This document shows positions 1-57,005 of a DNA stretch of 57,005 bases, piece by piece (positions within the stretch are counted from its first letter, which is position 1; each line of letters begins with the position of its first letter). Origin of the DNA: a virus. Lineage: Duplodnaviria; Caudoviricetes. The notes beneath the pieces were generated by a model that ran no database searches, was not told the DNA's origin, and saw nothing but the letters and a program-made list of their open reading frames with translations. The DNA lies in IMG/VR virus record IMGVR_UViG_3300000095_000003, positions 1 through 57,005 of that record; one strand, given 5' to 3'. A program made the translations under genes and the position numbers.

Positions 1-711
1 AGGATCGAATAAAGCAGAATCGTTGCAATAAGCATCTACGTCACCAAACAACTTGTCTAAAATTTGGAACTCTCTTTCTGAGTCGAAAAGTTTTTCCTTT
101 TTAAATAGTTGTAAGAATTGTTGTTCAAATTCATCTGCACTAATACGACCTGCAATAAAGTCTTCTAGTAGGTCAATATACTTAGTCATATCTAGTTTTC
201 CTCTCTTTACTACTATCAAACCTTGGAAAATACACTCTAACTTCTCATTGATATAGTCAATCATGTAATCTGGAATGACCATTTGATTCTTCCCAGTATG
301 AATGTTCTCTTCTCTATAGTCTATACCTCTGAGTTTATAATTCTCTTCACAAATTTTGATATACTCATTGATAATCCCAGTAAACTCAAGAAATGGATGA
401 CATTGAGTATTAGCTGCTAGTCTATAAAATGTATTGCTAGCTTCCTTCATTAATTCGAGAGATTGTTCAGGAGTGAGAGTAGTCAAGTATTCTTTGTTAG
501 TTGTCTTCATTATTTTTTCCTCTTGGTTTTCATTACCTAAATAAGTAAATTGTTCAGTATTGCCGTATACCCAAGGACTTCTTATTCCTTCATAATATAC
601 TTTAGTTCTAAAACTTAATCTTTCAACATTTTTCACTGTAAGAACACTTTTGTCATAAGGAGGATTCACAACATCTCCAACTTCTAACTCATCAACTGTT
701 TTTGTAATCAT
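1..711 (-). CDS. ORF running off the window edge; three gene-sized modules in frame, the last resembling a colicin D immunity (ImmD-like) domain
   Basis: Manual translation from ATG 711 has no stop to base 1. Internal AGAGGA+ATG starts at 510 and 189. Last module is MTKYIDLLEDFIAGRISADEFEQQFLQLFK...ILDKLFGDVDAYCND. Absent from the ORF track because no stop lies in the window. Confidence 0.65.
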   Translation of the reverse strand, partial: MITKTVDELEVGDVVNPPYDKSVLTVKNVERLSFRTKVYYEGIRSPWVYGNTEQFTYLGNENQEEKIMKTTNKEYLTTLTPEQSLELMKEASNTFYRLAANTQCHPFLEFTGIINEYIKICEENYKLRGIDYREENIHTGKNQMVIPDYMIDYINEKLECIFQGLIVVKRGKLDMTKYIDLLEDFIAGRISADEFEQQFLQLFKKEKLFDSEREFQILDKLFGDVDAYCNDSALFDP

Positions 712-713
712 TT

Positions 714-1052
714 TTACAGTCCATCAATAATCTCTACACTAGAATATCTTAAATGTCTTTTCATAGATTTATTAAGTCTTCTCCCTACAAAATCCACTCT
801 TAGATAAAGTTGTTTTTTATTACTGAGAAATAACTCCTTATCTGTAACAGCTAAATCAGGTAGAGAGTTAACCCAGATTCTAAATCTTCTCTTTAATTTG
901 ATAGATCTCTTAGACTTTGTATAACATTTGTATCCTTGACTTTTTCCATAATAAGTTCCATCTGAGTTTCTCCATATTTCTAACATCCAACCTTTATATT
1001 CGTAGTCACCCTGATAACCAAACTCTCTATCGGAGAAAGTAACTTTTGGCAT
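714..1052 (-). CDS. hypothetical protein with partial HicB-like N-terminal repeat
   Basis: YEYKGWMLEIWRNSDGTYYGKS resembles the YKGY-LEI repeat in other genes here. Confidence 0.5.
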   Translation of the reverse strand: MPKVTFSDREFGYQGDYEYKGWMLEIWRNSDGTYYGKSQGYKCYTKSKRSIKLKRRFRIWVNSLPDLAVTDKELFLSNKKQLYLRVDFVGRRLNKSMKRHLRYSSVEIIDGL

Positions 1053-1056
1053 CGTT

Positions 1057-1398
1057 TTAAGTATTCAGGTAACTAAAACCTCCTAAAAACATAATAGATT
1101 TAAATGATAAAGTTCTAGTAATTAGATCTACTAATTTTTTCCTTACTTGCTCAACTTCTTCTTCAGAGTAATTTTCACTAAGTCTGCCATAATCTAATAC
1201 ATAAAGACCAAATTTCCATTCTATCCAACCTTCTGCATCAATCTCTACATTGAAAATACCTTCTAGTTGTTCTTTAAATTCCCAAAGAACTTTAGCTAAG
1301 ATATTTATTTCTTCTCTAGATAAACGAGTATGATCCGTAGATACTTCAATTTCAGTACCTGTCTCATTTAATTTAATTCCAATATCGTATGTCATCAT
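1057..1398 (-). CDS. hypothetical protein
   Basis: co-oriented, tightly packed ORF with AAGGAAG RBS. Confidence 0.6.
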   Translation of the reverse strand: MMTYDIGIKLNETGTEIEVSTDHTRLSREEINILAKVLWEFKEQLEGIFNVEIDAEGWIEWKFGLYVLDYGRLSENYSEEEVEQVRKKLVDLITRTLSFKSIMFLGGFSYLNT

Positions 1399-1465
1399 AA
1401 TTTCTTCCTTCCTTTGATTACTTGATTAAGTAGTTTAACGTCATTTTGGACAGAGAGACTAGATA

Positions 1466-2620
1466 CTATTTCTTCTCGTCGTAACGGTCATTCATTATTT
1501 TTGTACTCAATTTGTTATTATTTTTAGTTCTTATTACAATACCTTCTATCACCCAGTTCTCAGTTTGTTTATAATTCTCAAATATCTCATTAGCTTTTGA
1601 GATTAATTCATCATAATTAGAAGCACTAATAGGTAGAGGAACTAGATAATCAATTCCTACATCTTTACAAATACTAACTACTTCATCTGGCAACAATCTA
1701 ACTGCTCCACCAGTATCTAAATCATCAATACCAAATATCTTAATAGACGGCTTCATACTAGCGTGAGGATTTAATTTGTTACCTGAGCCTTTAGTAACTT
1801 CTAATCCATACATCTCACCTCTAAACGCTAATTGTCTATTATTTTCTTGACAATACTTCATTCCACGTTCATATAAACCAGTTGAACGAGATAATCTAAC
1901 CCATCTATCATCGTTGTTTGGGTCATCTATGTCTTTCTTCTCTAAAAGCCTACTGCAAATACCTGTAATTAATTCACCTTCACTCTTCCTAAAATATTGA
2001 GTAAAAGACGATCCATCTATCTTTAAGGTATAAACTAACTCTTCTCCAGCTTCCAATAAACGATTGATGTAAGATTTTATGTTAGCTGCATTTTCCTCAT
2101 TTGTTTTATATAGGAAACCAGGAAGATTACCTTTAACTCTCCCATTACCAAATCGTTCAGGTTCTTCATATTTCGTAATACCTAAGAATTCAGCTAAGTC
2201 TATAATACTGTCATAGTATACAACTTCATTCCTAGAGACTTCTTCAAAAGGCAGCAAAATTCCATTTGAATAGATAACGTCACAACTATCTTCTTTAGTA
2301 AAGTTAAATTTAATCGCTTTAATTCTGTTATTCTTCCCTAACTTAGATTTCTTAGGATCACCATTTGGAGCAATGAAACTAGAGAATAGTTCAGTATCAG
2401 GTACACAATAATCAGGTTGAACGTAGGCCGCTCTCTCCCCTATCTGGTATAAATCTTTCTGAGATACAATATTAAATCCACATTCATTGGTATAATCACT
2501 CTCTTCGGGATTAAAGAAAGAGAAGTTAATAAGCTCAATGTTAGTAGCGGGTTCTCCTGTACCTTTTTTGAATAAAGGACTTTTTGTAGTGATTTTAACG
2601 ATTTCTACTGGGTTAGTCAT
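1466..2620 (-). CDS. ATP-dependent RNA ligase, DRB0094/Rnl5-like (N-terminal OB domain + nucleotidyltransferase)
   Basis: motif I KIDGSS, FRGEMYG, IFGID, EGIVIR, C-terminal KIMN; N-terminal region with SNGILLP. Confidence 0.85.
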   Translation of the reverse strand: MTNPVEIVKITTKSPLFKKGTGEPATNIELINFSFFNPEESDYTNECGFNIVSQKDLYQIGERAAYVQPDYCVPDTELFSSFIAPNGDPKKSKLGKNNRIKAIKFNFTKEDSCDVIYSNGILLPFEEVSRNEVVYYDSIIDLAEFLGITKYEEPERFGNGRVKGNLPGFLYKTNEENAANIKSYINRLLEAGEELVYTLKIDGSSFTQYFRKSEGELITGICSRLLEKKDIDDPNNDDRWVRLSRSTGLYERGMKYCQENNRQLAFRGEMYGLEVTKGSGNKLNPHASMKPSIKIFGIDDLDTGGAVRLLPDEVVSICKDVGIDYLVPLPISASNYDELISKANEIFENYKQTENWVIEGIVIRTKNNNKLSTKIMNDRYDEKK

Positions 2621-2639
2621 AGTTCTTAGTTAGTGTTTT

Positions 2640-2945
2640 TTATAATAAATAAGCTTTTACAGAGTTAATTAACTGTTCAACACTTAAAGATTGAAGTAGA
2701 TTATTAGCAGATTCTACCCCTCTTTCTCCTGCGTATTCTAATTTTCTTGCACTATGATATGGATTTTCTTTCTTTAACATAGAGACTGTATTAACTGGTC
2801 TTTCTAAGTAAATATCTCTACTCTCATCTTCAAAAGCTCCAATATACTCCCCATCATCATTATAAATAGAGATAGAAGTTATATATTCATTAGTCTCTAC
2901 TACAAAAGAGTAAGCTGTATCATCTACTACTACACTTCTTCTCAT
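2640..2945 (-). CDS. hypothetical protein
   Basis: co-oriented ORF, ATGA overlap with upstream gene. Confidence 0.6.
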   Translation of the reverse strand: MRRSVVVDDTAYSFVVETNEYITSISIYNDDGEYIGAFEDESRDIYLERPVNTVSMLKKENPYHSARKLEYAGERGVESANNLLQSLSVEQLINSVKAYLL

Positions 2946-3127
2946 ACAGGATAACTCCTATTTAATATATCTCTTAGATTTTCTATCTTTTGAATTATCT
3001 CTGGAGTAAAATGAATCTTCTTACACTTCTCACATACAAAACCAGGAATTTTAAAGTTTCTACTCTTTATTTTCTTTAATACTAATTTTTGTAGTAATGT
3101 ACCTCCACAAGTAGAACATGAAATCAT
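2942..3127 (-). CDS. YgiT/MqsA-type zinc finger protein (orphan)
   Basis: CSTCGG...IPGFVCEKCKKIHFTPEIIQKIE. Confidence 0.65.
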   Translation of the reverse strand: MISCSTCGGTLLQKLVLKKIKSRNFKIPGFVCEKCKKIHFTPEIIQKIENLRDILNRSYPV

Positions 3128-3432
3128 ATAGTAATCTTTCTTAGTATCAAATTAATACAATTCTCAATCTTTTCTATATTATTTAAAACAGTATATAGAA
3201 ACGAACTATTTAAAGCTTCTTCTCCACCACAGCTATCAATCGCAAATTCCCATGCTAAATGAATTATCTCTAAGTGAAATCCTCTAGATAATAAATCATC
3301 ATAGAAAAGAGTCTTAACTTCTGCTACTAACACTACTTTCTCAGTAAGAGGAGTAGGTTCTTCTATTTCTTTATCATAGATTCCCCACTCAATAAGTTCC
3401 CTTACTTCATTTAACTTACTCATTATCTTCAT
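3124..3432 (-). CDS. hypothetical protein
   Basis: co-oriented overlapping ORF. Confidence 0.55.
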   Translation of the reverse strand: MKIMSKLNEVRELIEWGIYDKEIEEPTPLTEKVVLVAEVKTLFYDDLLSRGFHLEIIHLAWEFAIDSCGGEEALNSSFLYTVLNNIEKIENCINLILRKITI

Positions 3433-4300
3433 CTCCTATAAGAAAATTATCTACTGAAGAAACTGTACTACTTATATTATCTACAAACTCTTGATGTATT
3501 TCTTCTCCTATATCCTCAACCTCATAAATATCTTCTAGATTAGTTTCTTCTACTTTCACTACTTCTATTAACTTTGAGTTTATTAGAGAGATTTCTACTG
3601 GAAGTTCTATATACCAGATATTTAATCTTCCACCATATATACTCTTAAAGTCTCCTTTATCACTAGAAATTATTGAGTATATAAGAGGTAACTCTATCTC
3701 CGTATCATCAAAAGAATCTAAGTTTATTGATATAGAAAACTTATCATCTTGTAAACTTCCATAGATAGGAAAATCTTCTAGATAATCTATTACTTGTTTA
3801 TCTAATGTCTCAACTTCTCTTAGAGGTAATTCTAGTGTATATAGCTTACCTATCTCAACTTCTCTTTTTTCTCCTCTTTTTAACTTAACTTTAGGTTTCT
3901 CTTTATCTTTTACAATAGTATCTTCAAAATGTATGAGAACTTTATCTTCTTGTATAGCCAATCTAATAAGAGCTTTTTTCGAGCAGAGAACTCTTAGATA
4001 AGCAATAAATGATAGAGGTAATTCTTTTAGTAAGTTTTCACTCTGATAATCCATCTCTAAAGTGAGACGTAATAGAGAAGAATCTAATATATAGTAAATT
4101 GTACATAAACTATCTTTAGTCTCTATCAATACTGACTTAATAGTTTTTTGTATTCCTATATCTTCTAGAATGAAGAAGTCTTTGTAATCTTTAGGGGTAG
4201 ATATAGTGAAAATATTATCTTCATCACTTTCACTATATTCGTAAACTAATCCACCTAACGTTTCTCTCTTCTTTTCTATTTGCTCTAATACACTGGCCAT
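3416..4300 (-). CDS. hypothetical acidic protein
   Basis: 294 aa ORF in operon. Confidence 0.6.
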   Translation of the reverse strand: MASVLEQIEKKRETLGGLVYEYSESDEDNIFTISTPKDYKDFFILEDIGIQKTIKSVLIETKDSLCTIYYILDSSLLRLTLEMDYQSENLLKELPLSFIAYLRVLCSKKALIRLAIQEDKVLIHFEDTIVKDKEKPKVKLKRGEKREVEIGKLYTLELPLREVETLDKQVIDYLEDFPIYGSLQDDKFSISINLDSFDDTEIELPLIYSIISSDKGDFKSIYGGRLNIWYIELPVEISLINSKLIEVVKVEETNLEDIYEVEDIGEEIHQEFVDNISSTVSSVDNFLIGDEDNE

Positions 4301-4315
4301 AAATTAATACCTTAT

Positions 4316-4993
4316 TTACTCTTTAACACCAATTAATTTCCAACCTCGATGTGTTTTTTGTTTACCTGCAACTAAAATAGATACTCCTACACGAGTTAAA
4401 TTAAACCTCGTTACAAACTCTTGTTGTAGAAGAGTAAATGTACCGTATTTTTCATGGGTAAGAGTCACTAATTTGCCTCTCTTATTTCTGTTAATCAAAT
4501 TATCTCTATTTTTACCTAATACCCACCCGTTTAAATGTTTTCTCTTACCACTAATTAGGTCACGTATACGGTCTAATTCTGGGTACAACATTTTTAATTG
4601 AAGACGAGTGCCTTTAACTTCCCCGTATTTAAGATTATACAAGGTTATAATTTCAGGATTATATGCTAGATTATTTACACCTTCAATACCTCCTCCTTTA
4701 CTTGTATTGTATCCTTTATCAATATTGCAAGTATCTAAATCAGCAATAAAAAATCTTTCGTATTCGTCTACTTTGTCACAATCTACTTCTGCTAATATAG
4801 TCCACTCCCATGAATCTCTAGGATAGTATTTGAGCGCATTAGCAAAATGATGTGTGTACTTTATAGTATGACGAAAATGATCTTTCATTCTGTTTTCTAA
4901 AGACCTAGAAGTTTTACCTATGTACTTCTTACCACTAATTAAATTTTCTGCACAGTAAATAATAGCTTTAGATTTATTAGTGATAAGAGACAT
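4316..4993 (-). CDS. GIY-YIG homing endonuclease (free-standing) with C-terminal DNA-binding repeats
   Basis: AIIYCAENLISGKKYIGKT, R...H, ERFFI, GYN; two repeats ending GK.K.H.GW.L. Confidence 0.85.
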   Translation of the reverse strand: MSLITNKSKAIIYCAENLISGKKYIGKTSRSLENRMKDHFRHTIKYTHHFANALKYYPRDSWEWTILAEVDCDKVDEYERFFIADLDTCNIDKGYNTSKGGGIEGVNNLAYNPEIITLYNLKYGEVKGTRLQLKMLYPELDRIRDLISGKRKHLNGWVLGKNRDNLINRNKRGKLVTLTHEKYGTFTLLQQEFVTRFNLTRVGVSILVAGKQKTHRGWKLIGVKE

Positions 4994-5011
4994 ATTAAAC
5001 TCCTTACTTAA

Positions 5012-5605
5012 TTACAAAAATTTAGCTAACTGATTTACTAATCTATCTTTGTCATATCTCTCTTGAGTTCCATTAAAGATAATACCGTCAGAATTTGGTT
5101 TGAGATAGCTTTCGTAATAAGACTCTGATTCTTCACTAGAACTTTTATCTGCTAAATCACTTTCTATGTACAAAGATTTATAATCTACTTCATAGCCCGG
5201 GATTCCTTTATGTTCTACTTCACATTGAGTCTTACTACATCTTCCTAGCTTACGAAAATATAGGGCTTGATACGGAAATCTCAAGTCTGATACGAGGAAT
5301 TTAGTAGTACCTGTAATTTCTAGTTCTTGTAAAATCTGGTTATAAACTACCTCACAAAGACAATTCACTCCATATATATCTTTTATTTTTGCGCTAGTAG
5401 CAATAAGTTCAGGTCTAGCAATTTCTTTGTACTTTCTCTGCTCTAATTGTTCTAAAGTTGTTCCATGTATCTGACAATATATATACTTAATTAATCCCAT
5501 TAACTTCAAATGTTTATAACCAAACTGTTCTTTAGCTATTTCAGCAATAAAATCTTTCCCCGAACCAATTGGAGCAGATAAACTAATAATCGTTACTTCT
5601 TTCAT
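5012..5605 (-). CDS. deoxynucleoside monophosphate kinase
   Basis: P-loop APIGSGKD, RPELI, VSDLRFP, terminal IIFNG. Confidence 0.75.
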   Translation of the reverse strand: MKEVTIISLSAPIGSGKDFIAEIAKEQFGYKHLKLMGLIKYIYCQIHGTTLEQLEQRKYKEIARPELIATSAKIKDIYGVNCLCEVVYNQILQELEITGTTKFLVSDLRFPYQALYFRKLGRCSKTQCEVEHKGIPGYEVDYKSLYIESDLADKSSSEESESYYESYLKPNSDGIIFNGTQERYDKDRLVNQLAKFL

Positions 5606-5865
5606 ACTCTTATTCTCTTTTTATGTAAAGCAGCTTTTAATATTTCGATATCTGATTCATAATTTGGGTGGCTAGCTGTTAAAAAGAAGTTCATACAATC
5701 GCAATATATTCTAGTTCCTTTATAAGGAGGAGAAATATTAAACTTAACTGCTTTTATAGCTAAAACGTGTATTAAATGCTTAGATAATACAATAAATAAC
5801 TCATTATCTTCCGTAGAGTTGTCAATATACTTATCTCTTAAAAGTTTAGAAAGACCTTCTTCCAT
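5602..5865 (-). CDS. hypothetical protein
   Basis: co-oriented ORF. Confidence 0.5.
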   Translation of the reverse strand: MEEGLSKLLRDKYIDNSTEDNELFIVLSKHLIHVLAIKAVKFNISPPYKGTRIYCDCMNFFLTASHPNYESDIEILKAALHKKRIRV

Positions 5866-5875
5866 TTAAATCTTC

Positions 5876-5913
5876 AAATAGAAACACTCCACCAATAAAG
5901 ATAGAGTGCTTCC
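5876..5913 (-). terminator. intrinsic terminator-like hairpin
   Basis: GAAGCACTCTATC-loop-GGTGGAGTGTTTC followed by TATTT on minus strand. Confidence 0.5.
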
Positions 5914-5919
5914 AACTAA

Positions 5920-6471
5920 TTAATTATCTACTTTCCATCCAAGATAAGTTTGTAACTTACCTAAAAGTAAAAGTGAAAGTCCTTGTCTAGTCCCACCGTA
6001 GCTATTTAGGAACTCTCTTCTAGTTAAAGAATATCTTCCATGTTCAGGATGAAAAATATTGTATTTCTCTTCTGTAGTTGGTTTATAATCCTTATTACTA
6101 GCTAACCTCCAACCATCAACAATTTTCTCACCCCCATTACCTATACTTTGCGCTCTTTTACAACTGTATCCCTTAGTCTTTAGATACTTCTCCCATAGTT
6201 CTCTACAAGTACATTCAACTTCTCCTATATTTGGATGGTAGAATTTATGTATCTTAGGAACTGTACCATTTTTAGGAGCAGGAACATCTTTATTCTTTGC
6301 TAATCTCCACCCATGAAGACTAAAATGACGTTCTTTTCCTTTACCAGTAAGTAGAGATATTAGATTTGTACCTAACTCAGGATAAATCGCACTTAACTCT
6401 TTCTTAGTGCCGGAAACTAAACCATGTTCGGGATGATAGAGTTCGTAAATTGTGTCTCTTGAGTTATACAT
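5920..6471 (-). CDS. protein of three homing-endonuclease-type DNA-binding repeats, no nuclease domain
   Basis: three repeats [YF]HP..G....T..E......GW[RK], similar to the C-terminus of 4316..4993. Confidence 0.65.
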   Translation of the reverse strand: MYNSRDTIYELYHPEHGLVSGTKKELSAIYPELGTNLISLLTGKGKERHFSLHGWRLAKNKDVPAPKNGTVPKIHKFYHPNIGEVECTCRELWEKYLKTKGYSCKRAQSIGNGGEKIVDGWRLASNKDYKPTTEEKYNIFHPEHGRYSLTRREFLNSYGGTRQGLSLLLLGKLQTYLGWKVDN

Positions 6472-6510
6472 TGTAATCTCCCTAGAACTAAGTGAACAAC
6501 TATTTAATCT

Positions 6511-6870
6511 TTACAATTCATCTAGAATATTAGACTTTAAATCACAAGTAAAAGGATAAAAGATAATCTCTTCTGTTTGATTATCATCACTAACACTTAA
6601 CTTATGAATCCATGGAAGCCCTTTATCTTTATCTATTCCTCTAGTTTTTCGCTCTATTACTGCTCGAGTAGGAATAAAGCTCCTTGTATTTACTTCATAA
6701 TTAGTTCTTACCCATTTCCAAAATTTAAAGAAATACTCATCTATCTTAATATTGAAAGTATCTGACCAAGGTTTACCTCCTACCTCAATTGGAGTATAGG
6801 AAATAAGATTTAAATTAAAATATTTCCTTTTACTTCCAAATAGGAAATCTACATATAAAGTATTATCCAT
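6511..6870 (-). CDS. hypothetical protein
   Basis: co-oriented ORF. Confidence 0.55.
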   Translation of the reverse strand: MDNTLYVDFLFGSKRKYFNLNLISYTPIEVGGKPWSDTFNIKIDEYFFKFWKWVRTNYEVNTRSFIPTRAVIERKTRGIDKDKGLPWIHKLSVSDDNQTEEIIFYPFTCDLKSNILDEL

Positions 6871-6875
6871 ATTAA

Positions 6876-7589
6876 TTAATAATCTTCATAAACTACTGTA
6901 TTATGTGATGTAAATCCTACAAACCTACTTAAATCTATTAAATGTTCTTGTACAGCTTCTCTTATAAAAGCTAAATCCATATCTTCCCAAACATTAAACT
7001 CTTTTTTATCTGCTATTCTTTCATTTTCTTTCACTGGCATTTGCTCTCCTATCTCCTTTGCTTCTTCATTAGTAAGAGCTATACCTGCAAAATTATAATC
7101 TAAATCTGTAACTAAATAGACATTAGTAGAATCTATCCATTCTTTGTTCTCATCTAATATTCCGATTAGTAAGATTCGATAATAACCTTCTTCATCTTCT
7201 CTTCTTACTTTTTTGTTACCTATTATTTTATAGTCTTTGTATAACTCAGTTGTAAAATCTACGTAAATAGTAGGAATATTAAGAACTAATTCATCTACTC
7301 TTTTTTCATAAGTAGAGAAATCAAATATCTCTTCTTCATTATCATTTTCCTCTAATAAATATCTAAAATCTTCTATATCTAAGTTACTCTTAGCAAACTC
7401 TAAGATATCTTCTTCACTATACTCACCACAAATAGATATAACATCTAACTCTATTTCTTGTCCTGTACTTTCTTCATAACATATTAGATAATCATAAATT
7501 AACTCTAAGGCTTCTCTAGAGAAATTATCTTCTCTATTATGATCTATAAAAGCTTGAACAAAATCGTTATAATATACAGTTTTTTTCAT
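6876..7589 (-). CDS. hypothetical acidic phage protein, paralog of 7593..7943
   Basis: NFSREALELIYDYL...ICGEYSE versus KFTREAIEAIFDEL...LCEEFEE. Confidence 0.6.
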   Translation of the reverse strand: MKKTVYYNDFVQAFIDHNREDNFSREALELIYDYLICYEESTGQEIELDVISICGEYSEEDILEFAKSNLDIEDFRYLLEENDNEEEIFDFSTYEKRVDELVLNIPTIYVDFTTELYKDYKIIGNKKVRREDEEGYYRILLIGILDENKEWIDSTNVYLVTDLDYNFAGIALTNEEAKEIGEQMPVKENERIADKKEFNVWEDMDLAFIREAVQEHLIDLSRFVGFTSHNTVVYEDY

Positions 7590-7592
7590 ATA

Positions 7593-7943
7593 CTAGCCAC
7601 TAAAATATTGAGTAACTACAATAGTTTCCTTCTCATATAAGATACGAACTATTTCTTCATCACCATCATCTCCATATACATCCCAAAGTAATTGATTTAT
7701 ATCTTCTGCACTATAATCTGTTTTATTTATCTCGTTTATGTAATAAACAAACTTTTCAAATGTCCACTCTTCAAATTCTTCACAAAGATCTTCAATACAA
7801 CAATAACCAGAATTAGATTCTAACTCATCAAATATTGCTTCTATAGCTTCTCTAGTGAACTTATTTGGGTATTTTTCTTGAACTTCTACAATAAAACTGT
7901 CTAAATCCCAAACATTTCTAACTAATCTATTTAACATTTTCAA
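7593..7943 (-). CDS. hypothetical acidic phage protein, paralog of 6876..7589
   Basis: shared F[ST]REA.E.I[YF]D.L motif. Confidence 0.6.
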   Translation of the reverse strand: MKMLNRLVRNVWDLDSFIVEVQEKYPNKFTREAIEAIFDELESNSGYCCIEDLCEEFEEWTFEKFVYYINEINKTDYSAEDINQLLWDVYGDDGDEEIVRILYEKETIVVTQYFSG

Positions 7944-7950
7944 ACTCTTA

Positions 7951-7992
7951 AAATAAATATAATCTCCCTACTCAAATCTAGAATAGAGAGAT
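7951..7992 (-). terminator. intrinsic terminator-like hairpin
   Basis: ATCTCTCTATTC/GAGTAGGGAGAT stem followed by T-rich tract. Confidence 0.5.
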
Positions 7993-7999
7993 ATGAATA

Positions 8000-8554
8000 C
8001 TACTCGAAAACTACTTTACAACCAGGTAACTTACCTTGAAGAGCTAGCACTTCATTTGGCTCTACCGGATTTCCACTAAGATTTAAATGTACAAGATTAG
8101 TTAATGATTCTAATGGTTTAAGATTAGTTATTTGATTTTCTCTTAGACCTAATCTCCTAAGAGCTTGCATTTGAGATAAAAGAGAAACATCAGATATTAG
8201 ATTCTCTCCTAAATACAACTCTTCTAACTTAAGATTTTCTAAACCATCTAAAAACTTGATATTATTGTCTATTAAATTCAAATGTCTTAAATTCAATAAC
8301 TTAGATAATGGAGCAACATTAGAGATTCTATTACCAAATAATACTAGAGTTTTTATATTATCCAGTGATTCTAATGGCTCAAGAGAAGAGATATCTGACT
8401 CTTGTAGACATACTTTTCCTTCCTCTACGTTTCTCCAATACCAATCAGTGTCTTCTGGAATAGTTACGCCTGAACGTTGCCTCATTACATTAAGAGTTAA
8501 CTTAATTTCAGAGTCTAAAGTATCTATGTTCTGTAACTGTTCAATTAATGTCAT
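8000..8554 (-). CDS. leucine-rich repeat protein (internalin/SDS22-like)
   Basis: about five 22-aa repeats L..L.L..N.I..L.PL..L; C-cap LQGKLPGCKV. Confidence 0.9.
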   Translation of the reverse strand: MTLIEQLQNIDTLDSEIKLTLNVMRQRSGVTIPEDTDWYWRNVEEGKVCLQESDISSLEPLESLDNIKTLVLFGNRISNVAPLSKLLNLRHLNLIDNNIKFLDGLENLKLEELYLGENLISDVSLLSQMQALRRLGLRENQITNLKPLESLTNLVHLNLSGNPVEPNEVLALQGKLPGCKVVFE

Positions 8555-8558
8555 AATC

Positions 8559-8966
8559 TTACTTATTATTTTCTAGTCTTTTGTCTATTTCTTGTAACAT
8601 TTCTGCAAAAAGCTTTTGGTCTCTTTTTACATCTTCAATATAGTCCGAAAAGTAATACTCTACGTCTTTTTTATCTACCTCATTAACAATAGAAGTTTGT
8701 ATTATTACTTCATATATTTTTAAATTTTGATACAGGTAGAAGTCTGCTGGATTTACAAATTTCTTACCTTCTAGAAGTGAAAGAGTGCTAGTATCTTCTA
8801 CTAATGCAAAAAGAAAAACATGGCCACTATTAATTTTATCTACACAAATAGCTAGATAAACCTCACCTCTTTCATTTTTACAACTAAATAGAATAGGAAT
8901 GTCATAATAATCGTAAATCTCTAGATATTCTAATTTACCAAGAATAGTTCCTTCACTAGGTAACAT
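8559..8966 (-). CDS. DUF6575-like protein
   Basis: LGKLEYLEIYDYYDIPILFSCKNERGEVYLAICVD; paralog at 41595..41909. Confidence 0.55.
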   Translation of the reverse strand: MLPSEGTILGKLEYLEIYDYYDIPILFSCKNERGEVYLAICVDKINSGHVFLFALVEDTSTLSLLEGKKFVNPADFYLYQNLKIYEVIIQTSIVNEVDKKDVEYYFSDYIEDVKRDQKLFAEMLQEIDKRLENNK

Positions 8967-9237
8967 TTATATCTCCTAAAATATATAAAGGATTAGTTTC
9001 ATCAGCTTGATTATTTATCCATTCTAGTTTTTGTACTAGAGACAACACATCATTCAGTTGATTAGTATGATATTGTTTTGCTTTATCATCTAATTGTCTT
9101 TCTTTGTCTTCTTCATTGAGCATTGAATCTAACTTATACTTTAAATCTCTAAAGTAATAATAAAGGCTTGCATTTAACTTATCAAACTCCTCTTCACTAA
9201 ATTGAACTGTATAAAGCAACTCTTCATTTTGTTTCAT
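8956..9237 (-). CDS. hypothetical protein
   Basis: co-oriented ORF. Confidence 0.55.
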   Translation of the reverse strand: MKQNEELLYTVQFSEEEFDKLNASLYYYFRDLKYKLDSMLNEEDKERQLDDKAKQYHTNQLNDVLSLVQKLEWINNQADETNPLYILGDINVT

Positions 9238-9448
9238 ACTTAAATCCTAGACTTAGATACTTCTGGGCAGTAGCAAATCCACTATTACTACTCATCTTCA
9301 CGTCTGAAACATAAAACCTAGCTTGTTTATAATTCTTCCATTGATTATCTTCATAAACTTCTAAAAATAAAGATTCATCCGACTTTCGTGTCCATCTAAG
9401 TAATTTCATATTATTTTTTTTAAATCCGAATAGTGACAGGTAGAACAA
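9224..9448 (-). CDS. hypothetical protein (start uncertain)
   Basis: co-oriented ORF. Confidence 0.45.
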   Translation of the reverse strand: MFYLSLFGFKKNNMKLLRWTRKSDESLFLEVYEDNQWKNYKQARFYVSDVKMSSNSGFATAQKYLSLGFKYETK

Positions 9449-9486
9449 TACTCATAATATCCTCTCAGAGGGGTCTATTTGTTCGT

Positions 9487-9538
9487 TTAAGACACCTTAA
9501 ATCTAAAAAAGGTGTGAGTAATTAAGATGCCTTAAATC
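9487..9538. repeat. two 17-bp direct repeats, each self-palindromic (TTAAG-N4-CTTAA)
   Basis: TTAAGACACCTTAAATC 9487-9503 and TTAAGATGCCTTAAATC 9522-9538. Confidence 0.7.
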
Positions 9539-9544
9539 GCGAAA

Positions 9545-9853
9545 TTAGGGCTTACTATTCCTTTCTAGTTCGGCTAATCCCGCTGCAATGTTTTTTATTG
9601 CAAACACATCAGCCTCTTGTCTTGAGAGTTTTGTACAGTTTATTAAATCGTGAAGTAGATGAAATACTGCTGCATGACTAATAGGATAAGTGACTCCGAA
9701 AAGTAAAAAAGCTATACTCTTATGAAGATGTGAACCTTGTAAAGTCTCGTTCCATATTATCTCAGCTAATTGTAAAGTAAGTAAATCTTTAGACTTCACC
9801 TCTTGTATAAAAGAATCAAGTTCTTCAATTGGAGCTAAATTAAAACTATACAT
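9545..9853 (-). CDS. hypothetical protein
   Basis: co-oriented ORF. Confidence 0.55.
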   Translation of the reverse strand: MYSFNLAPIEELDSFIQEVKSKDLLTLQLAEIIWNETLQGSHLHKSIAFLLFGVTYPISHAAVFHLLHDLINCTKLSRQEADVFAIKNIAAGLAELERNSKP

Positions 9854-9854
9854 C

Positions 9855-10898
9855 TCACTCTCCTAATAAGAAAAATAGTTCAGCTAAAGTTCTCTCTTCA
9901 TTTACTCGTTTAGATGAGTTTTTGTATTCCAAGAAAGTATTAGCTTCATCCATACTTAGAGCTTTTAATTCATGCTGAAGGAACAATCTTCCCGGTCTAA
10001 TTAATGCAGAATCTAAGTTAGAAATATGAGTGTTGAAAGTTGCTAATAATCCACAATTGTAGATTTCAGCTAAGATACCATCAGTGAGATTTAAGAGATT
10101 AGCAGTAGCAGCACTTCGAGTACCTGCGTCCACTAATATGTTCTCTGCATCTTCCGCAATTATTATCTTTTCAGTGTGTTGCAATAGAAACTTAGTAAAA
10201 TCAGGTGTTCCTAATAATTTGATATTTTCTGGAGAGAAGTATAGTAATCTATCATTCTTCTGAGCTATTAACTGCTTGAGAAGTGTAGATTTACCAGTGC
10301 CAGGTTCTCCATGAAGAAGAACTAACTTCCTGTGAGCTTCTAAGAATTCTTGTAACTTATCATACACATCTAAGAAACTCTTGCCATAATGAATAGTAAG
10401 TTCTTCTCTAGATAATTGTTGAAATGCAAACTTCCTTCTGATTGTATCTAGCTCTCCTTGATTAAGGATTACTAACTCAATCATTGGTTCCATAATCTTC
10501 TTAGGAACACGAACGTAATGTTTCTTAGATAACTTAATTGCTCTATCTATTAGATTTAAGTTACTCTCCGTATTTGAGAAATGTAATACAAAAACGATAG
10601 ATCTACCTTCTACAAACTTAACTACTAGAATTTCTTTCTTCTTATCTAAGTAAATAGTTTTATCTATATCTCTTAAATTTCTAGGTGAGTGTCCAAAATC
10701 TTTAATCAATATCTCCAAATCTAGAAGAGGAAATAAGTTCTTCTCAAATCCTTTAGTCAATCGTTGAAATACTGCTCTAGATGGATATTTACCAAATTGA
10801 TCTATATATAAAGCTACGTTTTCTCTATCATCGTCATAGATATTGCTAGCGTAATCTTGATATATGAGAGAAGAATTAGTCATGATTTGAGACTCCAT
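9855..10898 (-). CDS. AAA+ ATPase
   Basis: Walker A GEPGTGKS, Walker B IIAEDAE, LLNLTDG, LDSALIRPGR. Confidence 0.9.
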   Translation of the reverse strand: MESQIMTNSSLIYQDYASNIYDDDRENVALYIDQFGKYPSRAVFQRLTKGFEKNLFPLLDLEILIKDFGHSPRNLRDIDKTIYLDKKKEILVVKFVEGRSIVFVLHFSNTESNLNLIDRAIKLSKKHYVRVPKKIMEPMIELVILNQGELDTIRRKFAFQQLSREELTIHYGKSFLDVYDKLQEFLEAHRKLVLLHGEPGTGKSTLLKQLIAQKNDRLLYFSPENIKLLGTPDFTKFLLQHTEKIIIAEDAENILVDAGTRSAATANLLNLTDGILAEIYNCGLLATFNTHISNLDSALIRPGRLFLQHELKALSMDEANTFLEYKNSSKRVNEERTLAELFFLLGE

Positions 10899-10906
10899 TA
10901 AATTTA

Positions 10907-11170
10907 CTAGATTAACTTAGATAAACGATTACGAGAAATTTCTATCTCTACTAATTCTTTTACTTCTGGAAATACTTCACAATAAGCTCTTACACTACAA
11001 GCTATAAGAAACAAATCAATGATACTATCTCCTATTCTTGGAGGATCTGGTATAGAAGCTATTTTTACTCGTAGCTCTTTATCATATTTATCTCTATCTA
11101 TTAGAGAATTTAATAATGCAGTATACGCTTTGACTATATCTTTGTCTTCACTACTCTCTAAAATATTCAT
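10907..11170 (-). CDS. hypothetical protein
   Basis: co-oriented ORF. Confidence 0.5.
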   Translation of the reverse strand: MNILESSEDKDIVKAYTALLNSLIDRDKYDKELRVKIASIPDPPRIGDSIIDLFLIACSVRAYCEVFPEVKELVEIEISRNRLSKLI

Positions 11171-11358
11171 GATTCTTCTTTTACTTCTATAGTGTTCTGA
11201 GCAGTTAATCTACTATAAGTATGTTCTAATTTAGTTAGATGCTCAATTGGAATTACTCCAAGATAAGTAGTTATGAGACAATCTACTAATTCATCTACAG
11301 TTAAATCAAAAGTAGAAGCTATTATCTGCAATCGATTTAAATTAGACTTACTAATCAT
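11167..11358 (-). CDS. small hypothetical protein, possible ribbon-helix-helix fold
   Basis: ISKSNLNRLQIIASTFDLTVDELVDCLITTYL. Confidence 0.4.
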   Translation of the reverse strand: MISKSNLNRLQIIASTFDLTVDELVDCLITTYLGVIPIEHLTKLEHTYSRLTAQNTIEVKEES

Positions 11359-11361
11359 GTA

Positions 11362-12189
11362 TTACTCCCAAATAAAGTTAATTTCTTCTTCTGCAATATC
11401 GAATTGTTGTGCAAAAGCTAGAATCGCATCTTTGCTAGTATTATTTTCAAATCTTCCTACAAACTCACTATCTTTATCTTTTCTATAAAGAGCTACAGAA
11501 ATCCAGTGAGGGTAAGGAGTATTAAAGTAAGGAAATACGTTGAAACGTTTCTTTTCACTTTCAGAATCTTGAAAAATATCGTCTACTAATTCGACCCACT
11601 CAGTCATTTCTCTTTCAATTTCACATTCTACTGATTTATTACACACTGCCTCAATTCGGTCATAAAGTGTTTTAGGAATTTGAATGTTAATCATTTCATT
11701 ATCTAGATCTTTCTCTACATACCCCAAGTATTTCTCTGCTGCATCACACAAGACTGCTTCTGTAGTCCAACCTTTTTCTTGAGCAACTTTCTCTCCTATA
11801 TTCCAGAGTTTTTGAGGTACATCGAAGTTAACTAGCTTTTTCCATTGAATTGTCATAGTATTCCCTTCTGCTTTGTCAATAAAAACTAACTTAGATTCAT
11901 CTACATCATAGTATTTCTTTAAATGTCGAATTAAATCTTCTTTTCCTCCCCAAATACCTTCATAGTGTCCTAAACAATCATGATTGTAATCTTCTGGATT
12001 AATAGCTTCTACTAAATACCAGTCAAAAGGTTCTAGTGACTTATTTCCTTTAGAGTCATACTCATAATCGCTATAAGTTGTTACTTTGAATCTAGACATT
12101 ATTTGCTCCTTAGCTATGCTTACTATTGATTCAGGTTCAGATAAAATACCGAGCAGTAACTCACTTGCTTGACCTTCAATTTTTATCAT
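11362..12189 (-). CDS. multi-module hypothetical protein with possible RHH/CopG-like segments
   Basis: VNFDVPQKLWNIGEKVAQEKGWTTEAVL and INIQIPKTLYDRIE; internal GAAGGG+ATG. Confidence 0.5.
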   Translation of the reverse strand: MIKIEGQASELLLGILSEPESIVSIAKEQIMSRFKVTTYSDYEYDSKGNKSLEPFDWYLVEAINPEDYNHDCLGHYEGIWGGKEDLIRHLKKYYDVDESKLVFIDKAEGNTMTIQWKKLVNFDVPQKLWNIGEKVAQEKGWTTEAVLCDAAEKYLGYVEKDLDNEMINIQIPKTLYDRIEAVCNKSVECEIEREMTEWVELVDDIFQDSESEKKRFNVFPYFNTPYPHWISVALYRKDKDSEFVGRFENNTSKDAILAFAQQFDIAEEEINFIWE

Positions 12190-12229
12190 ATTTCTAAGGG
12201 AGTAGTTTTAAACCCCCCATTACTTAAAT

Positions 12230-13591
12230 TCAAATATTACTAATTGCTACTCCACCTGACTGTCTTGCTATTTTTAATAAATGGTCATTAGTTCCACCTA
12301 CAATAATAGTGTTCAATCTAATACAACCTAAATGTTCGAGTTTTAATGAAGTAGTATTGTCACATCCATCAGTAACTACTAACAACTCTGGTTTAGTTAG
12401 ATTAAGATTATTCTCTAACTTCTTATTGATTCGCTTAATAGCTTCTTTTGTACAATGGGCTATTGCAGTGCTTCCCTCATCAAAGTTTTCATATTTAATT
12501 TTACTCATTAGATTCCTTACTTCGGATAAAGAATCGGAAGATGCAGTATATTCCTTACCTAACTCATCATGAAAGAAAGAAAAACTTACTTCTGCTTCTC
12601 CTTCTAAGACTGCTTTGAGTCTATTCATTAACACTCCACCAGCTTTGAGGAAGTTATTACCAGAGTGCATTGAACTTGAACAATCAATTAAAAGATAAAG
12701 TAACATTCTCTTCTCTTGTTTAGAACATCTTTCTCTAATAGTTGATGTTCCAGATATAATTCTGTAATTGAGATAGTTTCGATTATATATAAGCTCTTCA
12801 GGATTTAATCTATCTATCTCACTAAAATCATTAATCGGACGATATCTAACTTCACTTCCATTTGGGTCAGGAGTTAATCTTACCTGTTTTCCAGTCCTTA
12901 ACTTAACTAATTTATCTAGATTTCTCTTAATTTGCAACATTACTTCTTTACCATTAAGCATATCTTCTGCCATTGATAGCTGGCTCTTATCACCTAGAGG
13001 CCCAGTAAACTCTAATAATTGCTTTTCGTGATAATCTAAGTTTGATATAGCTTCAAATGTCTTATTGAGTCTATCCGCTAATTTCTCCTGATTTTGATTG
13101 AAGATTGGTAGAATTTCCTCATCATCACCTTGTCTATTACTTGACTCTCCTCCTTCTTGAGTAGATAAGATTTTTACTAAAGATAGCGACTTTTCTAACG
13201 GAGAAACACCTGGAACATTACTAATATCAAGACTACGAACAAAGTTCTGTATATTTCGATGATAGTTAACTTCTTTAATAGCTGCTAACTCTCTAGCTTT
13301 AAATTTATCTTTTACATAATTATCATTAGAATCTCTTAGATACTCTCTTCCTTTATATATATATCTTCCATTACTATGAGTAGTTAAACACTTATCTAGG
13401 TAATTGCCTCTCCTCAAATTATCTACTATCTGATGTTCCGGAATAAATGAACCACCAGCTTGTATATTACATAAGTCCTCTACTAAATCTTTCGAGAAGG
13501 CTTTCAAACCTATTCTCTCAGCCATTTCTTGAATATCCCTTTGACTAGGAGGAAGATAATTGCTTGGAGGATTTGTTCTAGGTGTAGTCAT
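12230..13591 (-). CDS. VWA domain protein (ViaA/CoxE-like)
   Basis: MIDAS motif LLIDCSSSM, GSTAI, LLVVTDG; adjacent to MoxR ATPase. Confidence 0.85.
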   Translation of the reverse strand: MTTPRTNPPSNYLPPSQRDIQEMAERIGLKAFSKDLVEDLCNIQAGGSFIPEHQIVDNLRRGNYLDKCLTTHSNGRYIYKGREYLRDSNDNYVKDKFKARELAAIKEVNYHRNIQNFVRSLDISNVPGVSPLEKSLSLVKILSTQEGGESSNRQGDDEEILPIFNQNQEKLADRLNKTFEAISNLDYHEKQLLEFTGPLGDKSQLSMAEDMLNGKEVMLQIKRNLDKLVKLRTGKQVRLTPDPNGSEVRYRPINDFSEIDRLNPEELIYNRNYLNYRIISGTSTIRERCSKQEKRMLLYLLIDCSSSMHSGNNFLKAGGVLMNRLKAVLEGEAEVSFSFFHDELGKEYTASSDSLSEVRNLMSKIKYENFDEGSTAIAHCTKEAIKRINKKLENNLNLTKPELLVVTDGCDNTTSLKLEHLGCIRLNTIIVGGTNDHLLKIARQSGGVAISNI

Positions 13592-13661
13592 TTCTCTATT
13601 TTCCTTAATATTAATTGAGTCTTAGCTCTGATAATTAGTAGTTACCAGAGCCGATTCTTAG

Positions 13662-14801
13662 CTATTTCACATATCCTTTTGCAGATTTCAAAGCTTTATC
13701 AGAAAGCTCGATAACCTCATTTTGAAGATTATTTCTTTGTTCTGTTAATTGGTCAGGAACTCTAATATTAGAAACTTTCTCATTAATGTTGTCTAACTTT
13801 GCGGATAGATTTAATAGCATTGTACCTTTCTGAGAAGAAGGAATCTTTGAATTCCCATTATAATCAGTCATCTTTTGGGAAATTTCGTTCACTTCTTTTC
13901 TTGCTTTGTCTAACTGCGCGGTGGCTTCTCTAATGACTGTTACTCTCTCCAACTTAGCAGCTAAATCATCAAGAATACCATCAGTTCCAGAAATAAACTT
14001 AATAGCCCATAAATCGTCCTCATTAGCTTCTTTTCTTTCTTGAATAGTCGCTGAAGCTCTTAAAGAACTAAGACATACCATAGCTTGCCGTGGGCTAATC
14101 CATTGTCCCTTGCTATGAGCATCAGCAATCAGTCCAGCTAATACTTTTTTCAAATCATTAGAAATCGATATAGTTGAAGAGTTGTTATCCGCAGTTAAAA
14201 ATAAGTTATAGAAAGCCTCTTGATTATAAGAAGGCCATGCTACATTAATCTGCCAAGGAAATCTTTCAACTAAGGCTTGATAAGATGCTCCCATGTCTGC
14301 AATTTCCGCTGGATTACGGTTTGTTGCAGCTATTAACATTAAAGTCTTCATCTCATAAGATTGATGTCCATTATTTAAGCAACGAGATGTCAGAGTGTCT
14401 TTAAGAGCTAGTAGAACTGAGGGTGGAGCATCAAAAAGTTCCTCAAAAAGATAATTAGCGCAGTTTAAAAAGCAATTATCGGGTTGAAATTCTAACCGTG
14501 GATTTTCAGTACAGTTAAGAGCTTTCATGTTTATCCCGCCATACATCTTAGCTTCCGTCATACCTTCTCCGAAACTCTGGATACCAAAGTTCTGACCCTT
14601 AGATTGTTGTAGTGCCTTAAAGAGCGCTCTTACTATTTCACTTTTTCCGTGACCACCAGGGCCGTAAAATAAAAGATTAATAGGTTTTCCTGCTTCAATA
14701 GATGCTAAAGCTAGAGATAAAATTTCCTTTACTTCATCGGCATAAACAAAAGTCTTCAAAGCATCTGCAACTACTGGAAGGATACGATTAGAGTTAGTCA
14801 T
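13662..14801 (-). CDS. MoxR/RavA-type AAA+ ATPase
   Basis: NLLFYGPGGHGKS, LFEEL, IAATN, ALVERF, ISPRQ. Confidence 0.85.
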   Translation of the reverse strand: MTNSNRILPVVADALKTFVYADEVKEILSLALASIEAGKPINLLFYGPGGHGKSEIVRALFKALQQSKGQNFGIQSFGEGMTEAKMYGGINMKALNCTENPRLEFQPDNCFLNCANYLFEELFDAPPSVLLALKDTLTSRCLNNGHQSYEMKTLMLIAATNRNPAEIADMGASYQALVERFPWQINVAWPSYNQEAFYNLFLTADNNSSTISISNDLKKVLAGLIADAHSKGQWISPRQAMVCLSSLRASATIQERKEANEDDLWAIKFISGTDGILDDLAAKLERVTVIREATAQLDKARKEVNEISQKMTDYNGNSKIPSSQKGTMLLNLSAKLDNINEKVSNIRVPDQLTEQRNNLQNEVIELSDKALKSAKGYVK

Positions 14802-14837
14802 AATTATTTTTTTAGTTGGGTTAACTGCTGAACAAAC

Positions 14838-14916
14838 TACTTTACTTAAGATTTTTATGGATAACCTTAAAAATAAAGTAAAACCTCCACTAAAACAACC
14901 AATCTTAGTAGAGGTG
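14838..14916 (-). ncRNA. two-hairpin kissing-loop motif, copy A
   Basis: ACCUCUACUAAGA-UUGGUUG-UUUUAGUGGAGGU, short U linker, hairpin 2 with loop AUCCAUAAA. Confidence 0.75.
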
Positions 14917-14939
14917 AAAAGAAATTAACTGTCAGAGAA

Positions 14940-15290
14940 TTATCTAGGCTTTACTAATACCTTCCACCACTTAGGTGATTTTATTAATTCAATTGCAACG
15001 TTACTTACATTATTTGCATCTTCACAAGCCTTTTTCCAACAATCTTCATAAGATACAAAGACTCTATTTATTTCAGTATTAAAAGTTTCACTTGATACTG
15101 TAAAAGAGCTATGTTCTATTCCCTTCTTAGAAAGTTCTAAAAAACCTCTATCTTTTTCCCCTACTACAAACTGAGGTATTACAACAAAAGAATAATCACC
15201 TAAATCTATATCATCTGGAATTGCTTGACATAAAGCGTAATCTTTACGAAGAAACTCATTAATATTTACTGGAACGGTTGGAACTATCAT
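14940..15290 (-). CDS. hypothetical protein
   Basis: AAGGAGA RBS, co-oriented. Confidence 0.6.
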   Translation of the reverse strand: MIVPTVPVNINEFLRKDYALCQAIPDDIDLGDYSFVVIPQFVVGEKDRGFLELSKKGIEHSSFTVSSETFNTEINRVFVSYEDCWKKACEDANNVSNVAIELIKSPKWWKVLVKPR

Positions 15291-15346
15291 GATATTCTCC
15301 TTTAATTATGTATTTGAACTTAGTGAAGGTAATAACGTCCCTAGAA

Positions 15347-15634
15347 TTACAACAACTCTAAGGACTTGATATGAAGAGTTACCGCATTTACTACATTGTT
15401 TAAGCAGTAAGGAGTTATGCCCTTCTTTCTCATTCTATTATAGAGATTTGCTACCTTATTACCTGTCTCTAAATCTCCAATAGAAAGGTAAGAGATAACA
15501 TTTGAACTATCTATTTCTTCTTTTTGAGATATAACTTTTGCACTAATTCCATTTTCTCCACTAATTAAAACTACTGCATTTTCCGTATTAGTTTTAGGCA
15601 AAGATACTGTCCATTTCCAAGTTCTAGTCAACAT
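15347..15634 (-). CDS. hypothetical protein
   Basis: AGGAGG RBS. Confidence 0.6.
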   Translation of the reverse strand: MLTRTWKWTVSLPKTNTENAVVLISGENGISAKVISQKEEIDSSNVISYLSIGDLETGNKVANLYNRMRKKGITPYCLNNVVNAVTLHIKSLELL

Positions 15635-15650
15635 AATCTAACCTCCTAAG

Positions 15651-15689
15651 AAAATAAGAAAGGCTCAGAAAACTAAAACTTCTAAGCCT
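15651..15689 (-). terminator. intrinsic terminator
   Basis: AGGCTTAGAAG/TTTCTGAGCCT stem followed by TTCTTATTTT. Confidence 0.6.
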
Positions 15690-15700
15690 ATAAGAACTAT

Positions 15701-16441
15701 CTACTGAATATCAAACGTGTGATACAAATCTAACAATAATAGAAATCCTCTAGCTTCTTTTCTACCATCCAAATCAGAAATGGAAGATAAAGAACCTGAT
15801 TCTAGTAATTTCTGTATTTTCTTAACTAAATCACCACTAATAGCTGTCATCCCTCTTCCAAGAAACTCACTTGCTCTTACTATATCTTTGAATTTTTCGA
15901 TATCTCCAGACTTTAAATCTTTTTGGACTTGTTCTGGTATATTTTCCCATAGTTCTTGTTTTTCTGATAATTTAGAAAATGACTTAGTAATAATTTCAAC
16001 AGCTATAACTATTGTAGAGGGAGAACTATTAGTAGAAAGTTCTTTAGTAGGTGGAGTATAGTCTTCTTGAATTACTACTGTCAAATCTAAACTTTCTAGT
16101 CGGCTAACTATATCTTTTACTAGCTCCATCATTTTTTCCTTATTCTTACCAACTAATCTGTGACGAGAACCTTCTATATAAAACTTATTCTCATATCTAG
16201 GGTTTAGTCCTTCTTCGATAGTAATTTGGTCAGTATCAACTTTCCCAGTCAAAAGCTTAGACATTACTACCATCTTTGCTCCTAACTCCTCACTTGCATA
16301 ATGCACTGGTAGCTCGTATTCTTTCTCTAGTATAGACAGTAAATTTCTAACAACTCCATATTTAGAAGGACTGGTATTGATAATAAAACTTTCACTGTCA
16401 ATATGAGTAAACTGAACATCACTTCTTTCTAAAATAGCCAT
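15701..16441 (-). CDS. hypothetical protein (start moved to MAILE)
   Basis: upstream TTG extension is a low-complexity T-rich tract. Confidence 0.55.
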   Translation of the reverse strand: MAILERSDVQFTHIDSESFIINTSPSKYGVVRNLLSILEKEYELPVHYASEELGAKMVVMSKLLTGKVDTDQITIEEGLNPRYENKFYIEGSRHRLVGKNKEKMMELVKDIVSRLESLDLTVVIQEDYTPPTKELSTNSSPSTIVIAVEIITKSFSKLSEKQELWENIPEQVQKDLKSGDIEKFKDIVRASEFLGRGMTAISGDLVKKIQKLLESGSLSSISDLDGRKEARGFLLLLDLYHTFDIQ

Positions 16442-16526
16442 AGTTTTTAAATAATATAAAGTACAAATAAAGAAAAAAGAGAAGATAGTAAGAAATATAC
16501 TACCTTCTCTCATTAAACTCAAACTT

Positions 16527-16940
16527 TTACAGATGTAGATAAATTGAAGCTAAAAACATTGCTTGAGTAAATTCAACCTCTTCCTTCTGTCTAAGTGAGC
16601 CTAAATCTACATCTAGAAGAGAATTTAGATATCCAATGACAAATGGAATAAGAACATATTCACTAAACTTCTTACTAATCCAAGTCTTATTTGCTAACCT
16701 CTTCTTACTTGTTTCTTCAAAATCTTCCATTAATTCAGGAATTGAAGAGTATTCCTCTAAAGTTTTGCTCAACTGCTTCTTCTCTAAACGAACAAATAAT
16801 CCTTTCAGAATGCTACAGACTTTGGGATTGTTGAGCATTAGATCGAAAAACATTCTAGTCTTTTCTGACTTTGACTTCAGGTAAGAATGAATACCTTCTT
16901 GAGTTACAGGATACCAATATTGTTCGGTTTCATTAGTCAT
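16527..16940 (-). CDS. hypothetical protein
   Basis: AAGGAGA RBS. Confidence 0.6.
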   Translation of the reverse strand: MTNETEQYWYPVTQEGIHSYLKSKSEKTRMFFDLMLNNPKVCSILKGLFVRLEKKQLSKTLEEYSSIPELMEDFEETSKKRLANKTWISKKFSEYVLIPFVIGYLNSLLDVDLGSLRQKEEVEFTQAMFLASIYLHL

Positions 16941-17006
16941 TTGATTTTCTCCTTAATTTAGTGATGTCATATTTTTTAATTCTCAATCATTAAATAAAAG
17001 AGAATA

Positions 17007-17579
17007 TTACACTTTCCTCTTATAAGACACTAGATAATCGTGCATTCCAAACCATTGAGGAATATCTATAGAATGTATTTTTTCCCATTCTTCTTCTAGT
17101 AAATCAAAGAAATTACCATCTCCAGTACATCCTTCAGAACCTTCTCCCACAAAAATTACTTGATTACCTTTATAAGCTTTTAGACAATCATAAGCAAAAG
17201 AAGTATTATAAGGTGGCCAACAAAGAAATAAAGTATGGTTAGGATAATTAGCTAATATATCAACTGAATTAATCTTAGTGATTTCGTACTATTGATTTTT
17301 ACACCAATGATTATCATAAGGGGATTCATCAAAAGCTATAACTTCTCCACCTGAATCACTTATTAGTTTAGACCAATATCCTGTACCTGCTCCCATCTCA
17401 ATTATTGGAGATTGAGATACTAAATAATCAATAGCTTCTTGATTTGGTATTGCCCATGAATAATGCTTAGTTAATGCAAACCTTTCTTTAGACCCCACAC
17501 AATGATAGAGGTCATTATATTTTCCTTGCTCAAACTCTTCTAAATATGGATTAGCTATTTTAATTTCAGTACAAATCAT
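17007..17579 (-). pseudogene. class I SAM-dependent methyltransferase-like gene interrupted by one in-frame TAG (17289-17291)
   Basis: YSWAIP, IIEMGAGTGYW before the stop; same frame continues YEITK...LFLCWPPY...IFVGEGSEGCTGD...IPQWFGMHD to TAA at 17007. Confidence 0.75.
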
Positions 17580-17591
17580 AGTAATTTCTAT

Positions 17592-17656
17592 AAGCCATCA
17601 TCAGAGTAGACATTATCTACTGACATCCTAACTGAGAAGCTAAGATGTTTCGGCTT
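17592..17656 (-). ncRNA. type II hammerhead ribozyme
   Basis: AAGCC-GAAA-CAUCUUAGC(loop)GUUAGGAUG-UC^AGUAGA(UAAUG)UCUACU-CUGAUGA-U-GGCUU: full core, three stems, GUC cleavage triplet. Confidence 0.9.
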
Positions 17657-17659
17657 TTA

Positions 17660-18556
17660 CTAGATATGTATTATTGCCCAATCATCAGGTATGCGTTTAT
17701 CTTGATTGTAGTAATCTGGATGGACATAGAAACGTTCACCATCCTCTGAATTACAAGATATGTATCCTTCTTTTCGTACATAATTTTCTAATTCGTTTTT
17801 CTTACTAGCAATTTCTGTTTGAAACTTCTTGATTGTTGAAATTAACTTTTCCCTTTCTACATAATCTACTTGTTTCTTTAAGGTCTCAATAACTTTCTCT
17901 TTACTTGATGAAAAAAACGCTCGGCTACCACTAATAATTGATTTACCTTCAAATTGTCCATCCGATTGAGTGATTTCAAGTTCATAACCTTTATACTCAA
18001 TTTTCGTTGGTTTTGAATACTCATCTACTGCTTCTTGAAAATAGCTCACTACTAAAGTGTCTAGATAGTGATACCCTGATTCCTCAAAATTAATAGCTTC
18101 ACATTTACCATGCCAAAGAATTTCATTTGTTGTCTTCTCCTTCTCTTGCCAAGCTTCTAAAGTAAAATCATTGTAAACCACAGAAAAAGTCTTCATAGTG
18201 TTCTCCAAATGTTTGTCTACTTTATCAAGAAAGTTATCAACTAATTCATCAAAATACTCATCACCTTCAAACTCAATCTCTTTACAAGCACCTACATAAG
18301 TTCGTAGCCCGTGATATTTAAACTCTAACGTAAATCCTTTATAGATTAACTTTGATGGGTTACGTGGACATCTCAACTGTTTCTTAGCTAGATATTCACA
18401 GAATGGAAAAAGAATTGACTCAATACTAAGGTGATTCTCTACACTAAATCCCACTTTCACACATTTAGCAGAATAACGCTTAGCATATTTCCCTCCTCTA
18501 TCGTGTTCTTCTACTTCTAGATTGAAAGTATCCATAACCAATGTGAAATTTCTCAT
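17660..18556 (-). CDS. protein with four HicB-like N-terminal-domain repeats plus C-terminal P.WAII domain
   Basis: repeats such as YKGFTLEF...GAC...ELVDNFLDKVDKHL and YKGYELEI...KKQVDY. Confidence 0.6.
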   Translation of the reverse strand: MRNFTLVMDTFNLEVEEHDRGGKYAKRYSAKCVKVGFSVENHLSIESILFPFCEYLAKKQLRCPRNPSKLIYKGFTLEFKYHGLRTYVGACKEIEFEGDEYFDELVDNFLDKVDKHLENTMKTFSVVYNDFTLEAWQEKEKTTNEILWHGKCEAINFEESGYHYLDTLVVSYFQEAVDEYSKPTKIEYKGYELEITQSDGQFEGKSIISGSRAFFSSSKEKVIETLKKQVDYVEREKLISTIKKFQTEIASKKNELENYVRKEGYISCNSEDGERFYVHPDYYNQDKRIPDDWAIIHI

Positions 18557-18658
18557 GTTGTTCTCCTTAGCTAAAAGTTTTGCAACTGCAATAAGTAATG
18601 TTGATTAGATAAGTAGTTAGTAACCTCCTACTAATGAGAAAGATTCGACAAAACTTGA

Positions 18659-18847
18659 TTACTTCTTAGGTTTAGGTTTGTCAAAAATTATCCTTACGAT
18701 TGTTTCTGCAACTTCAGGTATTTGAGCAGAAATTCGATTGAGTTGTGCTGTAAAAGCTGGGTCATACTGTACTTGATTTTTTAATCGTTGACATTCTTCC
18801 TCCCATACTTCATCTGGAATATCGGGATTAACTCCACCTGCTGCCAT
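18659..18847 (-). CDS. small hypothetical protein
   Basis: AGGAGA RBS. Confidence 0.55.
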   Translation of the reverse strand: MAAGGVNPDIPDEVWEEECQRLKNQVQYDPAFTAQLNRISAQIPEVAETIVRIIFDKPKPKK

Positions 18848-18909
18848 TTGTTTTGTCTCCTAAATAAGTAAAGTTGAGTGAAATTGGGTTAGCCACTTCT
18901 CGCGTTGAG

Positions 18910-19284
18910 TTAAAAAATACGAACTACAGCCCAGTTAGGAAACTCAGAATTCTTATTCTTTTGAAATGCTTCTTCATACTCGGCACTAACTGCACATCGA
19001 TAACTGCCTTGATTACCTGGGATTGTATAGGTGTAAAAAGAATATCCTAGTCCTATTAAATACTCTTCTAGTAGATCTTGTTTTTCCCATACTTCTTGCT
19101 GATATTGAAGTATTTTTCCTAATGCTGTTCTCTTATCTACAAAATCTAGAAAGTTTGTGATTAGTGAACCAATATCTTCATATCTTGCGTAGTAACCAAG
19201 TTTTTCACATTCTCCCTTATAACTAGATTCCTTGAGAGTAATAATCAATTCGTAACCTTCATGAGAAAATTTAGATTGTGACAT
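18910..19284 (-). CDS. HicB-like repeat + P.WAII domain protein
   Basis: HEGYELII...YKGEC...LITNFLDFVD; FPNWAVV. Confidence 0.55.
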   Translation of the reverse strand: MSQSKFSHEGYELIITLKESSYKGECEKLGYYARYEDIGSLITNFLDFVDKRTALGKILQYQQEVWEKQDLLEEYLIGLGYSFYTYTIPGNQGSYRCAVSAEYEEAFQKNKNSEFPNWAVVRIF

Positions 19285-19317
19285 AATACTCTCCTTAATT
19301 AATGTGTACTCTTTTCC

Positions 19318-19545
19318 CTAGTAAGAAAACCAATCCGCCCCTAACCGTAATCCACCTATTCTTAGAACAATGTGGAGATTAAAAAAGAATCGGTTTACAC
19401 TATCTCGTCCAATACTAATCCAATTTTCAGTACCACTACCCCGCCAGTATAAACAAGTAGAAGATTGAGATTCAGATTCAAAACCCCACCGAAGTTGATT
19501 ATCTTCTATGCTAAATGAGCCATTAGGACTAATTTGAATTTTCAT
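19318..19545 (-). CDS. hypothetical protein
   Basis: co-oriented ORF. Confidence 0.5.
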   Translation of the reverse strand: MKIQISPNGSFSIEDNQLRWGFESESQSSTCLYWRGSGTENWISIGRDSVNRFFFNLHIVLRIGGLRLGADWFSY

Positions 19546-19964
19546 GACATAACTCTAAATTTTAAATTGTTTCTCAGCAAATTGCTATATTGTCCTCTCG
19601 TTAACTCTACTGCTACCCCAATGTGAAATGTCTTAGGATTCTGATTTATTACCTCAGATAATAAGCCCTTAATCGCATCGTCATTCTTTCCTGCTATGAC
19701 ATTTAGTTTCCCATTAATCTTCACAGTCCAGAACTTAAATTTGGTGTTTTCGTATTCTTCTTGATATTGAAGCCAGAGTTCTTTCTTTAATCCAAAGGCT
19801 TGTTCTAACTTCTCAGCTATAGAAGGGGTGACGGGTTCTTCCTTGATTAATACATTAGAGACTTCAAAAGGTAGCTCACAGATTAGTAGTTCTCGACTTT
19901 CTACTTCTTTGAGAATGTGGTCAGATGGTGATATACTCATTTTTCCTCCTAAGCTATAAGTCAT
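19542..19964 (-). CDS. HigA/VapI-like HTH antitoxin domain fused to unknown C-terminus
   Basis: SPSDHILKE...VSNVL....PVTPSIAEKLEQAFGLKKELWLQYQEEY. Confidence 0.7.
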   Translation of the reverse strand: MTYSLGGKMSISPSDHILKEVESRELLICELPFEVSNVLIKEEPVTPSIAEKLEQAFGLKKELWLQYQEEYENTKFKFWTVKINGKLNVIAGKNDDAIKGLLSEVINQNPKTFHIGVAVELTRGQYSNLLRNNLKFRVMS

Positions 19965-19996
19965 CTGAGTTAGTCACCTCCCCAGAACTAGACAAT

Positions 19997-20332
19997 CTAG
20001 GTGCTAAGAATGTCTATTGTTTCTACAGCATTCTCCCAAGCTTCTTCTTCTGTTTCACCATATCCAAAAATATAAGCTACTTCTTCCCATTCACCTTCTT
20101 TATTGATTACATTTTCGTACTCTTCCATCTGTTCCCCATCTGTCAGATAGATAATTCCTAAAGAACCATTATCAGCAATGTGTTTAATCTCAGGAAAATC
20201 TTTCTTGACTATTACAAAACTGCATTCCTTACCAATCGTGTCGTGTGACCAACCAAAATCTGCCCAATCTCCAGTAGTATGACCTGAGCGACATTCGTAA
20301 CCTTGGTCAATTAATTGAGATTTAGTGTCCAT
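19997..20332 (-). CDS. hypothetical acidic protein
   Basis: AGGAGA RBS. Confidence 0.6.
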   Translation of the reverse strand: MDTKSQLIDQGYECRSGHTTGDWADFGWSHDTIGKECSFVIVKKDFPEIKHIADNGSLGIIYLTDGEQMEEYENVINKEGEWEEVAYIFGYGETEEEAWENAVETIDILST

Positions 20333-20359
20333 GATATTCTCCTAAAGTTAAAGTGAAAT

Positions 20360-20405
20360 GTTCTACTTAGGACTTCAACCTAAGAGTGAGGCAAACTCAT
20401 AGAAC
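20360..20405 (-). ncRNA. three-way junction with T-loop arm (J1)
   Basis: GUUCUA-[UGAG UUUGC CUCA]-CU-[CUUAGG UUGAAGU CCUAAG]-UAGAAC. Confidence 0.55.
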
Positions 20406-20421
20406 TCCAGCAGACTAACTA

Positions 20422-20970
20422 CTATGAGAGATTACTATTCCACACTTCACTTATCTTTCCAAAAGAAAATAAAGGGTGTCCTCGTTCTTCTCTTATATAA
20501 AGTTGCCAATCTCCAAAAAATCCTAATAGAAGATCAAGACTCTCTATTTCTTTTTGTTTCATGAAATCTTTGATAAGTAAATCTTTTCTACCAAAATAAT
20601 CACCGCTTAAAGCTACCGCATCATCAAACTCAGGACTGATAAAAACTACTCTTAACTTCTTAGGTTGAATTACTGAATTAATTAACTCTTCAACAGTTGA
20701 GTAAATTTCTCCCCAGCTTTGATACTCAACATCTACATCATCTCTAATTTCCCAAATATTCTCTCCTCGTCTAGTAATTCCTAACTTAATCATTCTTCCT
20801 CTGAAATAATCAATATACAAACCATCTTCATCTAGTTCAATATCGTCCGTAGTTAGTGATATTCCTTTAAAATGTCTATCTTGATAAATACCCATTCCAA
20901 CTACTTTACTTGCTTTAATAGCGTTAAGAGTAATTTCTTTGACCTGTTGTTCTGTGGCTGTAAAGATCAT
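20422..20970 (-). CDS. hypothetical protein
   Basis: AGGAG RBS, 182 aa. Confidence 0.6.
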   Translation of the reverse strand: MIFTATEQQVKEITLNAIKASKVVGMGIYQDRHFKGISLTTDDIELDEDGLYIDYFRGRMIKLGITRRGENIWEIRDDVDVEYQSWGEIYSTVEELINSVIQPKKLRVVFISPEFDDAVALSGDYFGRKDLLIKDFMKQKEIESLDLLLGFFGDWQLYIREERGHPLFSFGKISEVWNSNLS

Positions 20971-20980
20971 ATTTTGACTC

Positions 20981-21202
20981 CTACTTAGATTCTTCTACTT
21001 GTGTACTTGAATATTGTGTGTTAGATACTCTTGCACCTCTAGCTGCTTCTCTAATATCTGATTCAGAAACATCATTAGAAACAAACACTTGACTATTTAT
21101 TGCAACTGAGTTTTCTAAATTGCTAGAGATTTTCTTAGCTATTTCATCTGTATCACAAAAAACTCTTAACTCAGATTTATTCGACATTTTCTTCATCCTC
21201 AA
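20981..21202 (-). CDS. hypothetical protein
   Basis: co-oriented ORF. Confidence 0.5.
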   Translation of the reverse strand: MRMKKMSNKSELRVFCDTDEIAKKISSNLENSVAINSQVFVSNDVSESDIREAARGARVSNTQYSSTQVEESK

Positions 21203-21653
21203 TAAAATATGGGTCTGTAAGTTCCGACCAGTTTATAACGGCATAATCAGGATATTTAGTATCTCTCCTTTTGTTGTAGTCTTTTTGATTTTCTCTCCAC
21301 TCATCTAAGACTTGAGAATAAACTGCGAATTCTGTTGGTACTCCTCTCCAGTTGTGACCCCACTCAAAAATATAACCTTCATTCTCTAGAAAATCTTTTA
21401 GAAGTGAGTAGAGAGACTCTAATGATTTTTTATTGTCTTTTATTTGAAGAATTTGATTCTCAATCTTAACTGAGATGGGTAATTTCGATTCTACTTCTTG
21501 CTCTAATTGTTTCTTTGCATCTAACTGAGTTTCAAGCCAATGTTTCCACTCCTCTACTAACTTGAAATCTCCTAGTCTCTCAATAACTCTAATATGTTCT
21601 CTTGTTCCTTCAATAGATTTGTTAAGCTTTGATAATCGTTCTTGAAAATCCAT
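21177..21653 (-). CDS. coiled-coil + P.WAII-family domain protein
   Basis: LKDFLENEGYIF...FAVY...YPDYAVI. Confidence 0.55.
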   Translation of the reverse strand: MDFQERLSKLNKSIEGTREHIRVIERLGDFKLVEEWKHWLETQLDAKKQLEQEVESKLPISVKIENQILQIKDNKKSLESLYSLLKDFLENEGYIFEWGHNWRGVPTEFAVYSQVLDEWRENQKDYNKRRDTKYPDYAVINWSELTDPYFIEDEENVE

Positions 21654-21665
21654 AGCTCTCTCTCC

Positions 21666-22076
21666 TTAAGACTCCGCTAAACGTTTGTACACTTCTTCTC
21701 TTTCTTTTTCTGAATCTAGATAACATTGATAGGCTGAATAGTCTTCTTTCCCTCTCCAATTAAAAGACCAATTTACAGGTAATTCCTCATAACTAAGGTT
21801 CAATAATTTTCTAATAGAGGTAGCACGATAATATTCGCAATCAACTTTAATATATAGACCATTATCTTCAAAATAATAATCTAACTCTTTTTCATAAGCT
21901 GCTCTATCAAAATGCTTAAAAACTTCTGCTGGATAATACGTTTTACCAAACATTTTTATAGGTAAAGCAAAATAACTATTTAAATGTCTATCAAACATTC
22001 CCTCCATATCTACTCTACTTATGGGTTTTAATCTTCTTTTTATTTCTATGCACTGAGATTGAGTGAGATTTAACAT
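21666..22076 (-). CDS. hypothetical protein
   Basis: co-oriented ORF. Confidence 0.6.
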   Translation of the reverse strand: MLNLTQSQCIEIKRRLKPISRVDMEGMFDRHLNSYFALPIKMFGKTYYPAEVFKHFDRAAYEKELDYYFEDNGLYIKVDCEYYRATSIRKLLNLSYEELPVNWSFNWRGKEDYSAYQCYLDSEKEREEVYKRLAES

Positions 22077-22085
22077 TTTTATCCC

Positions 22086-22127
22086 AAAAAAAATAAAAAA
22101 CTCCCCAGACCTAGGATCTAGAGAGTT
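22086..22127 (-). terminator. intrinsic terminator
   Basis: AACTCTCTAGAT/GTCTGGGGAGTT stem followed by long T run. Confidence 0.75.
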
Positions 22128-22151
22128 GATTAACTACTAAAAAGTGAAAAA

Positions 22152-22439
22152 TTAAGATTTGCTAGGTATTAAGTTTACTAATCTTAGAAAGAATCGATTA
22201 GCAAAGCCAGTAATATCTAACTGAAGTGTCTCTTCTAACTCTAAAGTACAATGAATAGCCTCATCAATCTGCTGCATAATACTCTCTAAATGTCCTTTGC
22301 TATCTAAAAGAACTAAAATCTCTAGTAACTCAGGATTATCTAGAGTTTCTCTTAATCTAGAAAATGTATCGTCAATGTTTTGATACCTTGAAAATTCATC
22401 AGCTAACAATTCGTAAGATTTTCGACGGATAATATACAT
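22152..22439 (-). CDS. hypothetical protein
   Basis: GGAGA RBS. Confidence 0.55.
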   Translation of the reverse strand: MYIIRRKSYELLADEFSRYQNIDDTFSRLRETLDNPELLEILVLLDSKGHLESIMQQIDEAIHCTLELEETLQLDITGFANRFFLRLVNLIPSKS

Positions 22440-22534
22440 GGTAATTCTCCAAAAAACTAAATTTACTCAAAAAACACACACAAAAAGCTAAAATCTTGTG
22501 CTTAACCTTGATTTTTTAGTCAAAATTTAGACAC

Positions 22535-22571
22535 AAAAAGCGCCCCTATCCCGGTTAAAGGATAAGAGCGC
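22535..22571 (-). terminator. intrinsic terminator
   Basis: GCGCTCTTATCC/GGATAGGGGCGC stem followed by TTTTT. Confidence 0.8.
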
Positions 22572-22614
22572 GACCGACTAGGAGGAAAAACAAGAGAAAT
22601 TGAGAACTAATTGT

Positions 22615-23400
22615 CTACTTCTTCTGTATTTCAGTGATTTCTGCGGGTTCTTCCGGGTTTTCGGATGGAGTTATGTCAACTACTACATTGGATTCCTGAT
22701 TTTCTACTTCTATTTCAGTATTTTGAGTCTCAAGAGTCTCATTTTCATCCTCTTTCGGGACAGGTAGAGTAAGATATTGTGGTGCATCTTCATAGAGACG
22801 CTTCATGTGTGGAGTCTCGCCGACAACTTGACCAATAAGAATCTTAAACACTGCTGCCACAGAATCCTTATCAACCATTAAATCGATGTTCTCTGCTAAT
22901 TCTCCCACTTTTTCCGCTGTTTTCGTTCTCACGTTTAGATAAGCAATGAACAAGAGAAGAAGTTTAACTAATTTTGGAGGATATACCATCTCCCGTGAGA
23001 GTTGATTGAGATACTTAGCGAAAGGTGTGCTATTAATCCAACCCTCAAAGAAAGTATAGAGCGAAGTAGACACGATGGGGATATTATTCGGGTTTGTCGG
23101 CTTGGCAACTAAATCGGAATCCTCAGTATAAGCAGGTGAAGGATTCCAGAGCATTATCTTAGCCGAGGTAAGTGAGAATTTAGCTACTTGACTGGTATTA
23201 TCCCATAACGTTAAATGTTCCCCTTCCGCATCATCATGCCAGCGGATAGAGATTTCGCGTTCTGCTGAACCCCGAATCGCAGTGTAAGTCTTCTCTCCCT
23301 TCTTGTTCTCTTTCTCAGTAGCCGGATTGTACTTGTAAGAGATTTTTTCGGTGCTTCTGTAGGCAAAAGTTGTATGACCGATTGCAGATAAATCTAACAT
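22615..23400 (-). CDS. hypothetical protein with acidic tail
   Basis: 261 aa ORF, AAGGA RBS. Confidence 0.65.
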   Translation of the reverse strand: MLDLSAIGHTTFAYRSTEKISYKYNPATEKENKKGEKTYTAIRGSAEREISIRWHDDAEGEHLTLWDNTSQVAKFSLTSAKIMLWNPSPAYTEDSDLVAKPTNPNNIPIVSTSLYTFFEGWINSTPFAKYLNQLSREMVYPPKLVKLLLLFIAYLNVRTKTAEKVGELAENIDLMVDKDSVAAVFKILIGQVVGETPHMKRLYEDAPQYLTLPVPKEDENETLETQNTEIEVENQESNVVVDITPSENPEEPAEITEIQKK

Positions 23401-23551
23401 TGTTTGATCCTTTGTGAGTGTTTGCGGTTTTCCTACTTAGGTGTAGGTTTGAGAGCCTAAATCACTTAATAGTTAGGTAGGATTTTATTCCCGTTATTAA
23501 GTTATTAGGGATGACTGAGACAACTTACCAGGTATATCCCAGCCGAGAAAA

Positions 23552-26500
23552 CTAAACTAAATCATTAGCTAAGCTCTTGATAGTGTCTAGCTCGTCATGT
23601 AAAGAAGTTAGATGCTTCTTGATGTCTCTATCTTTGCTATACTCTCTTAACCAATGGTAGAGCATTGAGTATAAGCTACCTTTCTCTGGGCTAACTCTAT
23701 CTCCAATTTCTTTCTGAAGTAGAGATTCAATCCCCGAAATCACTGTTTTACCTTTATCAGTTGGATGAGGTAGCCTAATATTATCTCGGATTACTGAGAT
23801 TAACTGAATCTTAATCCGATGTTCCCATCTTTCTATATCATTGGTGTAAATAGTCCAAGGTGTGAGGATGACACCATTAGAACATCGAAAACCAATAGAT
23901 AAACCAGAGAGTTGATAGAAAGTATCAATTAAGTCACCCCAGACAAGTGAGTCTAGCTGTGGGTTTCTATCCAATAGATTGTGAACATTTAACATCAATT
24001 TAGCAGGATTCTTTTTCCCTACTGACTGACCGCCGAGTATAACCTCTAAATCATCTTTCTGAGTCCACTTTTTCCAATTAGCGGTTATCTTCTCTAGTAA
24101 ATGAGTGCTGTCATGCTCAGAGTAAGGTTTTAAAGTTGTGAGGTCTATTACCTTCCCTAGATTGACTGCACTCTCAGAAGTGAAAGGGCGAATAAACTTG
24201 AGGAAGGTTTTCTTAATGGCAGAGTAACCATGACCCGTATCTATAAACCCTGCAACTTGAGTAACCTTTGTAGGAGTAGTGATTTTACCTTCACCTACTA
24301 AAGCAGATCTATTAGCAGTGATATATTTGTTAATCACTTTTCTAAGTTGAGATTCAGAAAAGTTAACTAACTCCATCTCATCTAAAGAACATCTTAAGAG
24401 AGCGCGAAACACCTCTTTGTTGTTGTGTTCGTTAAAAGCAGTTGTAATTGCTAATCGAGTCGGTACAATGCCGTAGTTTCTATCGTGCTTCTCTATCTCT
24501 CCTTTCTCATTCTTTTTCGAGTATCGTTGCTCTGTATTTGCAGGGTCTATAATATCTAAGTGATGCTCAGATACTACTTGACCTTTATGCTCTATTTCAA
24601 TGTAGATTCCTTTCCGTCTCTTGTCATAATAAACAGAAAGCTTACACCCAAAGTAATTGAAAGTTGACTCTAGATAATTTCTGATCTCACGGATATCTGG
24701 CTTTTTAATTCCAAAATACTCTCTGAGATTGTACGTTACCCGCCTAATCCAATTTAAAACACTCGGAAGATTGTGTCGAATCAATGCAGCGTCATTTGTG
24801 GATTGATTAGTCAGCTTATAAGTGTATTTCTGATCCTCCACTTCTTCCACCACTGACACCTTCGCTAACTCATAAAATCCGTAGTAAGGATTAGTAGAGC
24901 TAGTTAAAAATTGAGCTTGCTTAAGTCTTTCTTTGAGTTTATTCTTAGACTCTAGAAAGTTTTTAGGGTCAATCTTCTTCTCTGTTACTAATCCATCAAG
25001 TAGATTAGTCAACATTGAGATTAAAGACGTTCTAGGAATCCCGCCGTAAAATTCAGATGAGATGTTCTTGAGTCTCTGGATTTCTTTATGCAGATAAGAG
25101 ATACCAGATAATCGAGGGACGTTTCCTGCTATGTATCTTGCTAAGTGATAGCAGTAAGAGTCAGGTAGTTTAACAGGTAGAGCAGTTAGAGTGTACCCCG
25201 TAATTGATGGATTCAGCTTTAGAAGACATGGGACAGTACCAATCACATCATAGAACGTAGCAGAACCCGATACAACTTTCTCATTCTCTAACTTGATTGG
25301 CTTAGGAGTCTTTCTCTCAGTCTTTTCTACTCTCTTAACTTTCTTAGTAGTGTCAGGAGGGGGAGGAAGTACACGATTGAACGTTACGGCAGGATGGTAG
25401 AATGAGGACTCAATTCTCTCTGGTACTTCTGTAGCTTCATCATAAGGATGTTTAACCCCAAACTTGTCTACAAAATAAGAGCGCATCTTGGTTCTATAAA
25501 TGTGACGCTCAGGTGGGTCTTTAGGGTTCTCACATTCTAGAGTTTCGAGCTTTACTTGATTAATGGATTGACTCGGAAATATCTTTACTCCATCTACCTC
25601 AATTAAGGGACAAATCTCGTGTAAATCTTGCTCGTGAGTCTGTAGATCATTGTAATAGAGTAATTGACCGCCATCAAACAAAGCTATCCGTCGAGATTTC
25701 TGTTGATAAAAGTTGGTGTCAGTCTTCTCAATGTACTCTTGTACTAGATATGTTTGTCCGTCTATCTCTTCTTTGATTGGAGTTATAAGCCAGATATTAT
25801 CTAACTCCGGGATGGATACTCTCTTATTACGTTGGATGCTTCCCTTACCCCTTGGTCTGATCTCTGCTACTCCTTCAGATGCTTGACCTTTCTGCCTTAA
25901 CTGCTTTGAGACTTTTTTGACTTCTATTGTCTGATTGTGGTAGCTCTCCTTATTGACGATAGAGTTTTTGATTTTCTCTAACTTGCGGAATTCAGTAGGG
26001 TCTAGAGTAGCCTTGAGTTTATCGAAGAGAATGTCATCAATTCTAGAACACTTAAGCTCATCACACAGTGCTTTAGTTTCTCTCAATAGATAAGTATCAA
26101 GAGTTATATTTTCTGTAGTTTCTACATCTTGAACATACCAGACAATTGGAGGATTCAAGTAGAGCGTCAAAGCGTTATGTGGAGTGTTATCTAGTGCTAC
26201 TTTAAACTCTCTCAACTGTTCCGTTACAAACAGCCATCCAGTGAGTAAAGGAGTGATTTTAGACAGAGATACATCAAGACGTTTTTTGATTTGTCTACCT
26301 TCAGAATTTGGTAATGAGATGTATACTCCCATCGGCTCAGGAATGACAAGAGGTTCAGTGTCTTCTGCTACTGGTACAATCTCAAAAGTAGTTTTAGTTA
26401 CTTCTGAGATGTAAGCAGTGTCCAATTCACCTTCCTCTACAACTACTGATGACGATTCAATAATCTCTGGGATTTCTGAAGATTCGTTGATTTCTTTTGG

Positions 26501-26947
26501 AGATTCGGAGATTGATTCAACTTGCTCCAAGATTTCAGGCTCTAGAGTATTATCTTCTGCTACTTCGATGGTTTTTGTAGTATTCTCTAGAGGTTCTGCG
26601 GGTTCTGTTTTTTCCTCTATAGCTAGAGGCGATAATACCATTACTCCATATACCCAATTGTTAGATACAGAAGTAAAATGCAGAACAGAGTCTAAACTCA
26701 CAGAGAAGTTCTTAGCGTCGGGAAATCTATTGCAGATATTCTTTTGTATTGGATGAAGATAACCGATGATTTCGGGTTCTTCTCCACTAACTTTTACTGT
26801 GACTTCCTTATCCTCAGCTTGAATTGATGTAGTGAATTTGATGTAATGAACAGTTTGAGAAAATGCAGAAAGATTGAGACAAGAGACTAAATACTCAGCA
26901 CAAAGTTTCTTAGTCTTCACTAAGTTATTAGGTAACATGACGAACAC
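23552..26947 (-). CDS. large hypothetical protein (1131 aa)
   Basis: long uninterrupted ORF; no motif recognised. Confidence 0.7.
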   Translation of the reverse strand: MFVMLPNNLVKTKKLCAEYLVSCLNLSAFSQTVHYIKFTTSIQAEDKEVTVKVSGEEPEIIGYLHPIQKNICNRFPDAKNFSVSLDSVLHFTSVSNNWVYGVMVLSPLAIEEKTEPAEPLENTTKTIEVAEDNTLEPEILEQVESISESPKEINESSEIPEIIESSSVVVEEGELDTAYISEVTKTTFEIVPVAEDTEPLVIPEPMGVYISLPNSEGRQIKKRLDVSLSKITPLLTGWLFVTEQLREFKVALDNTPHNALTLYLNPPIVWYVQDVETTENITLDTYLLRETKALCDELKCSRIDDILFDKLKATLDPTEFRKLEKIKNSIVNKESYHNQTIEVKKVSKQLRQKGQASEGVAEIRPRGKGSIQRNKRVSIPELDNIWLITPIKEEIDGQTYLVQEYIEKTDTNFYQQKSRRIALFDGGQLLYYNDLQTHEQDLHEICPLIEVDGVKIFPSQSINQVKLETLECENPKDPPERHIYRTKMRSYFVDKFGVKHPYDEATEVPERIESSFYHPAVTFNRVLPPPPDTTKKVKRVEKTERKTPKPIKLENEKVVSGSATFYDVIGTVPCLLKLNPSITGYTLTALPVKLPDSYCYHLARYIAGNVPRLSGISYLHKEIQRLKNISSEFYGGIPRTSLISMLTNLLDGLVTEKKIDPKNFLESKNKLKERLKQAQFLTSSTNPYYGFYELAKVSVVEEVEDQKYTYKLTNQSTNDAALIRHNLPSVLNWIRRVTYNLREYFGIKKPDIREIRNYLESTFNYFGCKLSVYYDKRRKGIYIEIEHKGQVVSEHHLDIIDPANTEQRYSKKNEKGEIEKHDRNYGIVPTRLAITTAFNEHNNKEVFRALLRCSLDEMELVNFSESQLRKVINKYITANRSALVGEGKITTPTKVTQVAGFIDTGHGYSAIKKTFLKFIRPFTSESAVNLGKVIDLTTLKPYSEHDSTHLLEKITANWKKWTQKDDLEVILGGQSVGKKNPAKLMLNVHNLLDRNPQLDSLVWGDLIDTFYQLSGLSIGFRCSNGVILTPWTIYTNDIERWEHRIKIQLISVIRDNIRLPHPTDKGKTVISGIESLLQKEIGDRVSPEKGSLYSMLYHWLREYSKDRDIKKHLTSLHDELDTIKSLANDLV

Positions 26948-26964
26948 TCCTAGTTATTTAATGA

Positions 26965-27027
26965 ACAATGACTAACTAAGGCATTGCACCTTAGTAGCAG
27001 GCTTTATGAATTCACCTATTAGTTGTT
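26965..27027 (-). ncRNA. three-way junction with T-loop arm (J2)
   Basis: ACUAA-[UAGGU...GCCUG]-CUA-[CUAAGG UGCAAUG CCUUAG]-UUAGU. Confidence 0.5.
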
Positions 27028-27718
27028 AAGGCAGTAGAATCATTCGAGAATTTTTAACATCCCAGTAGTGGTCAATTAAAGTTTTAGAGTCGTGATTTTT
27101 AGCATAGTCACACTCATAATTACAGTAATCAGGTGTAAATTGTGGCTCTACTAATCCGGCGTCATACTCAACGAATCGAAAGTTGAAAGCATTAGGTAAC
27201 TCCTCTATTATGGTCTGCAAGTCCTTAAATGCAATTCGACAGACTACTTCGCTATCTCTGTGATATTTTCCCGTCTCCTTGATTACTCGGCGCATAAAAT
27301 TGTGTAATTGTACTTTATGCCCGTATTCATCCCACTTACATAGATTATTAGGGTCTATTAGATACCTAAAACCTACTCTCTTAATGGATGGAGTAGAGAA
27401 CCATATAAATGCTTTGTTCTTTTTGAATTCGTCAGTATACTCTCCAATTTGTCCCTGTATTTGCTTCCCAAACTCAATGATAGACCGCATATACTCACTA
27501 GCTTGTTCAGCACTCTTAAACTTAGTTAACTCTAGTTTTCTATGAGTCGTTTTAGGTTGAGCTAATAATACTTTCTTCGCTTGTTCGTAACACTCTGGAT
27601 TTTTTAACATCTCAATAGCTTTGTGTACTGAGCTTTTACCACCTAATACCACATCGTAAGACTTAAGTTGTTGAGATTGTCCGCCGAGAACTGCATCATA
27701 TTGTGTAGGTTGTAACAT
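27026..27718 (-). CDS. hypothetical protein with duplicated YD[AV]VLGG N-terminal motif (start moved to MLQP)
   Basis: QPTQYDAVLGGQSQQLKSYDVVLGG; track TTG start lies inside RNA motif copy B. Confidence 0.6.
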   Translation of the reverse strand: MLQPTQYDAVLGGQSQQLKSYDVVLGGKSSVHKAIEMLKNPECYEQAKKVLLAQPKTTHRKLELTKFKSAEQASEYMRSIIEFGKQIQGQIGEYTDEFKKNKAFIWFSTPSIKRVGFRYLIDPNNLCKWDEYGHKVQLHNFMRRVIKETGKYHRDSEVVCRIAFKDLQTIIEELPNAFNFRFVEYDAGLVEPQFTPDYCNYECDYAKNHDSKTLIDHYWDVKNSRMILLP

Positions 27719-27751
27719 TTGATTTCTCTGTGATTTAGTTAGTGGATAAGC

Positions 27752-27815
27752 GATACTCAATTTTATGGATGTCGAGTATCAAAGCCCTTACATAGCAACC
27801 AACTACATAAGAGCG
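27752..27815 (-). ncRNA. two-hairpin kissing-loop motif, copy B
   Basis: GCUCUUAUGUAG-UUGGUUG-CUAUGUAAGGGC-UUU-GAUACUCGA C AUCCAUAAA A UUGAGUAUC. Confidence 0.75.
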
Positions 27816-27826
27816 AGTAGATTAGT

Positions 27827-28075
27827 TTACTTTGATGTAGCTAACTTCTGTAACCAGGCTTCTTTAATTTGATTTTCTAGTCTCTCAAACTTATCAGCAG
27901 TAAGGTAGAGTTCTCCACTATGAGATTTAGTTAGAGAGTAGTTGACAGCCCCTAAATCAATAGCTAACTGATCTACCATGTCGAGATTAATACAATCTGG
28001 TAAATAGACGGCATAACGATTGTCAAAAGTTTTAGGATTATATACCATCTCAGAACGGATTTTTAGGTTATTCAT
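27827..28075 (-). CDS. hypothetical protein (start moved to MNNLK)
   Basis: AAGGAGAG RBS before ATG 28075. Confidence 0.6.
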   Translation of the reverse strand: MNNLKIRSEMVYNPKTFDNRYAVYLPDCINLDMVDQLAIDLGAVNYSLTKSHSGELYLTADKFERLENQIKEAWLQKLATSK

Positions 28076-28101
28076 GATTCTCTCTCCTTTGTGTGTACAT
28101 C

Positions 28102-28163
28102 TACCCAATTTTATCGGTATAGGGTATAAAGACCTCTGTACAGCAACGAACTATACAGAAGTG
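28102..28163 (-). ncRNA. two-hairpin kissing-loop motif, copy C (covariant loops)
   Basis: ACUUCUGUAUAG-UUCGUUG-CUGUACAGAGGU, hairpin 2 UACCC..ACCGAUAAA..GGGUA. Confidence 0.75.
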
Positions 28164-28169
28164 ATGAGA

Positions 28170-28397
28170 TTAGATTTCAGATATTGCTACTTTTGACCAT
28201 CTATGGATTTTAACCACTCGACAATCAGAGGGAATTTCAATCCCGTACTTTTTCCAGTGATTAGGTGATGTTCTTAAGTCAGCATCTCCCATCCATTCTG
28301 ATGAGGTAAAATCTCCTTCAACAGTCATTAAAAAATTATCCGCATTCCTAATCACTGCATAACAATCTTGCTCGTTATCTTTGTAAATTTCTTGCAT
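28170..28397 (-). CDS. hypothetical protein
   Basis: AGAGGA RBS. Confidence 0.6.
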   Translation of the reverse strand: MQEIYKDNEQDCYAVIRNADNFLMTVEGDFTSSEWMGDADLRTSPNHWKKYGIEIPSDCRVVKIHRWSKVAISEI

Positions 28398-28424
28398 GAG
28401 TTTTTCCTCTTGTGTACGTTAACA

Positions 28425-28487
28425 GATACCTAGCTTTAGGATGTAAGGTATCAATACCTCTAGAAGATAACCACAAATCTAGAGGTG
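28425..28487 (-). ncRNA. two-hairpin kissing-loop motif, copy D
   Basis: ACCUCUAGAUUU-GUGGUUA-UCUUCUAGAGGU, hairpin 2 GAUACCU..AUCCUAAA..AGGUAUC. Confidence 0.7.
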
Positions 28488-28498
28488 GAAAAAGTGTA

Positions 28499-28786
28499 TT
28501 AAGTAAAACGAATCGTATCCCCACCAGAGAAATAATAGATTATAGTGCCGTTGTACTTCTTTTTTCTTTCTAAAATCTGACCGATGTATTGTAAATAAGT
28601 TAGCTCTAAAGCTTGACCTACATTACTAGATGGGAATACTTCTTTATGCTCTAATCCACCTTTCATAAATACAAAAGCGAAATAGTACGGAGTAGGGAAA
28701 TCAGATAACATTCCAGGTACATCTGCACTTGCACCAAATTCAAAACGGACTAGCTTGGCATTTACACAATTTTGATTAGTTTCCAT
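28499..28786 (-). CDS. hypothetical protein
   Basis: co-oriented ORF. Confidence 0.55.
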   Translation of the reverse strand: METNQNCVNAKLVRFEFGASADVPGMLSDFPTPYYFAFVFMKGGLEHKEVFPSSNVGQALELTYLQYIGQILERKKKYNGTIIYYFSGGDTIRFT

Positions 28787-28801
28787 TTATTTTGTTAGCC
28801 C

Positions 28802-29089
28802 TTAATGAGTAAGTTTTGAAAGACTCTGATAAATCCCCAGAGACCATAATCTGTTGAATCTTTCTGAGATTTTCTTAGCTTGTGCTTCATCATCCGCTAG
28901 GTATCTCATCTTCTCACCATTACCTGCCGGAGCAAAATACCAACTCCTACTATCCTCTGTCATCTCACCACCTTGACAATTAGTGATTATACTCGCTACA
29001 TAATGACTAGGGCAATGTCTTTGATAATGCTGTTCATTCCAATATACATCCTTTACAATGACTGCAAATTCAGAACTTTGACTGCTCAT
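28802..29089 (-). CDS. hypothetical protein
   Basis: AAGGAG RBS. Confidence 0.6.
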   Translation of the reverse strand: MSSQSSEFAVIVKDVYWNEQHYQRHCPSHYVASIITNCQGGEMTEDSRSWYFAPAGNGEKMRYLADDEAQAKKISERFNRLWSLGIYQSLSKLTH

Positions 29090-29110
29090 TTTTAACTCCT
29101 TTTAATGTAC

Positions 29111-29189
29111 ACTACTTTACAACTACTCTTTAGGATAAGTAGCCTAAGTAGTAAAACCCTCTACCAGCTAACCAAACTAATAGAGGGTG
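29111..29189 (-). ncRNA. two-hairpin kissing-loop motif, copy E
   Basis: ACCCUCUAUUAGU-UUGGUUA-GCUGGUAGAGGGU, hairpin 2 GGCUACUU-AUCCUAAA-GAGUAGUU. Confidence 0.75.
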
Positions 29190-29213
29190 AAAATATGAGA
29201 GAGTAAGTAAAAG

Positions 29214-29414
29214 CTACTCTAGCATCATATTAATGATTCGGGATTTTAACTTAGCTAACTCTTCAAAGTAATTAGCATTATTAATCTTGTCACGTAGCTT
29301 GTCTAAATCTTCCTCAGTAACTTCTTTGCGCGGACTTAATGGATATTGCGGTGAAGGTATCGGTTGTTTAGTAGTCCAAGGTGTGGGTTTTCCGGGGTCA
29401 TTAATTTCTGCCAT
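29214..29414 (-). CDS. small hypothetical protein
   Basis: AGGAG RBS. Confidence 0.55.
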   Translation of the reverse strand: MAEINDPGKPTPWTTKQPIPSPQYPLSPRKEVTEEDLDKLRDKINNANYFEELAKLKSRIINMMLE

Positions 29415-29473
29415 TGTTCTTGCTCCTAGTTTGTGTTGTTAGATGCTTTTAGTAACTCCGGGCTGAGAATTGA

Positions 29474-30103
29474 TTAACCGCAGTAATTACTATTTTCTGG
29501 GCAATTTACCCAAGCCCAACCACTACCACAAGTACATAAGCGGTTATTAGGATTAGTTGTGAAGCTGTCATCGCTAACCCCTTGACTTGAGATTGTACGA
29601 TATAGACTTTCCTCATCATCGCCTTTCAGAACCTCACCGAATAGCACCAACTCCCCCAACTCTTCATCAAGACAGACAAAAACATTCGCCTCACTAGAAT
29701 TAAGAATTAAGCGAGCTTTAGACAGTAAATGATCTAGCTGTCTCAATTCATCTTGAGTGAGAGTAGATGGTTGTACGTTGACTTTAATCTCAGTATCCTT
29801 TGCTGCTTTCTGAAGCTTGACTACTAAATGCTCGGCTTCATCAAAGGTGAGAAAAGCATCAACAAAGTTTTTAAGTGCGTTGGAAATCAAGAAATACTCT
29901 GGATTTTTACCAGTAACCCTTGAAATTCCGTAAATGCTAAAGCCACCATTTAAGCCCCCAGTTTCTTCTAAGATATACATTGATTGATAAGGCGAGGGAA
30001 CTTGTCGCACCTTACTAATCACTAAGTCTTTCTCTCTCACAATAAAATCCGGATTTCCAATCATCTCTCTAGCAGCTTGGTCAAAATCAAAAGGTTGATA
30101 CAT
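29474..30103 (-). CDS. hypothetical protein with C-terminal SEC-C-like Cys motif
   Basis: LCTCGSGWAWVNC...YCG. Confidence 0.55.
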   Translation of the reverse strand: MYQPFDFDQAAREMIGNPDFIVREKDLVISKVRQVPSPYQSMYILEETGGLNGGFSIYGISRVTGKNPEYFLISNALKNFVDAFLTFDEAEHLVVKLQKAAKDTEIKVNVQPSTLTQDELRQLDHLLSKARLILNSSEANVFVCLDEELGELVLFGEVLKGDDEESLYRTISSQGVSDDSFTTNPNNRLCTCGSGWAWVNCPENSNYCG

Positions 30104-30155
30104 GGAAACCTCTAAAAATCTAAGTGTGTGAATTACCTGATAAGAACTACCAGGA

Positions 30156-30226
30156 ATACTTAAACTGGGAATCGAACCCAGTAGAGTAGTTATTAGTTAC
30201 TCTTTCCACCGTTGGATTTTAAGTAT
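30156..30226 (-). ncRNA. miniature tRNA-like element T1
   Basis: AUACUUAAA A UCC AACGGU GGA A AGAGUA(9 nt)UACUCU A CUGGG UUCGAUU CCCAG UUUAAGUAU. Confidence 0.8.
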
Positions 30227-30563
30227 ACAAAGGCTTTTTGATGATTAACTCGGCTAACTCTATTGCTTGATATTCGTTATCTGCAAAACCTCTATAGTTA
30301 TTATGCTCATCTAACACTAGATATTTAAGGTTAGTGTTAGTAACAATAGATTTGTGAACTGTAGCGATTTTGTACTTGGCAGTCTTATCGTCGGTGTGAT
30401 ATATAGTAGATGAGAGAATGTACAAAGATTTGAGGTATTCGGGATAACGACCCTTAACTACATTGATAACCTTGGGTAGTTTAGAGAATAGTAGATCTTT
30501 AATTGCTTGGGCTGTCTCTCTACCAATAAGGGTATAGCCATCATCAGTTATAATCTCAATCAT
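30219..30563 (-). CDS. hypothetical protein
   Basis: AGAGG RBS; stop codon overlaps T1. Confidence 0.6.
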   Translation of the reverse strand: MIEIITDDGYTLIGRETAQAIKDLLFSKLPKVINVVKGRYPEYLKSLYILSSTIYHTDDKTAKYKIATVHKSIVTNTNLKYLVLDEHNNYRGFADNEYQAIELAELIIKKPLYT

Positions 30564-30600
30564 TTTGACCTCTTATTACCTGGGATAAATTACCAGGAAG

Positions 30601-30664
30601 CGCCTAATCTAGAATCGAACTAGATAACTAACTTAGAGCTAGTCGCCACCATTGACTTTAGACG
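30601..30664 (-). ncRNA. miniature tRNA-like element T2
   Basis: CGUCUAA A GUC AAUGGU GGC GACUAGC(5 nt)GUUAGUU A UCUAG UUCGAUU CUAGA UUAGGCG. Confidence 0.8.
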
Positions 30665-30693
30665 GGTTTAGTAGAGACAATAGGATTCCTGTA

Positions 30694-31113
30694 CTAAGCA
30701 AAAATTATTCGATCTTTGACATTTGAGTTGTACTGGGAGTTGAATAGCTGTATAAGTTGATTAATTTCGTAGTGCTTAAAGTCAGTTGAATTAGTAGATA
30801 GGTAATACCCTTTACCTGCTATAGTGTAATTTTCTGTTAACCATTGTTCAAACTCATTTGATTTTTGTTTTCTTTCCAACCAATCCTTAATAGCTACCCA
30901 ATCTACTCTTTCTTCTAGGGCAATGTTAATTAGAGCTAATGCGGCATCTGCTATAGATTGAGGTCTGAGTGTATTAATCATATAGTCAGAAAACAAATCT
31001 TTTAACTCTTTTTCATTGAGAGAGTAATAGCAATGTAGACTATCTTTCTCATCGTTTAACCAACATATAACTAATGCGGTTTCTTTGCTTGTGGTTTGTG
31101 TTTGAGTAGACAT
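30694..31113 (-). CDS. hypothetical protein
   Basis: co-oriented ORF between T2 and T3. Confidence 0.6.
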   Translation of the reverse strand: MSTQTQTTSKETALVICWLNDEKDSLHCYYSLNEKELKDLFSDYMINTLRPQSIADAALALINIALEERVDWVAIKDWLERKQKSNEFEQWLTENYTIAGKGYYLSTNSTDFKHYEINQLIQLFNSQYNSNVKDRIIFA

Positions 31114-31160
31114 TTGACAAAGAACTTAGAGTGAATTAGTACACTGTTCTCTAAGTAAAA

Positions 31161-31226
31161 GCTCAGTTACGAATTGAACGTAATGATAAACCTTTGATTG
31201 ATTTATCCCCACCATTGAGTCTGAGC
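31161..31226 (-). ncRNA. miniature tRNA-like element T3
   Basis: GCUCAG A CUC AAUGGU GGG GAUAAAUC(7 nt)GGUUUAUC A UUACG UUCAAUU CGUAA CUGAGC. Confidence 0.8.
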
Positions 31227-31235
31227 AACCTTTAA

Positions 31236-31469
31236 CTATTTCTCAACTAAAACATACCGATACTGAGTTTTAGATATTTCTTCGGGAATGTAGCTATACC
31301 CAAGTGCCTCTGCTCTAGTTAAGAGTCTATTACGATAATCAAGTAATTCACCTAGTCTCAGTCTCGCATCTGCTTTCTGTTGACATTCTGGTTTACCGAA
31401 CCATTGCGTGAGTATTTCTGATTCTTTCTCACTAATGCTATTTAGCTCTAGTTGTATCTGCTGTTTCAT
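31236..31469 (-). CDS. hypothetical protein (start moved to MKQQ)
   Basis: AAGGAGAG RBS before ATG 31469. Confidence 0.6.
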   Translation of the reverse strand: MKQQIQLELNSISEKESEILTQWFGKPECQQKADARLRLGELLDYRNRLLTRAEALGYSYIPEEISKTQYRYVLVEK

Positions 31470-31512
31470 TGTTCTCTCCTTTGATAACGTCACTCTGTAT
31501 TGAGTAACAAAA

Positions 31513-31558
31513 CTTAGATGGGGAGTTGAACCCCACAACTAATGAAATCGTGCTTAAG
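31513..31558 (-). ncRNA. degenerate T-arm junction element (J3)
   Basis: perfect T-arm UGGGG UUCAACU CCCCA; flanking stems weak. Confidence 0.45.
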
Positions 31559-31757
31559 AATTTAACTTGTCCATAAACTCTTGTATTTCTTGCTGCTCTA
31601 GCTCCTGTAAAAACAATTCCCCATCATGCACAAGGTTTTTGAGATTAGTATCAGTGAGAGCTTTAAGCTTTGCCATTAACTTTTTAACGTCTGGATACTC
31701 ACTCTGTAATGTTTCATAGCCCGGTGTAACTTCAGCTATTGCATCATCTAAACTCAT
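31554..31757 (-). CDS. first small ORF of the leftward unit, hypothetical
   Basis: GAAGGAGAG RBS. Confidence 0.6.
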   Translation of the reverse strand: MSLDDAIAEVTPGYETLQSEYPDVKKLMAKLKALTDTNLKNLVHDGELFLQELEQQEIQEFMDKLNS

Positions 31758-31804
31758 ATTCTCTCCTTCGTGTTTGTGTGTTACTTCCCATTAGTAGGAA
31801 GAAA

Positions 31805-32049
31805 ACCGATTTAAGGAATTGCACCTTACACTCTCAAAATAGTTTAGTAGACTTTCCTTTGCACTCTACTATCTAACTATTACCATACTGTCACTAGGTA
31901 ATATAAGTTAAAATCCCCTAAACTTTTTAGATTGGCTAGTTAGTATCGTGCGAATAGAATCGATATACCATCCTCTATGGCTTAACCGTTCGCTACATAA
32001 TCCCTAGTTACTACGGGGTAACTTTTTTGACAAGTGGACTATCATCGGT
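31805..32049 (-). ncRNA. ~245 nt structured RNA closed by a stem and T-loop arm
   Basis: ACCGAU/AUCGGU closing stem, CACUUGUCAAAA/UUUUGAGAGUG helix, AAGUUA/UAACUU, several inner hairpins, UAAGG UGCAAUU CCUUA arm. Confidence 0.6.
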
Positions 32050-32053
32050 ACGC

Positions 32054-32072
32054 TATTTAATTATCAAGGTTC
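32054..32072 (-). promoter_or_regulatory. rRNA-operon-type boxA antitermination element
   Basis: GAACCTTGATAATTAAATA; one mismatch to cyanobacterial ITS boxA GAACCTTGAAAA; preceded by hairpin CTTG-ATAATTATGA-CAAG. Confidence 0.65.
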
Positions 32073-32225
32073 TGAGCTTGTCATAATTATCAAGAATCCT
32101 TCGTTAACTGAATGCTTTGCCAGTAACTACAGATGCTAGTCAAAAAATGTTAAGCGAGATATTTAATTTGCTTGACCTTAGCTATTGATGTGACTATCTT
32201 TGTTAGATTGACGCGGTAACAGCTA

Positions 32226-32318
32226 TGGAGGTAATCAACTTACTCTCAGACTTTTCTCAAGCAACATAGGATTAACCTATCTGATTTCAGAAGCACTTAA
32301 ATTTGGAGGTAATCAACT
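32226..32318 (-). repeat. 15-nt perfect direct repeat AGTTGATTACCTCCA (x2)
   Basis: plus strand TGGAGGTAATCAACT at 32226-32240 and 32304-32318. Confidence 0.85.
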
Positions 32319-32550
32319 CATTATGAGCCAACTTTAGAAGTAGTAGAGGAAATGCTACATAGGCAAGAACTCCTAGATTAATCCCTTATCAGTATAGGTA
32401 AGGAGACTAGCTCGATATCCTATATTTGAAAGGGTAGATCGGGAAAACGACTGGCGTTAGTCCGTCTCTGGGTTTAATTTCTCGCTCACTGGGAGGGAGT
32501 AGTGAAGATTGGATTAGCTTTAAGTAGCTTTCTCTTCCCTTCATGTATCT

Positions 32551-32556
32551 ATTATA
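32551..32556 (-). promoter_or_regulatory. candidate -10 element (TATAAT) for the leftward unit
   Basis: TATAATAGATACATGAAGGG on minus strand; no canonical -35 at 17 bp. Confidence 0.45.
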
Positions 32557-32805
32557 GAACTACCTGATTGCAAGTAGGTGATTTGAGATTGATATTGAAG
32601 AAGAGTGTTGGAGGCTGGGATGTATAGGAGGAAAGGGATTGGGGAGATTAGGTGATAGAAGAAAGGAGATTGAGAGAGGTGGTTACTACTCTCTAGCCCC
32701 TATACCAAATACTTTATACAAGAAACTAAGTGATCTAAATTTTAAGTACCTATGAAAAATGAACTACTATATATCTATACCGACATATAAAAGATATATA
32801 AGAAA

Positions 32806-33474
32806 ATGGCATTCGAGAAAAAATGGGATTGGGATACAATCAGATTGGATTACATGATAGGTCAATTTGCATTCAATAAAGAAGGAATACAAATACAACG
32901 ACCATTCACTCTAAAAACACTATCTGAGAAATACAATATACCAGAACCAACATTAGCAGCTAAATGTAAAAAAGAGAAATGGGTAGCACAAAGAGATCTT
33001 CTTGACTCTAAATTAAGAAGAAGACTAGACGAAGGAAAAGTAACGTCTCTACTAGGCGAATCTACAATGTCAGATAGTCTAGCTCTTAGTCAATTATCTA
33101 AAGCTACACAAATGATTACTAATTACTTTAAACAATATAACTTAGATGAAAACTCTGACATCTCATATAATCCAGAAGAAACTCCACCAATAAATCCTAG
33201 AGAACTTAAAGATGTAGTAGGAGTAATAAAAGAAATCCATCTATTAACTAAATCTATAATAGGAACTGATTCACTCCAAGAACATCTAGAAGAAATACAA
33301 GTAAAAGATAAAGCTAAACAATTAAATAAATTAAAAACAGATCCTAAAGCAATGGAAGATAAACTACAACAATTACTAAAACGAAGACAAGAACTATTAT
33401 CTGAATCTTCTAACACTCATTTACTATCTTTACCTGCTCATGAACAAATAGTAGAAGTAGAAGTAGAAAGATAA
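32806..33474 (+). CDS. terminase small subunit-like HTH protein
   Basis: WDWDTIRLDY...TLKTLSEKYNIPEPTL...KKEKW followed by helical region. Confidence 0.55.
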   Translation: MAFEKKWDWDTIRLDYMIGQFAFNKEGIQIQRPFTLKTLSEKYNIPEPTLAAKCKKEKWVAQRDLLDSKLRRRLDEGKVTSLLGESTMSDSLALSQLSKATQMITNYFKQYNLDENSDISYNPEETPPINPRELKDVVGVIKEIHLLTKSIIGTDSLQEHLEEIQVKDKAKQLNKLKTDPKAMEDKLQQLLKRRQELLSESSNTHLLSLPAHEQIVEVEVER

Positions 33475-33514
33475 AAGAAAACTCCTCAAGTCATCATAAC
33501 CTGGGGAGTTCTTT
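33474..33514. terminator. bidirectional terminator between convergent genes
   Basis: AAAGAAAACTCCTCA...TGGGGAGTTCTTT. Confidence 0.65.
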
Positions 33515-33530
33515 ATATCTAAACTAGCTT

Positions 33531-34505
33531 CTATTGAATAAAATAATCATAATAAATATCTCTATCATATTTATCTTTGAATCCTAAAACTCCACCAGAC
33601 TTACCAAACTGCTTAACCTTAATAGAGTAAATAGGTAATATAGGTGAGTAAACAGGATATAAATAACCATCTGTACTCATACTAGCTTCCATTACATACC
33701 AATCAGCAGCATAAACATTAGGTACAAAAGCTTTGGTTCTCTCACTATAACCGTAAAACTCTAAATTATAATCACTATCTACATAACCAACTCTTATATA
33801 GTCATTAGTTTTTAGATTCTTCTTATATACATCTCTAGTTGGATTATTTATATTCTTTTCTTCTTCCTCAAGTCTTTTAGACTCCCTTAAAACTTTCTCT
33901 CTAATTTCTTTTTTAGATTCAGTATCATCAATAAAAATACTTCTAACTTCAAAGTCATATATTGGTTTATCTGTCTCGTTCTGACTCGTAACGGGTGATA
34001 AAAGCTCAATCAATTTATCTAATCTCTCAATCACTAAATCTAACTTATCTACTTTATATTCTTTCTTTTCTTCGTTAAGACTCATAACGTCTTCCTCTAT
34101 CTTACCCCAATCTAATTCTTGTAATCTTTTAATGAACTCTTCTTTACTAATTGTTCTACTAGCAATTTCAAATCTTTTCATATGTTTATCAATAACTTCC
34201 TGAGATACTACATTGGAGTTCTGTCTTCTCTCTACTTTCTTAGCTATATCATATAAGTGTTTATTAATATCTTTACTATCTTCACTCTTTATAGTGATTG
34301 GTGAGTTAATAACTACAGGTTTATCTAATTTCTTCATTAAAGTCTGAATATGATCTAATACACTATCTACTGTATGAGATATATTATCTTGATTCTCTAA
34401 TAGTTTACTTCTCATATCTAACTGATTAAAATACAAAATGTACAATCTATCCATTATCGAGTTAGATAGTTTAAATCTTTCTACTTCAGTATCTTTATTA
34501 CTCAT
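33531..34505 (-). CDS. coiled-coil protein with C-terminal YKK-VG family domain
   Basis: DVYKKNLKTNDYIRVGYVD...LGFKD....IYYDYFI. Confidence 0.6.
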   Translation of the reverse strand: MSNKDTEVERFKLSNSIMDRLYILYFNQLDMRSKLLENQDNISHTVDSVLDHIQTLMKKLDKPVVINSPITIKSEDSKDINKHLYDIAKKVERRQNSNVVSQEVIDKHMKRFEIASRTISKEEFIKRLQELDWGKIEEDVMSLNEEKKEYKVDKLDLVIERLDKLIELLSPVTSQNETDKPIYDFEVRSIFIDDTESKKEIREKVLRESKRLEEEEKNINNPTRDVYKKNLKTNDYIRVGYVDSDYNLEFYGYSERTKAFVPNVYAADWYVMEASMSTDGYLYPVYSPILPIYSIKVKQFGKSGGVLGFKDKYDRDIYYDYFIQ

Positions 34506-34785
34506 TTTGATTATCCTCCAATTCTTTTCTCAATCTAGATATTTCTTCTATATATCCTTGTTCGTTAGATACTAATTCATCTATCCTTTCAAGAAGTTCA
34601 GGTATAGTGAAATCTTTAATATCTTTTTTCTCATCTTCATAAGTCATATACTCAACCACTTCCCTTTTTATCTCATGAATATTACCTTCAGCATCTAACC
34701 AAGCAGTAGCTCCATAAATACTTTCCAAATCAATATTATCTGGTTTACTATCATCTACCCATTTGATTAAACCTAACTCATTCAT
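34498..34785 (-). CDS. hypothetical protein
   Basis: co-oriented ORF. Confidence 0.55.
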   Translation of the reverse strand: MNELGLIKWVDDSKPDNIDLESIYGATAWLDAEGNIHEIKREVVEYMTYEDEKKDIKDFTIPELLERIDELVSNEQGYIEEISRLRKELEDNQNE

Positions 34786-34837
34786 ATATCCAACTGTCTT
34801 ACCCGTATCTCTATGAACAATTAAATCACTAAACTCT

Positions 34838-35272
34838 CTATCTATCCTTTCTCAATTTACTAAGAACATCTACCATCGATTGTAGATAAGAACCATCATC
34901 TTGACTACATCGAATTACTCGTCTAGTTAAAGTTATAGGATTACCATTACCTTGATTTATCTCTACATTAAATATATCTTCTACTTCTCCTAATTCTTTC
35001 TCTCTATAGTAATCGTAAGACTCAGTATCATCTCTAAATGGAGTAGTTACATTCATATTATCTAAACTGTTATTTTCTGATAACTCTGCTAATGAACTCA
35101 CTAATTTATATAATGGTTGTAATGGTAAGCCATCATAATTATTATCTAAATAGTTTAATTCTTTCCACAATTCACAAACAAGACTGTTAAACTTATTTAC
35201 ATTCATAGCACTTACATCATCATACTCATTCATAAAATCTTCTGTCATGCTATTCATAAATATTGATCCCAA
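34838..35272 (-). CDS. hypothetical protein
   Basis: co-oriented ORF. Confidence 0.55.
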   Translation of the reverse strand: MGSIFMNSMTEDFMNEYDDVSAMNVNKFNSLVCELWKELNYLDNNYDGLPLQPLYKLVSSLAELSENNSLDNMNVTTPFRDDTESYDYYREKELGEVEDIFNVEINQGNGNPITLTRRVIRCSQDDGSYLQSMVDVLSKLRKDR

Positions 35273-35556
35273 AGAACTAATTTACCATTATCAAGATAAC
35301 CTATAGATAAGAAATTGGTATAAGCTTCATTATCAAAGTTTTTATCTGTCTCATCTATATTTACTAATACTTCTCTTTCATCATCTAATATTAAAAACTC
35401 TAATTCGTCTAACTCATAACAACATTTATAAGTATTTACTTTATTTATATTTATCTTATTCTTAGGTTCTAGAAATATCTTCTCGTGAGTATTTCTGTCC
35501 CAATCTCCAACTAATACTTTATCTCCAGTCTGACTATTAATCTTATATAAGTTCAT
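35254..35556 (-). CDS. YKK-VG family paralog
   Basis: NLYKINSQTGDKVLVG...IGYLDNGKLVLWDQYL. Confidence 0.6.
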   Translation of the reverse strand: MNLYKINSQTGDKVLVGDWDRNTHEKIFLEPKNKININKVNTYKCCYELDELEFLILDDEREVLVNIDETDKNFDNEAYTNFLSIGYLDNGKLVLWDQYL

Positions 35557-35557
35557 A

Positions 35558-36094
35558 TTATTCCACTATCCAATTACCTAAATCTGTAATATCTAAACTT
35601 CTTTCCTCAAACCATTTATAAGCTGAATCAATAGCTATTTGAGCAGTAGAATGAATCGAAGACTTTATATACACTGGTTCATTAACTTTATTATCTTTAT
35701 TTAAAAGTACAATTGTGTGTCTATTTTTTCTAAAAGTATAAATAGCCTCCCAATCTTGAGAATTAAACTGATTAGGAACTGCTATCCAACAATCATCTAA
35801 GTTCTTAATCTTAATAGCTGCTATATCATTTCCTTTTACTAATTCAGGATAATGTGCGTGATAAAAACTCAATACATCTACTGTCACCCACCAATCATGA
35901 TAATACTCTCTATCATCAAATAAAGTCGAGTGTAAAGCATAAACAGTATCTCTACTATCTATAAATACTAGAGCATATTCACCTCTCTCAAATATCTCTC
36001 TACCATTGACAATGAAAGATCTTAACTTATCCTTAAACTCATCAGGACTTAATTTCTGCAAAAAAGAATATTCATCAGGAGTCATATCATTCAC
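35558..36094 (-). CDS. hypothetical protein
   Basis: co-oriented ORF; C-terminal WFEERSLDITDLGNW similar to 46040..46321. Confidence 0.55.
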   Translation of the reverse strand: MNDMTPDEYSFLQKLSPDEFKDKLRSFIVNGREIFERGEYALVFIDSRDTVYALHSTLFDDREYYHDWWVTVDVLSFYHAHYPELVKGNDIAAIKIKNLDDCWIAVPNQFNSQDWEAIYTFRKNRHTIVLLNKDNKVNEPVYIKSSIHSTAQIAIDSAYKWFEERSLDITDLGNWIVE

Positions 36095-36374
36095 CTAACT
36101 TATTTCTTACTTTCTCACCTTCAGCATTTATATATTCATAGTAGAAACTCCCATCTATCAAATAAATATTTTGACCTTCAGGAACTCTTATCTTTCTATC
36201 TTGTGGAGTTTTACACTTCTCCAATAAGTATTCCGTAGCAATAAACGCATCATCAATAACTTCTCTCAATTCTTCTTGAGTTAAAACTCTACTCTTATTA
36301 ACAAATGTACAAGTAAGTTGAGTAGCAGTTTGTAATCTCAACAACTCGATTGGGCTGTAATCATATTCATTCAT
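36087..36374 (-). CDS. hypothetical protein
   Basis: co-oriented ORF. Confidence 0.55.
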   Translation of the reverse strand: MNEYDYSPIELLRLQTATQLTCTFVNKSRVLTQEELREVIDDAFIATEYLLEKCKTPQDRKIRVPEGQNIYLIDGSFYYEYINAEGEKVRNKLGE

Positions 36375-36510
36375 ATTACTCTCTTCCTTAATAATCTATC
36401 TACTAAACTCTGAGCTTCTTTCTTGTCTGGGTCTTTGTAAATAAAAGTTTTATGACTCTTATCTTCTTTAATCTCTACAAGTTCTAACTTTACTTCTTCA
36501 TTACTCATAA

Positions 36511-36807
36511 CTAAATTCCTCTAATGTATTGTTCCCAAAATACTATCTTATCTTCATCATAATAACCAATAGAATACCTATTCTTGATACTACCTACCAA
36601 TAATTCTCTCTTATCTGGAAATCTATCTATAACTTCTCCATCTTCACTATAGAAGTGAAGTTCAAATAAGCTAGGACTTTCATAATCTACTTGATGAATA
36701 CATTTAATAGGTTCATTGAATATAATGTCACATTTATCATCCATTACTCCAACAAATAGAAAATATTTACCATCAATAGATTTTTTATATAGATTTAAAT
36801 TACTCAT
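36511..36807 (-). CDS. YKK-VG family paralog
   Basis: NLYKKSIDGKYFLFVGVMD...IGYYDEDKIVFWEQYI. Confidence 0.6.
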   Translation of the reverse strand: MSNLNLYKKSIDGKYFLFVGVMDDKCDIIFNEPIKCIHQVDYESPSLFELHFYSEDGEVIDRFPDKRELLVGSIKNRYSIGYYDEDKIVFWEQYIRGI

Positions 36808-36811
36808 CTCA

Positions 36812-37213
36812 CTAAATCCCTACTAATATAAAATCTTTACTACCATCAATAATCTTATCAAAAGGTAACTCCTCTACATCAAACCATTGAATGCTACTCA
36901 CACTACTATCTCCATAAGTAGTCTTTCCATCTAACTTAATACATTCGTAACATAAGAGAATTATTTGAATTTGAGTAGATTTACCATTTCCTTTCTTCAC
37001 TAGAGAATATACTAAAGGAATCATTCTTACGTCTACTACATCATAGCCAGTCTCTTCTTTAACTTCTCTAATTGCGGTATGAGCAGGACATTCACCAAAC
37101 TCAACTTTCCCTCCTGGTAACTCCCATTTATCTGGTACTCCTTTCCTTTGAGTTAATAGAACTTTACCTTCATGAATTACTAGACCTAATGAGACTATTA
37201 TTTGTTTTTGCAT
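36812..37213 (-). CDS. Nudix hydrolase (MutT-like)
   Basis: WELPGGKVEFGECPAHTAIREVKEETGY Nudix box. Confidence 0.92.
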   Translation of the reverse strand: MQKQIIVSLGLVIHEGKVLLTQRKGVPDKWELPGGKVEFGECPAHTAIREVKEETGYDVVDVRMIPLVYSLVKKGNGKSTQIQIILLCYECIKLDGKTTYGDSSVSSIQWFDVEELPFDKIIDGSKDFILVGI

Positions 37214-37261
37214 GATAGAAAATAAAAGCTCCCAATGAAGAGAGCTATAAACAACTTTTAC

Positions 37262-37780
37262 TTATTCTCCAATATACTGATCATAAAATACTACTTCTGC
37301 CGTTCGAGAATCTCCCATCATAAATCCTAATACAGGACTATAACAAGTCTCTACTTCATCTCTCTTACTTTGATAATAAAGTATCTCTTGAAATTGGTTT
37401 CTATTACTAATCTCATAATAAGATAAATGTTCTTCTCTCTTATCTTCGTTAAATACGAACCATCCAGTCCAATATACGTTACTAACTCTAGCTAAATTCT
37501 TATCACTCGGATATAAATGAGTCTTAGGTTTATCGAATCCGCTAGGACGCGGTTCTGCGAATATAATCTCATTCTTAGCAGTTAACTTACCTACTTGAAC
37601 AAACTCATCTGTACCATAAGCTTTCTTATAAATTGGTTTAGTTGTAGCTAGAATCTTAAGAGCATCAATAGCTTCTTCTATAGCTAAAGGATTATCTTTT
37701 AATAACTCAATTGCTCTATTCAGTTGTTCTTGAGAATACGTTAAATAGTTATAATCTGACATTTCTCTTATCTCCTTCAT
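37262..37780 (-). CDS. YKK-VG family paralog
   Basis: PIYKKAYGTDEFVQVGKL...LGFM...VVFYDQYI. Confidence 0.6.
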   Translation of the reverse strand: MKEIREMSDYNYLTYSQEQLNRAIELLKDNPLAIEEAIDALKILATTKPIYKKAYGTDEFVQVGKLTAKNEIIFAEPRPSGFDKPKTHLYPSDKNLARVSNVYWTGWFVFNEDKREEHLSYYEISNRNQFQEILYYQSKRDEVETCYSPVLGFMMGDSRTAEVVFYDQYIGE

Positions 37781-37930
37781 ATTTATCTCTCATCATCTTT
37801 GACCATCTACCAAAAGAATTCATACGTCTCTTCTGTTGAGCAATGATTCTCTTATCTCTTAACTCATTAATAGCTTTTACTATAGGGTCATTTAGTAATA
37901 ATCGGAAATACTCTTCTATAGCACCCATAA

Positions 37931-38350
37931 CTATTTACTCTCTATAAACTGATCATAATAAACTGCCATTCCATCTTTATCTACATAACCAGTAACTAGA
38001 TAATCCTTTGGTTCTAAAAATGTACTTCCACTAAGACTAACTAGCTGAGTCGGTATATTCTTAGGAGTAAATACTTTCTTATCAATGGAAGCAATATAAG
38101 TACCAATACATATTGTCTCCATACCTATCACTTCACCTTTATCGTTTTTCCTTTCTCTTCCACCTTTGATTACTCTAGTAGTCTCATAATCAATATAAAA
38201 CTCAGGATAAAATAACTGAGCCATTCCGTTCCCGATAGACTCATAAGTAGGAACATTAAACTCTAAGAATCCATATTCATCTACTTGACCTACTTGAATG
38301 AACTTATCTGTCTTTTGTACTTTCTTGTATACAGGTTGAGGGTTATTCAT
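37931..38350 (-). CDS. YKK-VG family paralog
   Basis: PVYKKVQKTDKFIQVGQVD...TGYVDKDGMAVYYDQFI. Confidence 0.6.
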   Translation of the reverse strand: MNNPQPVYKKVQKTDKFIQVGQVDEYGFLEFNVPTYESIGNGMAQLFYPEFYIDYETTRVIKGGRERKNDKGEVIGMETICIGTYIASIDKKVFTPKNIPTQLVSLSGSTFLEPKDYLVTGYVDKDGMAVYYDQFIESK

Positions 38351-38361
38351 TTATTTATTAC

Positions 38362-38952
38362 TTACTCAATAACTTTATTTTTATAGAGATACACTTTATC
38401 TTCATTATGAAGTTTAGGAGACATAACACCAATTACAAATTCACTCTTACCTTCTCCACTAACTTTAATCTCTTGTAAAAATTCAATTGTTTTAGCTTCT
38501 ATTTGATAATAATTAGGTGGATAAAACCAGTAATAAGTAGAATAATTAATATACTTCCTTTCTTTCTCTCCTATATAAATATAGAACTCAGGATAAAATA
38601 AACCAAACTTATAATTACCTTCTTTCTTTTTCTCTAACTCCATATACATAAGAACTACTGTACCTATCTTCTTATCCCTAATTCCAACAGGTAACATTCT
38701 ACCTTCAACACTTCTCTTATATATAAACTCACAGTCTTTAGAACAATACCAATCATTAGTCTCATTATTCTTAATTACTGTATAAGATTTCTTAACACCT
38801 TCTATATCAAAATCACCATAACTGACTCTACTAAAAGTTTGATTAGATTCTTCTAAAATATTCTTAGCTATAAATAATTCTGCTTGATGGCTAGAATCAC
38901 CTGAATAAGTAGCAAACGTAATCAACGCATCTTCAACTGTCATATTTTCCAT
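38362..38952 (-). CDS. YKK-VG family paralog (divergent)
   Basis: FIYKRSVEGRMLPVGIRD; LFYPEFYI shared with 37931..38350. Confidence 0.55.
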   Translation of the reverse strand: MENMTVEDALITFATYSGDSSHQAELFIAKNILEESNQTFSRVSYGDFDIEGVKKSYTVIKNNETNDWYCSKDCEFIYKRSVEGRMLPVGIRDKKIGTVVLMYMELEKKKEGNYKFGLFYPEFYIYIGEKERKYINYSTYYWFYPPNYYQIEAKTIEFLQEIKVSGEGKSEFVIGVMSPKLHNEDKVYLYKNKVIE

Positions 38953-38982
38953 AATTTTAATTTCCTTTTCTTAATTATCTTT

Positions 38983-38991
38983 ATTTTAACA
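38983..38991 (-). promoter_or_regulatory. extended -10 promoter candidate
   Basis: TGTTAAAAT upstream of 38952. Confidence 0.4.
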
Positions 38992-39134
38992 CAATCAGAT
39001 AAAGAGTAGTATAAATTGGGTAGGAGCAGTCTTATCCTTTTTTATTTTGAGTTACTATTTTTTAGTAATTCTCTAATAGGTGAACTGCTATTATTCTATT
39101 TATTTTTAGCATTCTCTTAAATTTACTAAAACTA

Positions 39135-39143
39135 TGTTATAAT
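39135..39143 (+). promoter_or_regulatory. extended -10 promoter candidate
   Basis: TGTTATAAT about 30 nt before ATG 39173. Confidence 0.55.
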
Positions 39144-39172
39144 AATTATAGTAAATAAAAGAATACTTAATT

Positions 39173-40978
39173 ATGATTACACAGGTTACAGCTCCAACAA
39201 CAGCTCTCTATCTCAAAGACTTCATGACTGAACTTCCACATGGGATAGTTAATAAACGTTCTTGTGGAGTTGGCGGTTCATATATAGCAATTACTTCAGA
39301 AACTAATTATATTATTGCTTGTCCTACTATCGAATTAATAGTTAATAAACAACATCAACATCCAAATATTATTGGAGTTTATGGAACTATCAGATTTAGT
39401 GATTTTAAAGCTCAACTAATAGAGAAGATAGATAATAATGCAGTAGTTAAAATTATGACTACCTATGACTCTCTACCTAAAGTAGTTAAATGGTTAGAAC
39501 AATTAGAACAAGAGCCTTATACAACTTACAAGCTTTTAGTAGATGAGTATCATAAAATTCTTAGTGACTATTCATATAGGGATAAAGCAATAGATGGATT
39601 ATTAAAAGAATCACTTAAGTTTTATTATTGTACATTTTTATCGGCAACTCCAATCAATCCTAAGTTCACTCCTTCTATCTTGGTAGACTTTCCTCAATAT
39701 GAAATTATTTGGTCTGCTACTAGAAAGATTAGATTAGAAAGAGAAAAGACTAATAAGCCGTATTCTGCTGCTGTTAACATTATTAAGAAGTATAAAGCTT
39801 CAGGTAATAAGTTAAAGATAGACGGACAAATTAGTGAAGAAGCATATTTCTTTATTAATTCAGTAGAAGGATTAGCTGAGATTATTAAAAATGCTAAATT
39901 AAAACCAGAAGAAGTAAAGATTATTTGCGCTAACTCAGAGAGAAATCAATCTGTATTGGATAAGATTAATCCTGAATATGACTTTGAGATAGCTAATGTG
40001 CATTATAAGAATAAACCTTTCACTTTCGTTACTTCCAAATCATTCTTAGGAGCAGACTTCTATTCTGATACTGGAATTGTTTATGTAATTAGTAATGTAA
40101 ATAGAAAAACTACATTGGTAGATATCTCAACTGACTTATATCAAATAGCAGGAAGAATTCGCAATATCAACAATCCTTTCAAAGATAGAATTTATCATAT
40201 CTATAATACTGGTGCGTATGAAATGTCACCTGAAGAGTTCACTGATTTAGTAGCTGAAAAGATAGAGAATACTAAAGAGAAGATTAATGTATTTAATGAA
40301 TTAATGAATGATAAGCAAAAGAAAGCTTTACTCAAAATGTTCGAGTTAGATATTGATGGTTATTACTCTTATTACAATCCTGAGACTGGCTTATTAGAAT
40401 TCAATGAACTTCAGAAACTAAATGAAGAGTTTAATTACTCAATAGTTAATGAGATATATACAAATGGATTAACTTTGAGAGATGCTTATATAAACGCAGG
40501 ATTTGATTTATCTAGTAAACAAACTTATAACTATATAGTAGATAGCAATAATACTAATCTCTCTTCTCTAACTAAACAGAGTTTTAAAGATGTAATTAAG
40601 GAATATGTAGATTGTATTGATGAATGTAATTCGGATAGAGCTAATGAATTAGTAGAGTTAGAACCAGAGATTAAGAATGTAGTAGAAGTTCTAGGTACAA
40701 AAAGAATTAGAACCCTAGGCTATAACAAGACTAAGATTCTAAAAGAAGTCTATTCACATTGTAATGAAGTTAAAGATGTAGTAAAAGAAGAAATAACTAC
40801 TAAGTACCAAGTAAATACTTTCTACTCTTTAGAAGACATTAAAAATAATTTAGCAGAGATTTATAAAAAATATGGAATTACTAAAACTCCAAAAGCTAGT
40901 GATATTAAAGAATACGTTATAGTATCCGCTGCTAAGAAACAATCTAAAAACGGTTTCATTATAAAATCAGTTACTTAA
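39173..40978 (+). CDS. superfamily 2 (DExH) helicase-like / origin-binding-like protein
   Basis: SCGVGGS (degenerate Walker A), LLVDEYH, FLSATP, FLGADF, QIAGRIRN. Confidence 0.75.
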   Translation: MITQVTAPTTALYLKDFMTELPHGIVNKRSCGVGGSYIAITSETNYIIACPTIELIVNKQHQHPNIIGVYGTIRFSDFKAQLIEKIDNNAVVKIMTTYDSLPKVVKWLEQLEQEPYTTYKLLVDEYHKILSDYSYRDKAIDGLLKESLKFYYCTFLSATPINPKFTPSILVDFPQYEIIWSATRKIRLEREKTNKPYSAAVNIIKKYKASGNKLKIDGQISEEAYFFINSVEGLAEIIKNAKLKPEEVKIICANSERNQSVLDKINPEYDFEIANVHYKNKPFTFVTSKSFLGADFYSDTGIVYVISNVNRKTTLVDISTDLYQIAGRIRNINNPFKDRIYHIYNTGAYEMSPEEFTDLVAEKIENTKEKINVFNELMNDKQKKALLKMFELDIDGYYSYYNPETGLLEFNELQKLNEEFNYSIVNEIYTNGLTLRDAYINAGFDLSSKQTYNYIVDSNNTNLSSLTKQSFKDVIKEYVDCIDECNSDRANELVELEPEIKNVVEVLGTKRIRTLGYNKTKILKEVYSHCNEVKDVVKEEITTKYQVNTFYSLEDIKNNLAEIYKKYGITKTPKASDIKEYVIVSAAKKQSKNGFIIKSVT

Positions 40979-40986
40979 TTTTACTA

Positions 40987-41080
40987 ATTTTCTACTAGAG
41001 TATCGGTTATTATTCTGGTCATTTTTAGTTATTACTCTAAATTTAACTAAAATAATAACCTGATAGCTAGTAGAATTATT
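40987..41080. repeat. ~90 bp imperfect inverted repeat
   Basis: TTCTACTAG/CTAGTAGAA, GGTTATTAT/ATAATAACC, TTTAGTTA/TAACTAAA nested arms. Confidence 0.7.
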
Positions 41081-41087
41081 TTAGAAA

Positions 41088-41495
41088 TTAGTAATCTTCT
41101 TCTGTATTTTCTATATAAATACTAGCTTCACCGGATAAACACATCTTATCTGCGAAGAATGTATAACCCAAATAACTACAATCTTCCATAGCAGAAGGAG
41201 CTAATACATTCATTATATTACTATCTGAATCGTCATCATTATTCCACATACGGATAAGACTTTCAGCTAATTTAGACATTACTGGTTCTATTCCAAAATC
41301 TAGTGGTTTTAAACAAACTGATTTTCTTATTTTTCCTGATTCTGGTCTTTCATAAATAAAGTTGATAATCTTAGGCTTCTTATAAGTACCATAAAAAGGA
41401 TCGAAAGAGTTATTTATTTCCATTTTCTCATTTAATTGTTCTATTAATATATTTAGTTGTTCACTAGGAGAAGGCAATTGATTATCTAAGTTCAT
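41088..41495 (-). CDS. hypothetical protein
   Basis: 135 aa ORF. Confidence 0.55.
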   Translation of the reverse strand: MNLDNQLPSPSEQLNILIEQLNEKMEINNSFDPFYGTYKKPKIINFIYERPESGKIRKSVCLKPLDFGIEPVMSKLAESLIRMWNNDDDSDSNIMNVLAPSAMEDCSYLGYTFFADKMCLSGEASIYIENTEEDY

Positions 41496-41594
41496 ATATT
41501 TTTTAGTGATTATTAAGATTATGTATATATAATTTTTGAAAAAACATATAATTAGAAAAAGGTAAGATTGTTTATGTCCTACCTCTTCAATTAC

Positions 41595-41909
41595 TTATAA
41601 ATACTCTCCTTTCACAGGTAGCCAGTCATCTAGTAATTCTTGACTTTTTATCTTTTCTACTCTATCTGGATCTAAGACAACTTTATATATTACCTCAGCA
41701 TTAAGAAAATAATCTCTAATCTCAATTTTTTAATTTAATTTAGCTAATGTAGTAGGAGTATAAAGCCATATATTAGTATCAGACCAAATAGCTAAAAATA
41801 AATCTCCTTTCTCATTAGTACAAGAAAATAGACAAGGTACGTCATAATATTCATACACTTGAACAATATCTAATTTACCTAGTTCAGTGGATTGAGGAAG
41901 TAAACTCAT
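41595..41909 (-). pseudogene. DUF6575-like paralog with in-frame TAA (41730-41732)
   Basis: MSLLPQSTELGKLDIVQVYEYYDVPCLFSCTNEKGDLFLAIWSD...KLN*KIEIRDYF...DDWLPVKGEYL; missing from ORF track. Confidence 0.7.
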
Positions 41910-41925
41910 AATAATAGTAATAAAA

Positions 41926-42960
41926 ATGAATGAAGTACAAAGAGCAAAAGAAATAGCTAATCAATATAAGAACGAGTTAGGTTTTGTTAATCGAGCAGCA
42001 TTAGAACTATCTCTAAGTAAGAATGAATTAGAAGCTATAGTAGAAGATAATGAAACAATAGGATTTACCCACTTTCATCATAGAAGAGATAAGCAAACTA
42101 CTATTTACTCTATAGCAGTTAATAAAGAAAGATTAAAAGAAGGTTGGGGTAGACTATTGTTCTATAGAGTTCTTTGTAGTGCTATTGAACATAAGAAAGA
42201 TTATATAATAGCCAAATGTCCAGAAGATTTGTTATCTAATGGATTTTATAAAAAATTAGGGTTCATACTAGACCGAGTAGAAGAAGGAAAGAAAAGAAAA
42301 TTAAATGTTTGGAGATACAACATTGTACTTCCTTTACTATTCTATTGTGCAGATGGAGGACGGAATCAATATGGAAAAATAGCTAAAGAAGAAAATTGGA
42401 GATTAGGTTTACAGTCTGAATCTACATTAATCAATGGAAGAGTAGAATTTGTAGATAATAAATGGAAAGATTATAATCATGAGAAACATTTATTAGCAGT
42501 TAAGAAGTATAAACCATTATTAGCCACCGCAAGAGACATTGAAAGTTTAGATGATTTAGAAGAAATATTATATCAAGCTAAAGAGTTAAGTCATTATTGT
42601 GGAAGATTATTAATAATACCAAAAGTTGAATGTGAAATACCTAATGAATATTGGTTAGCGTTTTCGATACCTACTTCACATGGTGGAACTCTATTAGACC
42701 CAAGTTTCTTTAAAGATAGATTTGTACATTTATTAGGTGGTTCTCCTAAAGCTCAAGCTAAATATTTCTCTAAATTTAATACTGTAAGTCTAGACGGAAA
42801 CTATTGTAATAAAATAAGTAAGTATGGAAAAGTTTGTTATCAAGGTAAAGAAGAGTTAATACAAAATGCGACAGGAGAAAGAGGTTGTTATCCTGCGTTT
42901 AGAGAAAGTTTAAGGAGACAGAAATTATATTGGCATAAATCTAATTGTGCTATATTATAA
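41926..42960 (+). CDS. GNAT acetyltransferase fused to DUF6610/TGT-like barrel domain
   Basis: IYSIAV...LKEGWGRLL...SNGFYKKLGF; then FVDN, ATARD, IIPK, AFSIPTSHGG, VHLLGGSP, VSLDGN. Confidence 0.65.
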   Translation: MNEVQRAKEIANQYKNELGFVNRAALELSLSKNELEAIVEDNETIGFTHFHHRRDKQTTIYSIAVNKERLKEGWGRLLFYRVLCSAIEHKKDYIIAKCPEDLLSNGFYKKLGFILDRVEEGKKRKLNVWRYNIVLPLLFYCADGGRNQYGKIAKEENWRLGLQSESTLINGRVEFVDNKWKDYNHEKHLLAVKKYKPLLATARDIESLDDLEEILYQAKELSHYCGRLLIIPKVECEIPNEYWLAFSIPTSHGGTLLDPSFFKDRFVHLLGGSPKAQAKYFSKFNTVSLDGNYCNKISKYGKVCYQGKEELIQNATGERGCYPAFRESLRRQKLYWHKSNCAIL

Positions 42961-43219
42961 GAAATTAATTAAACTAAATTATATGACTAATTGTTTTGTC
43001 CGTGGAAATGATAAAGGTACAGTAGATTTTTATAGAGAAATAGATGGAGTAGAAGTTCCTCTTACTAATGAAAAAATATCTAAGTTACCCAATGTATTTA
43101 TTGGTCAACAGATTGCTTGTGACATCAATTATCCTAAGACTGAGGAAGATGTACATCGGCATAATTATTGGACTAAAAGACTTATCTTAGAAATATTTAA
43201 AAATCAGAAAGAAGAATAA
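42947..43219 (+). CDS. hypothetical protein
   Basis: co-oriented with upstream gene. Confidence 0.5.
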   Translation: MLYYKKLIKLNYMTNCFVRGNDKGTVDFYREIDGVEVPLTNEKISKLPNVFIGQQIACDINYPKTEEDVHRHNYWTKRLILEIFKNQKEE

Positions 43220-43269
43220 ATTAATTAGAGGTAAGAGAATCATACACTCCTACCTCTTATCCATCAATA

Positions 43270-43455
43270 TTATAAGTTTAATACTCTTCCATTGCTATCG
43301 TAACAAGTATAGTAATATTCAGTGGAATTATTAATATACCAGTTAACTCCTTCCCATGTACTAGCTCCAACTGTTTTATAAGCTTCTCCTACTTTAACTC
43401 TTTGACCGTCACTTATTCTATCTCGATAAACTTCACAATAAATTTTGTTATTCAT
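43270..43455 (-). CDS. small hypothetical protein
   Basis: co-oriented ORF. Confidence 0.5.
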   Translation of the reverse strand: MNNKIYCEVYRDRISDGQRVKVGEAYKTVGASTWEGVNWYINNSTEYYYTCYDSNGRVLNL

Positions 43456-43495
43456 AGTTTTTACTTCTTCTTTCTTAAATTACTGTTTAATACTA

Positions 43496-44008
43496 CTAGC
43501 ATCTATCTATAAGATCTTTTATACTTTGAGCTAAAATATCTACTCTACTCATTCCACATAAATCAATGTGAGGGTCAGCATGGTCTTTTACTAATCCTAT
43601 ACTTGCCATGTATTTACCGACTGTATTATCTTTAAATCCTCCAGGTAATTTAGAAGTAGCTATTACACATTCGGTAGGAAGTTGACATTTAATAGTTCTA
43701 GTTACTCTTTCTCCTTCAGGAAAAATACCAAAAATAAAAGCATAATCAAACCAAGAATTAGTAGTTAGTTCTTCTTCTATTCCATTTTCTATTCCAAGAT
43801 ATAAAGTAGGAATTAAAATTAAATCGTTTTCTTTAGCTAACTCAGCCCTTAGTATTGCACCACTTAATATCTCTTCTTCTCCTATAGGTTGTTCATTAAT
43901 TTCGGTAGGTGGAACTTTTAGCAACTGCACACTTATATCTAATTGATTAACTGCTTTCTTAGCTGCTTCGTATTTAATATTGCTTGTACCAGATACAACA
44001 ACTCTCAT
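43496..44008 (-). CDS. yjjX: inosine/xanthosine triphosphatase (YjjX/DUF84 family)
   Basis: VVVSGTSNIKYEA, INEQPIGEEEILSGAILRA, GIENGI, SRVDIL. Confidence 0.75.
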   Translation of the reverse strand: MRVVVSGTSNIKYEAAKKAVNQLDISVQLLKVPPTEINEQPIGEEEILSGAILRAELAKENDLILIPTLYLGIENGIEEELTTNSWFDYAFIFGIFPEGERVTRTIKCQLPTECVIATSKLPGGFKDNTVGKYMASIGLVKDHADPHIDLCGMSRVDILAQSIKDLIDRC

Positions 44009-44012
44009 CTGA

Positions 44013-44447
44013 TTAAAGTGATTTACCGTTGATACTCTCCATAATTGGAAGATAACTACTCAAATTATCTTTAGGTACTACTTCTGTCTCTCCACTAAAT
44101 TCTCTACCGTTAAACCAGAAATAAGGAATACCTATATTTTCAATAAACTCAATTTCTTTCTTAGTTGAACTTCCAATGTAGTTAGTTTCATCTGTAACTA
44201 TAACTGCTGCATGAGACTGATAGATTTTATAGAAATGAAGTAAATCTAAATTAACCTTATTATCTTTAGAAGTATTGTCATATAAATCAAATGAATGACC
44301 CCAGCTTCCACACATTGTTACAATCCAGTTCTTAACTGTAAGTAGTTTGTTACATCTCATAGCTTGGAAGAAATATTTAGTAGAGCCACAAAGAACTACA
44401 TTTCCTGAGCCTTGAGTAAAGAATTCGTCGGCTGTGTATTTTATCAT
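44013..44447 (-). CDS. nucleoside deoxyribosyltransferase-like Rossmann-fold protein
   Basis: VVLCGSTKYF...LHFYKI..S.A.VIV...YIGSSTKKEIEF....G.P. Confidence 0.55.
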   Translation of the reverse strand: MIKYTADEFFTQGSGNVVLCGSTKYFFQAMRCNKLLTVKNWIVTMCGSWGHSFDLYDNTSKDNKVNLDLLHFYKIYQSHAAVIVTDETNYIGSSTKKEIEFIENIGIPYFWFNGREFSGETEVVPKDNLSSYLPIMESINGKSL

Positions 44448-44448
44448 A

Positions 44449-44607
44449 TTACCAATTCCAAACTTTTAAATCTTCATTACTAATATGTTGAGTTTCTTCA
44501 GCTAAAATTTCAAAGAAGACGTCACCATTATAAGTTGTAGCTTTACTTTTAGGATGTAATCGAGCTAGTAGAAGTAATCCGTTGATTAGTCCAAGTATTA
44601 TATTCAT
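44449..44607 (-). CDS. small LING-LL family paralog (52 aa)
   Basis: MNIILGLINGLLLLARLHPKSKA...; similar to 46314..46556 and 47052..47294; below ORF-track cutoff. Confidence 0.5.
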   Translation of the reverse strand: MNIILGLINGLLLLARLHPKSKATTYNGDVFFEILAEETQHISNEDLKVWNW

Positions 44608-44617
44608 TTTTCAACTT

Positions 44618-45283
44618 CTAGTTCTTAGTTATCTTTTCTACTTCTTTCATAAACTCATCAATAATATCAGAGTAGTTTCCATAGTTACCTCTCTTAACAA
44701 AAGATAAAGCATTACAAGTTCCTTTTATAAGTGGGTAAGCTATAGGATTAGTAGATTTAATTTCTATATCTAATTTGTAACCTAAATACTCAATGATTAG
44801 TCTTTTTATCTTCTCTTCTTCTTTCTTAGTTTGGAGATAAGAGTAATAATCAATGAAAGATTCAAATGAGGTACTAGGATTTACTTTATCTTTATATTCG
44901 TCATAGACTCTCTTAAGTTTTACTGATAGAATAGTACCGGAATATTCATCTTCTTCTATTAACTCCATTTCACTAGCTACTTTATCTAACTCAGATATAA
45001 AGTTCTTAACTAATTCTACGTCTTTATCCATTGGAGTATTTTTATCTTCTATTGAATTATTTTGTTGCATAAATAAGGGAATTTCCTTTTCTTTTTTAAA
45101 TTTTTGTTGATAGTTTACCTCTCTTTTAAAGCTACTAATTATATTAGTCAAATCAGTTTTATATATACCTTGTGGAAGATAAGAAAGTTCATTACATTTA
45201 GTTTTATAGAGAGTAGTTTTACCTGTGTCATAATCTGTAACTTCTTCAATTTCTAGAACGTAACCCTCATGTTCAATTTTCAT
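44618..45283 (-). CDS. protein with two HicB-like repeats
   Basis: HEGYVLEI...IISSFKREVNY and YLGYKLDI...IIDEFMKEVE. Confidence 0.55.
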   Translation of the reverse strand: MKIEHEGYVLEIEEVTDYDTGKTTLYKTKCNELSYLPQGIYKTDLTNIISSFKREVNYQQKFKKEKEIPLFMQQNNSIEDKNTPMDKDVELVKNFISELDKVASEMELIEEDEYSGTILSVKLKRVYDEYKDKVNPSTSFESFIDYYSYLQTKKEEEKIKRLIIEYLGYKLDIEIKSTNPIAYPLIKGTCNALSFVKRGNYGNYSDIIDEFMKEVEKITKN

Positions 45284-45284
45284 A

Positions 45285-45683
45285 CTAATTTCTCTCTCTT
45301 AAATAGTTATCAATATAATCTTCAAATTTAGCTTGTAACTCTTGGATATATTTACCAGTTAGAATATAAGGTTCTTTAGTTAGAATATTAAAGTAGTCTT
45401 TTCCATGAATCCAAGTTGTATACCAAGAACCAAGTACACTATCCCAACCTACTCGTGCAGTAAAAGACTTGTAACTAAAATATATTTCACTTTGTAATTC
45501 TTCTCTTTCTTTTTCTTTTATATGAAATTCTACATTTTTCTTAAAGCTATCAATTACATAATCGTATCCTCCCCAAGTGCTAATCTTAAAACCAATATTT
45601 TTACATTCAGCAGTAATAAGAGTGTCTTTATCTGCTCTTAGCTCTTCAATTTCTAAGATATAGTTTTTATATTTTAGTTTCAT
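45285..45683 (-). CDS. protein with two HicB-like repeats
   Basis: YKSFTARVGWD...LTGKYIQELQAKFEDYIDNYL closely follows the HicB N-terminal pattern. Confidence 0.6.
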   Translation of the reverse strand: MKLKYKNYILEIEELRADKDTLITAECKNIGFKISTWGGYDYVIDSFKKNVEFHIKEKEREELQSEIYFSYKSFTARVGWDSVLGSWYTTWIHGKDYFNILTKEPYILTGKYIQELQAKFEDYIDNYLRERN

Positions 45684-45685
45684 AT

Positions 45686-45937
45686 TTATCCCTCAACTAA
45701 TCTATACCAATACTCAATATCTGGATGTTCAACTCTATTATTTAATTCATTAGCTTTTTCTTTAGCATCTTTCTCATGTAAGAAATCAAAGTAAGTATTA
45801 GTTTTCTTATCTCGATAATCAATAGATGCGTTATTTACTGTGCCAATTAGGTTAACTCTATAAATTCTATATTTCATAATTTTCTCTAAACGAGTTCTGC
45901 GAGTTAAAGTAGTGAAAGTAATGAAGTAACTACCCAA
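45686..45937 (-). CDS. hypothetical protein (start uncertain)
   Basis: co-oriented ORF. Confidence 0.45.
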   Translation of the reverse strand: MGSYFITFTTLTRRTRLEKIMKYRIYRVNLIGTVNNASIDYRDKKTNTYFDFLHEKDAKEKANELNNRVEHPDIEYWYRLVEG

Positions 45938-46039
45938 TAATAAAAAGATACATTAAGAATCAGACTAACTAAAGCTACAAATATTGCAAACCATTCTAAT
46001 GGAGTCAATGATTTAATAAATTTGATCATTTTACTCATA

Positions 46040-46321
46040 TTAGTACACTGCATAAGTTTTGAACATCATTGCATGATTCGACATATCTCGATAGTGCCAA
46101 TTGTTTATATCGTTAATATCTAAATCTCTAGAAGTGAACCAATTACGAACTTTAATTTCTGATTCTTCTTCTGTATCTCCTAAGAAAGCTTGAAGAACTA
46201 TAAGAGGTTCGTCTAGCCATACACTTTTTAATCTATGGTCTAATGTAACTTTATCTACATCAAATTGAGCTGGTAGAGTTATGTAACCTAAGACATTATC
46301 TATATAATACGTTTTAATCAT
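46040..46321 (-). CDS. hypothetical protein
   Basis: co-oriented ORF. Confidence 0.55.
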   Translation of the reverse strand: MIKTYYIDNVLGYITLPAQFDVDKVTLDHRLKSVWLDEPLIVLQAFLGDTEEESEIKVRNWFTSRDLDINDINNWHYRDMSNHAMMFKTYAVY

Positions 46322-46556
46322 AGTAAATAGCGCTATAATTCCACCAACTATTCTTTTTTGTGTAACCTATAGTATAATCCCACCCCCAATCTTCTAATAG
46401 CAAGACTTCTTCAGGTGTTAGTTTATTATCTATATGATTCATTTCTACACTAAGATTTTGGTCATAACCTATTCTTGCTTTACTATCTGGGTAAACTCTA
46501 AGTAATAAAAGTAATCCATTAAGTAAATATTGACTTGCTTTGTCTCTAATTTCCAT
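46314..46556 (-). CDS. LING-LL family paralog
   Basis: LLNGLLLLLRVYPDSKA...LEDWGW. Confidence 0.55.
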   Translation of the reverse strand: MEIRDKASQYLLNGLLLLLRVYPDSKARIGYDQNLSVEMNHIDNKLTPEEVLLLEDWGWDYTIGYTKKNSWWNYSAIYYD

Positions 46557-46761
46557 ATATTTTAGGTAATCCAGTTATCTCTATCACTACTCTCACTCCA
46601 TCTATATTATTAGGAATATTATGATCCTCAATCGGTTCTGATATATGAACGATTAAGAAATATCCATCTTTATCATAAGCTAATCCAATACCAGTAAGAA
46701 GGTCTTTAACTGTAGGAAGTAAAGATTGTTTAGCTTTTCTAGCTTGTTGTAGTGTAATCAA
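46546..46761 (-). CDS. small hypothetical protein
   Basis: ITLQQARKAK...TGIGL...IPNNIDGVRVVIEITG. Confidence 0.55.
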   Translation of the reverse strand: MITLQQARKAKQSLLPTVKDLLTGIGLAYDKDGYFLIVHISEPIEDHNIPNNIDGVRVVIEITGLPKIYGN

Positions 46762-46764
46762 TTT

Positions 46765-47070
46765 TTATTCACAGCTTGATACTTCTTTAGTTATTTCAAT
46801 AATTGCCCAGTCAGGAATTGGTTCTAAACCTTCTTCTTTGTTATAGTAGTCTCTGCCGTGTTCTATAAATCTATCTATAAAACTTTTATGTACTGCTAAA
46901 TAAGTTGTCCAATAATAGCAACTCTGTTCAGTAGTAAATATAAAGTCTTGGTCTAATAAAAATCTACGGTACTCCTTATTAGCTGCTTTAATAGCTTCAA
47001 TATTCTTCTCAATACCATCTTTTAATTCTTTCTTTTGTGTTTCATTCAAAATTAATACACATATGCCCAA
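46765..47070 (-). CDS. P.WAII-family domain protein
   Basis: FLLDQDFIF...YLAVH...IPDWAII. Confidence 0.55.
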   Translation of the reverse strand: MGICVLILNETQKKELKDGIEKNIEAIKAANKEYRRFLLDQDFIFTTEQSCYYWTTYLAVHKSFIDRFIEHGRDYYNKEEGLEPIPDWAIIEITKEVSSCE

Positions 47071-47294
47071 TACTTTTTACCTGTTATCACATCTTTATAT
47101 ACTTCCCATTTCAATATAGCTAGTTGTGTTTCATCTTCTTCTCCTATATCTCTATCGGCTGACCCAAATATAAAAGTTCCATAAGAAGTAGTTAAATCAT
47201 GTCTTGCGTCTGGCTGATGTTTTAGAATGAGCAACATTCCGTTAATTAACTCTTCAGTATACTCACTATTAACTGCGATTGGTAGATTAATCAT
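47052..47294 (-). CDS. LING-LL family paralog
   Basis: LINGMLLILKHQPDA...LAILKW. Confidence 0.55.
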   Translation of the reverse strand: MINLPIAVNSEYTEELINGMLLILKHQPDARHDLTTSYGTFIFGSADRDIGEEDETQLAILKWEVYKDVITGKKYWAYVY

Positions 47295-47804
47295 TTAAAT
47301 TACCTCATCTATAATTCTCATTTCTAGAGCTTCTTCTGCATCTAAATATTTATCTACTACTAACCATTCTTTAGTGATTTCTGAACTCCGATTATTATAA
47401 ATCTCTACAATCTTAGTCATTAATTTATCAGAACATTTATGAGCGGCCGTACCATTACTAAATCGGTGGTCGGAATAATGACTTAACTCATGAAATCCTA
47501 ATATTGCGTTTCTATACATCACTACTTTATGCCTAGTAGTAAATAAACAGAATGTAGCAGCAGAACCTACAAAAGCAGAAATATAGATCGTTACTTCTAA
47601 TCTAGTAGAATTTAAAATATCGTACAACTTGAGTCCTTCAAATACGTCTCCACCACCAGAACTTAAATAGAAGTTGAGAGTTGTATTATTCTTATCTTTC
47701 TCTAACTTATGAATTTCTTTTAATACATCATTGATAGACTCCGGTGTAATCTCACCTATAAAGTATAAGTTATTATTTATTCTTTCTACTTTATTTATGC
47801 TCAT
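47295..47804 (-). CDS. clpP: ClpP-family serine protease
   Basis: LYFIGEI, YLSSGGGDVFEG, catalytic GSAAT, FHE, DKYLDAEEALEMRIIDEV. Confidence 0.85.
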   Translation of the reverse strand: MSINKVERINNNLYFIGEITPESINDVLKEIHKLEKDKNNTTLNFYLSSGGGDVFEGLKLYDILNSTRLEVTIYISAFVGSAATFCLFTTRHKVVMYRNAILGFHELSHYSDHRFSNGTAAHKCSDKLMTKIVEIYNNRSSEITKEWLVVDKYLDAEEALEMRIIDEVI

Positions 47805-47919
47805 TTTTATCTTTACCTTTTAGTGCTTCTTTTATCTTAGAAAATAAGGGATGTTCAGGTTTTTCTTTCTTATCTTTATCTTGTGTCATATCTCCAATCT
47901 CTAAGGAGGTCTACCGACT

Positions 47920-47950
47920 AAAAAAAGTAGCTAGCTATTAACTAACTACT
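47920..47950 (-). terminator. intrinsic terminator
   Basis: AGTAGTTAGT/GCTAGCTACT stem followed by T7. Confidence 0.65.
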
Positions 47951-47982
47951 CTAATGAATTGCTCTTTAACGTATCTTTATAC

Positions 47983-48363
47983 TCAGCTATAATGACTAAA
48001 ATTACTAAGGAACTTCCCTAATCTACTCATCTTCCTCCCTTCAGATTTCATAACTAAATCATCTAATGGAGTAACAGTATTCTTAATTGCGTTACCTGTA
48101 GCTTTTGCACCTTGTTTAGTTCTATAAGCAGTTTCTTTTGGATTTTTGATTAGTAACACTCCTATTCGCTTCTTAGCTTTATCTAGAAAAGAACGTCTTG
48201 GTAATTCAATGTTACCTTTATTCTTAATAGTCTTAGCTACTTTGTCGTATTCTTTAATGTTGGTAAGAGTATTCTTAGGTATTTTAGCTACTTGTTTTGG
48301 AGCTTCTACCACTTGTTTCTTTGCTACTGTAAGAGCTGATTGTAAAAATTGTCTACGATTCAT
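47983..48363 (-). CDS. basic protein with two twin-arginine (RRxFL) motifs
   Basis: MNRRQFLQ and LPRRSFLD; no hydrophobic h-region. Confidence 0.55.
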   Translation of the reverse strand: MNRRQFLQSALTVAKKQVVEAPKQVAKIPKNTLTNIKEYDKVAKTIKNKGNIELPRRSFLDKAKKRIGVLLIKNPKETAYRTKQGAKATGNAIKNTVTPLDDLVMKSEGRKMSRLGKFLSNFSHYS

Positions 48364-48498
48364 TATTTCTTTTTCTCATTATCTTTGTCTTCTTGTTCTT
48401 TTATAGTTTTGTCTAATGTTTCTTTAACTTTTTCTTTTCGTTTATCTGAATCTTCTGACATAATGCACACCCTGAGATATTTATGTCTTAATTTTAAC

Positions 48499-49281
48499 TT
48501 AGACTTCTACTATTAATTGGTATTGAAATTTATCATTGTCACCTTCTATCCCGGAATTATTTGGGTAAGTAATACAAGTGTTGGGAGTTTTCGGATATCC
48601 TCTAGGATTAGATATTGCCCTACATCTATCAGAGAATTGGTGATCTATACTATCATGTGAATGTCCAAATACTGATAAATCAAACTTACTCAAGTATTTT
48701 CCTATATCGTTTAAGTAGAAGCAATTCATTTCGTTACCTACATATTTAGGTGAAATAAATCTACTGTGAGGAACATGATGAGTAATTAATACTTTCTTCG
48801 ATTCATTATCTTCTATACTTTTTATAAATTTAATAGCTTCTCTAGACCATTTATCTGGGGCAAAGTCTTTTATACATCGGTAATCATTGAGATGGTATTT
48901 TAGTAATTGAGTATCTACATTTTCTTCAAACCAAAGAGTTGTTCCGTAGAATGTAATATTATCTATAGTTATCTGGTCGTTTTCTAAGGTATGTACATTA
49001 CGGTAGTTGGTTAATAACAGTAAAATCTGACACTGTACTTCTTTAAAAGAACAACCATAATACTCGTGATTGCCTAATACGTAAATAATATTCTCATATC
49101 TATCTTGTACAATATCTAGAAACGTATATAGATTACTTACACAAGTTTTATTAAGCGCACAAATATCTCCTGCTAAAATAAGTGTTTGTGCTGGAGAATT
49201 AGATATCTTATATGCTAGTTCTTCTACTTGTACAGGAATAAGAAACTCTAAATGTAAATCTGATACTAATTGTATTTTCAT
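48499..49281 (-). CDS. calcineurin-like metallophosphoesterase
   Basis: SDLH, AGDI, GNHE, THHVP, GHSH, NPRGY. Confidence 0.92.
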   Translation of the reverse strand: MKIQLVSDLHLEFLIPVQVEELAYKISNSPAQTLILAGDICALNKTCVSNLYTFLDIVQDRYENIIYVLGNHEYYGCSFKEVQCQILLLLTNYRNVHTLENDQITIDNITFYGTTLWFEENVDTQLLKYHLNDYRCIKDFAPDKWSREAIKFIKSIEDNESKKVLITHHVPHSRFISPKYVGNEMNCFYLNDIGKYLSKFDLSVFGHSHDSIDHQFSDRCRAISNPRGYPKTPNTCITYPNNSGIEGDNDKFQYQLIVEV

Positions 49282-49283
49282 CG

Positions 49284-49502
49284 TTAGCCCATTAATATAT
49301 AATAATTTTCATCTATGTATCTTTTAATGTGTGGCTCTACTTTTAATGTACGAGACGCAGTAGTTAAACTATTAGCTATTCTTTCCGCATTATCTTTATT
49401 TAGAAAGATAGCTATTTTATTAGTGCAATCGTCTCGTACAATGTCTCTATCTATTGATTCCTCTTCTAGATAATCTTCATACCAAATAACGTAATAACTC
49501 AT
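49284..49502 (-). CDS. small hypothetical protein, paralog of 49499..49708
   Basis: YY.I...NKI....K..AER.A pattern in both. Confidence 0.5.
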   Translation of the reverse strand: MSYYVIWYEDYLEEESIDRDIVRDDCTNKIAIFLNKDNAERIANSLTTASRTLKVEPHIKRYIDENYYILMG

Positions 49503-49708
49503 GTTTCGTCTATATCTACATAATCTTTATCAAAATCTAAAATCTTATAAGGAATTACTTGTACTAAATAATAATCTCCTATTATTTCACAAGCTTTTCT
49601 TTCTGCTGTTGTTTTTCTTGTATAAAGTTGAATTTTATTATTTACATTATAAAGACGAGTACCAGAACAATTTGTACATTGAATTGCGTAATAAGTAGAT
49701 ATCGACAT
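49499..49708 (-). CDS. small hypothetical protein, paralog of 49284..49502
   Basis: YY.I...NKI....K..AER.A pattern in both. Confidence 0.5.
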   Translation of the reverse strand: MSISTYYAIQCTNCSGTRLYNVNNKIQLYTRKTTAERKACEIIGDYYLVQVIPYKILDFDKDYVDIDET

Positions 49709-49713
49709 AATAA

Positions 49714-49932
49714 TTAATCTCCAATATTATTTTCTATCTTTGGTTTGTTAGGTGTAATGTAATTACTTGTAGTATTTAACTCTACCGGACTTATAATTAT
49801 AGCTACTATAACCGCAAATATAAGTATCATCCAAGAAAAAGGCGCTTTCTTAGACTCTACTTTCTTCTTGCTATCTTCTTTATCTTTAGAATTAACTTCT
49901 TTAACTTGTATGGTATATGTCTTATTTTTCAT
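49714..49932 (-). CDS. small membrane protein
   Basis: hydrophobic stretch WMILIFAVIVAIIISPV. Confidence 0.55.
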   Translation of the reverse strand: MKNKTYTIQVKEVNSKDKEDSKKKVESKKAPFSWMILIFAVIVAIIISPVELNTTSNYITPNKPKIENNIGD

Positions 49933-50161
49933 AATTATTCAGTAAATAGTAATAATTTATCAACTAATCTGTCTTCTAATATATTTTCTAACCTATACCA
50001 GTAATTAATTTCTTCTTTAGAAAATTCTTATCGTAGTTTAATTCAATATAATACTTAAGAAAATTCCAATGTTTGATTGTAGTAGATACTAAATTACTAG
50101 CATCTATTTTATTCTCGATAAGATTGCAACCTATCGTATAGCTCTTGTTCTTTGCTCATAA

Positions 50162-50554
50162 TTACTCCACAAATAAACTTAACTTTTCTATCAATTCATT
50201 AGAAAGTGATTGATCTAAGTTGTCATAATCTTCTCCCCAATTTTCTTTATTAATACGATTCATATAAAAGAATTCAATAGTTCCACTACTAAATAGTTCA
50301 CATTCTAAATAATGCTCATCTTTATCCCAAGCGAACATTATATGAAAATCTCCTTCATTACTTTCACTAGGACAACAATCGGGAATCTCTAAGACTTCAC
50401 CTTTTTGAGCTAATTTATGTATTAATAGTGTAATTAAATCTTCCGCTAACCATATAACGGATTCATCTCCATTAATTCTTTTAGCCTCATCTTTTAGAGA
50501 GTTGAGATAACTGTTCATTCGTCTTCTTCGATTTAGTTGATATTCAGTAACCAC
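50162..50554 (-). CDS. hypothetical protein, tandem paralog of 50558..51004
   Basis: F.W......L.C.L...G..EF.Y.N.I.KE..GEDY in both. Confidence 0.6.
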   Translation of the reverse strand: MVTEYQLNRRRRMNSYLNSLKDEAKRINGDESVIWLAEDLITLLIHKLAQKGEVLEIPDCCPSESNEGDFHIMFAWDKDEHYLECELFSSGTIEFFYMNRINKENWGEDYDNLDQSLSNELIEKLSLFVE

Positions 50555-50557
50555 TAT

Positions 50558-51004
50558 TTAATCCTCAGTAAATTTAGATAATAGTTTAAATATACCTTCT
50601 GGAAAATCATTGTTCTCTGGGTGATAGTCTTCTCCTAACTCTTCTTTAGTAATCTTATTTCTATATTGAAATTCAAAAGAACCATCTACTAATAGGTCAC
50701 AGCATAACCATTCTGTCTTATTTTTCCAATAGAAAGAGATTATAATTCCTAGATCATCTGTAGGAAAACGTGGATCAAAAATAATATTAGGTATTAGTAG
50801 TTTTTTACTAACTCTAGCTTTAAATAAATTCCAATGTTCTAGAGCTTTATCTATTATTAGATCTGTATTTATTAACTTAATACATTCTGCTCTTAGATCG
50901 TTTAAGCATTCCATCAATTCTGCTTCTGTATTAATCTCAAATTCAGGACATGAAAAACTATAAGTCATGATATTTCTCTCATAAATAAATAAGAATCCCC
51001 ACAA
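50558..51004 (-). CDS. hypothetical protein, tandem paralog of 50162..50554
   Basis: F.W......L.C.L...G..EF.Y.N.I.KE..GEDY in both. Confidence 0.6.
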   Translation of the reverse strand: MWGFLFIYERNIMTYSFSCPEFEINTEAELMECLNDLRAECIKLINTDLIIDKALEHWNLFKARVSKKLLIPNIIFDPRFPTDDLGIIISFYWKNKTEWLCCDLLVDGSFEFQYRNKITKEELGEDYHPENNDFPEGIFKLLSKFTED

Positions 51005-51041
51005 TAGAGATTCTTTAATAGTATAGCTAATTAATTGAAAG

Positions 51042-51302
51042 TTAATTATTTTGAGTTTGATTGCAGATAAACCCTCTTATCTTATCTAGCTTAATTACTC
51101 CTGTTAAATATAGATGTTCAGCTATTTCAGCAAATTCACTAGCAGTACAAAATAACTCTTGATGTCGTTCATTAGTTAGAGTTAAATGAGAGTCATCTTT
51201 TATTGTTTCTCCTTCTACTACTTTTACTGTTAAGCAATTAGCAATTGTACAACAAGAAGTTACTAATTCCTGTCCGTTTACGTTTTTCTTAGTTATTGTC
51301 AT
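51042..51302 (-). CDS. hypothetical protein, tandem paralog of 51289..51564
   Basis: MTIT...TS...TN....C...EF pattern in both. Confidence 0.55.
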   Translation of the reverse strand: MTITKKNVNGQELVTSCCTIANCLTVKVVEGETIKDDSHLTLTNERHQELFCTASEFAEIAEHLYLTGVIKLDKIRGFICNQTQNN

Positions 51303-51564
51303 TTTTATCTACGTCCCAATTAACTTTTAAAGCTATTCCATTAGTCTTGAAATAAATGTAAAGATCAATAAATTCGTCACTCTTACAGATAAAAGTGTCT
51401 CCATCTTGATTAGTAAATTTATAGGAATCATATTTATCACTATCTTTACCTTTACAAATCTCTATTCTTAAGAAGGAAGTATTATCTACCTTTGAAGTGA
51501 TAACCTCTTTACTTATAGAATCTTCTCCTTCTGTTGAATCAATCCATTCTGATGTTATTGTCAT
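51289..51564 (-). CDS. hypothetical protein, tandem paralog of 51042..51302
   Basis: MTIT...TS...TN....C...EF pattern in both. Confidence 0.55.
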   Translation of the reverse strand: MTITSEWIDSTEGEDSISKEVITSKVDNTSFLRIEICKGKDSDKYDSYKFTNQDGDTFICKSDEFIDLYIYFKTNGIALKVNWDVDKNDNN

Positions 51565-51606
51565 GTTTTTATACTATTATATAGGTACTTCATATTATAT
51601 ATTAAA

Positions 51607-53190
51607 ATGTCAAAGAAAAAGAATGAACAGTTAAGCAAAATAGATCAAGAGATAGAGTTTCTACTTAATCAACAGAAATATCTTAATGCTTCTAATTCTC
51701 TATATGATTTCCTTAAAGTTGGGTTTGAACACGTTGAATCTACTCCATTTAGAGATAGTAGATTAGCTCAAGCGTTAAGCGAACATTTAGAAGCTGTAAT
51801 GGCAGGACAGATTAAACGACTCATTATCAATATTAGTCCTCGTACAATGAAAACTCTGTTAACTGGGGTTTATTTTCCTGCTTATTGGTGGTTGAAGAAA
51901 CCTCATCTTAAGTTTATTTATTGTAGTTATAGCTTTGATATTGCTAAGGAATGTTCTGAGCAATTTAGAAAGCTAGTTAATGATGATTATTACTCTCTAG
52001 TTCAAAATACTATGGAAGATCTAGTAGATAATCCTATAGAACTAATAAAAGATACTGAGAAAGTAATTTATAATAATTATCAAGGTAAGAGATATACTAT
52101 TGGGATTGGCGGTTCTATTACTGGTAAAGGAGCTGACGTAATCATTCTAGATGACCCATTAAAAGCTAGTGAGGCAGATTCTAAAAAAGTGGTTCTTAAG
52201 ACTAATAAATTTGTAGGAGGAACACTTATTTCTCGTTTTAATCCTTCTAGTGAAGAGAAAGCACTTATTGTTATTCAGCAACGATTAAGAGAGAATGATA
52301 CTTCTGGTTATTTAATAGAAGAGATAGGCGGATTTGATAGATTAGTTTTACCTTTGCTTTATACTGGTGTTTCTCCTAGTTCTACTAAATTGGGTTTTAA
52401 AGATTGGAGGAAAAAAGTAGGAGAGATATTAGTTCCTGAACTTCTTGATATAGAGACTATTAAGAAGATGGAGATTGAGTTTACTCCTTTCGAGTTTGAA
52501 CGTCAGTGTCAGCAAAATGTGAAGGGTACTGCTGGTAACGTTATCTCTAATAAATACTTCAAAGAATTTCAGAATGCTCCACCTTATGAGCAATATATTC
52601 TCGCTGGTGACTTAGCACAATCAGTAAATGACCAAGCTTGCTATACAGGATTAGTGATTTTTGGTATATATCAAAATAAGTATTATGTAGTAGATGTAGT
52701 AGAAAAGAAATTAGGTTTTGATGATTTAATTATTGAAGTAAAAAACCTACTAAATAAATATCCTTGTGCTTATAAAATTATAGAAAATAAAAGTGTCGGC
52801 CCTGCTTTAGTTTCTGCATTATCTCAGCAAATCCCTGGTTTTATTGCATTAGAACCTAGAGAATATGGGACAGATAAAGAAAGTCGATTAAAAGCTACTA
52901 TTCCTGCATTTATGTCAGGTAAGATATATTTTCCTACTAAAGAAACTTGTGAGAAGATAGTTACTCTAAAAGACCAATTAGTAACTTTTCCATTATGTAG
53001 GAATGATGATGTAATGGATGCTTTCTGCTATGGAGTTTTATGGTTAGAGAGAAATAGTAGAGTAGTAAGTAGCTCAGAAATACTTCAAGTTCCATCTGAA
53101 TATATAAAACAAAGAAGGAACATCTTTATTGATACTCCTTCTCCTAATATATTTGGTTCTACTAATACTTCTACTAGATTTAGATTTTGA
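51607..53190 (+). CDS. terL: terminase large subunit
   Basis: RLIINISPRTMKT, GGSITGKGADVIILDDPLKA, IQQRL, nuclease acidic residues AGDLA, IENKSVG, NDDVMDA. Confidence 0.92.
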   Translation: MSKKKNEQLSKIDQEIEFLLNQQKYLNASNSLYDFLKVGFEHVESTPFRDSRLAQALSEHLEAVMAGQIKRLIINISPRTMKTLLTGVYFPAYWWLKKPHLKFIYCSYSFDIAKECSEQFRKLVNDDYYSLVQNTMEDLVDNPIELIKDTEKVIYNNYQGKRYTIGIGGSITGKGADVIILDDPLKASEADSKKVVLKTNKFVGGTLISRFNPSSEEKALIVIQQRLRENDTSGYLIEEIGGFDRLVLPLLYTGVSPSSTKLGFKDWRKKVGEILVPELLDIETIKKMEIEFTPFEFERQCQQNVKGTAGNVISNKYFKEFQNAPPYEQYILAGDLAQSVNDQACYTGLVIFGIYQNKYYVVDVVEKKLGFDDLIIEVKNLLNKYPCAYKIIENKSVGPALVSALSQQIPGFIALEPREYGTDKESRLKATIPAFMSGKIYFPTKETCEKIVTLKDQLVTFPLCRNDDVMDAFCYGVLWLERNSRVVSSSEILQVPSEYIKQRRNIFIDTPSPNIFGSTNTSTRFRF

Positions 53191-53195
53191 TTAAT

Positions 53196-53576
53196 CTACT
53201 TCTTCTCAGGTTCTAAGAATGTATGACCTCTTTTAGCAAATCTCTTTCTAATAGTATCGTTTAATGCAAGCTTAGGTCGAAAATAACCTTTTACATTTAA
53301 GAAACTATTATTACCAATATCTCTACGTCTTGTATCAGGTAAAGTCTTAAGCTTAATAACTCCTAGAGGAGTCGTTACTTCATTACCTTCTTCTAGATAT
53401 TGAATGATAGATTCAAAAATAGAATCAAATACTTTAGATAATAGAACTTGTGATAGAACAGCTTCAGAGCTTTGTTTTACTTTAGATTGAATGCGAAGTA
53501 TAAGATCTTTCTTCGCTACTTTAGGAAATGTCATGTATGTTATATTGAAACAGTATTGCTTCATTATAATGTACAC
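53196..53576 (-). CDS. HU/IHF-like DNA-binding protein
   Basis: KKDLILRI...FDSIFESIIQYLEEGNEVTTPLGVIKLK...RRRDI...RPKL. Confidence 0.75.
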   Translation of the reverse strand: MYIIMKQYCFNITYMTFPKVAKKDLILRIQSKVKQSSEAVLSQVLLSKVFDSIFESIIQYLEEGNEVTTPLGVIKLKTLPDTRRRDIGNNSFLNVKGYFRPKLALNDTIRKRFAKRGHTFLEPEKK

Positions 53577-53584
53577 TTCTATTT

Positions 53585-56500
53585 ATGGCAACAGTATTGA
53601 AAAAGAAAAAATCTAAGAGTTCTCTAGATATTAATTATGTAGATAAATTCGTTAATAGCGTAGAGAATAAATTATATAACTTTAATCTAATGTTTTTAAC
53701 TCCTTATAAGAAAGAGTTAGATAATGGAGATTCTAGTGTACTAAACAAAATCTCTAAGAACTTTAATTTACCAACTTTAATAATTAAAAATGCTCTAGAT
53801 GAATTATGGAATCATCATTGGATATTAGGTCAGCAAGACATATTGAGTAACGAGAAAAATAAGAGAAGTAATTATTCTATATCATCTAATGAGCTAATCA
53901 CATTTGCTATCGACCCAAATCAAAAGATTGTAGATTCTACAGTAGAAAAGCGAATATTGAAAGAACAATCTATAAGAGTTGCTGCATTACAAAAAGAATT
54001 AAATAGAAAGAATCTTAGTCAACCTGATAAAAATACTATAAAAGCTAACTTAGACTTAATTAGTAATGAACTTCAACAATTCTTAGGTAGTTTAGGTAGT
54101 AGGAATATCACTCAAGATAAAAAGAATAAACAATTCGCTTCTATAGATGTTAGAGTTCGTGATTTACAAGAAACTATAAGAACTATGGAGCTTAAGTTAA
54201 ATGAATCTAATGCTCCTAATCCAAATGCTAATGGAATTGATATATTAAACTCTACTGAATTTGGTACTATCTATCAGAATAAGCGAACTCTACTGTTAGC
54301 CCAGAACTACTCTGAAGATTATAAGAAAAATGTAATTAAAAAGATTCGAGATTATTTCTCTAACAATGAAGGAGTAAAACCAAATAATAGAGAGCAGAAA
54401 TTATTTAATGCTTTAACTACTAGACAGGAGAAGGAGAATCAAGAGTATTATCAGAAGTTATTGAAAGACCCTGATTTAAAAGGAGAGGATAGAACTGCTT
54501 TAACTGCTATTGAAGATTTTATAGATGTAATTAGAGATACTAAGATAGTTGATGGTAAAAAAATACAAAGACCTCTCAATGATAAACAAATTCAAACATT
54601 TGCTACGGGAATAAGCGGTTATGGAAATGATGCTAAAGTTACTCCTCTTATAACTAGATTAAGAAAACAAACTGAGAATAGTGATTTATACAAAGATTTA
54701 GCTGACCAATTAATAAAATCAGTTGAGCCGTATCAAGCAAATAAAAAAGTAGCGAGATATCAAGAAAATGTACCTAAAGTAAAAAATGTAGAAGATATTA
54801 GAAATCTACTAAAAACTATAAAAGAAAGAGAAGTTAAGAATACTTTGATAGATGGGCAATATAAAGAAGGTGCATGGGATAGTAAAGCATTTAATGAACA
54901 AACTAAAAAATATGGAAAGTATAAACCAATTGAGTCTATAGAAAACGCTGCTAGTAATATCTTTGGTATTAGAAGAATCAAAAGAATAGCTGAAACAGAA
55001 ATATCTCTAGCATATAACTTAGGTCGATTAAAAAAACTAGAAGAACTTGGATATAAAAAAGTTAGAGTAACTAATGAAGCTGAGAATAGAGAAAATAGAG
55101 ACAGTGTGTTATCTCTAGGAGAACTTCAAAAGGTAAAAGAATCTTATAGGATAAATAAAGCATATAGACTACCTAATAGTAAGAGTTATATGCCAATTCT
55201 TTGTGACTATTGTTTAGGTAAGAATAACACTACTTTCGATATTAAATTAGATAAAGTATATGAAAATCCTGTAAACACTTCATTTAATAGATATTCTCCA
55301 TTTCCACCTTTTCATGTATCGTGTTGGTGTTATTTTGTAGGGGTAGATGAAGGTAAGAAAGAACCTAGCTTATTAAGTGAAGTAGCAGAAACTATAAAGA
55401 ATACTGTAGTTGCCGATAGTTTATCTAAAGAAAATACTAGCAAAACTACTTTCTATGATGACCCGTTTATTAAGAAGTTAGTTATAGCAGGAGTAGGTTT
55501 ATTAGGTGTAGGTACAGCATATTACGCATATCACAAATTAATTAAGAATAAAGTTCAGCTACCATTATCGTTACCTAAGACAAATACTAAGAAGATTAAT
55601 TTACTATCTACTACTAAAGTCGCAAATGAATTAGCAGAAGAGAATCAACAAGCTGCACTTAAAAGTTTTGTAGATAATTTAGATGATACAGCAATGATAG
55701 AAGTTGCTCAAAATGCTTCTAAGCTACCATTATCTCCTGTAGTAAAAACTGCTTCTACAGATTTAATTAGTAGTGTAGATCTCTTACTATCTACTAAAGC
55801 ATTTATATTATCTAATACTACTGAAGCTACTTTAAACAATCTTATATCAGATAATCCTGAATATTTATCTGTTCTCAATAATCTATTAAATTCTAAAAGA
55901 TCTTATGAAGATATTAGAAATCAGATATTAAGTGGTAAAGCTAAAACTAATCTAGATGACATTTATATAGAATATTTAGAATCTAAACAAAATTATGAAT
56001 CTCAGCTTAGACAATATTTACAAGTAACTAAAGATAAAAAATCTAGTATTGCTGATTTAAATGCACAACTAAATCTTAGTGCTAAAGAAACTCTATTAGC
56101 TAATCGTCAAAATCTTCCTGAAGGTACAAGTTTAGAAGCTGCATTAGAAAATTTAAAAAGTCGTCAAGCTATAGAAAGTAGCAAAACTCAATTAAAAAAT
56201 ATAGAAAGAAATCTAAATAAAGAACTTAGTAGCTTAGAAAATCTTCAGTCTAAAGAAAGTAAGTTAGTTGATTCTCGTTTAGAAGGAAGAGATACTAGAA
56301 CTAGAGCTGAACAACTTAAGAACTTCGATAGTAAAATACCTTCTGTAAATAAGAGTAGTAAGAACTTAGATTCTGTAGTTAGCAATATCAACAAGATTAA
56401 GCAAGACTTAAATGATACTCGTCTCAATATTGATACTATAAGGAGTATTAGTAAGAGACGTTTAGATAGTTCATCTATTACTGATAGAGCTTTATTACTC

Positions 56501-56923
56501 GATACTCAAAAAACTTATATGAGACAAATACTATCAGAAAAAGAGAAAGTAGTAAGTCAACTTAAATTACTTAACAGCACTGAAAATCTAGAAAACTTCT
56601 CTAAACTATATAGATCTGAAATAGCAAATAAAGTTAAGACTAATTATAAATATAGTCAAAATGTATGGAGTAATGCTGATATAACTAGATTAGACTCTAC
56701 TTATAAAGATGTTAGCAATGTTCTTACTATTAAAAAGTCCTATGAATCATATCTTTTAGAGCTAGATGAGATGTTAGATAAAATGAATAACTTTGAAAGA
56801 ACTATAGACTCTAACATTCAATTTTCTTTTAGTGATATAGAGAAAAAGAAATACTCAAGATCTATAGAATTAAATAAGCTGAATTCAATATCTAATAGAA
56901 GTAAGTGCTTACTTAAGAGATAA
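53585..56923 (+). CDS. large MuF/SPP1 gp7-like head morphogenesis protein with TM-like segment and long coiled coils
   Basis: RIAETEISLAYNLGRL, LCDYC, PPFHVSCWC; hydrophobic LVIAGVGLLGVGTAYYAY. Confidence 0.65.
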   Translation: MATVLKKKKSKSSLDINYVDKFVNSVENKLYNFNLMFLTPYKKELDNGDSSVLNKISKNFNLPTLIIKNALDELWNHHWILGQQDILSNEKNKRSNYSISSNELITFAIDPNQKIVDSTVEKRILKEQSIRVAALQKELNRKNLSQPDKNTIKANLDLISNELQQFLGSLGSRNITQDKKNKQFASIDVRVRDLQETIRTMELKLNESNAPNPNANGIDILNSTEFGTIYQNKRTLLLAQNYSEDYKKNVIKKIRDYFSNNEGVKPNNREQKLFNALTTRQEKENQEYYQKLLKDPDLKGEDRTALTAIEDFIDVIRDTKIVDGKKIQRPLNDKQIQTFATGISGYGNDAKVTPLITRLRKQTENSDLYKDLADQLIKSVEPYQANKKVARYQENVPKVKNVEDIRNLLKTIKEREVKNTLIDGQYKEGAWDSKAFNEQTKKYGKYKPIESIENAASNIFGIRRIKRIAETEISLAYNLGRLKKLEELGYKKVRVTNEAENRENRDSVLSLGELQKVKESYRINKAYRLPNSKSYMPILCDYCLGKNNTTFDIKLDKVYENPVNTSFNRYSPFPPFHVSCWCYFVGVDEGKKEPSLLSEVAETIKNTVVADSLSKENTSKTTFYDDPFIKKLVIAGVGLLGVGTAYYAYHKLIKNKVQLPLSLPKTNTKKINLLSTTKVANELAEENQQAALKSFVDNLDDTAMIEVAQNASKLPLSPVVKTASTDLISSVDLLLSTKAFILSNTTEATLNNLISDNPEYLSVLNNLLNSKRSYEDIRNQILSGKAKTNLDDIYIEYLESKQNYESQLRQYLQVTKDKKSSIADLNAQLNLSAKETLLANRQNLPEGTSLEAALENLKSRQAIESSKTQLKNIERNLNKELSSLENLQSKESKLVDSRLEGRDTRTRAEQLKNFDSKIPSVNKSSKNLDSVVSNINKIKQDLNDTRLNIDTIRSISKRRLDSSSITDRALLLDTQKTYMRQILSEKEKVVSQLKLLNSTENLENFSKLYRSEIANKVKTNYKYSQNVWSNADITRLDSTYKDVSNVLTIKKSYESYLLELDEMLDKMNNFERTIDSNIQFSFSDIEKKKYSRSIELNKLNSISNRSKCLLKR

Positions 56924-57005
56924 CCGATATTTAATAATTAAATCTACTATTAATTTTGTTTGTAATTTAAGATAATTGAGATAAGTATTAGTTTCTAAAG
57001 CTTTT

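What the first reader, a model, noticed from the sequence alone, without database searches (positions are those of the whole stretch)
14838..32556. RNA-punctuated early operon: antiterminated leader plus four classes of intergenic structured RNAs
Seen, in transcription order: candidate -10 at 32551, ~790 nt ORF-free leader with boxA and a large fold, then J3, T3, T2, T1, motif copies E, D, C, B, J2, J1, hammerhead, copy A. Each sits between a stop codon and the next gene's start, and classes cluster by position. Stems vary in sequence while loops and geometry are kept. Inference: one rRNA-operon-like long transcript is cut or stabilised gene by gene by host tRNA-processing enzymes and self-cleaving RNAs, a post-transcriptional programme encoded in spacers. 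I do not recognise this combination as a described system.
Basis: partly seen in the sequence, partly recalled or inferred. Interest (0 to 1): 0.9.

Follow-up and report, generated by a model that had tools for sequence, protein, structure and literature searches.

The report
tRNA-like punctuation in phage operon
A block of unknown phage genes has spacers filled with conserved tRNA-shaped RNA folds, paired hairpins and one hammerhead ribozyme, most likely signals by which host tRNA-trimming enzymes and self-cleavage cut long messages into single-gene pieces.

Summary
The structured spacers are real; the transcription model built on them is only partly right. The window is a fragment of an uncultured phage of about 150 kb. 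T1-T3 are cloverleaf-like tRNA mimics that no tRNA finder accepts. Related elements lie on the gene strand, mostly upstream of a conserved 1131-aa gene, in all 7 genomes of the clade, with compensatory changes in every helix. Motif copies A-E are a 13-14 bp hairpin, an N-U-U linker and a second hairpin. This is the same junction as tRNA-like element, discriminator, UU, hairpin, Shine-Dalgarno, start, so these two classes are one architecture. The phages' own tRNAs are CCA-less and also have U after the discriminator. My best reading (0.55) is that RNase Z, perhaps with RNase P, cuts there and the second hairpin caps the new 5' end, as at plant-mitochondrial t-elements. The hammerhead is a type II variant with an extra U after CUGAUGA. 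Six other viral contigs carry it, with 104 of 104 cells paired. Not supported: the boxA, the -10 box and the leader fold. Four or five intrinsic terminators argue against one long transcript. No RNA data were available, so cleavage remains inferred.

The parts
31758..32550 (-). ORF-free leader of about 790 nt. Only blocks of it are conserved (32053-32145 here; 32612-32830 lies upstream of it). No fold signal.
31784..31828 (-). 3' end of the leader. A T-arm-like hairpin TAAGG-TGCAATT-CCTTA (31812-31828) is followed by hairpin CTTCCTACTAATGGGAAG (31784-31801) and then the Shine-Dalgarno site. The same second hairpin follows tRNA-like element 'a' of relative G003.
31489..31536 (-). J3: T-arm-like hairpin GTGGGG-TTCAACT-CCCCAT (31518-31536) and a second hairpin (31489-31508).
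31125..31227 (-). T3: tRNA-like cloverleaf (31159-31227) plus a downstream hairpin (31125-31155).
30579..30664 (-). T2: tRNA-like cloverleaf (30600-30664), discriminator C, UU, then hairpin CCTGGTA..CCAGG (30579-30597).
30136..30224 (-). T1: tRNA-like cloverleaf (30157-30224), discriminator A, UU, then a hairpin (30136-30154). The acceptor stem overlaps the upstream stop codon.
29107..29192 (-). Two-hairpin motif, copy E.
28421..28491 (-). Two-hairpin motif, copy D.
28097..28165 (-). Two-hairpin motif, copy C.
27749..27817 (-). Two-hairpin motif, copy B.
26972..26997 (-). J2 (my assignment): hairpin CTACTAAGG-TGCAATG-CCTTAGTTAG just upstream of the 1131-aa gene. It is present at this position in 4 of the 5 relatives (G001, G003, G004, G005).
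23552..26947 (-). 1131-aa protein with no family match. It is conserved (26-32% identity) in all relatives and anchors the synteny of the RNA elements.
23445..23548 (-). Conserved two-domain structured element of about 105 nt, directly after the 1131-aa gene.
22540..22571 (-). Strong intrinsic-terminator-like hairpin (13 bp, 7 G-C pairs, then TTTTT).
22099..22127 (-). Second terminator-like hairpin with a long T run.
20359..20405 (-). J1 (my assignment): 47-nt mini tRNA-like element with a 7-bp acceptor stem, a small hairpin and a T-arm with loop TTGAAGT. It differs at 1 nt in G003.
17592..17656 (-). Type II hammerhead variant. Stem II AAGCC/GGCTT, GAAA, stem III 11 bp, GUC, stem I 7 bp, CUGAUGA plus an extra U. 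The predicted cut lies between 17622 and 17621.
16477..16511 (-). Terminator-like hairpin.
15661..15689 (-). Terminator-like hairpin.
14834..14919 (-). Two-hairpin motif, copy A, upstream of the MoxR-like ATPase gene. Its orthologue is in G003.

Best explanation
The region is a block of small, fast-changing phage genes of unknown function, probably early or host-takeover genes. They are read in at least two or three transcription units.

Most spacers carry a punctuation cassette with a fixed layout:
1. A mimic of the top half of a tRNA. This ranges from a full cloverleaf (T1-T3), through mini forms without an anticodon arm, down to a bare 13-14 bp hairpin (hairpin 1 of motif A-E).
2. One discriminator-like base followed by UU.
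3. A second hairpin.
4. 10-35 nt holding the Shine-Dalgarno site and the start codon.

I infer that the host's tRNA 3' endonuclease RNase Z cuts after the discriminator base. RNase P may also cut at the 5' side. The downstream message would then start with 'UU + hairpin', which would protect the new 5' end. The upstream message would keep or lose the tRNA-like cap.

One spacer uses a self-cleaving type II hammerhead for the same purpose.

Shown here: the structures, their conservation and covariation, and the fixed geometry. Inferred: which enzymes act, and that cleavage happens at all.
For: (1) Family. T-arm-like hairpins with paired flanks recur 2-5 times per genome on the gene strand. Most lie upstream of the 1131-aa gene, in the window and in 5 relatives. 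A descriptor (T arm, acceptor at least 6 of 7 pairs, U after the discriminator) gives 28 hits against 2.8 in shuffles; with 7 of 7 acceptor pairs it gives 15 against 0.33. Only 7 of the hits are ARAGORN tRNAs, and all 7 lie far from this block.

(2) Covariation. Model R2, built from 7 elements, finds 4 more at E below 0.05 in 715 kb. A true tRNA-Met scores only 19.7 bits. Over 11 rows, 97.1% of cells pair and 13 of 16 pairs show changes on both sides; slid controls give 23-44%.

(3) Two-hairpin motif. Over 10 rows, 96.9% of cells pair and 18 of 20 pairs change on both sides; slid controls give 37-48%. 26 of 192 cells are G-U pairs, which fits folding of the sense-strand RNA. One of the 10 rows is in fact a tRNA-like element plus its hairpin, so hairpin 1 occupies the tRNA-like position.

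(4) Geometry. In 22 of 22 tRNA-like elements the base after the discriminator is U. In 18 of 22 the next hairpin starts 1-3 nt after the discriminator. All 5 window copies of the motif have an N-U-U linker.

(5) Internal control. All 7 true tRNAs of these phages lack an encoded CCA and have U after the discriminator. RNase Z cuts CCA-less precursors right after the discriminator (PMC8549757, passages read).

(6) Held-out genome. L177 was used for no model. It has 3 R2 hits and 2 R1 hits at E below 0.01, all on the strand of the big gene. All 3 R2 hits are followed by N-U(U/A)-hairpin-SD-ATG.

(7) The anticodon arm is absent or replaced in orthologues, so the elements do not decode.

(8) The elements are better conserved than the genes. 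Only 5 of 11 ORFs between 27.0 and 31.8 kb have any tblastn hit in the relatives, while the spacers match at 75-91%.

(9) Hammerhead. The homologues also sit between genes.
Against: - There are no RNA ends. No sequencing run was listed, so cleavage is untested.
- The host is unknown.
- The 5' side shows no RNase P preference; position +1 is often A or C.
- The T1 acceptor stem overlaps the upstream stop codon, so a cut by RNase P there would leave a message without a stop codon.
- Hairpin 1 loops (TGGTT) and hairpin 2 loops (ATCCATAAAATT) are conserved between copies whose stems differ. A pure cut-and-cap model does not explain this; it suggests a bound protein or a tertiary contact.
- Hairpin 1 of copy A also passes a terminator scan.
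- Whether bacterial RNase Z accepts a bare 13-bp hairpin is recalled from work on other systems and was not checked here.
- Both covariation alignments were fitted to the models, so they lean towards the modelled structures.
Confidence: 0.55

Rival explanations
1. The cassettes act on transcription. Hairpin 1 or the tRNA-like fold is a weak terminator or pause. The second hairpin region carries a phage-specific promoter or an antiterminator RNA of the HK022 put type (two stem-loops). Each gene would then be its own unit, as with the promoter-stem-loop cassettes of T4-type phages.
For: Hairpin 1 is G+C-rich at its base and is followed by 2-4 U. Copy A passes the terminator scan. Canonical terminators occur in the same block. 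The elements are conserved while the genes between them are exchanged, as described for T4 PeSL cassettes (recalled, from no call). The conserved hairpin 2 loop contains TAAAAT in copies B and C.
Against: 4 of 5 hairpin 1 copies fail the terminator criterion. Sigma-70-like sites are not enriched: 54 found against 64 in shuffles, and none in these spacers. In copies D and E the loop reads TAAAG, without the final T of a -10 box. Compensatory changes with many G-U pairs point to an RNA fold rather than a DNA sequence signal. A tRNA elbow (D-loop GG plus T loop) is not needed for termination.
Confidence: 0.12
2. The elements are binding sites for a phage or host RNA-binding protein, for example a translational operator or a chaperone. 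The conserved loops would be the recognition elements, and no cleavage is needed.
For: Loop sequences are conserved across copies with unrelated stems (A against B). The elements sit 10-35 nt upstream of start codons.
Against: This does not explain the tRNA-like elbow, the invariant U after the discriminator or the similarity to the trailers of the phages' own tRNAs. Second-hairpin loops differ widely among the tRNA-like cassettes.
Confidence: 0.12
3. The tRNA-like RNAs are the product. Small stable tRNA mimics are released from the transcript and act in trans. They could serve as decoys for host tRNA-targeting defence nucleases, or as sinks for tRNA-processing or CCA-adding enzymes.
For: Acceptor stem, D-loop GG and T loop are kept under selection. 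The block looks like a host-takeover region: 20 of 20 ORFs have no informative PHROG function. A stable excised t-element RNA is reported in plant mitochondria (PMC1920247, passages read).
Against: Many copies lack any anticodon arm, which is the usual target of anticodon nucleases. This reading does not explain the obligatory second hairpin or the bare-hairpin variants.
Confidence: 0.08
4. The elements are decaying tRNA pseudogenes and repeat scars that serve only as recombination linkers between gene cassettes, with no function as RNA.
For: The genes between the elements differ among relatives while the elements persist. T1 still scores 21.3 bits with the Rfam tRNA model.
Against: Pairing is kept through changes on both sides in 13 of 16 and 18 of 20 pairs. 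The T loop is invariant, the spacing is fixed, and the elements recur in all 7 genomes. Neutral decay would not preserve any of these.
Confidence: 0.06

Closest known systems
t-elements and acceptor-stem-like stem-loops of plant mitochondrial mRNAs (Forner et al. 2007, PMC1920247; abstract and passages read)
   Same: Both are non-canonical cloverleafs with a conserved T arm, or simple stem-loops, placed at mRNA boundaries. In mitochondria they are read as signals for RNase Z (5' ends of the downstream mRNA) and RNase P (3' ends of the upstream mRNA).
   Different: Those elements are in an organelle and are scattered singly. Here they sit in a bacterial virus, as a graded series with a fixed N-UU-hairpin-SD module repeated between successive genes. 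Cleavage is not shown here.
tRNA punctuation of animal mitochondrial transcripts; mascRNA at the MALAT1 3' end (both recalled, from no call)
   Same: tRNA or tRNA-like folds direct RNase P and RNase Z to cut a long transcript.
   Different: The mitochondrial case uses real, decoding tRNAs. The elements here do not decode, and many lack an anticodon arm.
RNase III processing sites of the phage T7 early transcript; SP82 early RNA in Bacillus (recalled, from no call)
   Same: Hairpins between phage early genes direct a host endonuclease to cut a polycistronic RNA and leave protective hairpins at the new ends.
   Different: RNase III sites are longer irregular duplexes. Here the fold is tRNA-like or a 13-14 bp perfect hairpin followed by N-UU.
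Type II hammerhead ribozymes, Rfam RF02276 (Perreault et al. 2011, PMC3088659; abstract and passages read)
   Same: [quoted passage not shown] The CUGAUGA, GAAA and GUC core is present. The ribozyme sits between phage genes. That paper already proposed that such ribozymes cut long phage transcripts into gene-length mRNAs.
   Different: All 7 members found here carry an extra U after CUGAUGA and a stem I loop TAATG. They score below the Rfam gathering score: 3 of the 6 other members reach 26-31 bits against 37, and the window copy gives no hit. The usual pseudoknot of 4 or more pairs between loop I and the 3' tail is doubtful here.
Promoter-early stem-loop (PeSL) cassettes of T4-type phages (recalled, from no call)
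   Same: Conserved short regulatory cassettes separate variable small early genes and may mediate shuffling of those genes.
   Different: PeSLs are a sigma-70 promoter plus a stem-loop. No promoter consensus is found in these spacers.

Membership tests
tRNA (Rfam RF00005 / ARAGORN) | Score at or above the curated threshold of a tRNA model | tested here: not met
   ARAGORN at default finds 0 tRNAs in the window and in 10 relatives' loci. With the Rfam tRNA model, T1 scores 21.3 bits against a gathering score of 29, and T2 and T3 give no hit at E up to 10. No Rfam hit reaches gathering in the relatives' blocks.
tRNA (Rfam RF00005 / ARAGORN) | Acceptor stem, D arm with GG and T arm with loop TTCRANY | tested here: met
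   MFE cloverleafs. Covariation in all three helices: 97.1% of cells paired.
tRNA (Rfam RF00005 / ARAGORN) | Anticodon arm with a 5-bp stem, a 7-nt loop and U33, conserved among orthologues | tested here: not met
   T2 has a 3-nt loop. T3 has an 8-bp stem and A at position 33. Orthologues of T3 have no such arm or a different hairpin.
t-element-type processing signal (RNase Z / RNase P substrate) | tRNA-like or acceptor-like fold at a gene boundary, with a CCA-less trailer like those of genuine tRNAs | tested here: met
   22 of 22 elements have U after the discriminator. So do 7 of 7 true phage tRNAs, and none of those encodes CCA.
t-element-type processing signal (RNase Z / RNase P substrate) | RNA ends map to the edges of the element; the element is cut by RNase Z or RNase P | not testable with these tools
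   No sequencing run was listed. Enzyme assays are needed.
Hammerhead ribozyme, type II (RF02276) | Core of CUGANGA, GAAA, A15.1-U16.1 and a cleavage triplet NUH, with three stems abutting the core | tested here: met
   CUGAUGA, GAAA, A-U, C-G and GUC are present; stems are 7, 5 and 11 bp.
Hammerhead ribozyme, type II (RF02276) | No insertion inside the core | tested here: not met
   There is an extra U between A9 and G10.1, shared by all 7 members. An extra base at this position occurs in the viroid CChMVd, and U there raised the cleavage rate 3-4 fold according to a review (PMC3705267, passage read).
Hammerhead ribozyme, type II (RF02276) | Rfam gathering score (37 bits) | tested here: not met
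   The window copy gives no hit at E up to 10. Three of the 6 other members score 31.3, 27.3 and 26.4 bits.
Hammerhead ribozyme, type II (RF02276) | Stems supported by covariation among homologues | tested here: met
   Over 7 rows, 104 of 104 cells pair and 10 of 15 pairs change on both sides; slid controls give 23-42%. Pairing in stem I was not forced by the search pattern.
Hammerhead ribozyme, type II (RF02276) | Pseudoknot of at least 4 bp between loop I and the tail 3' of stem II (in most members, per PMC3088659) | tested here: inconclusive
   Only UAAU/AUUA is possible in the window, and only AAU/AUU in L180, at different distances from stem II.
Hammerhead ribozyme, type II (RF02276) | Self-cleavage | not testable with these tools
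   An in vitro transcription assay is needed.
boxA / Nus-dependent antitermination leader | A boxA consensus conserved in relatives downstream of the promoter | tested here: not met
   The boxA-like string at 32144-32158 lies in a gap of the alignment with G003.
Intrinsic terminator (for hairpin 1 of motif A-E) | A G+C-rich stem followed by at least 5 T in 8 bases | tested here: not met
   Only copy A passes, 1 of 5.

The most novel reading that the evidence does not exclude
A clade of uncultured phages of about 150 kb has turned the top half of a tRNA into a modular punctuation cassette (tRNA mimic, N-UU, hairpin, Shine-Dalgarno site). The cassette hijacks the host's RNase Z and RNase P to cut and cap early messages gene by gene. 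It has been miniaturised stepwise from a cloverleaf down to a bare acceptor-like hairpin. The excised mini-tRNAs may themselves act in trans on the host's tRNA-processing or tRNA-targeting defence machinery. This would be the first tRNA-punctuated operon in a bacterial virus.
Probability: 0.4. Interest if true: 0.85.

Novelty: new variant of a known kind. Interest (0 to 1): 0.75.

Why it matters
tRNA-guided cutting of messages is textbook for mitochondria but is not described for phage operons in the library I searched. If it holds, it adds a third way, besides RNase III sites and ribozymes, by which phages turn long transcripts into stable single-gene messages using essential host enzymes that the host cannot easily lose.

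The graded series from cloverleaf to bare hairpin is a natural deletion series. It shows what those enzymes minimally need.

The compact cassette (about 70-90 nt) could serve as an insulator part for synthetic operons.

The hammerhead subfamily with the extra U extends RF02276, and current Rfam thresholds miss it.

Tried and rejected
- **Sequencing runs.** None was listed, and no RNA holder was listed (after a size slip).
- **Phage database.** No DNA or protein match for the block or the 1131-aa protein. The closest cultured TerL is below 30% identity.
- **1131-aa protein.** No Pfam or PHROG family. A single-sequence scan of IMG/VR found nothing. The ESM Atlas gave no usable hit. A structure job on 5 homologues was not finished at my last poll, so no fold search was made. 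Its function stays unknown.
- **First pattern scan.** A scan for the two loop sequences gave 117 or more single, chance-level hits and was useless.
- **T2-type pattern.** It found only three known relatives.
- **Hairpin 2 loop as a sigma-70 -10 box.** Rejected: the spacing to any -35-like hexamer is wrong, and copies D and E lack the final T.
- **Loop-loop kissing between hairpins 1 and 2.** UGG:CCA becomes UCG:CGA in copy C. This rests on one event, shared with the related copies in G005 and L177. The stems differ in length. I set it aside as unproven.
- **T1 or T3 as real decoders or suppressors.** Rejected: the anticodon arms are not conserved.
- **Hammerhead in close relatives.** The orthologous spacer of G003 is about 50 nt and has none, so the window copy is a lineage-specific insertion.
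- **Supplements.** The supplements of PMC10690425, a catalogue of 8495 candidate structured RNAs from IMG/VR, could not be opened. Some of these motifs may already be listed there.

Full report
**What the window is.** The window is a whole IMG/VR virus record of 57,005 bp, judged 19% complete. It carries a large terminase at 51607-53190 and an RNA ligase at 1466-2620. No cultured phage is close: TerL identity is below 30%, and the block has no DNA match.

TerL led to five related records, G001-G005. Four of them are 130-151 kb, two of these with terminal repeats, and the fifth is 81 kb. I fetched all five almost whole. A seventh genome fragment, L177, came later through the 1131-aa protein. 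I kept L177 out of all model building.

**The observation.** From 14.8 to 32.5 kb all genes lie on the minus strand.
- 20 of 20 tested ORFs have no informative PHROG match.
- 7 of the 10 proteins scanned against Pfam had no hit; these include the six longest ORFs between 15.7 and 30.1 kb.
- By my greedy ORF call, 21 of 33 gaps are at least 56 nt here, against 12 of 73 elsewhere in the window.
- ARAGORN finds no tRNA.
- Rfam finds nothing at gathering score.
- Even so, the spacers fold well. T3, T2 and T1 give cloverleafs (z -4.4, -2.5, -2.6). Motif copies B and A give two hairpins (z -4.7, -5.7). The hammerhead gives its three-way junction (z -4.1).

**tRNA-like elements.** A scan for T-arm-like hairpins found them clustered on the gene strand, mostly upstream of the conserved 1131-aa gene, in all six genomes.
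- A fuller descriptor gave 28 hits against 2.8 in shuffles. With a perfect 7-bp acceptor stem it gave 15 against 0.33.
- Only 7 hits are tRNAs by ARAGORN, and these lie elsewhere in the genomes.
- The elements keep the acceptor stem, a small D arm with GG in its loop, and a T arm with loop TTCGATT.
- The middle part ranges from an anticodon-like arm to nothing, giving lengths of 41-89 nt.
- Model R2, built from 7 of them, found 4 more at E below 0.05 in 715 kb. It scored a true tRNA-Met at only 19.7 bits.
- Over 11 rows, 97.1% of cells pair and 13 of 16 pairs show changes on both sides. Slid controls give 23-44%. This alignment is fitted to the model, so it leans towards the modelled structure.

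**The two-hairpin motif.** Model R1, built from copies B, C and D, recovered E and A. It also found copies in G005, G003 (two) and G001.
- Over 10 rows, 96.9% of cells pair and 18 of 20 pairs change on both sides. Slid controls give 37-48%.
- 26 of 192 cells are G-U pairs, so the fold belongs to the sense strand.
- One of the ten rows is really a tRNA-like element with its downstream hairpin.

That row prompted the main unifying observation. In 22 of 22 tRNA-like elements the base after the discriminator is U. In 18 of 22 a second hairpin starts 1-3 nt after the discriminator. The Shine-Dalgarno site and start codon follow 10-35 nt later. All five motif copies in the window have the same N-U-U linker between hairpin 1 and hairpin 2.

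Hairpin 1 is 13-14 bp in 4 of 5 copies. That is close to the 12-bp acceptor/T-stem stack of a tRNA.

The phages' 7 real tRNAs encode no CCA and also have U after the discriminator.

The held-out genome L177 shows the same picture. It has three R2 hits and two R1 hits at E below 0.01, all on the strand of the big gene. All three R2 hits have the N-U(U/A)-hairpin-SD-ATG layout.

**Mechanism.** RNase Z cuts CCA-less tRNA precursors directly after the discriminator (PMC8549757, passages read). That it prefers a following U is my recollection of Pellegrini et al. 2003, which is not held in the library.

In plant mitochondria, non-canonical tRNA-like t-elements and even 'acceptor-stem-like stem-loops' mark mRNA ends made by RNase Z and RNase P (PMC1920247, abstract and passages read).

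I therefore read the cassette as a processing signal. The cut falls after the discriminator, and the downstream message begins with UU plus a hairpin that shields its 5' end. This is inference; no RNA data could be had.

Points that weigh against it:
- The conserved loops of hairpins 1 and 2 are not explained.
- There is no RNase P signature at the 5' side.
- T1 overlaps the upstream stop codon.

**The hammerhead.** At 17592-17656 the core is canonical apart from one extra U after CUGAUGA.
- A descriptor search gave 0.1 hits per 715 kb of shuffles. It found no comparable copy in the five relatives.
- The orthologous spacer of G003 lacks it.
- Rfam gave no hit even at E up to 10.
- Two pattern scans of IMG/VR then found six unrelated, mostly G+C-rich viral contigs with the same variant.
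- The second pattern did not force pairing in stem I or in the 5' strand of stem II. Yet all six hits pair fully.
- Over 7 rows, 104 of 104 cells pair and 10 of 15 pairs change on both sides. Slid controls give 23-42%.
- Three of the six reach 26-31 bits with RF02276, whose gathering score is 37.
- One contig has a canonical type III hammerhead about 220 nt away.
- An extra base at this position is known from a viroid hammerhead, and U there raised the cleavage rate 3-4 fold according to a review (PMC3705267, passage read).
- Perreault et al. already proposed that hammerheads flanking prophage genes cut long transcripts into gene-length mRNAs (PMC3088659, passages read).

I put the chance that this is a working ribozyme at about 0.85.

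**What fails.**
- The leader has no fold signal (z -0.16).
- Its boxA-like string and the TATAAT at 32551-32556 are not conserved in G003.
- Conserved blocks lie at 32612-32830 and 32053-32145 instead.
- Sigma-70-like sites are not enriched.
- Terminator-like hairpins on the gene strand lie at 22540-22571, 22099-22127, 16477-16511 and 15661-15689. These split the region, so 'one long antiterminated transcript' is not supported.

**Other conserved spacers.**
- A T-arm-like hairpin lies upstream of the 1131-aa gene at 26972-26997. It is present in 4 of the 5 relatives aligned; G002 does not align.
- An element of about 105 nt follows the gene at 23445-23548. It has 27 predicted pairs, 3 of them with compensatory changes, in 3 sequences.

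**Elements and genes.** The elements outlast the genes between them. Only 5 of 11 ORFs from 27.0 to 31.8 kb have any tblastn hit in the relatives, while the spacers match at 75-91%. This fits cassettes that also ease gene shuffling.

**Novelty.** Searches for tRNA-like punctuation in phages found no such description. A catalogue of candidate structured RNAs from IMG/VR mentions tRNA-like motifs without this reading (PMC10690425, passages read).

I rate the finding a new variant of a known kind, with interest 0.75.

Noticed in passing
window 17007-17579 (-), stop codon at 17289-17291: A 190-aa methyltransferase-like ORF (my reading of its GAGTGYW motif; it was not run against Pfam) is split by an in-frame TAG. 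The 84%-identical orthologue in G003 has TGG (Trp) there. The cause could be a pseudogene, a sequencing error or a suppressed stop. It lies directly downstream of the hammerhead.
   Followed up: partly
window 22000-33000 against the rest: G+C content is 35-40% from about 22 to 33 kb, against 27-33% in most of the rest of the window. The half rich in tRNA-like cassettes is compositionally distinct from the rest of the phage.
   Followed up: no
window 32053-32145 (-): A conserved leader block (83% identity to G003) contains two copies of CTTGATAAT about 30 nt apart. This may be an operator or a promoter element.
   Followed up: no
window 32560-32720 (-): A long C/T-rich tract lies in the divergent region between the minus-strand block and the plus-strand gene at 32806-33474. 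Most of it (32612-32720) is about 90% conserved in G003.
   Followed up: no
window about 20333-20358 and 18848-18880 (-): Two 5' UTRs share ATTTCACTnnAACTTTA just upstream of the Shine-Dalgarno site TAGGAG.
   Followed up: no
window 28097-28165 (C); L144 18647-18715; L177 8170-8238: In these copies the hairpin 1 loop reads TCG instead of TGG, and the hairpin 2 loop changes CCA to CGA or CGT. This hints at a loop-loop contact, but it probably reflects a single evolutionary event.
   Followed up: partly
G002 about 85585-85661 (-), locus L160: A tRNA-shaped element with an encoded ACCA tail lies directly upstream of tRNA-Gly. ARAGORN at default does not call it.
   Followed up: no
L182 5366-5420 (-) and 5088-5152 (-): A canonical type III hammerhead (50.9 bits) and the type II variant lie about 220 nt apart on the same strand of an unrelated viral contig. 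This is a ribozyme pair flanking a short segment.
   Followed up: partly
window 12230-14801 (-): A MoxR-like AAA ATPase (13662-14801) is followed by a protein with a weak von Willebrand A hit (12230-13591). Motif copy A sits just upstream of this pair.
   Followed up: no
window 41926-42960 (+): A GNAT acetyltransferase domain is fused to DUF6610 (E 6e-34).
   Followed up: no

Follow-up and report, generated by a model that had tools for sequence, protein, structure and literature searches.

The guanidine-II riboswitch (mini-ykkC) consists of two hairpins with pairing loops, and the put antiterminator RNAs of phage HK022, two per genome, are located just downstream of early promoters. The promoter-early stem-loop (PeSL) is a mobile regulatory cassette of T4-type phages, and its defining feature is a sigma-70 promoter, close to consensus, that follows the stem-loop (PMC4122927). 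Stable monocistronic mRNAs arise in plastids from an arrangement in which a stem-loop that stabilises the 3' end precedes a processing element, also a stem-loop, and a Shine-Dalgarno sequence (SD) (PMC2230500). For IMG/VR 3.0, 8,495 candidate structured RNAs have been catalogued (PMC10690425). Here, we analysed a 57,005-nt stretch of a Caudoviricetes virus record (the window) and show that it carries a repeated element which is a clade-specific, cis-acting structured RNA, transcribed within the mRNA strand.

Results

Five copies of a two-hairpin element in the window

The motif is about 63-78 nt in size and comprises a first hairpin (H1) of 9-14 bp with the loop KUSGUUR, an NUU linker and then a second hairpin (H2), the A-rich loop of which holds the conserved core A-N-C-S-(W)-UAAA. 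Loop 1 typically measures 7 nt (UUSGUUR) and loop 2 measures 9-15 nt (core ANCS(W)UAAA). Four of the five copies in the 57 kb are crowded into 1.5 kb:

Copy A, 14839-14915, minus strand: long type, 5' of the MoxR-like ATPase gene 13662-14801; H1 14883-14915 (13 bp), loop 1 14896-14902 (UUGGUUG), linker 14880-14882, H2 14839-14879 (outer and inner stem), loop 2 14854-14862 (AUCCAUAAA)
Copy B, 27752-27814, minus strand: short type, 5' of ORFan 27026-27718; H1 27784-27814 (12 bp), loop 1 27796-27802 (UUGGUUG), linker 27781-27783, H2 27752-27780 (7 bp), loop 2 27759-27773
Copy C, 28100-28162, minus strand: short type with CG/CG loops, 5' of gene 27827-28075; H1 28132-28162 (12 bp), loop 1 28144-28150 (UUCGUUG), linker 28129-28131, H2 28100-28128 (5 standard pairs), loop 2 28107-28121 with ACCGAUAAA
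Copy D, 28425-28486, minus strand: short type with enlarged loop 1, 5' of ORFan 28170-28397; H1 28456-28486 (9 bp), loop 1 28465-28477 (13 nt with GUGGUUA), linker 28453-28455, H2 28425-28452 (7 bp), loop 2 28432-28445 with AUCCUAAAG
Copy E, 29111-29188, minus strand: long type, 5' of ORFan 28802-29089; H1 29156-29188 (13 bp), loop 1 29169-29175 (UUGGUUA), linker 29153-29155, H2 29111-29152 (outer and inner stem), loop 2 29128-29136 (AUCCUAAAG)

The loop-1 pattern TKSGTTR occurs 20 times per strand, and only the occurrences in copies A, B, C and E lie on long stems (two with 12 and two with 13 uninterrupted pairs), versus at most 6 at all other matches. An earlier sequence-only reading of this DNA had placed five copies on the minus strand, and our positions agree with its 3' ends to 0-2 nt. 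It had also correctly read the linker (NUU, rich in U), AYCS(A)UAAA as the core of loop 2, the many G-U pairs, and the combination of loop-1 GG with loop-2 CC in four copies and of CG with CG in copy C. Its 12-13-position stem with a 7-nt loop holds for copies A, B, C and E, but not for copy D, which has a stem of 9 bp and a loop of 13 nt. In copies A and D, H1 does open with the hexamer CACCUC as described, but its interpretation as an anti-SD-like signal found no support. Given that CUCU...AGRG stems are common to the plain terminator hairpins of this phage, CACCUC is apparently a by-product of stem composition.

Covariation in the stems and concordance between the loops

We found that 96.2% of the cells pair in the seven short-type copies, versus 31-50% when the partners are slid, and that both sides have changed at 14 of the 19 pairs. 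Compensatory changes were also identified among the four orthologues at the MoxR gene (5 of 28 pairs, with one broken cell). H2 offers an example, in which GAUACCU/AGGUAUC in one copy corresponds to UCUCCCC/GGGGAGA in another. The stem sequences vary freely, and the loops are the best conserved parts. G-U pairs occupy 14 of 83 cells in H1 and one of 47 in H2 of the seven short-type copies; these would be A-C mismatches on the opposite strand, and their frequency assigns the RNA to the minus strand, which is that of the mRNA.

The two loops of the element complement each other, with three to five of five loop positions pairing in all 12 copies known from the window and related contigs (see below). 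The S:S loop pair is complementary in 12/12 copies, as G:C in nine and C:G in three, and the pseudoknot count of loop-loop pairs was GC:4/CG:3, GC:7 and UA:7. The concordance of G:C and C:G, on which a loop-loop contact had been proposed from the window copies, has therefore grown from 5/5 to 12/12, but it may still reflect one event: the swap could have been inherited from a single change or brought in by replacement of a whole cassette. The predicted loop-loop helix has just two G-C pairs and one or two U-A pairs, and one position inside it pairs in none of the seven short-type copies. In the short type, moreover, the 7-bp H2 falls well short of the 12-bp H1, so that docking would need the 14-15-nt loop to reach across.

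Comparison with known RNA families and terminators

The whole window was searched against Rfam 15, which covers hammerhead, twister, pistol, hatchet, the RAGATH motifs and mini-ykkC, and no match was obtained at the gathering score or at E<=1. Within 27600-29300, four matches appeared at E<=10, all far under the gathering score and none on an element. Together with the G-U pairs and the covariation, this bears out the proposal of an unnamed structured RNA on the minus strand; the suggested parallel with a hammerhead in a like position found no support, as Rfam 15 detected no hammerhead in the window. Full-text literature searches yielded no description of the motif, although the catalogue of PMC10690425 may list it under a number. 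ARAGORN reported no tRNA gene in the window. At relaxed settings, tRNA-like elements were found in other spacers of 29400-32900, a stretch that holds none of the five elements. The four spacers just upstream (30.1-31.6 kb) carry tRNA-like elements in the slot that the motif takes elsewhere, each with a hairpin behind it.

A terminator scan, which required a stable hairpin with a U tract directly behind it (5 or more U within 8 nt), found the hairpin in 5/5 copies and the U tract in copy A alone (stem 14915-14883); the tails of copies B-E carry 3-4 U before H2 begins. All five copies follow a gene and share its coding strand. The long H1 is similar to the simple terminators, each a hairpin with a U tract, in other spacers of this phage, but its tail is weaker.

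Covariance models and further copies

A covariance model trained on copies B, C and D only (R1) recovered copy E (30.7 bits, E 2.5e-5) and copy A (24.5 bits, E 7.1e-4), while the next-best match reached 17.2 bits (E 0.038) and the training sequence of copy B scored 86.5 bits. That a model built from three copies recovers the other two indicates that the five form a genuine family rather than a chance grouping. With model R2, copy A scored 28 bits (E 9.4e-5) and copy E 42.7 bits (E 2.7e-8). Covariance-model searches yielded seven further copies in three related phage contigs, giving 12 copies in four contigs, and the copies from related phages covary in both stems.

Beyond these contigs, a covariance model search of about 1.5 Mb of unrelated DNA gave no convincing copy, two specific cassette patterns were found only in contigs G001 and G002, and the GenBank phage collection held no match either by DNA or by the neighbouring 1131-aa protein. 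Searches with single proteins found no related loci. Homologues of the 1131-aa protein were identified in contigs titled Microcoleus or filamentous cyanobacterium, and five cyanobacterial assemblies with such homologues gave no R2 match among the 150 of about 700 candidates scored per genome. The carriers are a small group of uncultivated giant phages, with the window record representing about 19% of a genome. As a lead taken from the record titles only, the host, and hence the RNase set, may be cyanobacterial.

Several candidates were rejected. A possible sixth copy at 40989-41053 on the plus strand (17 bits, E 0.03-0.04) forms a single long palindrome where two genes converge, and in G001 and G002 the homologous genes have no such sequence behind them. 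Among weak matches in G004 and G005 (E 0.002-0.5), one is a plain H1-like hairpin directly 5' of an SD, and in another the supposed H2 is a hairpin containing the SD. A scan of viral contigs for the motif pattern returned more than 116 stretches; 80 loci were scored and the best model match had an E of 0.18, which argues that these stretches are chance matches.

Gene linkage and recombination

All 12 copies lie in same-strand intergenic spacers, close after a stop codon. In the window, H1 begins 6-25 nt past the upstream stop codon (5/5) and 19-37 nt separate the end of the element from the next start codon (18-40 nt across all 12 copies). An A-type copy precedes the MoxR gene in all four contigs. 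Copy C and the copies at 47789-47857 of G002 (G2a) and 22736-22804 of G001 (G1a) precede homologous genes, but their upstream neighbours differ. For five genes that flank copies, the relatives G001, G002 and L131 contain no homologue. We further identified 35 nt, spanning H1 and the linker of copy E, that are identical in a G001 copy, and two blocks of H2 and the 5' UTR of copy D, of 11 and 34 nt, are found again without change in G001; by these identities, the G001 copy is evidently a chimera of the H1 of copy E and the H2 and UTR of copy D. Taken together, comparison of the contigs shows that the elements travel with the downstream gene, adjoin ORFan cassettes that differ between relatives and, as judged from shared blocks, recombine. 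An origin of the repeats by tandem gene duplication was rejected, as the proteins encoded beside the copies show no relationship to one another (best E 0.04).

Discussion

We propose tentatively, at a probability of roughly one in three, that the element is an intercistronic RNA punctuation cassette which defines and protects mRNA ends. The two hairpins would dock side by side via a short loop-loop helix, and the resulting compact fold would act after transcription. H1 might serve as a leaky terminator and shield the upstream message from 3'-to-5' exonucleases, an endonuclease would cut at the single-stranded NUU linker or in the large H2 loop, and H2 would cap and protect the 5' end so created on the downstream message, which has its own SD. 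Since the cassette is repeated, it may also provide a recombination site through which ORFan genes are shuffled between relatives. Against this proposal, end protection alone does not need conserved loops, and the loops could equally be a protein-binding site. It is also conceivable, although improbable, that a new class of protein-free compact fold, held by the loop-loop contact, is a two-way exoribonuclease barrier (the equivalent, in bacteria and their phages, of viral xrRNAs) or a self-processing site, which would cut the long early transcripts of a giant phage into messages that are each stable and be portable with ORFan genes as an expression unit.

The protein-binding possibility can be put as an operator, in which a phage or host RNA-binding protein reads the loops and co-regulates the cassette genes, either by repressing or activating translation or through antitermination at H1. 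Strong conservation of the loops over freely varying stems, the fixed placement ahead of a downstream gene and the occurrence before several unrelated genes, as in a regulon, are all in its favour. However, the variable loop position changes complementarily in 12/12 copies, which is predicted by base pairing and not by protein recognition. H2 does not overlap the SD, and no RNA-binding family was present among the 25 listed of the 34 Pfam families from the 94 window ORFs, most of which are matchless. We regard an operator as unlikely. The layout and setting (repeated in a variable region beside relative-specific ORFans, with recombining copies) also fit PeSLs (PMC4122927). In such a composite terminator-promoter DNA cassette, H1 would end the upstream transcript and the H2 region would hold a promoter for the next gene. 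The linker and the 5' arm of H2 indeed read TTGATA or TTTACT, similar to a -35 box, but the place expected for the -10 box reads TRRGKA or TAAAGM and lacks the final T, and a scan of 13500-32000 for TTGACA-N17-TATAAT or a close variant identified no promoter-like site in any of the five elements, while promoter-like TGNTATAAT and TATAAT sites do exist in other spacers of these phages. Moreover, the compensatory change in H2 destroys the "-35" box and keeps the pairing, neither a phage RNA polymerase nor a sigma domain turned up in G000-G002 (all three fragments), and the conserved loop 1 is left unexplained. A DNA cassette of this kind is quite doubtful.

A stable small RNA, excised from the polycistronic transcript and acting in trans as a decoy or guide, would agree with the compact fold, the possible docking of the loops and the comparable tRNA-like elements with hairpins in the four neighbouring spacers; it has neither a known target nor a known partner, the stem sequences differ widely among copies, and linkage to the downstream gene speaks for a cis-acting element; we hold this reading very unlikely. 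Little credence is likewise given to a single-stranded DNA site of the attC/REP type, at which a recombinase would move ORFan cassettes via DNA hairpins. In its favour, structure is conserved across copies of differing sequence, folding is specific to one strand, the elements sit between ORFan cassettes that look promoterless and one copy is chimeric. On the other hand, the 25 listed of the 34 Pfam families (94 window ORFs, in a record of about 19% of a genome) include no integrase or transposase, neither a tyrosine recombinase nor an HUH transposase, and the orthologous copy at the MoxR gene is stably kept in 4/4 contigs. The conserved letters of attC are at the stem base, whereas here they are in the loops. 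The least probable reading is a new class of self-cleaving ribozyme, which the small size, the conserved unpaired nucleotides, a possible tertiary contact, the location in a phage intergenic spacer and the lack of a known family in Rfam 15 might suggest. The multi-helix junction or internal-loop core typical of known small ribozymes is missing, however, conserved letters are confined to the two hairpin loops and the 3-nt linker, and the Rfam scan of the window detected no ribozyme nearby.

Small genes without a known function form long arrays in giant phages, and how they are expressed individually and exchanged between phages is poorly understood. The motif offers a clean case for study, with 12 copies in four contigs, strong covariation in the stems and a habit of travelling and recombining with ORFan genes, and the two natural loop "alleles" (G:C and C:G) make the tertiary contact testable. 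If it is an end-defining or nuclease-resistant fold, it would represent an RNA-only mechanism of operon punctuation in phages and a compact part for synthetic operons; if it is merely a variant of a terminator, it still documents gene shuffling driven by regulatory cassettes beyond the T4 group.

The motif shares features with several known systems. Like guanidine-II, it has two small hairpins upstream of an SD and, as predicted here, a C-G loop-loop contact, but its loops are of 7 nt and 9-15 nt rather than the conserved ACGR tetraloops, it has no Rfam match, and it precedes unrelated ORFans instead of transporter or detoxification genes. Similarly, put RNAs are about 70 nt, phage-encoded, built of two adjacent hairpins and cis-acting on the transcript, while the motif occurs in five copies per 57 kb, four of them in 1.5 kb, each before its own gene. 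As in an intrinsic (Rho-independent) terminator, H1 forms a stable hairpin immediately behind a gene, with U residues after it, and the plain terminators of the phage have similar CUCU...AGRG stems, but the U tract passes in one of five H1, the loop is conserved and an obligatory H2 follows 3 nt on. The motif resembles PeSLs (PMC4122927) in being a short repeated intergenic cassette that opens with a terminator-like stem-loop, lies in a variable region and has recombining copies. In contrast to PeSLs, no sigma-70 promoter was found in it, and it has a covarying second hairpin with two complementary conserved loops; these loops and the compensatory changes in H2 point to a function at the RNA level. 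The plastid intercistronic expression element (IEE) has no sequence relation to the motif, and its role, via a bound protein or endonuclease, was demonstrated by experiment, whereas processing of the motif is deduced and a loop-loop contact is proposed for it; the IEE nevertheless has the same order of parts, with a stabilising hairpin, a second stem-loop, an SD and the next cistron (PMC2230500).

Five copies of a two-hairpin element on the minus strand

The sequence-only reading had placed five copies of a two-hairpin RNA element on the minus strand of the window, and all five were present.

Copies of the element in the window
14839-14915, minus strand, copy A, long type
27752-27814, minus strand, copy B, short type
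28100-28162, minus strand, copy C, short type
28425-28486, minus strand, copy D, short type
29111-29188, minus strand, copy E, long type

We found that the parts follow the same order in all five copies: a first hairpin (H1), a three-base NUU linker, and a second hairpin (H2) with a conserved loop. The H1 stem comprises 12-14 pairs (9 in copy D) and its loop reads UUGGUUG, UUCGUUG, UUGGUUA or, inside a larger loop, GUGGUUA; the core of the H2 loop is A-N-C-S-(W)-U-A-A-A. In short-type copies H2 has 5-7 pairs and a 14-15-nt loop, and in long-type copies it consists of an outer and an inner stem with a 9-nt loop. Each strand contains the loop-1 pattern 20 times; only four of these occurrences have 12-13 uninterrupted pairs, and the rest have six or fewer.

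At 57,005 bases and a G+C content of 31.7%, the window covers a complete IMG/VR virus record, which CheckV estimates at about 19% of the genome, indicating a fragment of a very large phage. Almost all of its genes lie on the minus strand, and the majority of ORFs belong to no family. Those that could be named encode a MoxR-like AAA ATPase and its VWA partner, an RNA ligase, a NUDIX protein, ClpP, a GIY-YIG nuclease and a GNAT-DUF6610 protein. The MoxR-VWA pair (12230-14801, minus strand) is conserved in 4/4 related contigs. Among the close homologues of MoxR, P0003, P0005 and P0006 are 66-76% identical to it; most of the named homologues that rank next (34-40% identity) belong to candidate-phyla-radiation bacteria. 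A 1131-aa protein adjoining the motif region has homologues of 29-45% identity on contigs (loci L234-L240) from assemblies titled Microcoleus and 'filamentous cyanobacterium', which hints at a cyanobacterial host for the phage lineage. An ORF-free stretch of 1,048 nt (31758-32805), which includes a C/T-rich segment, separates divergent genes at the head of a long minus-strand gene array. Neither an Rfam match nor a terminator-like site was found in it, and its sigma-70-like sites did not exceed those of shuffled sequence. Possible contents are a large non-coding RNA, an origin or unusual promoters.

Covariance models recover twelve copies in a narrow clade

A first covariance model, trained on copies B, C and D alone, recovered copy E at 30.7 bits (E 2.5e-5) and copy A at 24.5 bits (E 7e-4), and the next match after A had an E value of 0.04. 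With a seven-copy model, the score of E rose to 42.7 bits and that of A to 28 bits. The element belongs to no Rfam family (Rfam 15): the whole window gave no match at the gathering score or at E<=1, and only irrelevant sub-threshold matches fell near the elements. A hammerhead mentioned in the sequence-only reading was likewise not detected by this search.

Single-protein searches found no related loci, and the GenBank phage collection contained no relative. Related records were instead reached by aligning close homologues of the MoxR protein, encoded downstream of copy A. These were two virus records, G001 (151 kb, MoxR identity 68%) and G002 (81 kb, 46%), and a metagenome contig, L131 (81%), in which the covariance models found seven additional copies.

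Copies outside the window, found by covariance models
G001: 22736-22804; 11416-11496
G002: 47789-47857; 48334-48402; 65473-65555
L131: 5480-5549; 9881-9961

This gave 12 confident copies over four contigs. As a control, 691 kb of chance-pattern loci yielded a best E value of 0.18, and in a further 836 kb, made up of the surroundings of distant MoxR homologues and of related records, E<0.01 was reached in G001 and L131 only. No motif was detected in five cyanobacterial assemblies carrying homologues of the 1131-aa protein, where 150 of about 700 candidates per genome were scored. Three more distant relatives (G003-G005) held no convincing copy and two cassette-specific patterns were found in G001 and G002 only, indicating that the motif is confined to a narrow clade.

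Both stems covary and the mRNA strand folds

The secondary structure of the motif is under selection. Among the seven short-type copies, standard pairs filled 96.2% of cells, compared with 31-50% when partners were slid by 1-3 columns. Changes on both sides were seen at 14/19 pairs (9/12 in H1, 5/7 in H2), and none of 500 shuffles reached the observed covariation score, in an alignment that was fitted to the model and is thus biased toward structure. RNAalifold, run independently on the four orthologues preceding MoxR, returned the same two hairpins, with 28 pairs, five of them showing compensatory changes, and one broken cell. In the short-type copies, G-U pairs account for 14/83 cells of H1 and 1/47 of H2. 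As these would be A-C mismatches on the opposite strand, the folded strand is the mRNA strand, in agreement with the earlier proposal of a minus-strand RNA whose stems often pair by G-U.

The two loops are complementary

Positions 2-6 of loop 1 (U-S-G-U-U) are antiparallel-complementary to the opening A-N-C-S-W of the loop-2 core, with 3 to 5 of the 5 positions pairing in each of the 12 copies. The loop-loop covariation proposed from the sequence holds at the S:S pair, complementary in 12/12 copies (nine G:C, three C:G); the three C:G copies may derive from a single event. When loop 1 was matched with loop 2 of the opposite type, the mean number of pairs fell from 3.8 to 2.8. In the seven short copies the covarying pair is GC in four and CG in three, and the next pair is GC in all seven; one flank is UA in seven, and the other is UA in four, with one mismatch and two gaps. 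The middle position pairs in 0/7; in the orthologue series (column 59) its letter is U, U, G and A, of which G and A could pair with the loop-1 U. At one orthologous junction, the C:G type is found in the window and G002 and the G:C type in G001, where the copy is a whole-cassette chimera rather than the product of paired point changes. A short helix joining the two loops fits these patterns, which lend it thin support.

Copies travel with downstream genes and border ORFan cassettes

Every one of the 12 copies has same-strand genes on both sides. Within the window, the upstream stop codon precedes H1 by 6-25 nt, and the next start codon lies 19-37 nt beyond the element, with an SD between. The proteins flanking the copies are not paralogues, and tandem gene duplication was accordingly ruled out as the source of the repeats.

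The element travels with the downstream gene. The A type stands in front of the MoxR gene in 4/4 contigs; the small genes after copy C, G002 47789-47857 and G001 22736-22804 are homologous; and the upstream neighbours of linked copies differ between contigs. Five genes flanked by B-E (27026, 28170, 28499, 28802 and 29214) lack homologues in the relatives, in surroundings that are syntenic with them. In a G001 copy, H1 and the linker match E exactly over 35 nt, and H2 and the 5' UTR match D in exact stretches of 11 and 34 nt. The copies thus delimit exchangeable ORFan cassettes and recombine among themselves.

Terminators, promoters and other structured spacers

Other spacers of the phage carry plain hairpin and U-tract terminators of the same CUCU...AGRG stem type, which H1 resembles. 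However, copy A alone among the five passed a simple terminator scan, and the tails of the other copies have 3-4 U before running straight into H2, indicating that H1 is at best a leaky terminator. An H1-like hairpin at 15303-15369 (minus strand) has a loop rich in U and G, lies across the stop codon of gene 15347-15634 and is followed by no H2, so single H1-type hairpins are also used alone; the loop of its G001 orthologue (L212 1922-1979) differs. The convergent junction at 40979-41087, after plus-strand gene 39173-40978, gave a weak, false match to the motif model. It folds as a single long palindrome, with -36 kcal/mol across 133 nt, and resembles a two-way terminator.

TATAAT and TGNTATAAT sites are present in other spacers of these phages, 8-30 nt ahead of start codons at divergent junctions (upstream of 39173, plus strand; 51289-51564, minus, and 51607, plus) and also in orthologous G001 spacers. 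They are probably ordinary promoters of the phage.

Four spacers upstream of copy E occupy the same kind of slot as the motif and share its two-part layout.

tRNA-like spacers
30104-30218, minus strand
30564-30693, minus strand
31114-31235, minus strand
31470-31553, minus strand

Each has a T-arm-like hairpin within a tRNA-like fold (loop UUCGAUU, UUCAAUU or UUCAACU), followed by a second hairpin and an SD. ARAGORN at default settings called none of the four, and with -ps it called 30156-30225 (minus strand) tRNA-Ile-like. GTTCGAT is the top-enriched 7-mer in upstream spacers of the window, G001 and G002 (8 regions, 10.6-fold). These spacers may represent tRNA genes in decay or processing signals of tRNA-like form.

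Possible function and comparison with known systems

We tentatively propose, with a probability of about 0.35, that the motif is a putative RNA-level cassette for intercistronic punctuation. H1 would protect and partly terminate the upstream message, an endonuclease would cut either the NUU linker or the large loop of H2, the H2 hairpin would cap the 5' end of the downstream message, and loop docking would keep the fold compact.

The next candidate, an operator bound by a protein, seems to us unlikely. We consider it improbable that the element is a PeSL-like cassette joining a terminator to a promoter: none of the five elements contains a sigma-70-like site, the TATAAT and TGNTATAAT sites do occur but elsewhere, neither a phage RNA polymerase nor a sigma domain was detected in the window, G001 and G002 fragments, and the compensatory changes in the H2 stem would destroy a -35 box. 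We give poor odds to a stable small RNA and slightly poorer ones to a recombination site acting as single-stranded DNA; a ribozyme appears the least plausible of all.

For the proposed punctuation cassette, plastid operons (PMC2230500) offer a parallel, with a stabilising stem-loop, a processing stem-loop and then an SD, the same order of parts as in the motif. Among the 8,495 candidate structured RNAs catalogued from IMG/VR 3.0 (PMC10690425), the motif might already have a number. In its genomic behaviour, the motif most resembles, of known systems, the PeSL cassette of T4-type phages (PMC4122927). The two have setting and mobility in common, but the promoter that defines PeSL was not found in the motif, which adds a second covarying hairpin and complementary loops. 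We rate the motif, by kind, as a mobile intergenic regulatory cassette.

Follow-up and report, generated by a model that had tools for sequence, protein, structure and literature searches.

Does an 80-nt gap between two phage genes encode a self-cleaving RNA, and if so, what would cleavage do to the message that carries it? We addressed this question in a 57,005-nt stretch of DNA (the window) from the virus record IMGVR_UViG_3300000095_000003, for which an initial annotation had proposed a complete type II hammerhead ribozyme filling the gap. On re-reading the sequence, we found every core nucleotide and all three stems on the coding (minus) strand at 17656-17592, and the stem lengths, GUC triplet, coordinates, and counts given in that annotation were all correct. 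In minus-strand order, the element reads AAGCC-GAA-A-CAUCUUAGC(U)-UCUC-(A)GUUAGGAUG-U-C / AGUAGA-UAAUG-UCUACU-CUGAUGA-U-GGCUU, where the slash marks the predicted cut. Stem II has 5 bp and stem I has 6 bp (7 with a U-G pair), while stem III consists of 9 bp together with the A15.1-U16.1 pair and one inner U-A pair. The core agrees with the hammerhead consensus at all positions (C3 U4 G5 A6 N7 G8 A9, G12 A13 A14, A15.1-U16.1, and H17), with one U inserted after A9. [quoted passage not shown] This fold places the predicted cut between 17622 and 17621, which would give the downstream message a 42-nt leader (17621-17580). The coordinates of the element and its flanking genes are collected in Table 1.

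TABLE 1 Features of the hammerhead element and the two flanking genes in the window
Feature	Position	Strand	Basis
Upstream gene, 298 aa, no family match	17660..18556	-	No profile matches; 49%-identical homologue in L001
Whole type II hammerhead, stem II 3' strand to stem II 5' strand	17592..17656	-	Descriptor, R1 and R2 models, MFE fold
Stem II 3' strand AAGCC (11.5-11.1), partner GGCUU 17596-17592	17652..17656	-	Sequence, covariation in subclass
Core G12 A13 A14 (GAA)	17649..17651	-	Sequence; invariant in alignments A2 and A4
Stem III hairpin, A15.1 (17648) to U16.1 (17623), 10-11 bp, loop UCUC/UUCUCA	17623..17648	-	Sequence, descriptor, fold
C17, predicted cleavage 3' of this base (17622/17621)	17622	-	Position from hammerhead consensus
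Stem I hairpin AGUAGA-UAAUG-UCUACU, 6 bp or 7 with U-G	17605..17621	-	Architecture and loop as in 20 other unique hammerheads
Stem I strands AGUAGA and UCUACU; loop UAAUG	17621-17616 and 17610-17605; 17615-17611	-	Sequence
Core C3 U4 G5 A6 U7 G8 A9 (CUGAUGA)	17598..17604	-	Sequence
Extra U between A9 and G10.1	17597	-	Sequence
Stem II 5' strand GGCUU (10.1-10.5)	17592..17596	-	Sequence, descriptor
AUUA, candidate pseudoknot partner of loop I UAAU	17582..17585	-	Sequence
Downstream SAM-methyltransferase-like gene, 190 codons, in-frame TAG 17291-17289	17007..17579	-	phrog_19090 E 1.2e-12, weak Methyltransf_23

We searched both strands of the whole 57-kb window with a hammerhead descriptor specifying the core (CUGANGA, GAAA, and UH), minimum lengths of 4, 3, and 3 bp for stems I, II, and III, and zero or one inserted base after A9. 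The descriptor matched one site only, 17656-17592. Across 150 dinucleotide shuffles of the window, the relaxed descriptor matched 13 times, spread over 9 shuffles (approximately 0.09 matches per shuffled window), and the stem lengths observed in the element were reached in none of the 150. Furthermore, the three-way junction was both the MFE and the centroid fold in contexts of 65, 88, and 141 nt, with z-scores of -3.6, -3.0, and -2.4; shuffled sequences that folded equally well numbered 0 of 200, 0 of 200, and 2 of 200, respectively.

Searches with Rfam were silent. A 351-nt segment with the element returned no match at the gathering threshold and none at E ≤ 10, the whole window returned no ribozyme family at gathering and none at E ≤ 1, and a search of the virus record with the type II model RF02276 gave no match. 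The element therefore falls short of the RF02276 gathering score (37 bits), which is an operational criterion and not a defining property of the class. As a control, we applied the same model to 12 loci of the type II family described below: RF02276 recognized nine of them, only three of which reached the 37-bit cut-off, and gave no match for the remaining three. Among 18 loci of the subclass to which the element belongs (see below), none reached the cut-off, five gave subthreshold matches, and 13 gave no match. Because none of these 18 subclass loci reached the cut-off, we interpret the silence of Rfam as a gap in sensitivity and not as evidence against the hammerhead call. The Rfam score is the only type II criterion on which the element fails; core, topology, covariation, and context all fit the class.

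We placed the element among its relatives by scanning viral sequences for patterns. The first pattern, GCCGAAA-N28-58-CTGATGATGGC, recovered at least 116 viral loci, 109 of which fit the type II descriptor among the matches listed. These loci make up the large phage family reported in Perreault 2011 (PMC3088659), more than 100 viral members of which have GCCGAAAC ... GUC ... CUGAUGA-U-GGC in common with the element. Among the matches listed, the triplet is GUC in 103 of 107 unique members, stem II has 3 bp in 98 of 107, hairpin I spans 21 to 24 nt in 102 of 107, and stem III reaches 10 bp or more in just 8 of 107. Canonical members have their pseudoknot strand one base past stem II, with a Shine-Dalgarno motif and the ATG behind it. 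The element in the window shares with the type II family (RF02276) the permuted topology, the catalytic core, the GUC site, and the G10.1-C11.1 pair, as well as placement on the coding strand in an intergenic space that runs from a stop codon to the following start. It departs from the family in several respects: its stems are AT-rich, it receives no Rfam score at all, its hairpin I is only 17 nt long, its stem II has 5 bp, its stem III (10 to 11 bp) is longer than that of most members (usually 6 to 8 bp), and it lacks the canonical pseudoknot of 4 to 6 bp beginning one base past stem II.

From 106 loci of this family, with the window left out, we built a covariance model (R1). R1 scored the element at 40.4 bits, compared with 7.7 bits for the next best site in the window and 14 to 21 bits for three pattern-matching loci that are not hammerheads. 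Four true hammerheads missed by the strict descriptor scored 55 to 67 bits. Because R1 and the subclass model described below (R2) share search-pattern letters with the candidate, part of each score is circular; roughly 20 bits of the R1 score are not.

Two further viral scans defined a group closer to the element. The pattern AGCCGAAA-N-CTGATGATGGCT returned 25 loci, and the pattern GTC-N6-TAATG-N6-CTGATGAT returned 67. In the latter scan, pairing between the two N6 segments that would form stem I was bimodal: all six positions paired in 16 loci, five paired in none, and four or fewer paired in 51. Fifteen of the 16 fully paired loci proved to be full type II hammerheads in which GAAA, stem II, and stem III are all in the right place (14 called by script and one, L306, by eye). 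The sixteenth, L370, was rejected as a chance match. A pattern scan of genome contigs gave 24 matches, of which five are genuine loci, found in metagenome-assembled genomes (MAGs) of Methylomirabilota, Acidobacteriota (two), and Patescibacteria and in one Scandinavium MAG. The other 19 were dismissed as chance matches inside conserved coding genes (10 in Veillonella and 9 elsewhere).

The resulting subclass consists of 20 unique relatives in addition to the element in the window (e.g., L293, L295, L301, L320, and L365, with MAG copies L375, L378, L380, and L381). In all 20, stem I has 6 bp and a U is inserted after A9; the stem I loop is UAAUG except for one copy with UUAUG. With the window included, an A lies directly 5' of stem II in 21 of 21 sequences, and stem II has 4 bp in 19 of the 21; the fifth, A-U pair is found in L052 and the window only. 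The element thus has the full set of subclass features, namely, a 6-bp stem I, UAAUG, the extra U, and a stem II of 4 to 5 bp preceded by A. It also shares the GAAAC...GUC arrangement and the property of being seen poorly or not at all by Rfam. In contrast to its relatives, it has the most AT-rich stems and no Shine-Dalgarno motif downstream.

Covariation among the relatives backs the helices. In an alignment of the 21 sequences, window included (A4), 99.7% of 292 cells are paired, a figure that is partly by construction because members were selected for pairing, and double changes occur in 11 of 14 pairs. When partners were slid by one to three columns as controls, 28 to 40% of cells paired. 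Double changes within the subclass affect all six pairs of stem I and three of four pairs of stem II, and the unselected evidence for stem I pairing is the bimodal distribution in the third scan. A covariance model of the subclass with the window left out (R2) scored the element at 61.6 bits, compared with 11.5 to 20.8 bits for pattern-only look-alikes and 14.6 bits for the next best site in the window. A scan with the exact stem I retrieved the contig of L285 only, whose stem I differs from that of the window by a single compensatory pair (AGUUGA/UCAACU versus AGUAGA/UCUACU). L285 has a long stem III too, and its neighboring genes are unrelated to those of the window. In the running text of the literature searched, we did not find this subclass singled out; it may already be depicted in the figures or supplements of Perreault 2011 or in the Rfam seed alignment.

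The initial annotation had described the extra U between A9 and G10.1 as a known natural variant, and this proved to be the case. At least 100 phage type II hammerheads carry it, though the search pattern required a U at that position, and in the Rfam alignment two family members with high scores have "ug" inserted there. The CChMVd (+) hammerhead likewise has a base inserted at this position, where, according to passages of a review (PMC3705267) citing De la Pena & Flores 2001, U raised trans-cleavage 3- to 4-fold. That ribozyme is a type III viroid hammerhead in which the natural base is A and tertiary contacts form between loops, and its context and biology are unrelated to those of the window. 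In the element studied here, the extra U is probably neutral or beneficial.

The proposed tertiary contact fared less well. As passages of two papers describe (PMC3088659; PMC6155905), type II hammerheads usually use a pseudoknot between loop I and the 3' tail, and the annotation had suggested that loop I UAAU pairs with AUUA over the initiation region of the downstream gene. The complement does exist: AUUA at 17585-17582 starts 6 to 7 nt past stem II and could form four A-U pairs with the loop. As stated, however, the contact is unsupported, since ATTA or CATT lies within 30 nt past stem II in just 3 of 20 same-loop relatives (L293, L364, and L375), which is about the chance rate for a 4-mer. 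AUUA occurs at offset 5 past stem II in L293 and L375 and at offset 6 in the window, so a pseudoknot may form in a subset of the subclass. Short-loop relatives with the loops UAGAG, ACAUA, and AAAUA have no complement in the tail when inspected by eye. Parts of Perreault 2011 (PMC3088659) report many hammerheads without recognizable tertiary contacts and also a pseudoknot-type construct that became less active when stem II gained a pair. Two points speak against high activity of the element, namely, its fifth stem II pair and the lack of a demonstrated tertiary contact.

Sequences around the element could also pair in other ways. In the MFE fold, AUUACU and the start codon have the last part of the upstream ORF as their partner. 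We rejected this outer helix, which joins the upstream stop region to the downstream start region (-9.5 kcal/mol), since it was matched or beaten by 69 of 2,000 shuffles and by 69 of 587 natural segment pairs. In three of the 20 other subclass members (L052, L293 at 401-455, and L329), AUCAG, which is complementary to the core CUGAU, lies within a few bases past stem II. The MFE folds of L293 and L320 sequester the core in such a tail hairpin and do not show the active fold. The hairpin could represent an off state or a postcleavage structure. The element in the window has no core-masking AUCAG tail.

The window has approximately 30% G+C and a CheckV completeness of 19%, which indicates that it is a fragment of a larger phage. 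No cultured phage has a terminase more than 29% identical to the one in the window (51607-53190). The genes around the hammerhead are all on the minus strand. The upstream gene ends in TAG (17662-17660) followed by an in-frame TAA (17659-17657), and the TAA abuts the first base of stem II. The product of this gene (298 aa), a 124-aa ORF (18910-19284), and a 351-aa homologue (L002, 1398-2453) share repeated modules of the KGYELEI / EGYELII type; the 351-aa homologue has one more module, and the module proteins have no family match. At some distance on the minus strand (12230-14801), a MoxR-type AAA+ ATPase (PF20030 bpMoxR, AAA_5) lies beside a weakly matching von Willebrand A protein, a pair that is unusual as phage cargo.

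Downstream, the methyltransferase-like gene starts at ATG 17579-17577, and its frame continues past the in-frame TAG to 17007; the ORF up to the TAG amounts to the N-terminal half of the methyltransferase-like protein. In the related phage (L002), the homologue is intact at 190 aa, and a conserved Trp takes the place of the TAG (TGG to TAG). We considered recoding of TAG and rejected it: open frames gain no more length when TAG is taken as sense than when TGA is, 25 of 77 long frames stop at TAG, and the window contains no tRNA. Because there is no evidence of recoding and no suppressor tRNA in the window, the in-frame TAG probably reflects a simple nonsense change or a variant of the assembly. 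No Shine-Dalgarno motif precedes the start of the gene, whereas most neighbors have AAGGAG-type motifs, and no promoter-like or terminator-like site was predicted in the 80-nt gap.

To evaluate conservation at the site, we searched with the flanking proteins and found one related viral contig, in which these proteins are 49% and 83% identical. This related phage has a 47-nt gap at the same site without a hammerhead, and R1 found no match in the whole 151-kb record. The gap (L001, 3556-3602) aligns weakly with the stem III and cleavage-site region (TCTTAG..AGGAnGTnAnTA) of the gap in the window (17580-17659). The score of this alignment was reached by 129 of 2,000 shuffles, so the resemblance is marginal at most, although the gap may hold a decayed hammerhead remnant. 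Among 160 loci with methyltransferase homologues (80 metagenomic and 80 viral, 477 kb), we found two unrelated type II hammerheads, neither of them beside the methyltransferase gene. Given the hammerhead-free nearest relative and only two unrelated hammerheads in 160 loci, the element is sporadic, without site-specific conservation. Sporadic occurrence is usual for phage hammerheads.

We regard the hammerhead motif in the gap as real, and we consider it likely that this uncultured phage, rich in AT, encodes there a self-cleaving type II ribozyme on the coding strand, which would most likely lie within a polycistronic message and cut it between two genes, uncoupling the cistrons. Polycistronic transcription is the most likely arrangement because the flanking genes are co-oriented and the gap has no promoter-like or terminator-like site. 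Once the three-way junction had folded, the 2'-OH of C17 (17622) would attack the next phosphate. Passages of the hammerhead literature describe this reaction as a general acid-base transesterification at C17 that yields a 2',3'-cyclic phosphate and a 5'-OH. The upstream product would end in the long stem III hairpin with the cyclic phosphate, and the downstream product would carry its 5'-OH on A17621, directly at the stem I hairpin and 42 nt before the methyltransferase-like ATG. Since the 5-bp stem II alone would link the products, they should separate readily. The two cistrons would then be physically uncoupled with hairpin-capped ends, which could give them different stability or translation. 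Co-transcription is plausible, and cleavage in vivo and an effect on the fate of the mRNA are inferred. Type II hammerheads flank genes in prophages, according to parts of Perreault 2011 (PMC3088659), and in D. vulgaris three type II hammerheads were seen by cyPhyRNA-seq to cleave in vivo, as described in a portion of that study (PMC8782182). Passages of two reviews suggest an mRNA-cutting role for bacterial and phage hammerheads and call it unproven (PMC6765202; PMC6155905).

Other explanations account for some of these observations. One is that the element resembles the hammerhead consensus by accident and shares no ancestry with ribozymes, which would fit the silence of Rfam, the lack of syntenic conservation, and a relaxed descriptor that fires at a measurable rate in shuffled windows when very many windows have been scanned. 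Yet the motif is complete and statistically improbable, with stem lengths that no shuffle reached, and it belongs to a covarying phage subclass. Features that had played no part in the initial annotation also fit, including UAAUG on a 6-bp stem I, the A preceding stem II in every member, and the C15.2-G16.2 pair, and the R2 score is approximately 40 bits above the pattern-only controls. We therefore regard a chance origin as extremely improbable. A true hammerhead could still be a functionless passenger or relic, a cassette acquired or being lost in front of an inactivated gene and without a role in the phage. The closest relative has no hammerhead at the same site, the downstream gene is interrupted by TAG at a conserved Trp, and L285, the closest relative of the ribozyme itself, lies among unrelated genes, which suggests mobility. 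In addition, the window has a single ribozyme match in 57 kb, whereas phage hammerheads are frequently clustered (in parts of PMC3088659, and in L293 and L288). Against this explanation, long neutral drift would be unlikely to leave every core nucleotide and all 21 to 23 stem pairs untouched, as they are here, and the family typically occupies such a position on the coding strand, directly behind a stop and shortly ahead of a start. We judge a relic to be unlikely.

A different kind of function would follow if loop I paired with the AUUA before the ATG, making the active fold and ribosome access interdependent and coupling cleavage to initiation. This proposal has in its favor the existence of the complement, the usual reliance of type II hammerheads on a pseudoknot between loop I and the 3' tail (in passages of PMC3088659 and PMC6155905), the presence of AUUA at nearly the same offset in L293 and L375, and a start that, unlike those of its neighbors, has no Shine-Dalgarno motif. 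However, four A-U pairs are cheap in a 30% GC genome, few relatives with the identical loop have a complement within 30 nt, and the canonical strand starts one base past stem II and not 6 to 7 nt away. The same AUUAC also pairs with the stop-codon region in the MFE fold, a pairing that is itself no better than background (69 of 587 controls were at least as stable). Coupling of this kind seems improbable to us, and cleavage that simply uncouples the two cistrons is the reading we prefer.

Hammerheads of this type, placed between genes, have been described in phages since 2011; the copy in the window, from a large uncultured phage rich in AT, adds one clean but ordinary example. What phage and bacterial hammerheads do biologically is described as an open question in passages of two reviews (PMC6155905; PMC6765202), and the case of the window does not answer it. 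Because the subclass lies below or outside the Rfam model, annotation pipelines will miss its members. The subclass also offers a compact natural set for asking how a type II hammerhead stabilizes itself without the usual pseudoknot. Somewhat speculatively, its members could be structurally distinct type II hammerheads in which an undescribed contact other than a pseudoknot joins loop I to the open end of stem II; being largely missed by covariance models, they would cause phage hammerheads to be undercounted. We hold this view tentatively and find it more doubtful than probable. Type II cleavage leaves a hairpin on the end of both products, and this could explain a preference for this permutation in the cutting of polycistronic phage mRNAs.

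The scans also brought up clusters of ribozyme-like elements. L293 (IMGVR_UViG_3300048609_000018) has three within approximately 720 nt, at 54-115, 401-449, and 721-772: an RF02276 hammerhead (40 bits), a hammerhead of the UAAUG subclass, and a twister-P1-like element (30.7 bits, cut-off 67.2). L288 has three type II hammerheads within approximately 780 nt, and in L327 a type III hammerhead match (43.7 bits, cut-off 48.5) lies near a type II element.

What the first reader, a model, noticed from the sequence alone, without database searches (positions are those of the whole stretch)
30156..31226. Three miniature tRNA-like cloverleafs in consecutive intergenic spaces
Seen: 64-71 nt elements with one grammar: acceptor-like stem (9, 7, 6 bp), single A, 3-bp D-stem with AAYGGU loop, variable hairpin, single A, 5-bp T-stem with UUCRAUU loop. 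Stems differ in sequence yet pair. The D-loop GG and T-loop needed for the tRNA elbow are kept, but there is no canonical anticodon loop, no variable loop and no CCA. Inference: elbow mimics that recruit RNase P/RNase Z to cut the polycistron (mascRNA-like punctuation), or are released as decoys for tRNA-targeting toxins or sensors.
Basis: partly seen in the sequence, partly recalled or inferred. Interest (0 to 1): 0.85.

Follow-up and report, generated by a model that had tools for sequence, protein, structure and literature searches.

The report
Anticodon-less tRNA mimics between phage genes
Three small RNA structures that copy the top half and corner of a tRNA, but have no conserved anticodon arm, sit between consecutive early genes of an uncultured phage and its relatives, most likely as cutting marks that let host tRNA-trimming enzymes divide a long phage messenger RNA.

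Summary
On the minus (coding) strand, 30157-30224, 30600-30664 and 31159-31227 each fold into a four-way cloverleaf. A degenerate fourth copy lies at about 31511-31553. ARAGORN and Rfam do not call them tRNAs.

A covariance model built only from the three window copies finds matching elements in all 5 related ~80-151 kb phage records searched. The total is 17 elements in 7 records.

Acceptor, D and T stems covary: 96.8% of cells are paired and 15 of 16 pairs change on both sides. One copy swaps the G19:C56 pair between the D and T loops to C:G. The central "anticodon" arm ranges from 23 nt to nothing, so these are not decoding tRNAs. The apparent CUA and UCA anticodons are coincidence.

Each element follows an upstream stop codon closely. 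It is then followed by a U, a hairpin, a ribosome-binding site and a start codon.

Best reading (about 0.5): these work like the t-elements of plant mitochondria, as punctuation cut by host RNase P and RNase Z. This is inferred from anatomy; no RNA data could be obtained. I rate it a new variant of a known kind.

The parts
30157..30224 (-). E1: tRNA-like cloverleaf. 7-bp acceptor (9 bp if 30156 and 30225-30226 are included), A, 3-bp D stem with AACGGU loop, 6-bp hairpin with 9-nt loop, A, 5-bp T stem with UUCGAUU loop, discriminator A. Its 5' acceptor strand contains the last sense codon and the UAA stop (30221-30219) of the upstream 114-aa ORF.
   Evidence: Fold. Models R1 79.9 bits and R2 65.3 bits. 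RF00005 gives 21.3 bits, below the 29-bit cut-off. ARAGORN calls nothing.
30136..30154 (-). Hairpin (7 bp) starting 2 nt after the E1 discriminator. It is followed by a GAGG ribosome-binding site and the ATG of the 209-aa ORF (30103).
   Evidence: -7.2 kcal/mol, z -2.8. The same trailer and an orthologous downstream gene follow a cloverleaf of a different type in relative G003.
30600..30664 (-). E2: tRNA-like cloverleaf. 7-bp acceptor with U3.G70, A, D stem GUC/GGC with AAUGGU loop, central hairpin, A, T stem UCUAG/CUAGA with UUCGAUU loop, discriminator C.
   Evidence: Fold. R1 75.4 bits. Orthologues in G001, G003, G004 and G005 with a covarying T stem and a central arm shrunk to 12, 12 or 7 nt.
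30579..30597 (-). Hairpin CCUGG...CCAGG starting 2 nt after E2, followed by the ribosome-binding site and the ATG of the 114-aa ORF (30563).
   Evidence: In G005 the arms are swapped (CCAGG...CCUGG), which keeps the pairing.
31159..31227 (-). E3: tRNA-like cloverleaf. 6 bp plus a U.U acceptor, A, D stem CUC/GGG with AAUGGU loop, 8-bp hairpin with 7-nt loop, A, T stem UUACG/CGUAA with UUCAAUU loop. It begins 8 nt after the stop of the upstream ORF.
   Evidence: Fold. R1 78.9 bits. Orthologues of 48-68 nt in G001, G002, G003, G005 and L148, most with no central hairpin.
31124..31156 (-). Hairpin ACUUAGAG...CUCUAAGU (8 bp) after a UUUU linker, followed by the ATG of the 139-aa ORF (31113).
   Evidence: Sequence. 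An ACUUAG...CUAAGU or CUAGGU hairpin follows the orthologous elements in G001, G005 and L148.
31511..31553 (-). Possible degenerate fourth element. It has a good T arm (31518-31536, UUCAACU loop), a weak acceptor and no D arm. It overlaps the stop of the 67-aa ORF (31556-31554).
   Evidence: 10.5 bits, T arm only. flags the T arm as terminator-like.
31489..31508 (-). Hairpin GUUACUC...GAGUGAC after the fourth element, followed by AAGGAG and an ATG near 31472.
   Evidence: Sequence. It resembles the GUUACUC...GGGUAAC hairpin that follows the 'ACYUCUA'-type elements of G001, G005 and L148.

Best explanation
These are conserved RNA mimics of the tRNA 'top half plus elbow', without a conserved anticodon arm. 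Each has an acceptor stem stacked on a T arm, and a miniature D arm whose GG docks on the T loop. Each is built into the spacers of a polycistronic phage early operon.

Each element is the first half of a two-part intercistronic module. The order is: stop codon, a few nt, tRNA mimic, a discriminator-like base, U(U), hairpin, ribosome-binding site, AUG.

Most likely the host's tRNA end-processing enzymes read the mimic as a pre-tRNA. RNase Z, or another 3' endonuclease, would cut after the discriminator. RNase P may cut at the 5' end. This would divide the transcript into units. The downstream mRNA would begin with a protective 5' hairpin. The upstream mRNA would either end in the compact mimic or lose it.

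Shown: the structure, its conservation and covariation, its position, and the sequence context it shares with the phages' true tRNAs. Inferred: transcription as one RNA, cleavage, the enzymes involved, and any effect on mRNA stability.
For: 1. Structure. Cloverleaf minimum-free-energy folds. A model built from the 3 window copies alone hits all 5 related records searched, with best E per record from 3.6e-12 to 2.1e-5.

2. Covariation. On 16 aligned copies from 7 records, 96.8% of cells pair and 15 of 16 pairs change on both sides. Controls with the partner slid by 1-3 columns give 29-45%. RNAalifold on an independent MAFFT alignment of 13 copies recovers the acceptor and T stems, with 9 of 12 pairs compensated.

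3. Elbow. The G19:C56 position is G:C in 12 copies, C:G in 1 and unpaired in 1. G53:C61 is invariant in 16 of 16.

4. Strand. G.U pairs in the acceptor, D and T stems would be A.C on the other strand, so the RNA of the coding strand is what is under selection.

5. Not decoding. The central region runs from 23 nt down to a 4-8 nt linker among orthologues.

6. Position. All elements are intergenic. 11 of 14 start 12 nt or less after the upstream stop. The next start lies 34-62 nt downstream in most cases.

7. 3' context. All 17 trailers start with U and none has CCA. The 6 of 6 canonical tRNAs that ARAGORN calls in the relatives are also CCA-less and followed by U.

8. Hairpin. One starts within 6 nt in 16 of 17 (45-nt windows), or within 4 nt in 14 of 17 (32-nt windows, mean z -2.5).

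9. Same slot as plain hairpins. The next four spacers of the operon hold 'hairpin, U-rich linker, hairpin, ribosome-binding site', so the mimic sits where a plain 3' hairpin otherwise sits.

10. No internal transcription signals. There is no excess of promoter-like sites, and only one terminator-like site (the fourth T arm) in 29000-33000.

11. Precedent. Non-canonical cloverleaf t-elements with a conserved T arm direct RNase P and RNase Z cuts at plant mitochondrial mRNA ends, some inside reading frames (PMC1920247, passages read). [quoted passage not shown]
Against: - No RNA evidence of any kind. No sequencing run could be listed, so cleavage, released small RNAs and CCA addition are all untested.
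- The host is unknown. The nearest isolated phage terminase is under 30% identical, so the host's RNase set is unknown.
- RNase P cleavage at the 5' end of E1 would remove the upstream ORF's stop codon. It would leave most upstream mRNAs with only 6-12 nt of unprotected 3' tail. A two-sided 'cut-out' therefore looks costly. Cleavage on the 3' side only may fit better.
- Pair 1:72 is unpaired in 7 of 16 copies.
- Some copies lack a D stem (three 'ACYUCUA'-type copies and L148:7524). One has a 28-nt insertion in the T loop (G001:32821-32906). The elbow is therefore not always kept.
- The covariation alignment was fitted to the model's own structure.
- There are only 1-4 copies per ~150 kb genome, so this is not general punctuation for the genome.
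Confidence: 0.5

Rival explanations
1. The mimics are the product. After excision they accumulate as 48-70 nt tRNA-like small RNAs, possibly CCA-tailed. These would act in trans as sponges or decoys for host factors that bind the acceptor, T arm or elbow of tRNA. Candidates are tRNA-modifying or acceptor-end-targeting defence toxins, RNase P, the CCA-adding enzyme, and EF-Tu if the RNA were charged. This does not exclude the punctuation reading.
For: The conserved parts are the tRNA surfaces that such factors read. Sequence types persist while the flanking genes turn over: 3 of the 5 window ORFs flanking the elements have no homologue in the five relatives' loci. The location in an early operon would suit counter-defence. 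The window also encodes an RNA ligase (1466-2620, Pfam RNA_ligase and PHROG 968). Released, stable, C/CA-tailed t-element RNAs are known in plant mitochondria (PMC1920247).
Against: The fixed register with the stop codon, hairpin and ribosome-binding site points to a role in cis. So does interchangeability with plain hairpins in neighbouring spacers. The anticodon arm, the usual target of anticodon nucleases, is not conserved. The phages encode no CCA-adding enzyme and no Ro60 partner. Acceptor sequences differ between types, so there is no single identity set.
Confidence: 0.15
2. The element is a purely structural end-cap or regulator in cis that is not cleaved by tRNA enzymes. The compact cloverleaf just after the stop codon would block 3' exonucleases or pause or terminate RNA polymerase, as a plain hairpin does. 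Alternatively it couples translation of neighbouring cistrons. The cut, if there is one, would be made by RNase E or Y in the U-rich linker.
For: The element sits where a plain strong hairpin sits in the four following spacers, with a similar U-rich linker and a second hairpin. Type-B copies have UUUU directly after the acceptor. Two unrelated viral contigs have similar cloverleafs followed by U-runs. The stop codon lies inside or next to the acceptor stem, so a terminating ribosome must unfold it.
Against: A plain hairpin would do this job. It does not explain retention of the T-loop sequence, the D-loop GG and the G19:C56 covariation. It does not explain the 7+5-bp acceptor/T stack, or the tRNA-like CCA-less, U-following 3' context shared with the true tRNAs. 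E1-E3 are not flagged as terminator-like.
Confidence: 0.12
3. These are decaying tRNA pseudogenes or DNA-level recombination linkers. On this view they are leftover tRNA genes kept only as homology patches at which early-gene cassettes are shuffled, with no function as RNA.
For: Gene content between the elements differs strongly among relatives while the elements and trailers recur in new combinations. For example, the E1 trailer and its downstream gene follow a different cloverleaf type in G003. Some copies are degenerate (the fourth site in the window; the T-loop insertion in G001).
Against: Compensatory changes occur in 15 of 16 pairs, G.U pairs are strand-specific, and the elbow pair changes on both sides. 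These indicate selection on the folded RNA. Loss of the anticodon arm alongside exact retention of the T loop is not what neutral decay gives.
Confidence: 0.05
4. They are aberrant but functional decoding tRNAs, for example suppressors. E2 can be read with anticodon CUA and E3 with UCA.
For: ARAGORN in mitochondrial mode calls E1 as Ile(aat) and E2 as (cta). E3 has UCA centred in a 7-nt loop (my reading).
Against: Orthologues lack the arm altogether (48-52 nt copies). ORF lengths rise only modestly when TAG or TGA is read as sense, and the window is densely coding under table 11. There is no variable region and only one nucleotide at positions 8-9. Scores are below the tRNA thresholds.
Confidence: 0.02

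Closest known systems
t-elements of plant mitochondria (wheat, Arabidopsis, Brassica) and the tRNA-like elements of Haloferax
   Same: Both are non-canonical cloverleafs with a well-kept T arm, embedded in longer transcripts at mRNA borders. In mitochondria they are cut by RNase P and RNase Z, sometimes inside the reading frame, and are released as small RNAs (PMC1920247, passages). [quoted passage not shown]
   Different: Here the elements lie in a tailed-phage genome, in tandem in consecutive spacers. Each is coupled to a downstream hairpin, and the anticodon arm ranges from variable to absent. Processing is not shown here. There is no sequence homology.
mascRNA / MALAT1 and MEN-beta 3' tRNA-like structures
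   Same: A tRNA-like fold in a long RNA polymerase transcript is used as an RNase P / RNase Z site. The small tRNA-like RNA is released and CCA-tailed.
   Different: Those are eukaryotic and nuclear, with one per transcript at its 3' end, and they keep a small anticodon stem. Nothing here shows CCA addition.
Canonical tRNA (Rfam RF00005)
   Same: 7-bp acceptor, 5-bp T stem with a UUCRAUU loop and G53:C61, D-loop GG, G19:C56, and a CCA-less gene followed by U, as in the phages' own tRNAs.
   Different: No conserved anticodon arm. One nucleotide or none at positions 8-9. A 3-bp D stem with a 4-6 nt loop. A variable region of 0-1 nt. Below the tRNA score thresholds.
tRNA-like domain of tmRNA, and bacterial or phage Y RNAs (YrlA)
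   Same: Acceptor and T arm with reduced D features and no anticodon. M. smegmatis YrlA, which has a 7-bp acceptor, is cut by RNase P RNA and CCA-tailed (PMC4201824).
   Different: There is no tag reading frame or pseudoknots, and ARAGORN finds no tmRNA. There is no Ro60/TROVE gene in 5 records, no Ro-binding helix, and no Rfam match.
RNase P-processed phage regulatory RNAs (P1/P7 C4, P4 CI, phi80 M3) and the T4 stable RNAs C and D
   Same: Phage transcripts whose maturation uses host RNase P through tRNA-like features.
   Different: Those are individual regulatory or stable RNAs, not repeated intercistronic modules. As far as I recall, none has a full elbow mimic with an absent anticodon arm.

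Membership tests
Canonical tRNA (RF00005 / ARAGORN) | Scores above the family threshold with standard tRNA finders | tested here: not met
   ARAGORN finds 0 genes in the window and 0 in the five relatives' loci. Rfam at gathering score gives 0 matches. There is no tRNA match at E up to 10 in 29000-33000. A direct RF00005 search gives E1 21.3 bits, under the 29-bit cut-off, and does not list E2 or E3.
Canonical tRNA (RF00005 / ARAGORN) | Conserved 5-bp anticodon stem with a 7-nt loop | tested here: not met
   The central region ranges from a 23-nt hairpin to a 4-8 nt linker among orthologues.
Canonical tRNA (RF00005 / ARAGORN) | 7-bp acceptor stacked on a 5-bp T stem, a T loop with G53:C61, and D-loop G18G19 pairing with the T loop | tested here: met
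   T stem 100% paired, acceptor 93.8%, G53:C61 in 16 of 16, G19:C56 kept in 13 of 14 including one C:G swap. The tertiary contact itself is inferred from covariation, not observed.
t-elements (tRNA-like mRNA processing signals) | Non-canonical cloverleaf with a conserved T arm | tested here: met
   E1 carries the GGTTCRANYCC motif used to find t-elements in PMC1920247. E2 and E3 keep the loop but not the flanking GG/CC.
t-elements (tRNA-like mRNA processing signals) | Lies within a polycistronic transcript at cistron borders | tested here: inconclusive
   The intergenic position is shown. There is no excess of promoter-like or terminator-like sites. Co-transcription itself was not observed.
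t-elements (tRNA-like mRNA processing signals) | Element ends coincide with RNA termini made by RNase P and RNase Z | not testable with these tools
   No sequencing run could be listed for the region.
tmRNA | tRNA-like domain joined to a tag reading frame and pseudoknots | tested here: not met
   ARAGORN, which also searches for tmRNA, finds none. The elements are 48-72 nt.
Bacterial/phage Y RNA (YrlA) | Encoded next to a Ro60/TROVE gene, with a Ro-binding helix in place of the anticodon stem | tested here: not met
   PF05731 is absent from G000-G004. There is no Rfam match. The central arm is not conserved.
Intrinsic terminator | G+C-rich hairpin directly followed by a U-tract | tested here: not met
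   flags only the T arm of the degenerate fourth site. E1 and E2 have only UU after the discriminator. Type-B copies have UUUU.

The most novel reading that the evidence does not exclude
A lineage of ~150 kb phages has turned anticodon-less tRNA 'top halves' into interchangeable cassette boundaries of its hypervariable early operon. Host RNase P and RNase Z carve each cassette into its own mRNA. The excised 48-70 nt elbow mimics then accumulate, CCA-tailed, as trans-acting sponges for host factors or defence proteins that recognise the tRNA acceptor or elbow. One module would then serve both as mRNA punctuation and as a counter-defence RNA. Similar intergenic cloverleafs in two unrelated viral contigs (L037, L108) would mean the device is widespread and unannotated.
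Probability: 0.15. Interest if true: 0.85.

Novelty: new variant of a known kind. Interest (0 to 1): 0.7.

Why it matters
If these elements are cut by host tRNA enzymes, they would be a bacteriophage counterpart of organellar tRNA punctuation and t-elements. A virus would be borrowing RNase P and RNase Z to set the ends, and probably the stabilities, of individual early mRNAs.

I found no description of such elements in phages. No Rfam 15 family matches.

The natural series of copies, from 72 nt down to 48 nt, is a ready-made deletion series. It defines the minimal acceptor/T/D-loop unit that evolution keeps, and it includes a G19:C56 to C:G swap.

Standard tRNA finders and annotation pipelines miss these elements. 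Two look-alikes turned up by chance in unrelated viral contigs, so the class may be under-counted.

In practice, compact self-excising spacers of this kind are what synthetic biologists use to release guide RNAs and to insulate cistrons.

Tried and rejected
- **Suppressor or aberrant decoding tRNA.** I considered this because of the CUA and UCA triplets and the ARAGORN mitochondrial-mode calls. I rejected it because orthologues lack the arm and the window shows no sign of stop-codon recoding.
- **General motif scan.** In 115 examined matches, 16 had a T stem of 3 bp or more. None of the 116 rows passed my full cloverleaf filter. Most with a T stem look like ordinary tRNAs. Two (L037, L108) are separate tRNA-like oddities.
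- **E2-type pattern scan**. It gave 9 stretches: 4 in known relatives and 5 chance matches in one unrelated coding sequence.
- **Type-B pattern scan**. Only known relatives.
- **Neighbouring 209-aa protein in viral contigs**. No relative found.
- **6-kb DNA against isolated phages**. No match.
- **The ~1100-aa protein alignment in metagenome contigs**. One 1.6-kb contig, which was not useful.
- **Sequencing runs for 29400-31800**. None was listed.
- **PHROGs on the ten neighbouring proteins**. No family.
- **Own-genome search**. It only confirmed that the record is the window itself.
- **Supplementary files of papers.** Not consulted. Figure 7 and the supplementary figures of PMC1920247, which draw the t-element folds, could refine the comparison.
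Full report
**What the window is.** The window is a whole IMG/VR virus record of 57,005 bp with 31.7% G+C. It is densely coding under the standard bacterial code, mostly on the minus strand. It encodes a large terminase (51607-53190), an RNA ligase (1466-2620) and many ORFs that match no family. Its terminase is 71-83% identical to those of six longer IMG/VR contigs of 36.5-151 kb. Two of these have direct terminal repeats at 146.5 and 151.2 kb. The phage is therefore about 150 kb. No isolated phage is close: terminase identity is under 30%. The host is unknown.

**The observation.** On the minus strand, 30157-30224 (E1), 30600-30664 (E2) and 31159-31227 (E3) each fold, as the minimum-free-energy structure, into a four-way junction.
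- AAYGGTGG occurs 4 times against 0.57 expected.
- T-arm-like hairpins occur only four times in the 57 kb. All are on the minus strand, in four consecutive spacers.
- The fourth (31518-31536) is a T arm with a weak acceptor and no D arm.
- A full covariance-model scan of the window finds no other copy.
- ARAGORN finds no tRNA or tmRNA and Rfam 15 finds nothing at gathering scores.
- There is no tRNA match even at E up to 10 in 29000-33000.
- A direct RF00005 search gives only E1, at 21.3 bits, under the 29-bit cut-off.
- With thresholds lowered or in mitochondrial mode, ARAGORN calls E1 as Ile(aat) and E2 as (cta).

**Relatives settle what the elements are.** Model R1 was built from E1-E3 alone. 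It hits all 5 related records searched, with best E per record from 3.6e-12 to 2.1e-5.
- After one round of model refinement (R2), whole-record scans find 1-3 elements per record. All lie within about 2 kb of the same early region.
- A further contig has 4.
- The total is 17 elements in 7 records, plus the degenerate fourth site in the window.
- The orthologues show that the central arm is not part of the conserved design.
- E2-type copies are 65, 65, 58, 58 and 52 nt long. The last has only a 7-nt linker.
- E3-type copies are 69, 68, 52, 52, 52, 50 and 48 nt long. Most have a plain UAUCUUAU-like linker and no hairpin.
- The CUA (E2) and UCA (E3) triplets that can be read as stop-codon anticodons are therefore coincidental. 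The window shows no sign of recoding.

**What is conserved.** The conserved part is the tRNA top half and elbow.
- On the 16-copy alignment, 96.8% of cells form pairs and 15 of 16 pairs show changes on both sides.
- No shuffle of 500 reaches the observed pairing or covariation score. Controls with the partner slid by 1-3 columns give 29-45% pairing (the 12-copy version is).
- G53:C61 is invariant.
- The tertiary G19:C56 position is G:C in 12 copies. In the G005 E2-type copy the D loop reads AAUGCU and the T loop UUGGAUU, a double change that preserves a Watson-Crick pair. This is a single event, but it falls in two otherwise almost invariant positions.
- RNAalifold on an independent MAFFT alignment of 13 of the 16 copies recovers the acceptor and T stems. 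I left out the three copies that lack a D stem.
- The D stem is lost in that alignment because of where MAFFT placed the gaps.
- G.U pairs in all three stems show that the coding-strand RNA is the selected molecule.
- Caveat: alignments A2 and A4 were fitted to the model's structure.

**Architecture of the spacers.**
- Every element is intergenic.
- In 11 of 14 cases measured, the element starts 12 nt or less after the upstream stop codon. The exceptions are 21, 29 and 64 nt.
- In E1 the last sense codon and the UAA lie inside the 5' acceptor strand.
- All 17 elements lack CCA and are followed by U.
- In 16 of 17 a hairpin begins within 6 nt of the element's end (45-nt windows). In 32-nt windows it is 14 of 17 within 4 nt, with mean z -2.5 against mononucleotide shuffles. 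The one exception is G001:6950-7007.
- A ribosome-binding site and the next start codon follow, usually 34-62 nt after the element.
- The hairpins fall into a few types, and they covary. CCUGG...CCAGG becomes CCAGG...CCUGG in G005.
- The 6 canonical tRNAs that ARAGORN calls in the relatives lie 60-75 kb away from the elements. They are likewise CCA-less and followed by U.
- The phages encode no CCA-adding enzyme. Any maturation would therefore use host enzymes.
- The simple scan shows no excess of promoter-like sites and only one terminator-like site in 29000-33000. This is compatible with co-transcription but does not prove it.

**The element occupies a slot that plain hairpins occupy elsewhere.** The next four spacers of the same operon are 29090-29213, 28398-28498, 28076-28169 and 27719-27826. 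Each holds a strong hairpin, a short U-rich linker, a second hairpin, then the ribosome-binding site and start. Their z-scores run from -2.8 to -3.4. The tRNA mimic thus replaces the first, upstream-cistron-side structure of a general two-structure intercistronic module. This points to a role in cis at mRNA borders.

**Gene turnover around the elements.**
- Three of the five window ORFs that flank the elements have no homologue (BLASTP E 1e-5 or better) in the five relatives' 14-kb loci.
- The order of element types differs between genomes.
- The E1 trailer and its downstream gene follow a different cloverleaf type in G003.
- The modules therefore behave as shuffled cassette boundaries. Covariation shows they are kept as RNA structures, not only as DNA homology patches.

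**Mechanism.** I commit to this reading at about 0.5. The elements work like plant-mitochondrial t-elements.
- t-elements are non-canonical cloverleafs with a conserved T arm. RNase P and RNase Z cut them to make mRNA ends, in some cases inside the reading frame, and release small C/CA-tailed RNAs (PMC1920247, abstract and passages).
- In the phage, a cut after the discriminator would leave the downstream mRNA starting 2 nt before a hairpin. By recalled knowledge of 5'-end-dependent decay in bacteria, this is a stabilising arrangement.
- The upstream mRNA would end in the compact mimic, or would lose it if RNase P also cuts.
- RNase P cleavage at E1 would remove a stop codon, and elsewhere it would leave a 6-12 nt unprotected tail. 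I therefore regard cleavage on the 3' side alone as at least as likely as full excision.
[quoted passage not shown] These elements have that feature in most copies, although pair 1:72 is unpaired in 7 of 16.
- All processing steps are inferred. No sequencing run could be listed.

**Rivals.**
- Released mimics acting in trans (0.15; compatible with the main reading).
- Uncleaved structural caps or translation-coupled regulators (0.12).
- Neutral tRNA remnants or recombination linkers (0.05).
- Decoding or suppressor tRNAs (0.02).

It is not excluded for factors that read the acceptor or the elbow.

**Novelty.** The kind, tRNA-like processing signals in long transcripts, is known from organelles, archaea and mammalian nuclei. 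I found no report of tandem, anticodon-less elbow mimics coupled to hairpins in phage operons.
- I read listings and abstracts only, except for the passages cited above.
- No Rfam family matches them.
- The library lacks most subscription journals, so older phage literature (T4 stable RNAs, P1 C4, P4 CI) is cited from memory only.
- I rate this a new variant of a known kind, with interest 0.7.

Noticed in passing
window 27719-27826, 28076-28169, 28398-28498, 29090-29213 (minus strand): Four consecutive spacers downstream of the tRNA mimics each hold two hairpins in a row: a strong 13-14 bp hairpin, a short U-rich linker, then a second hairpin before the ribosome-binding site. The z-scores run from -2.8 to -3.4. 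This looks like a general 'two-structure' intercistronic module of this operon.
   Followed up: partly
window 31757-32806 (minus strand); repeats at 32305-32317 and 32227-32239: A stretch of about 1 kb without ORFs lies upstream of the operon. It contains two copies of GUUGAUUACCUCC, which resembles the anti-Shine-Dalgarno end of 16S rRNA. Relatives also have a long non-coding stretch at this place. Its function is unknown.
   Followed up: no
L037 10523-10587 (+) and L108 about 1450-1513 (+): Two unrelated viral contigs, one G+C-rich, each carry an intergenic cloverleaf with an AAUGGU D loop and a UUCGAUU T loop but only a short stem-loop in place of the anticodon arm. ARAGORN does not call either. 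Each sits between two ORFs, and its acceptor stem is followed by a U-run.
   Followed up: partly
L138 5822-5907 (= G001:32821-32906, +): An 'ACYUCUA'-type element whose T loop is interrupted by a 28-nt insertion that can itself form a hairpin. The same type in G005 and L148 lacks a D stem but keeps AAAAUUGG. These copies may be decaying or may fold differently.
   Followed up: partly
window 1466-2620 (-): RNA ligase gene (Pfam RNA_ligase 2.5e-10; PHROG 968 2.9e-30), 28 kb from the tRNA mimics. It may serve tRNA repair. I found no link to the elements.
   Followed up: no
window 12230-14801 (-): An adjacent pair of genes: a MoxR-like AAA+ ATPase (bpMoxR/AAA_5) and a protein with weak, below-threshold matches to the von Willebrand factor A (VWA) domain.
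   Followed up: no
window 41926-42960 (+): A fusion of a GNAT acetyltransferase domain and a DUF6610 domain (DUF6610 E 6e-34).
   Followed up: no
window 22470-22614 and 5866-5919 (minus strand): Very stable hairpins. At 22470-22614 a 13-bp G+C-rich stem is followed by UUUUUGUGU, a likely strong intrinsic terminator (z -5.0). At 5866-5919 there is a 15-bp hairpin (z -6.8).
   Followed up: no
G001-G004, 60-75 kb from the elements (L159-L163): The relatives carry 1-3 ordinary tRNA genes each (Met, Pro, Lys, Gly, Arg). All are CCA-less and followed by U. The 57-kb window itself has none.
   Followed up: yes
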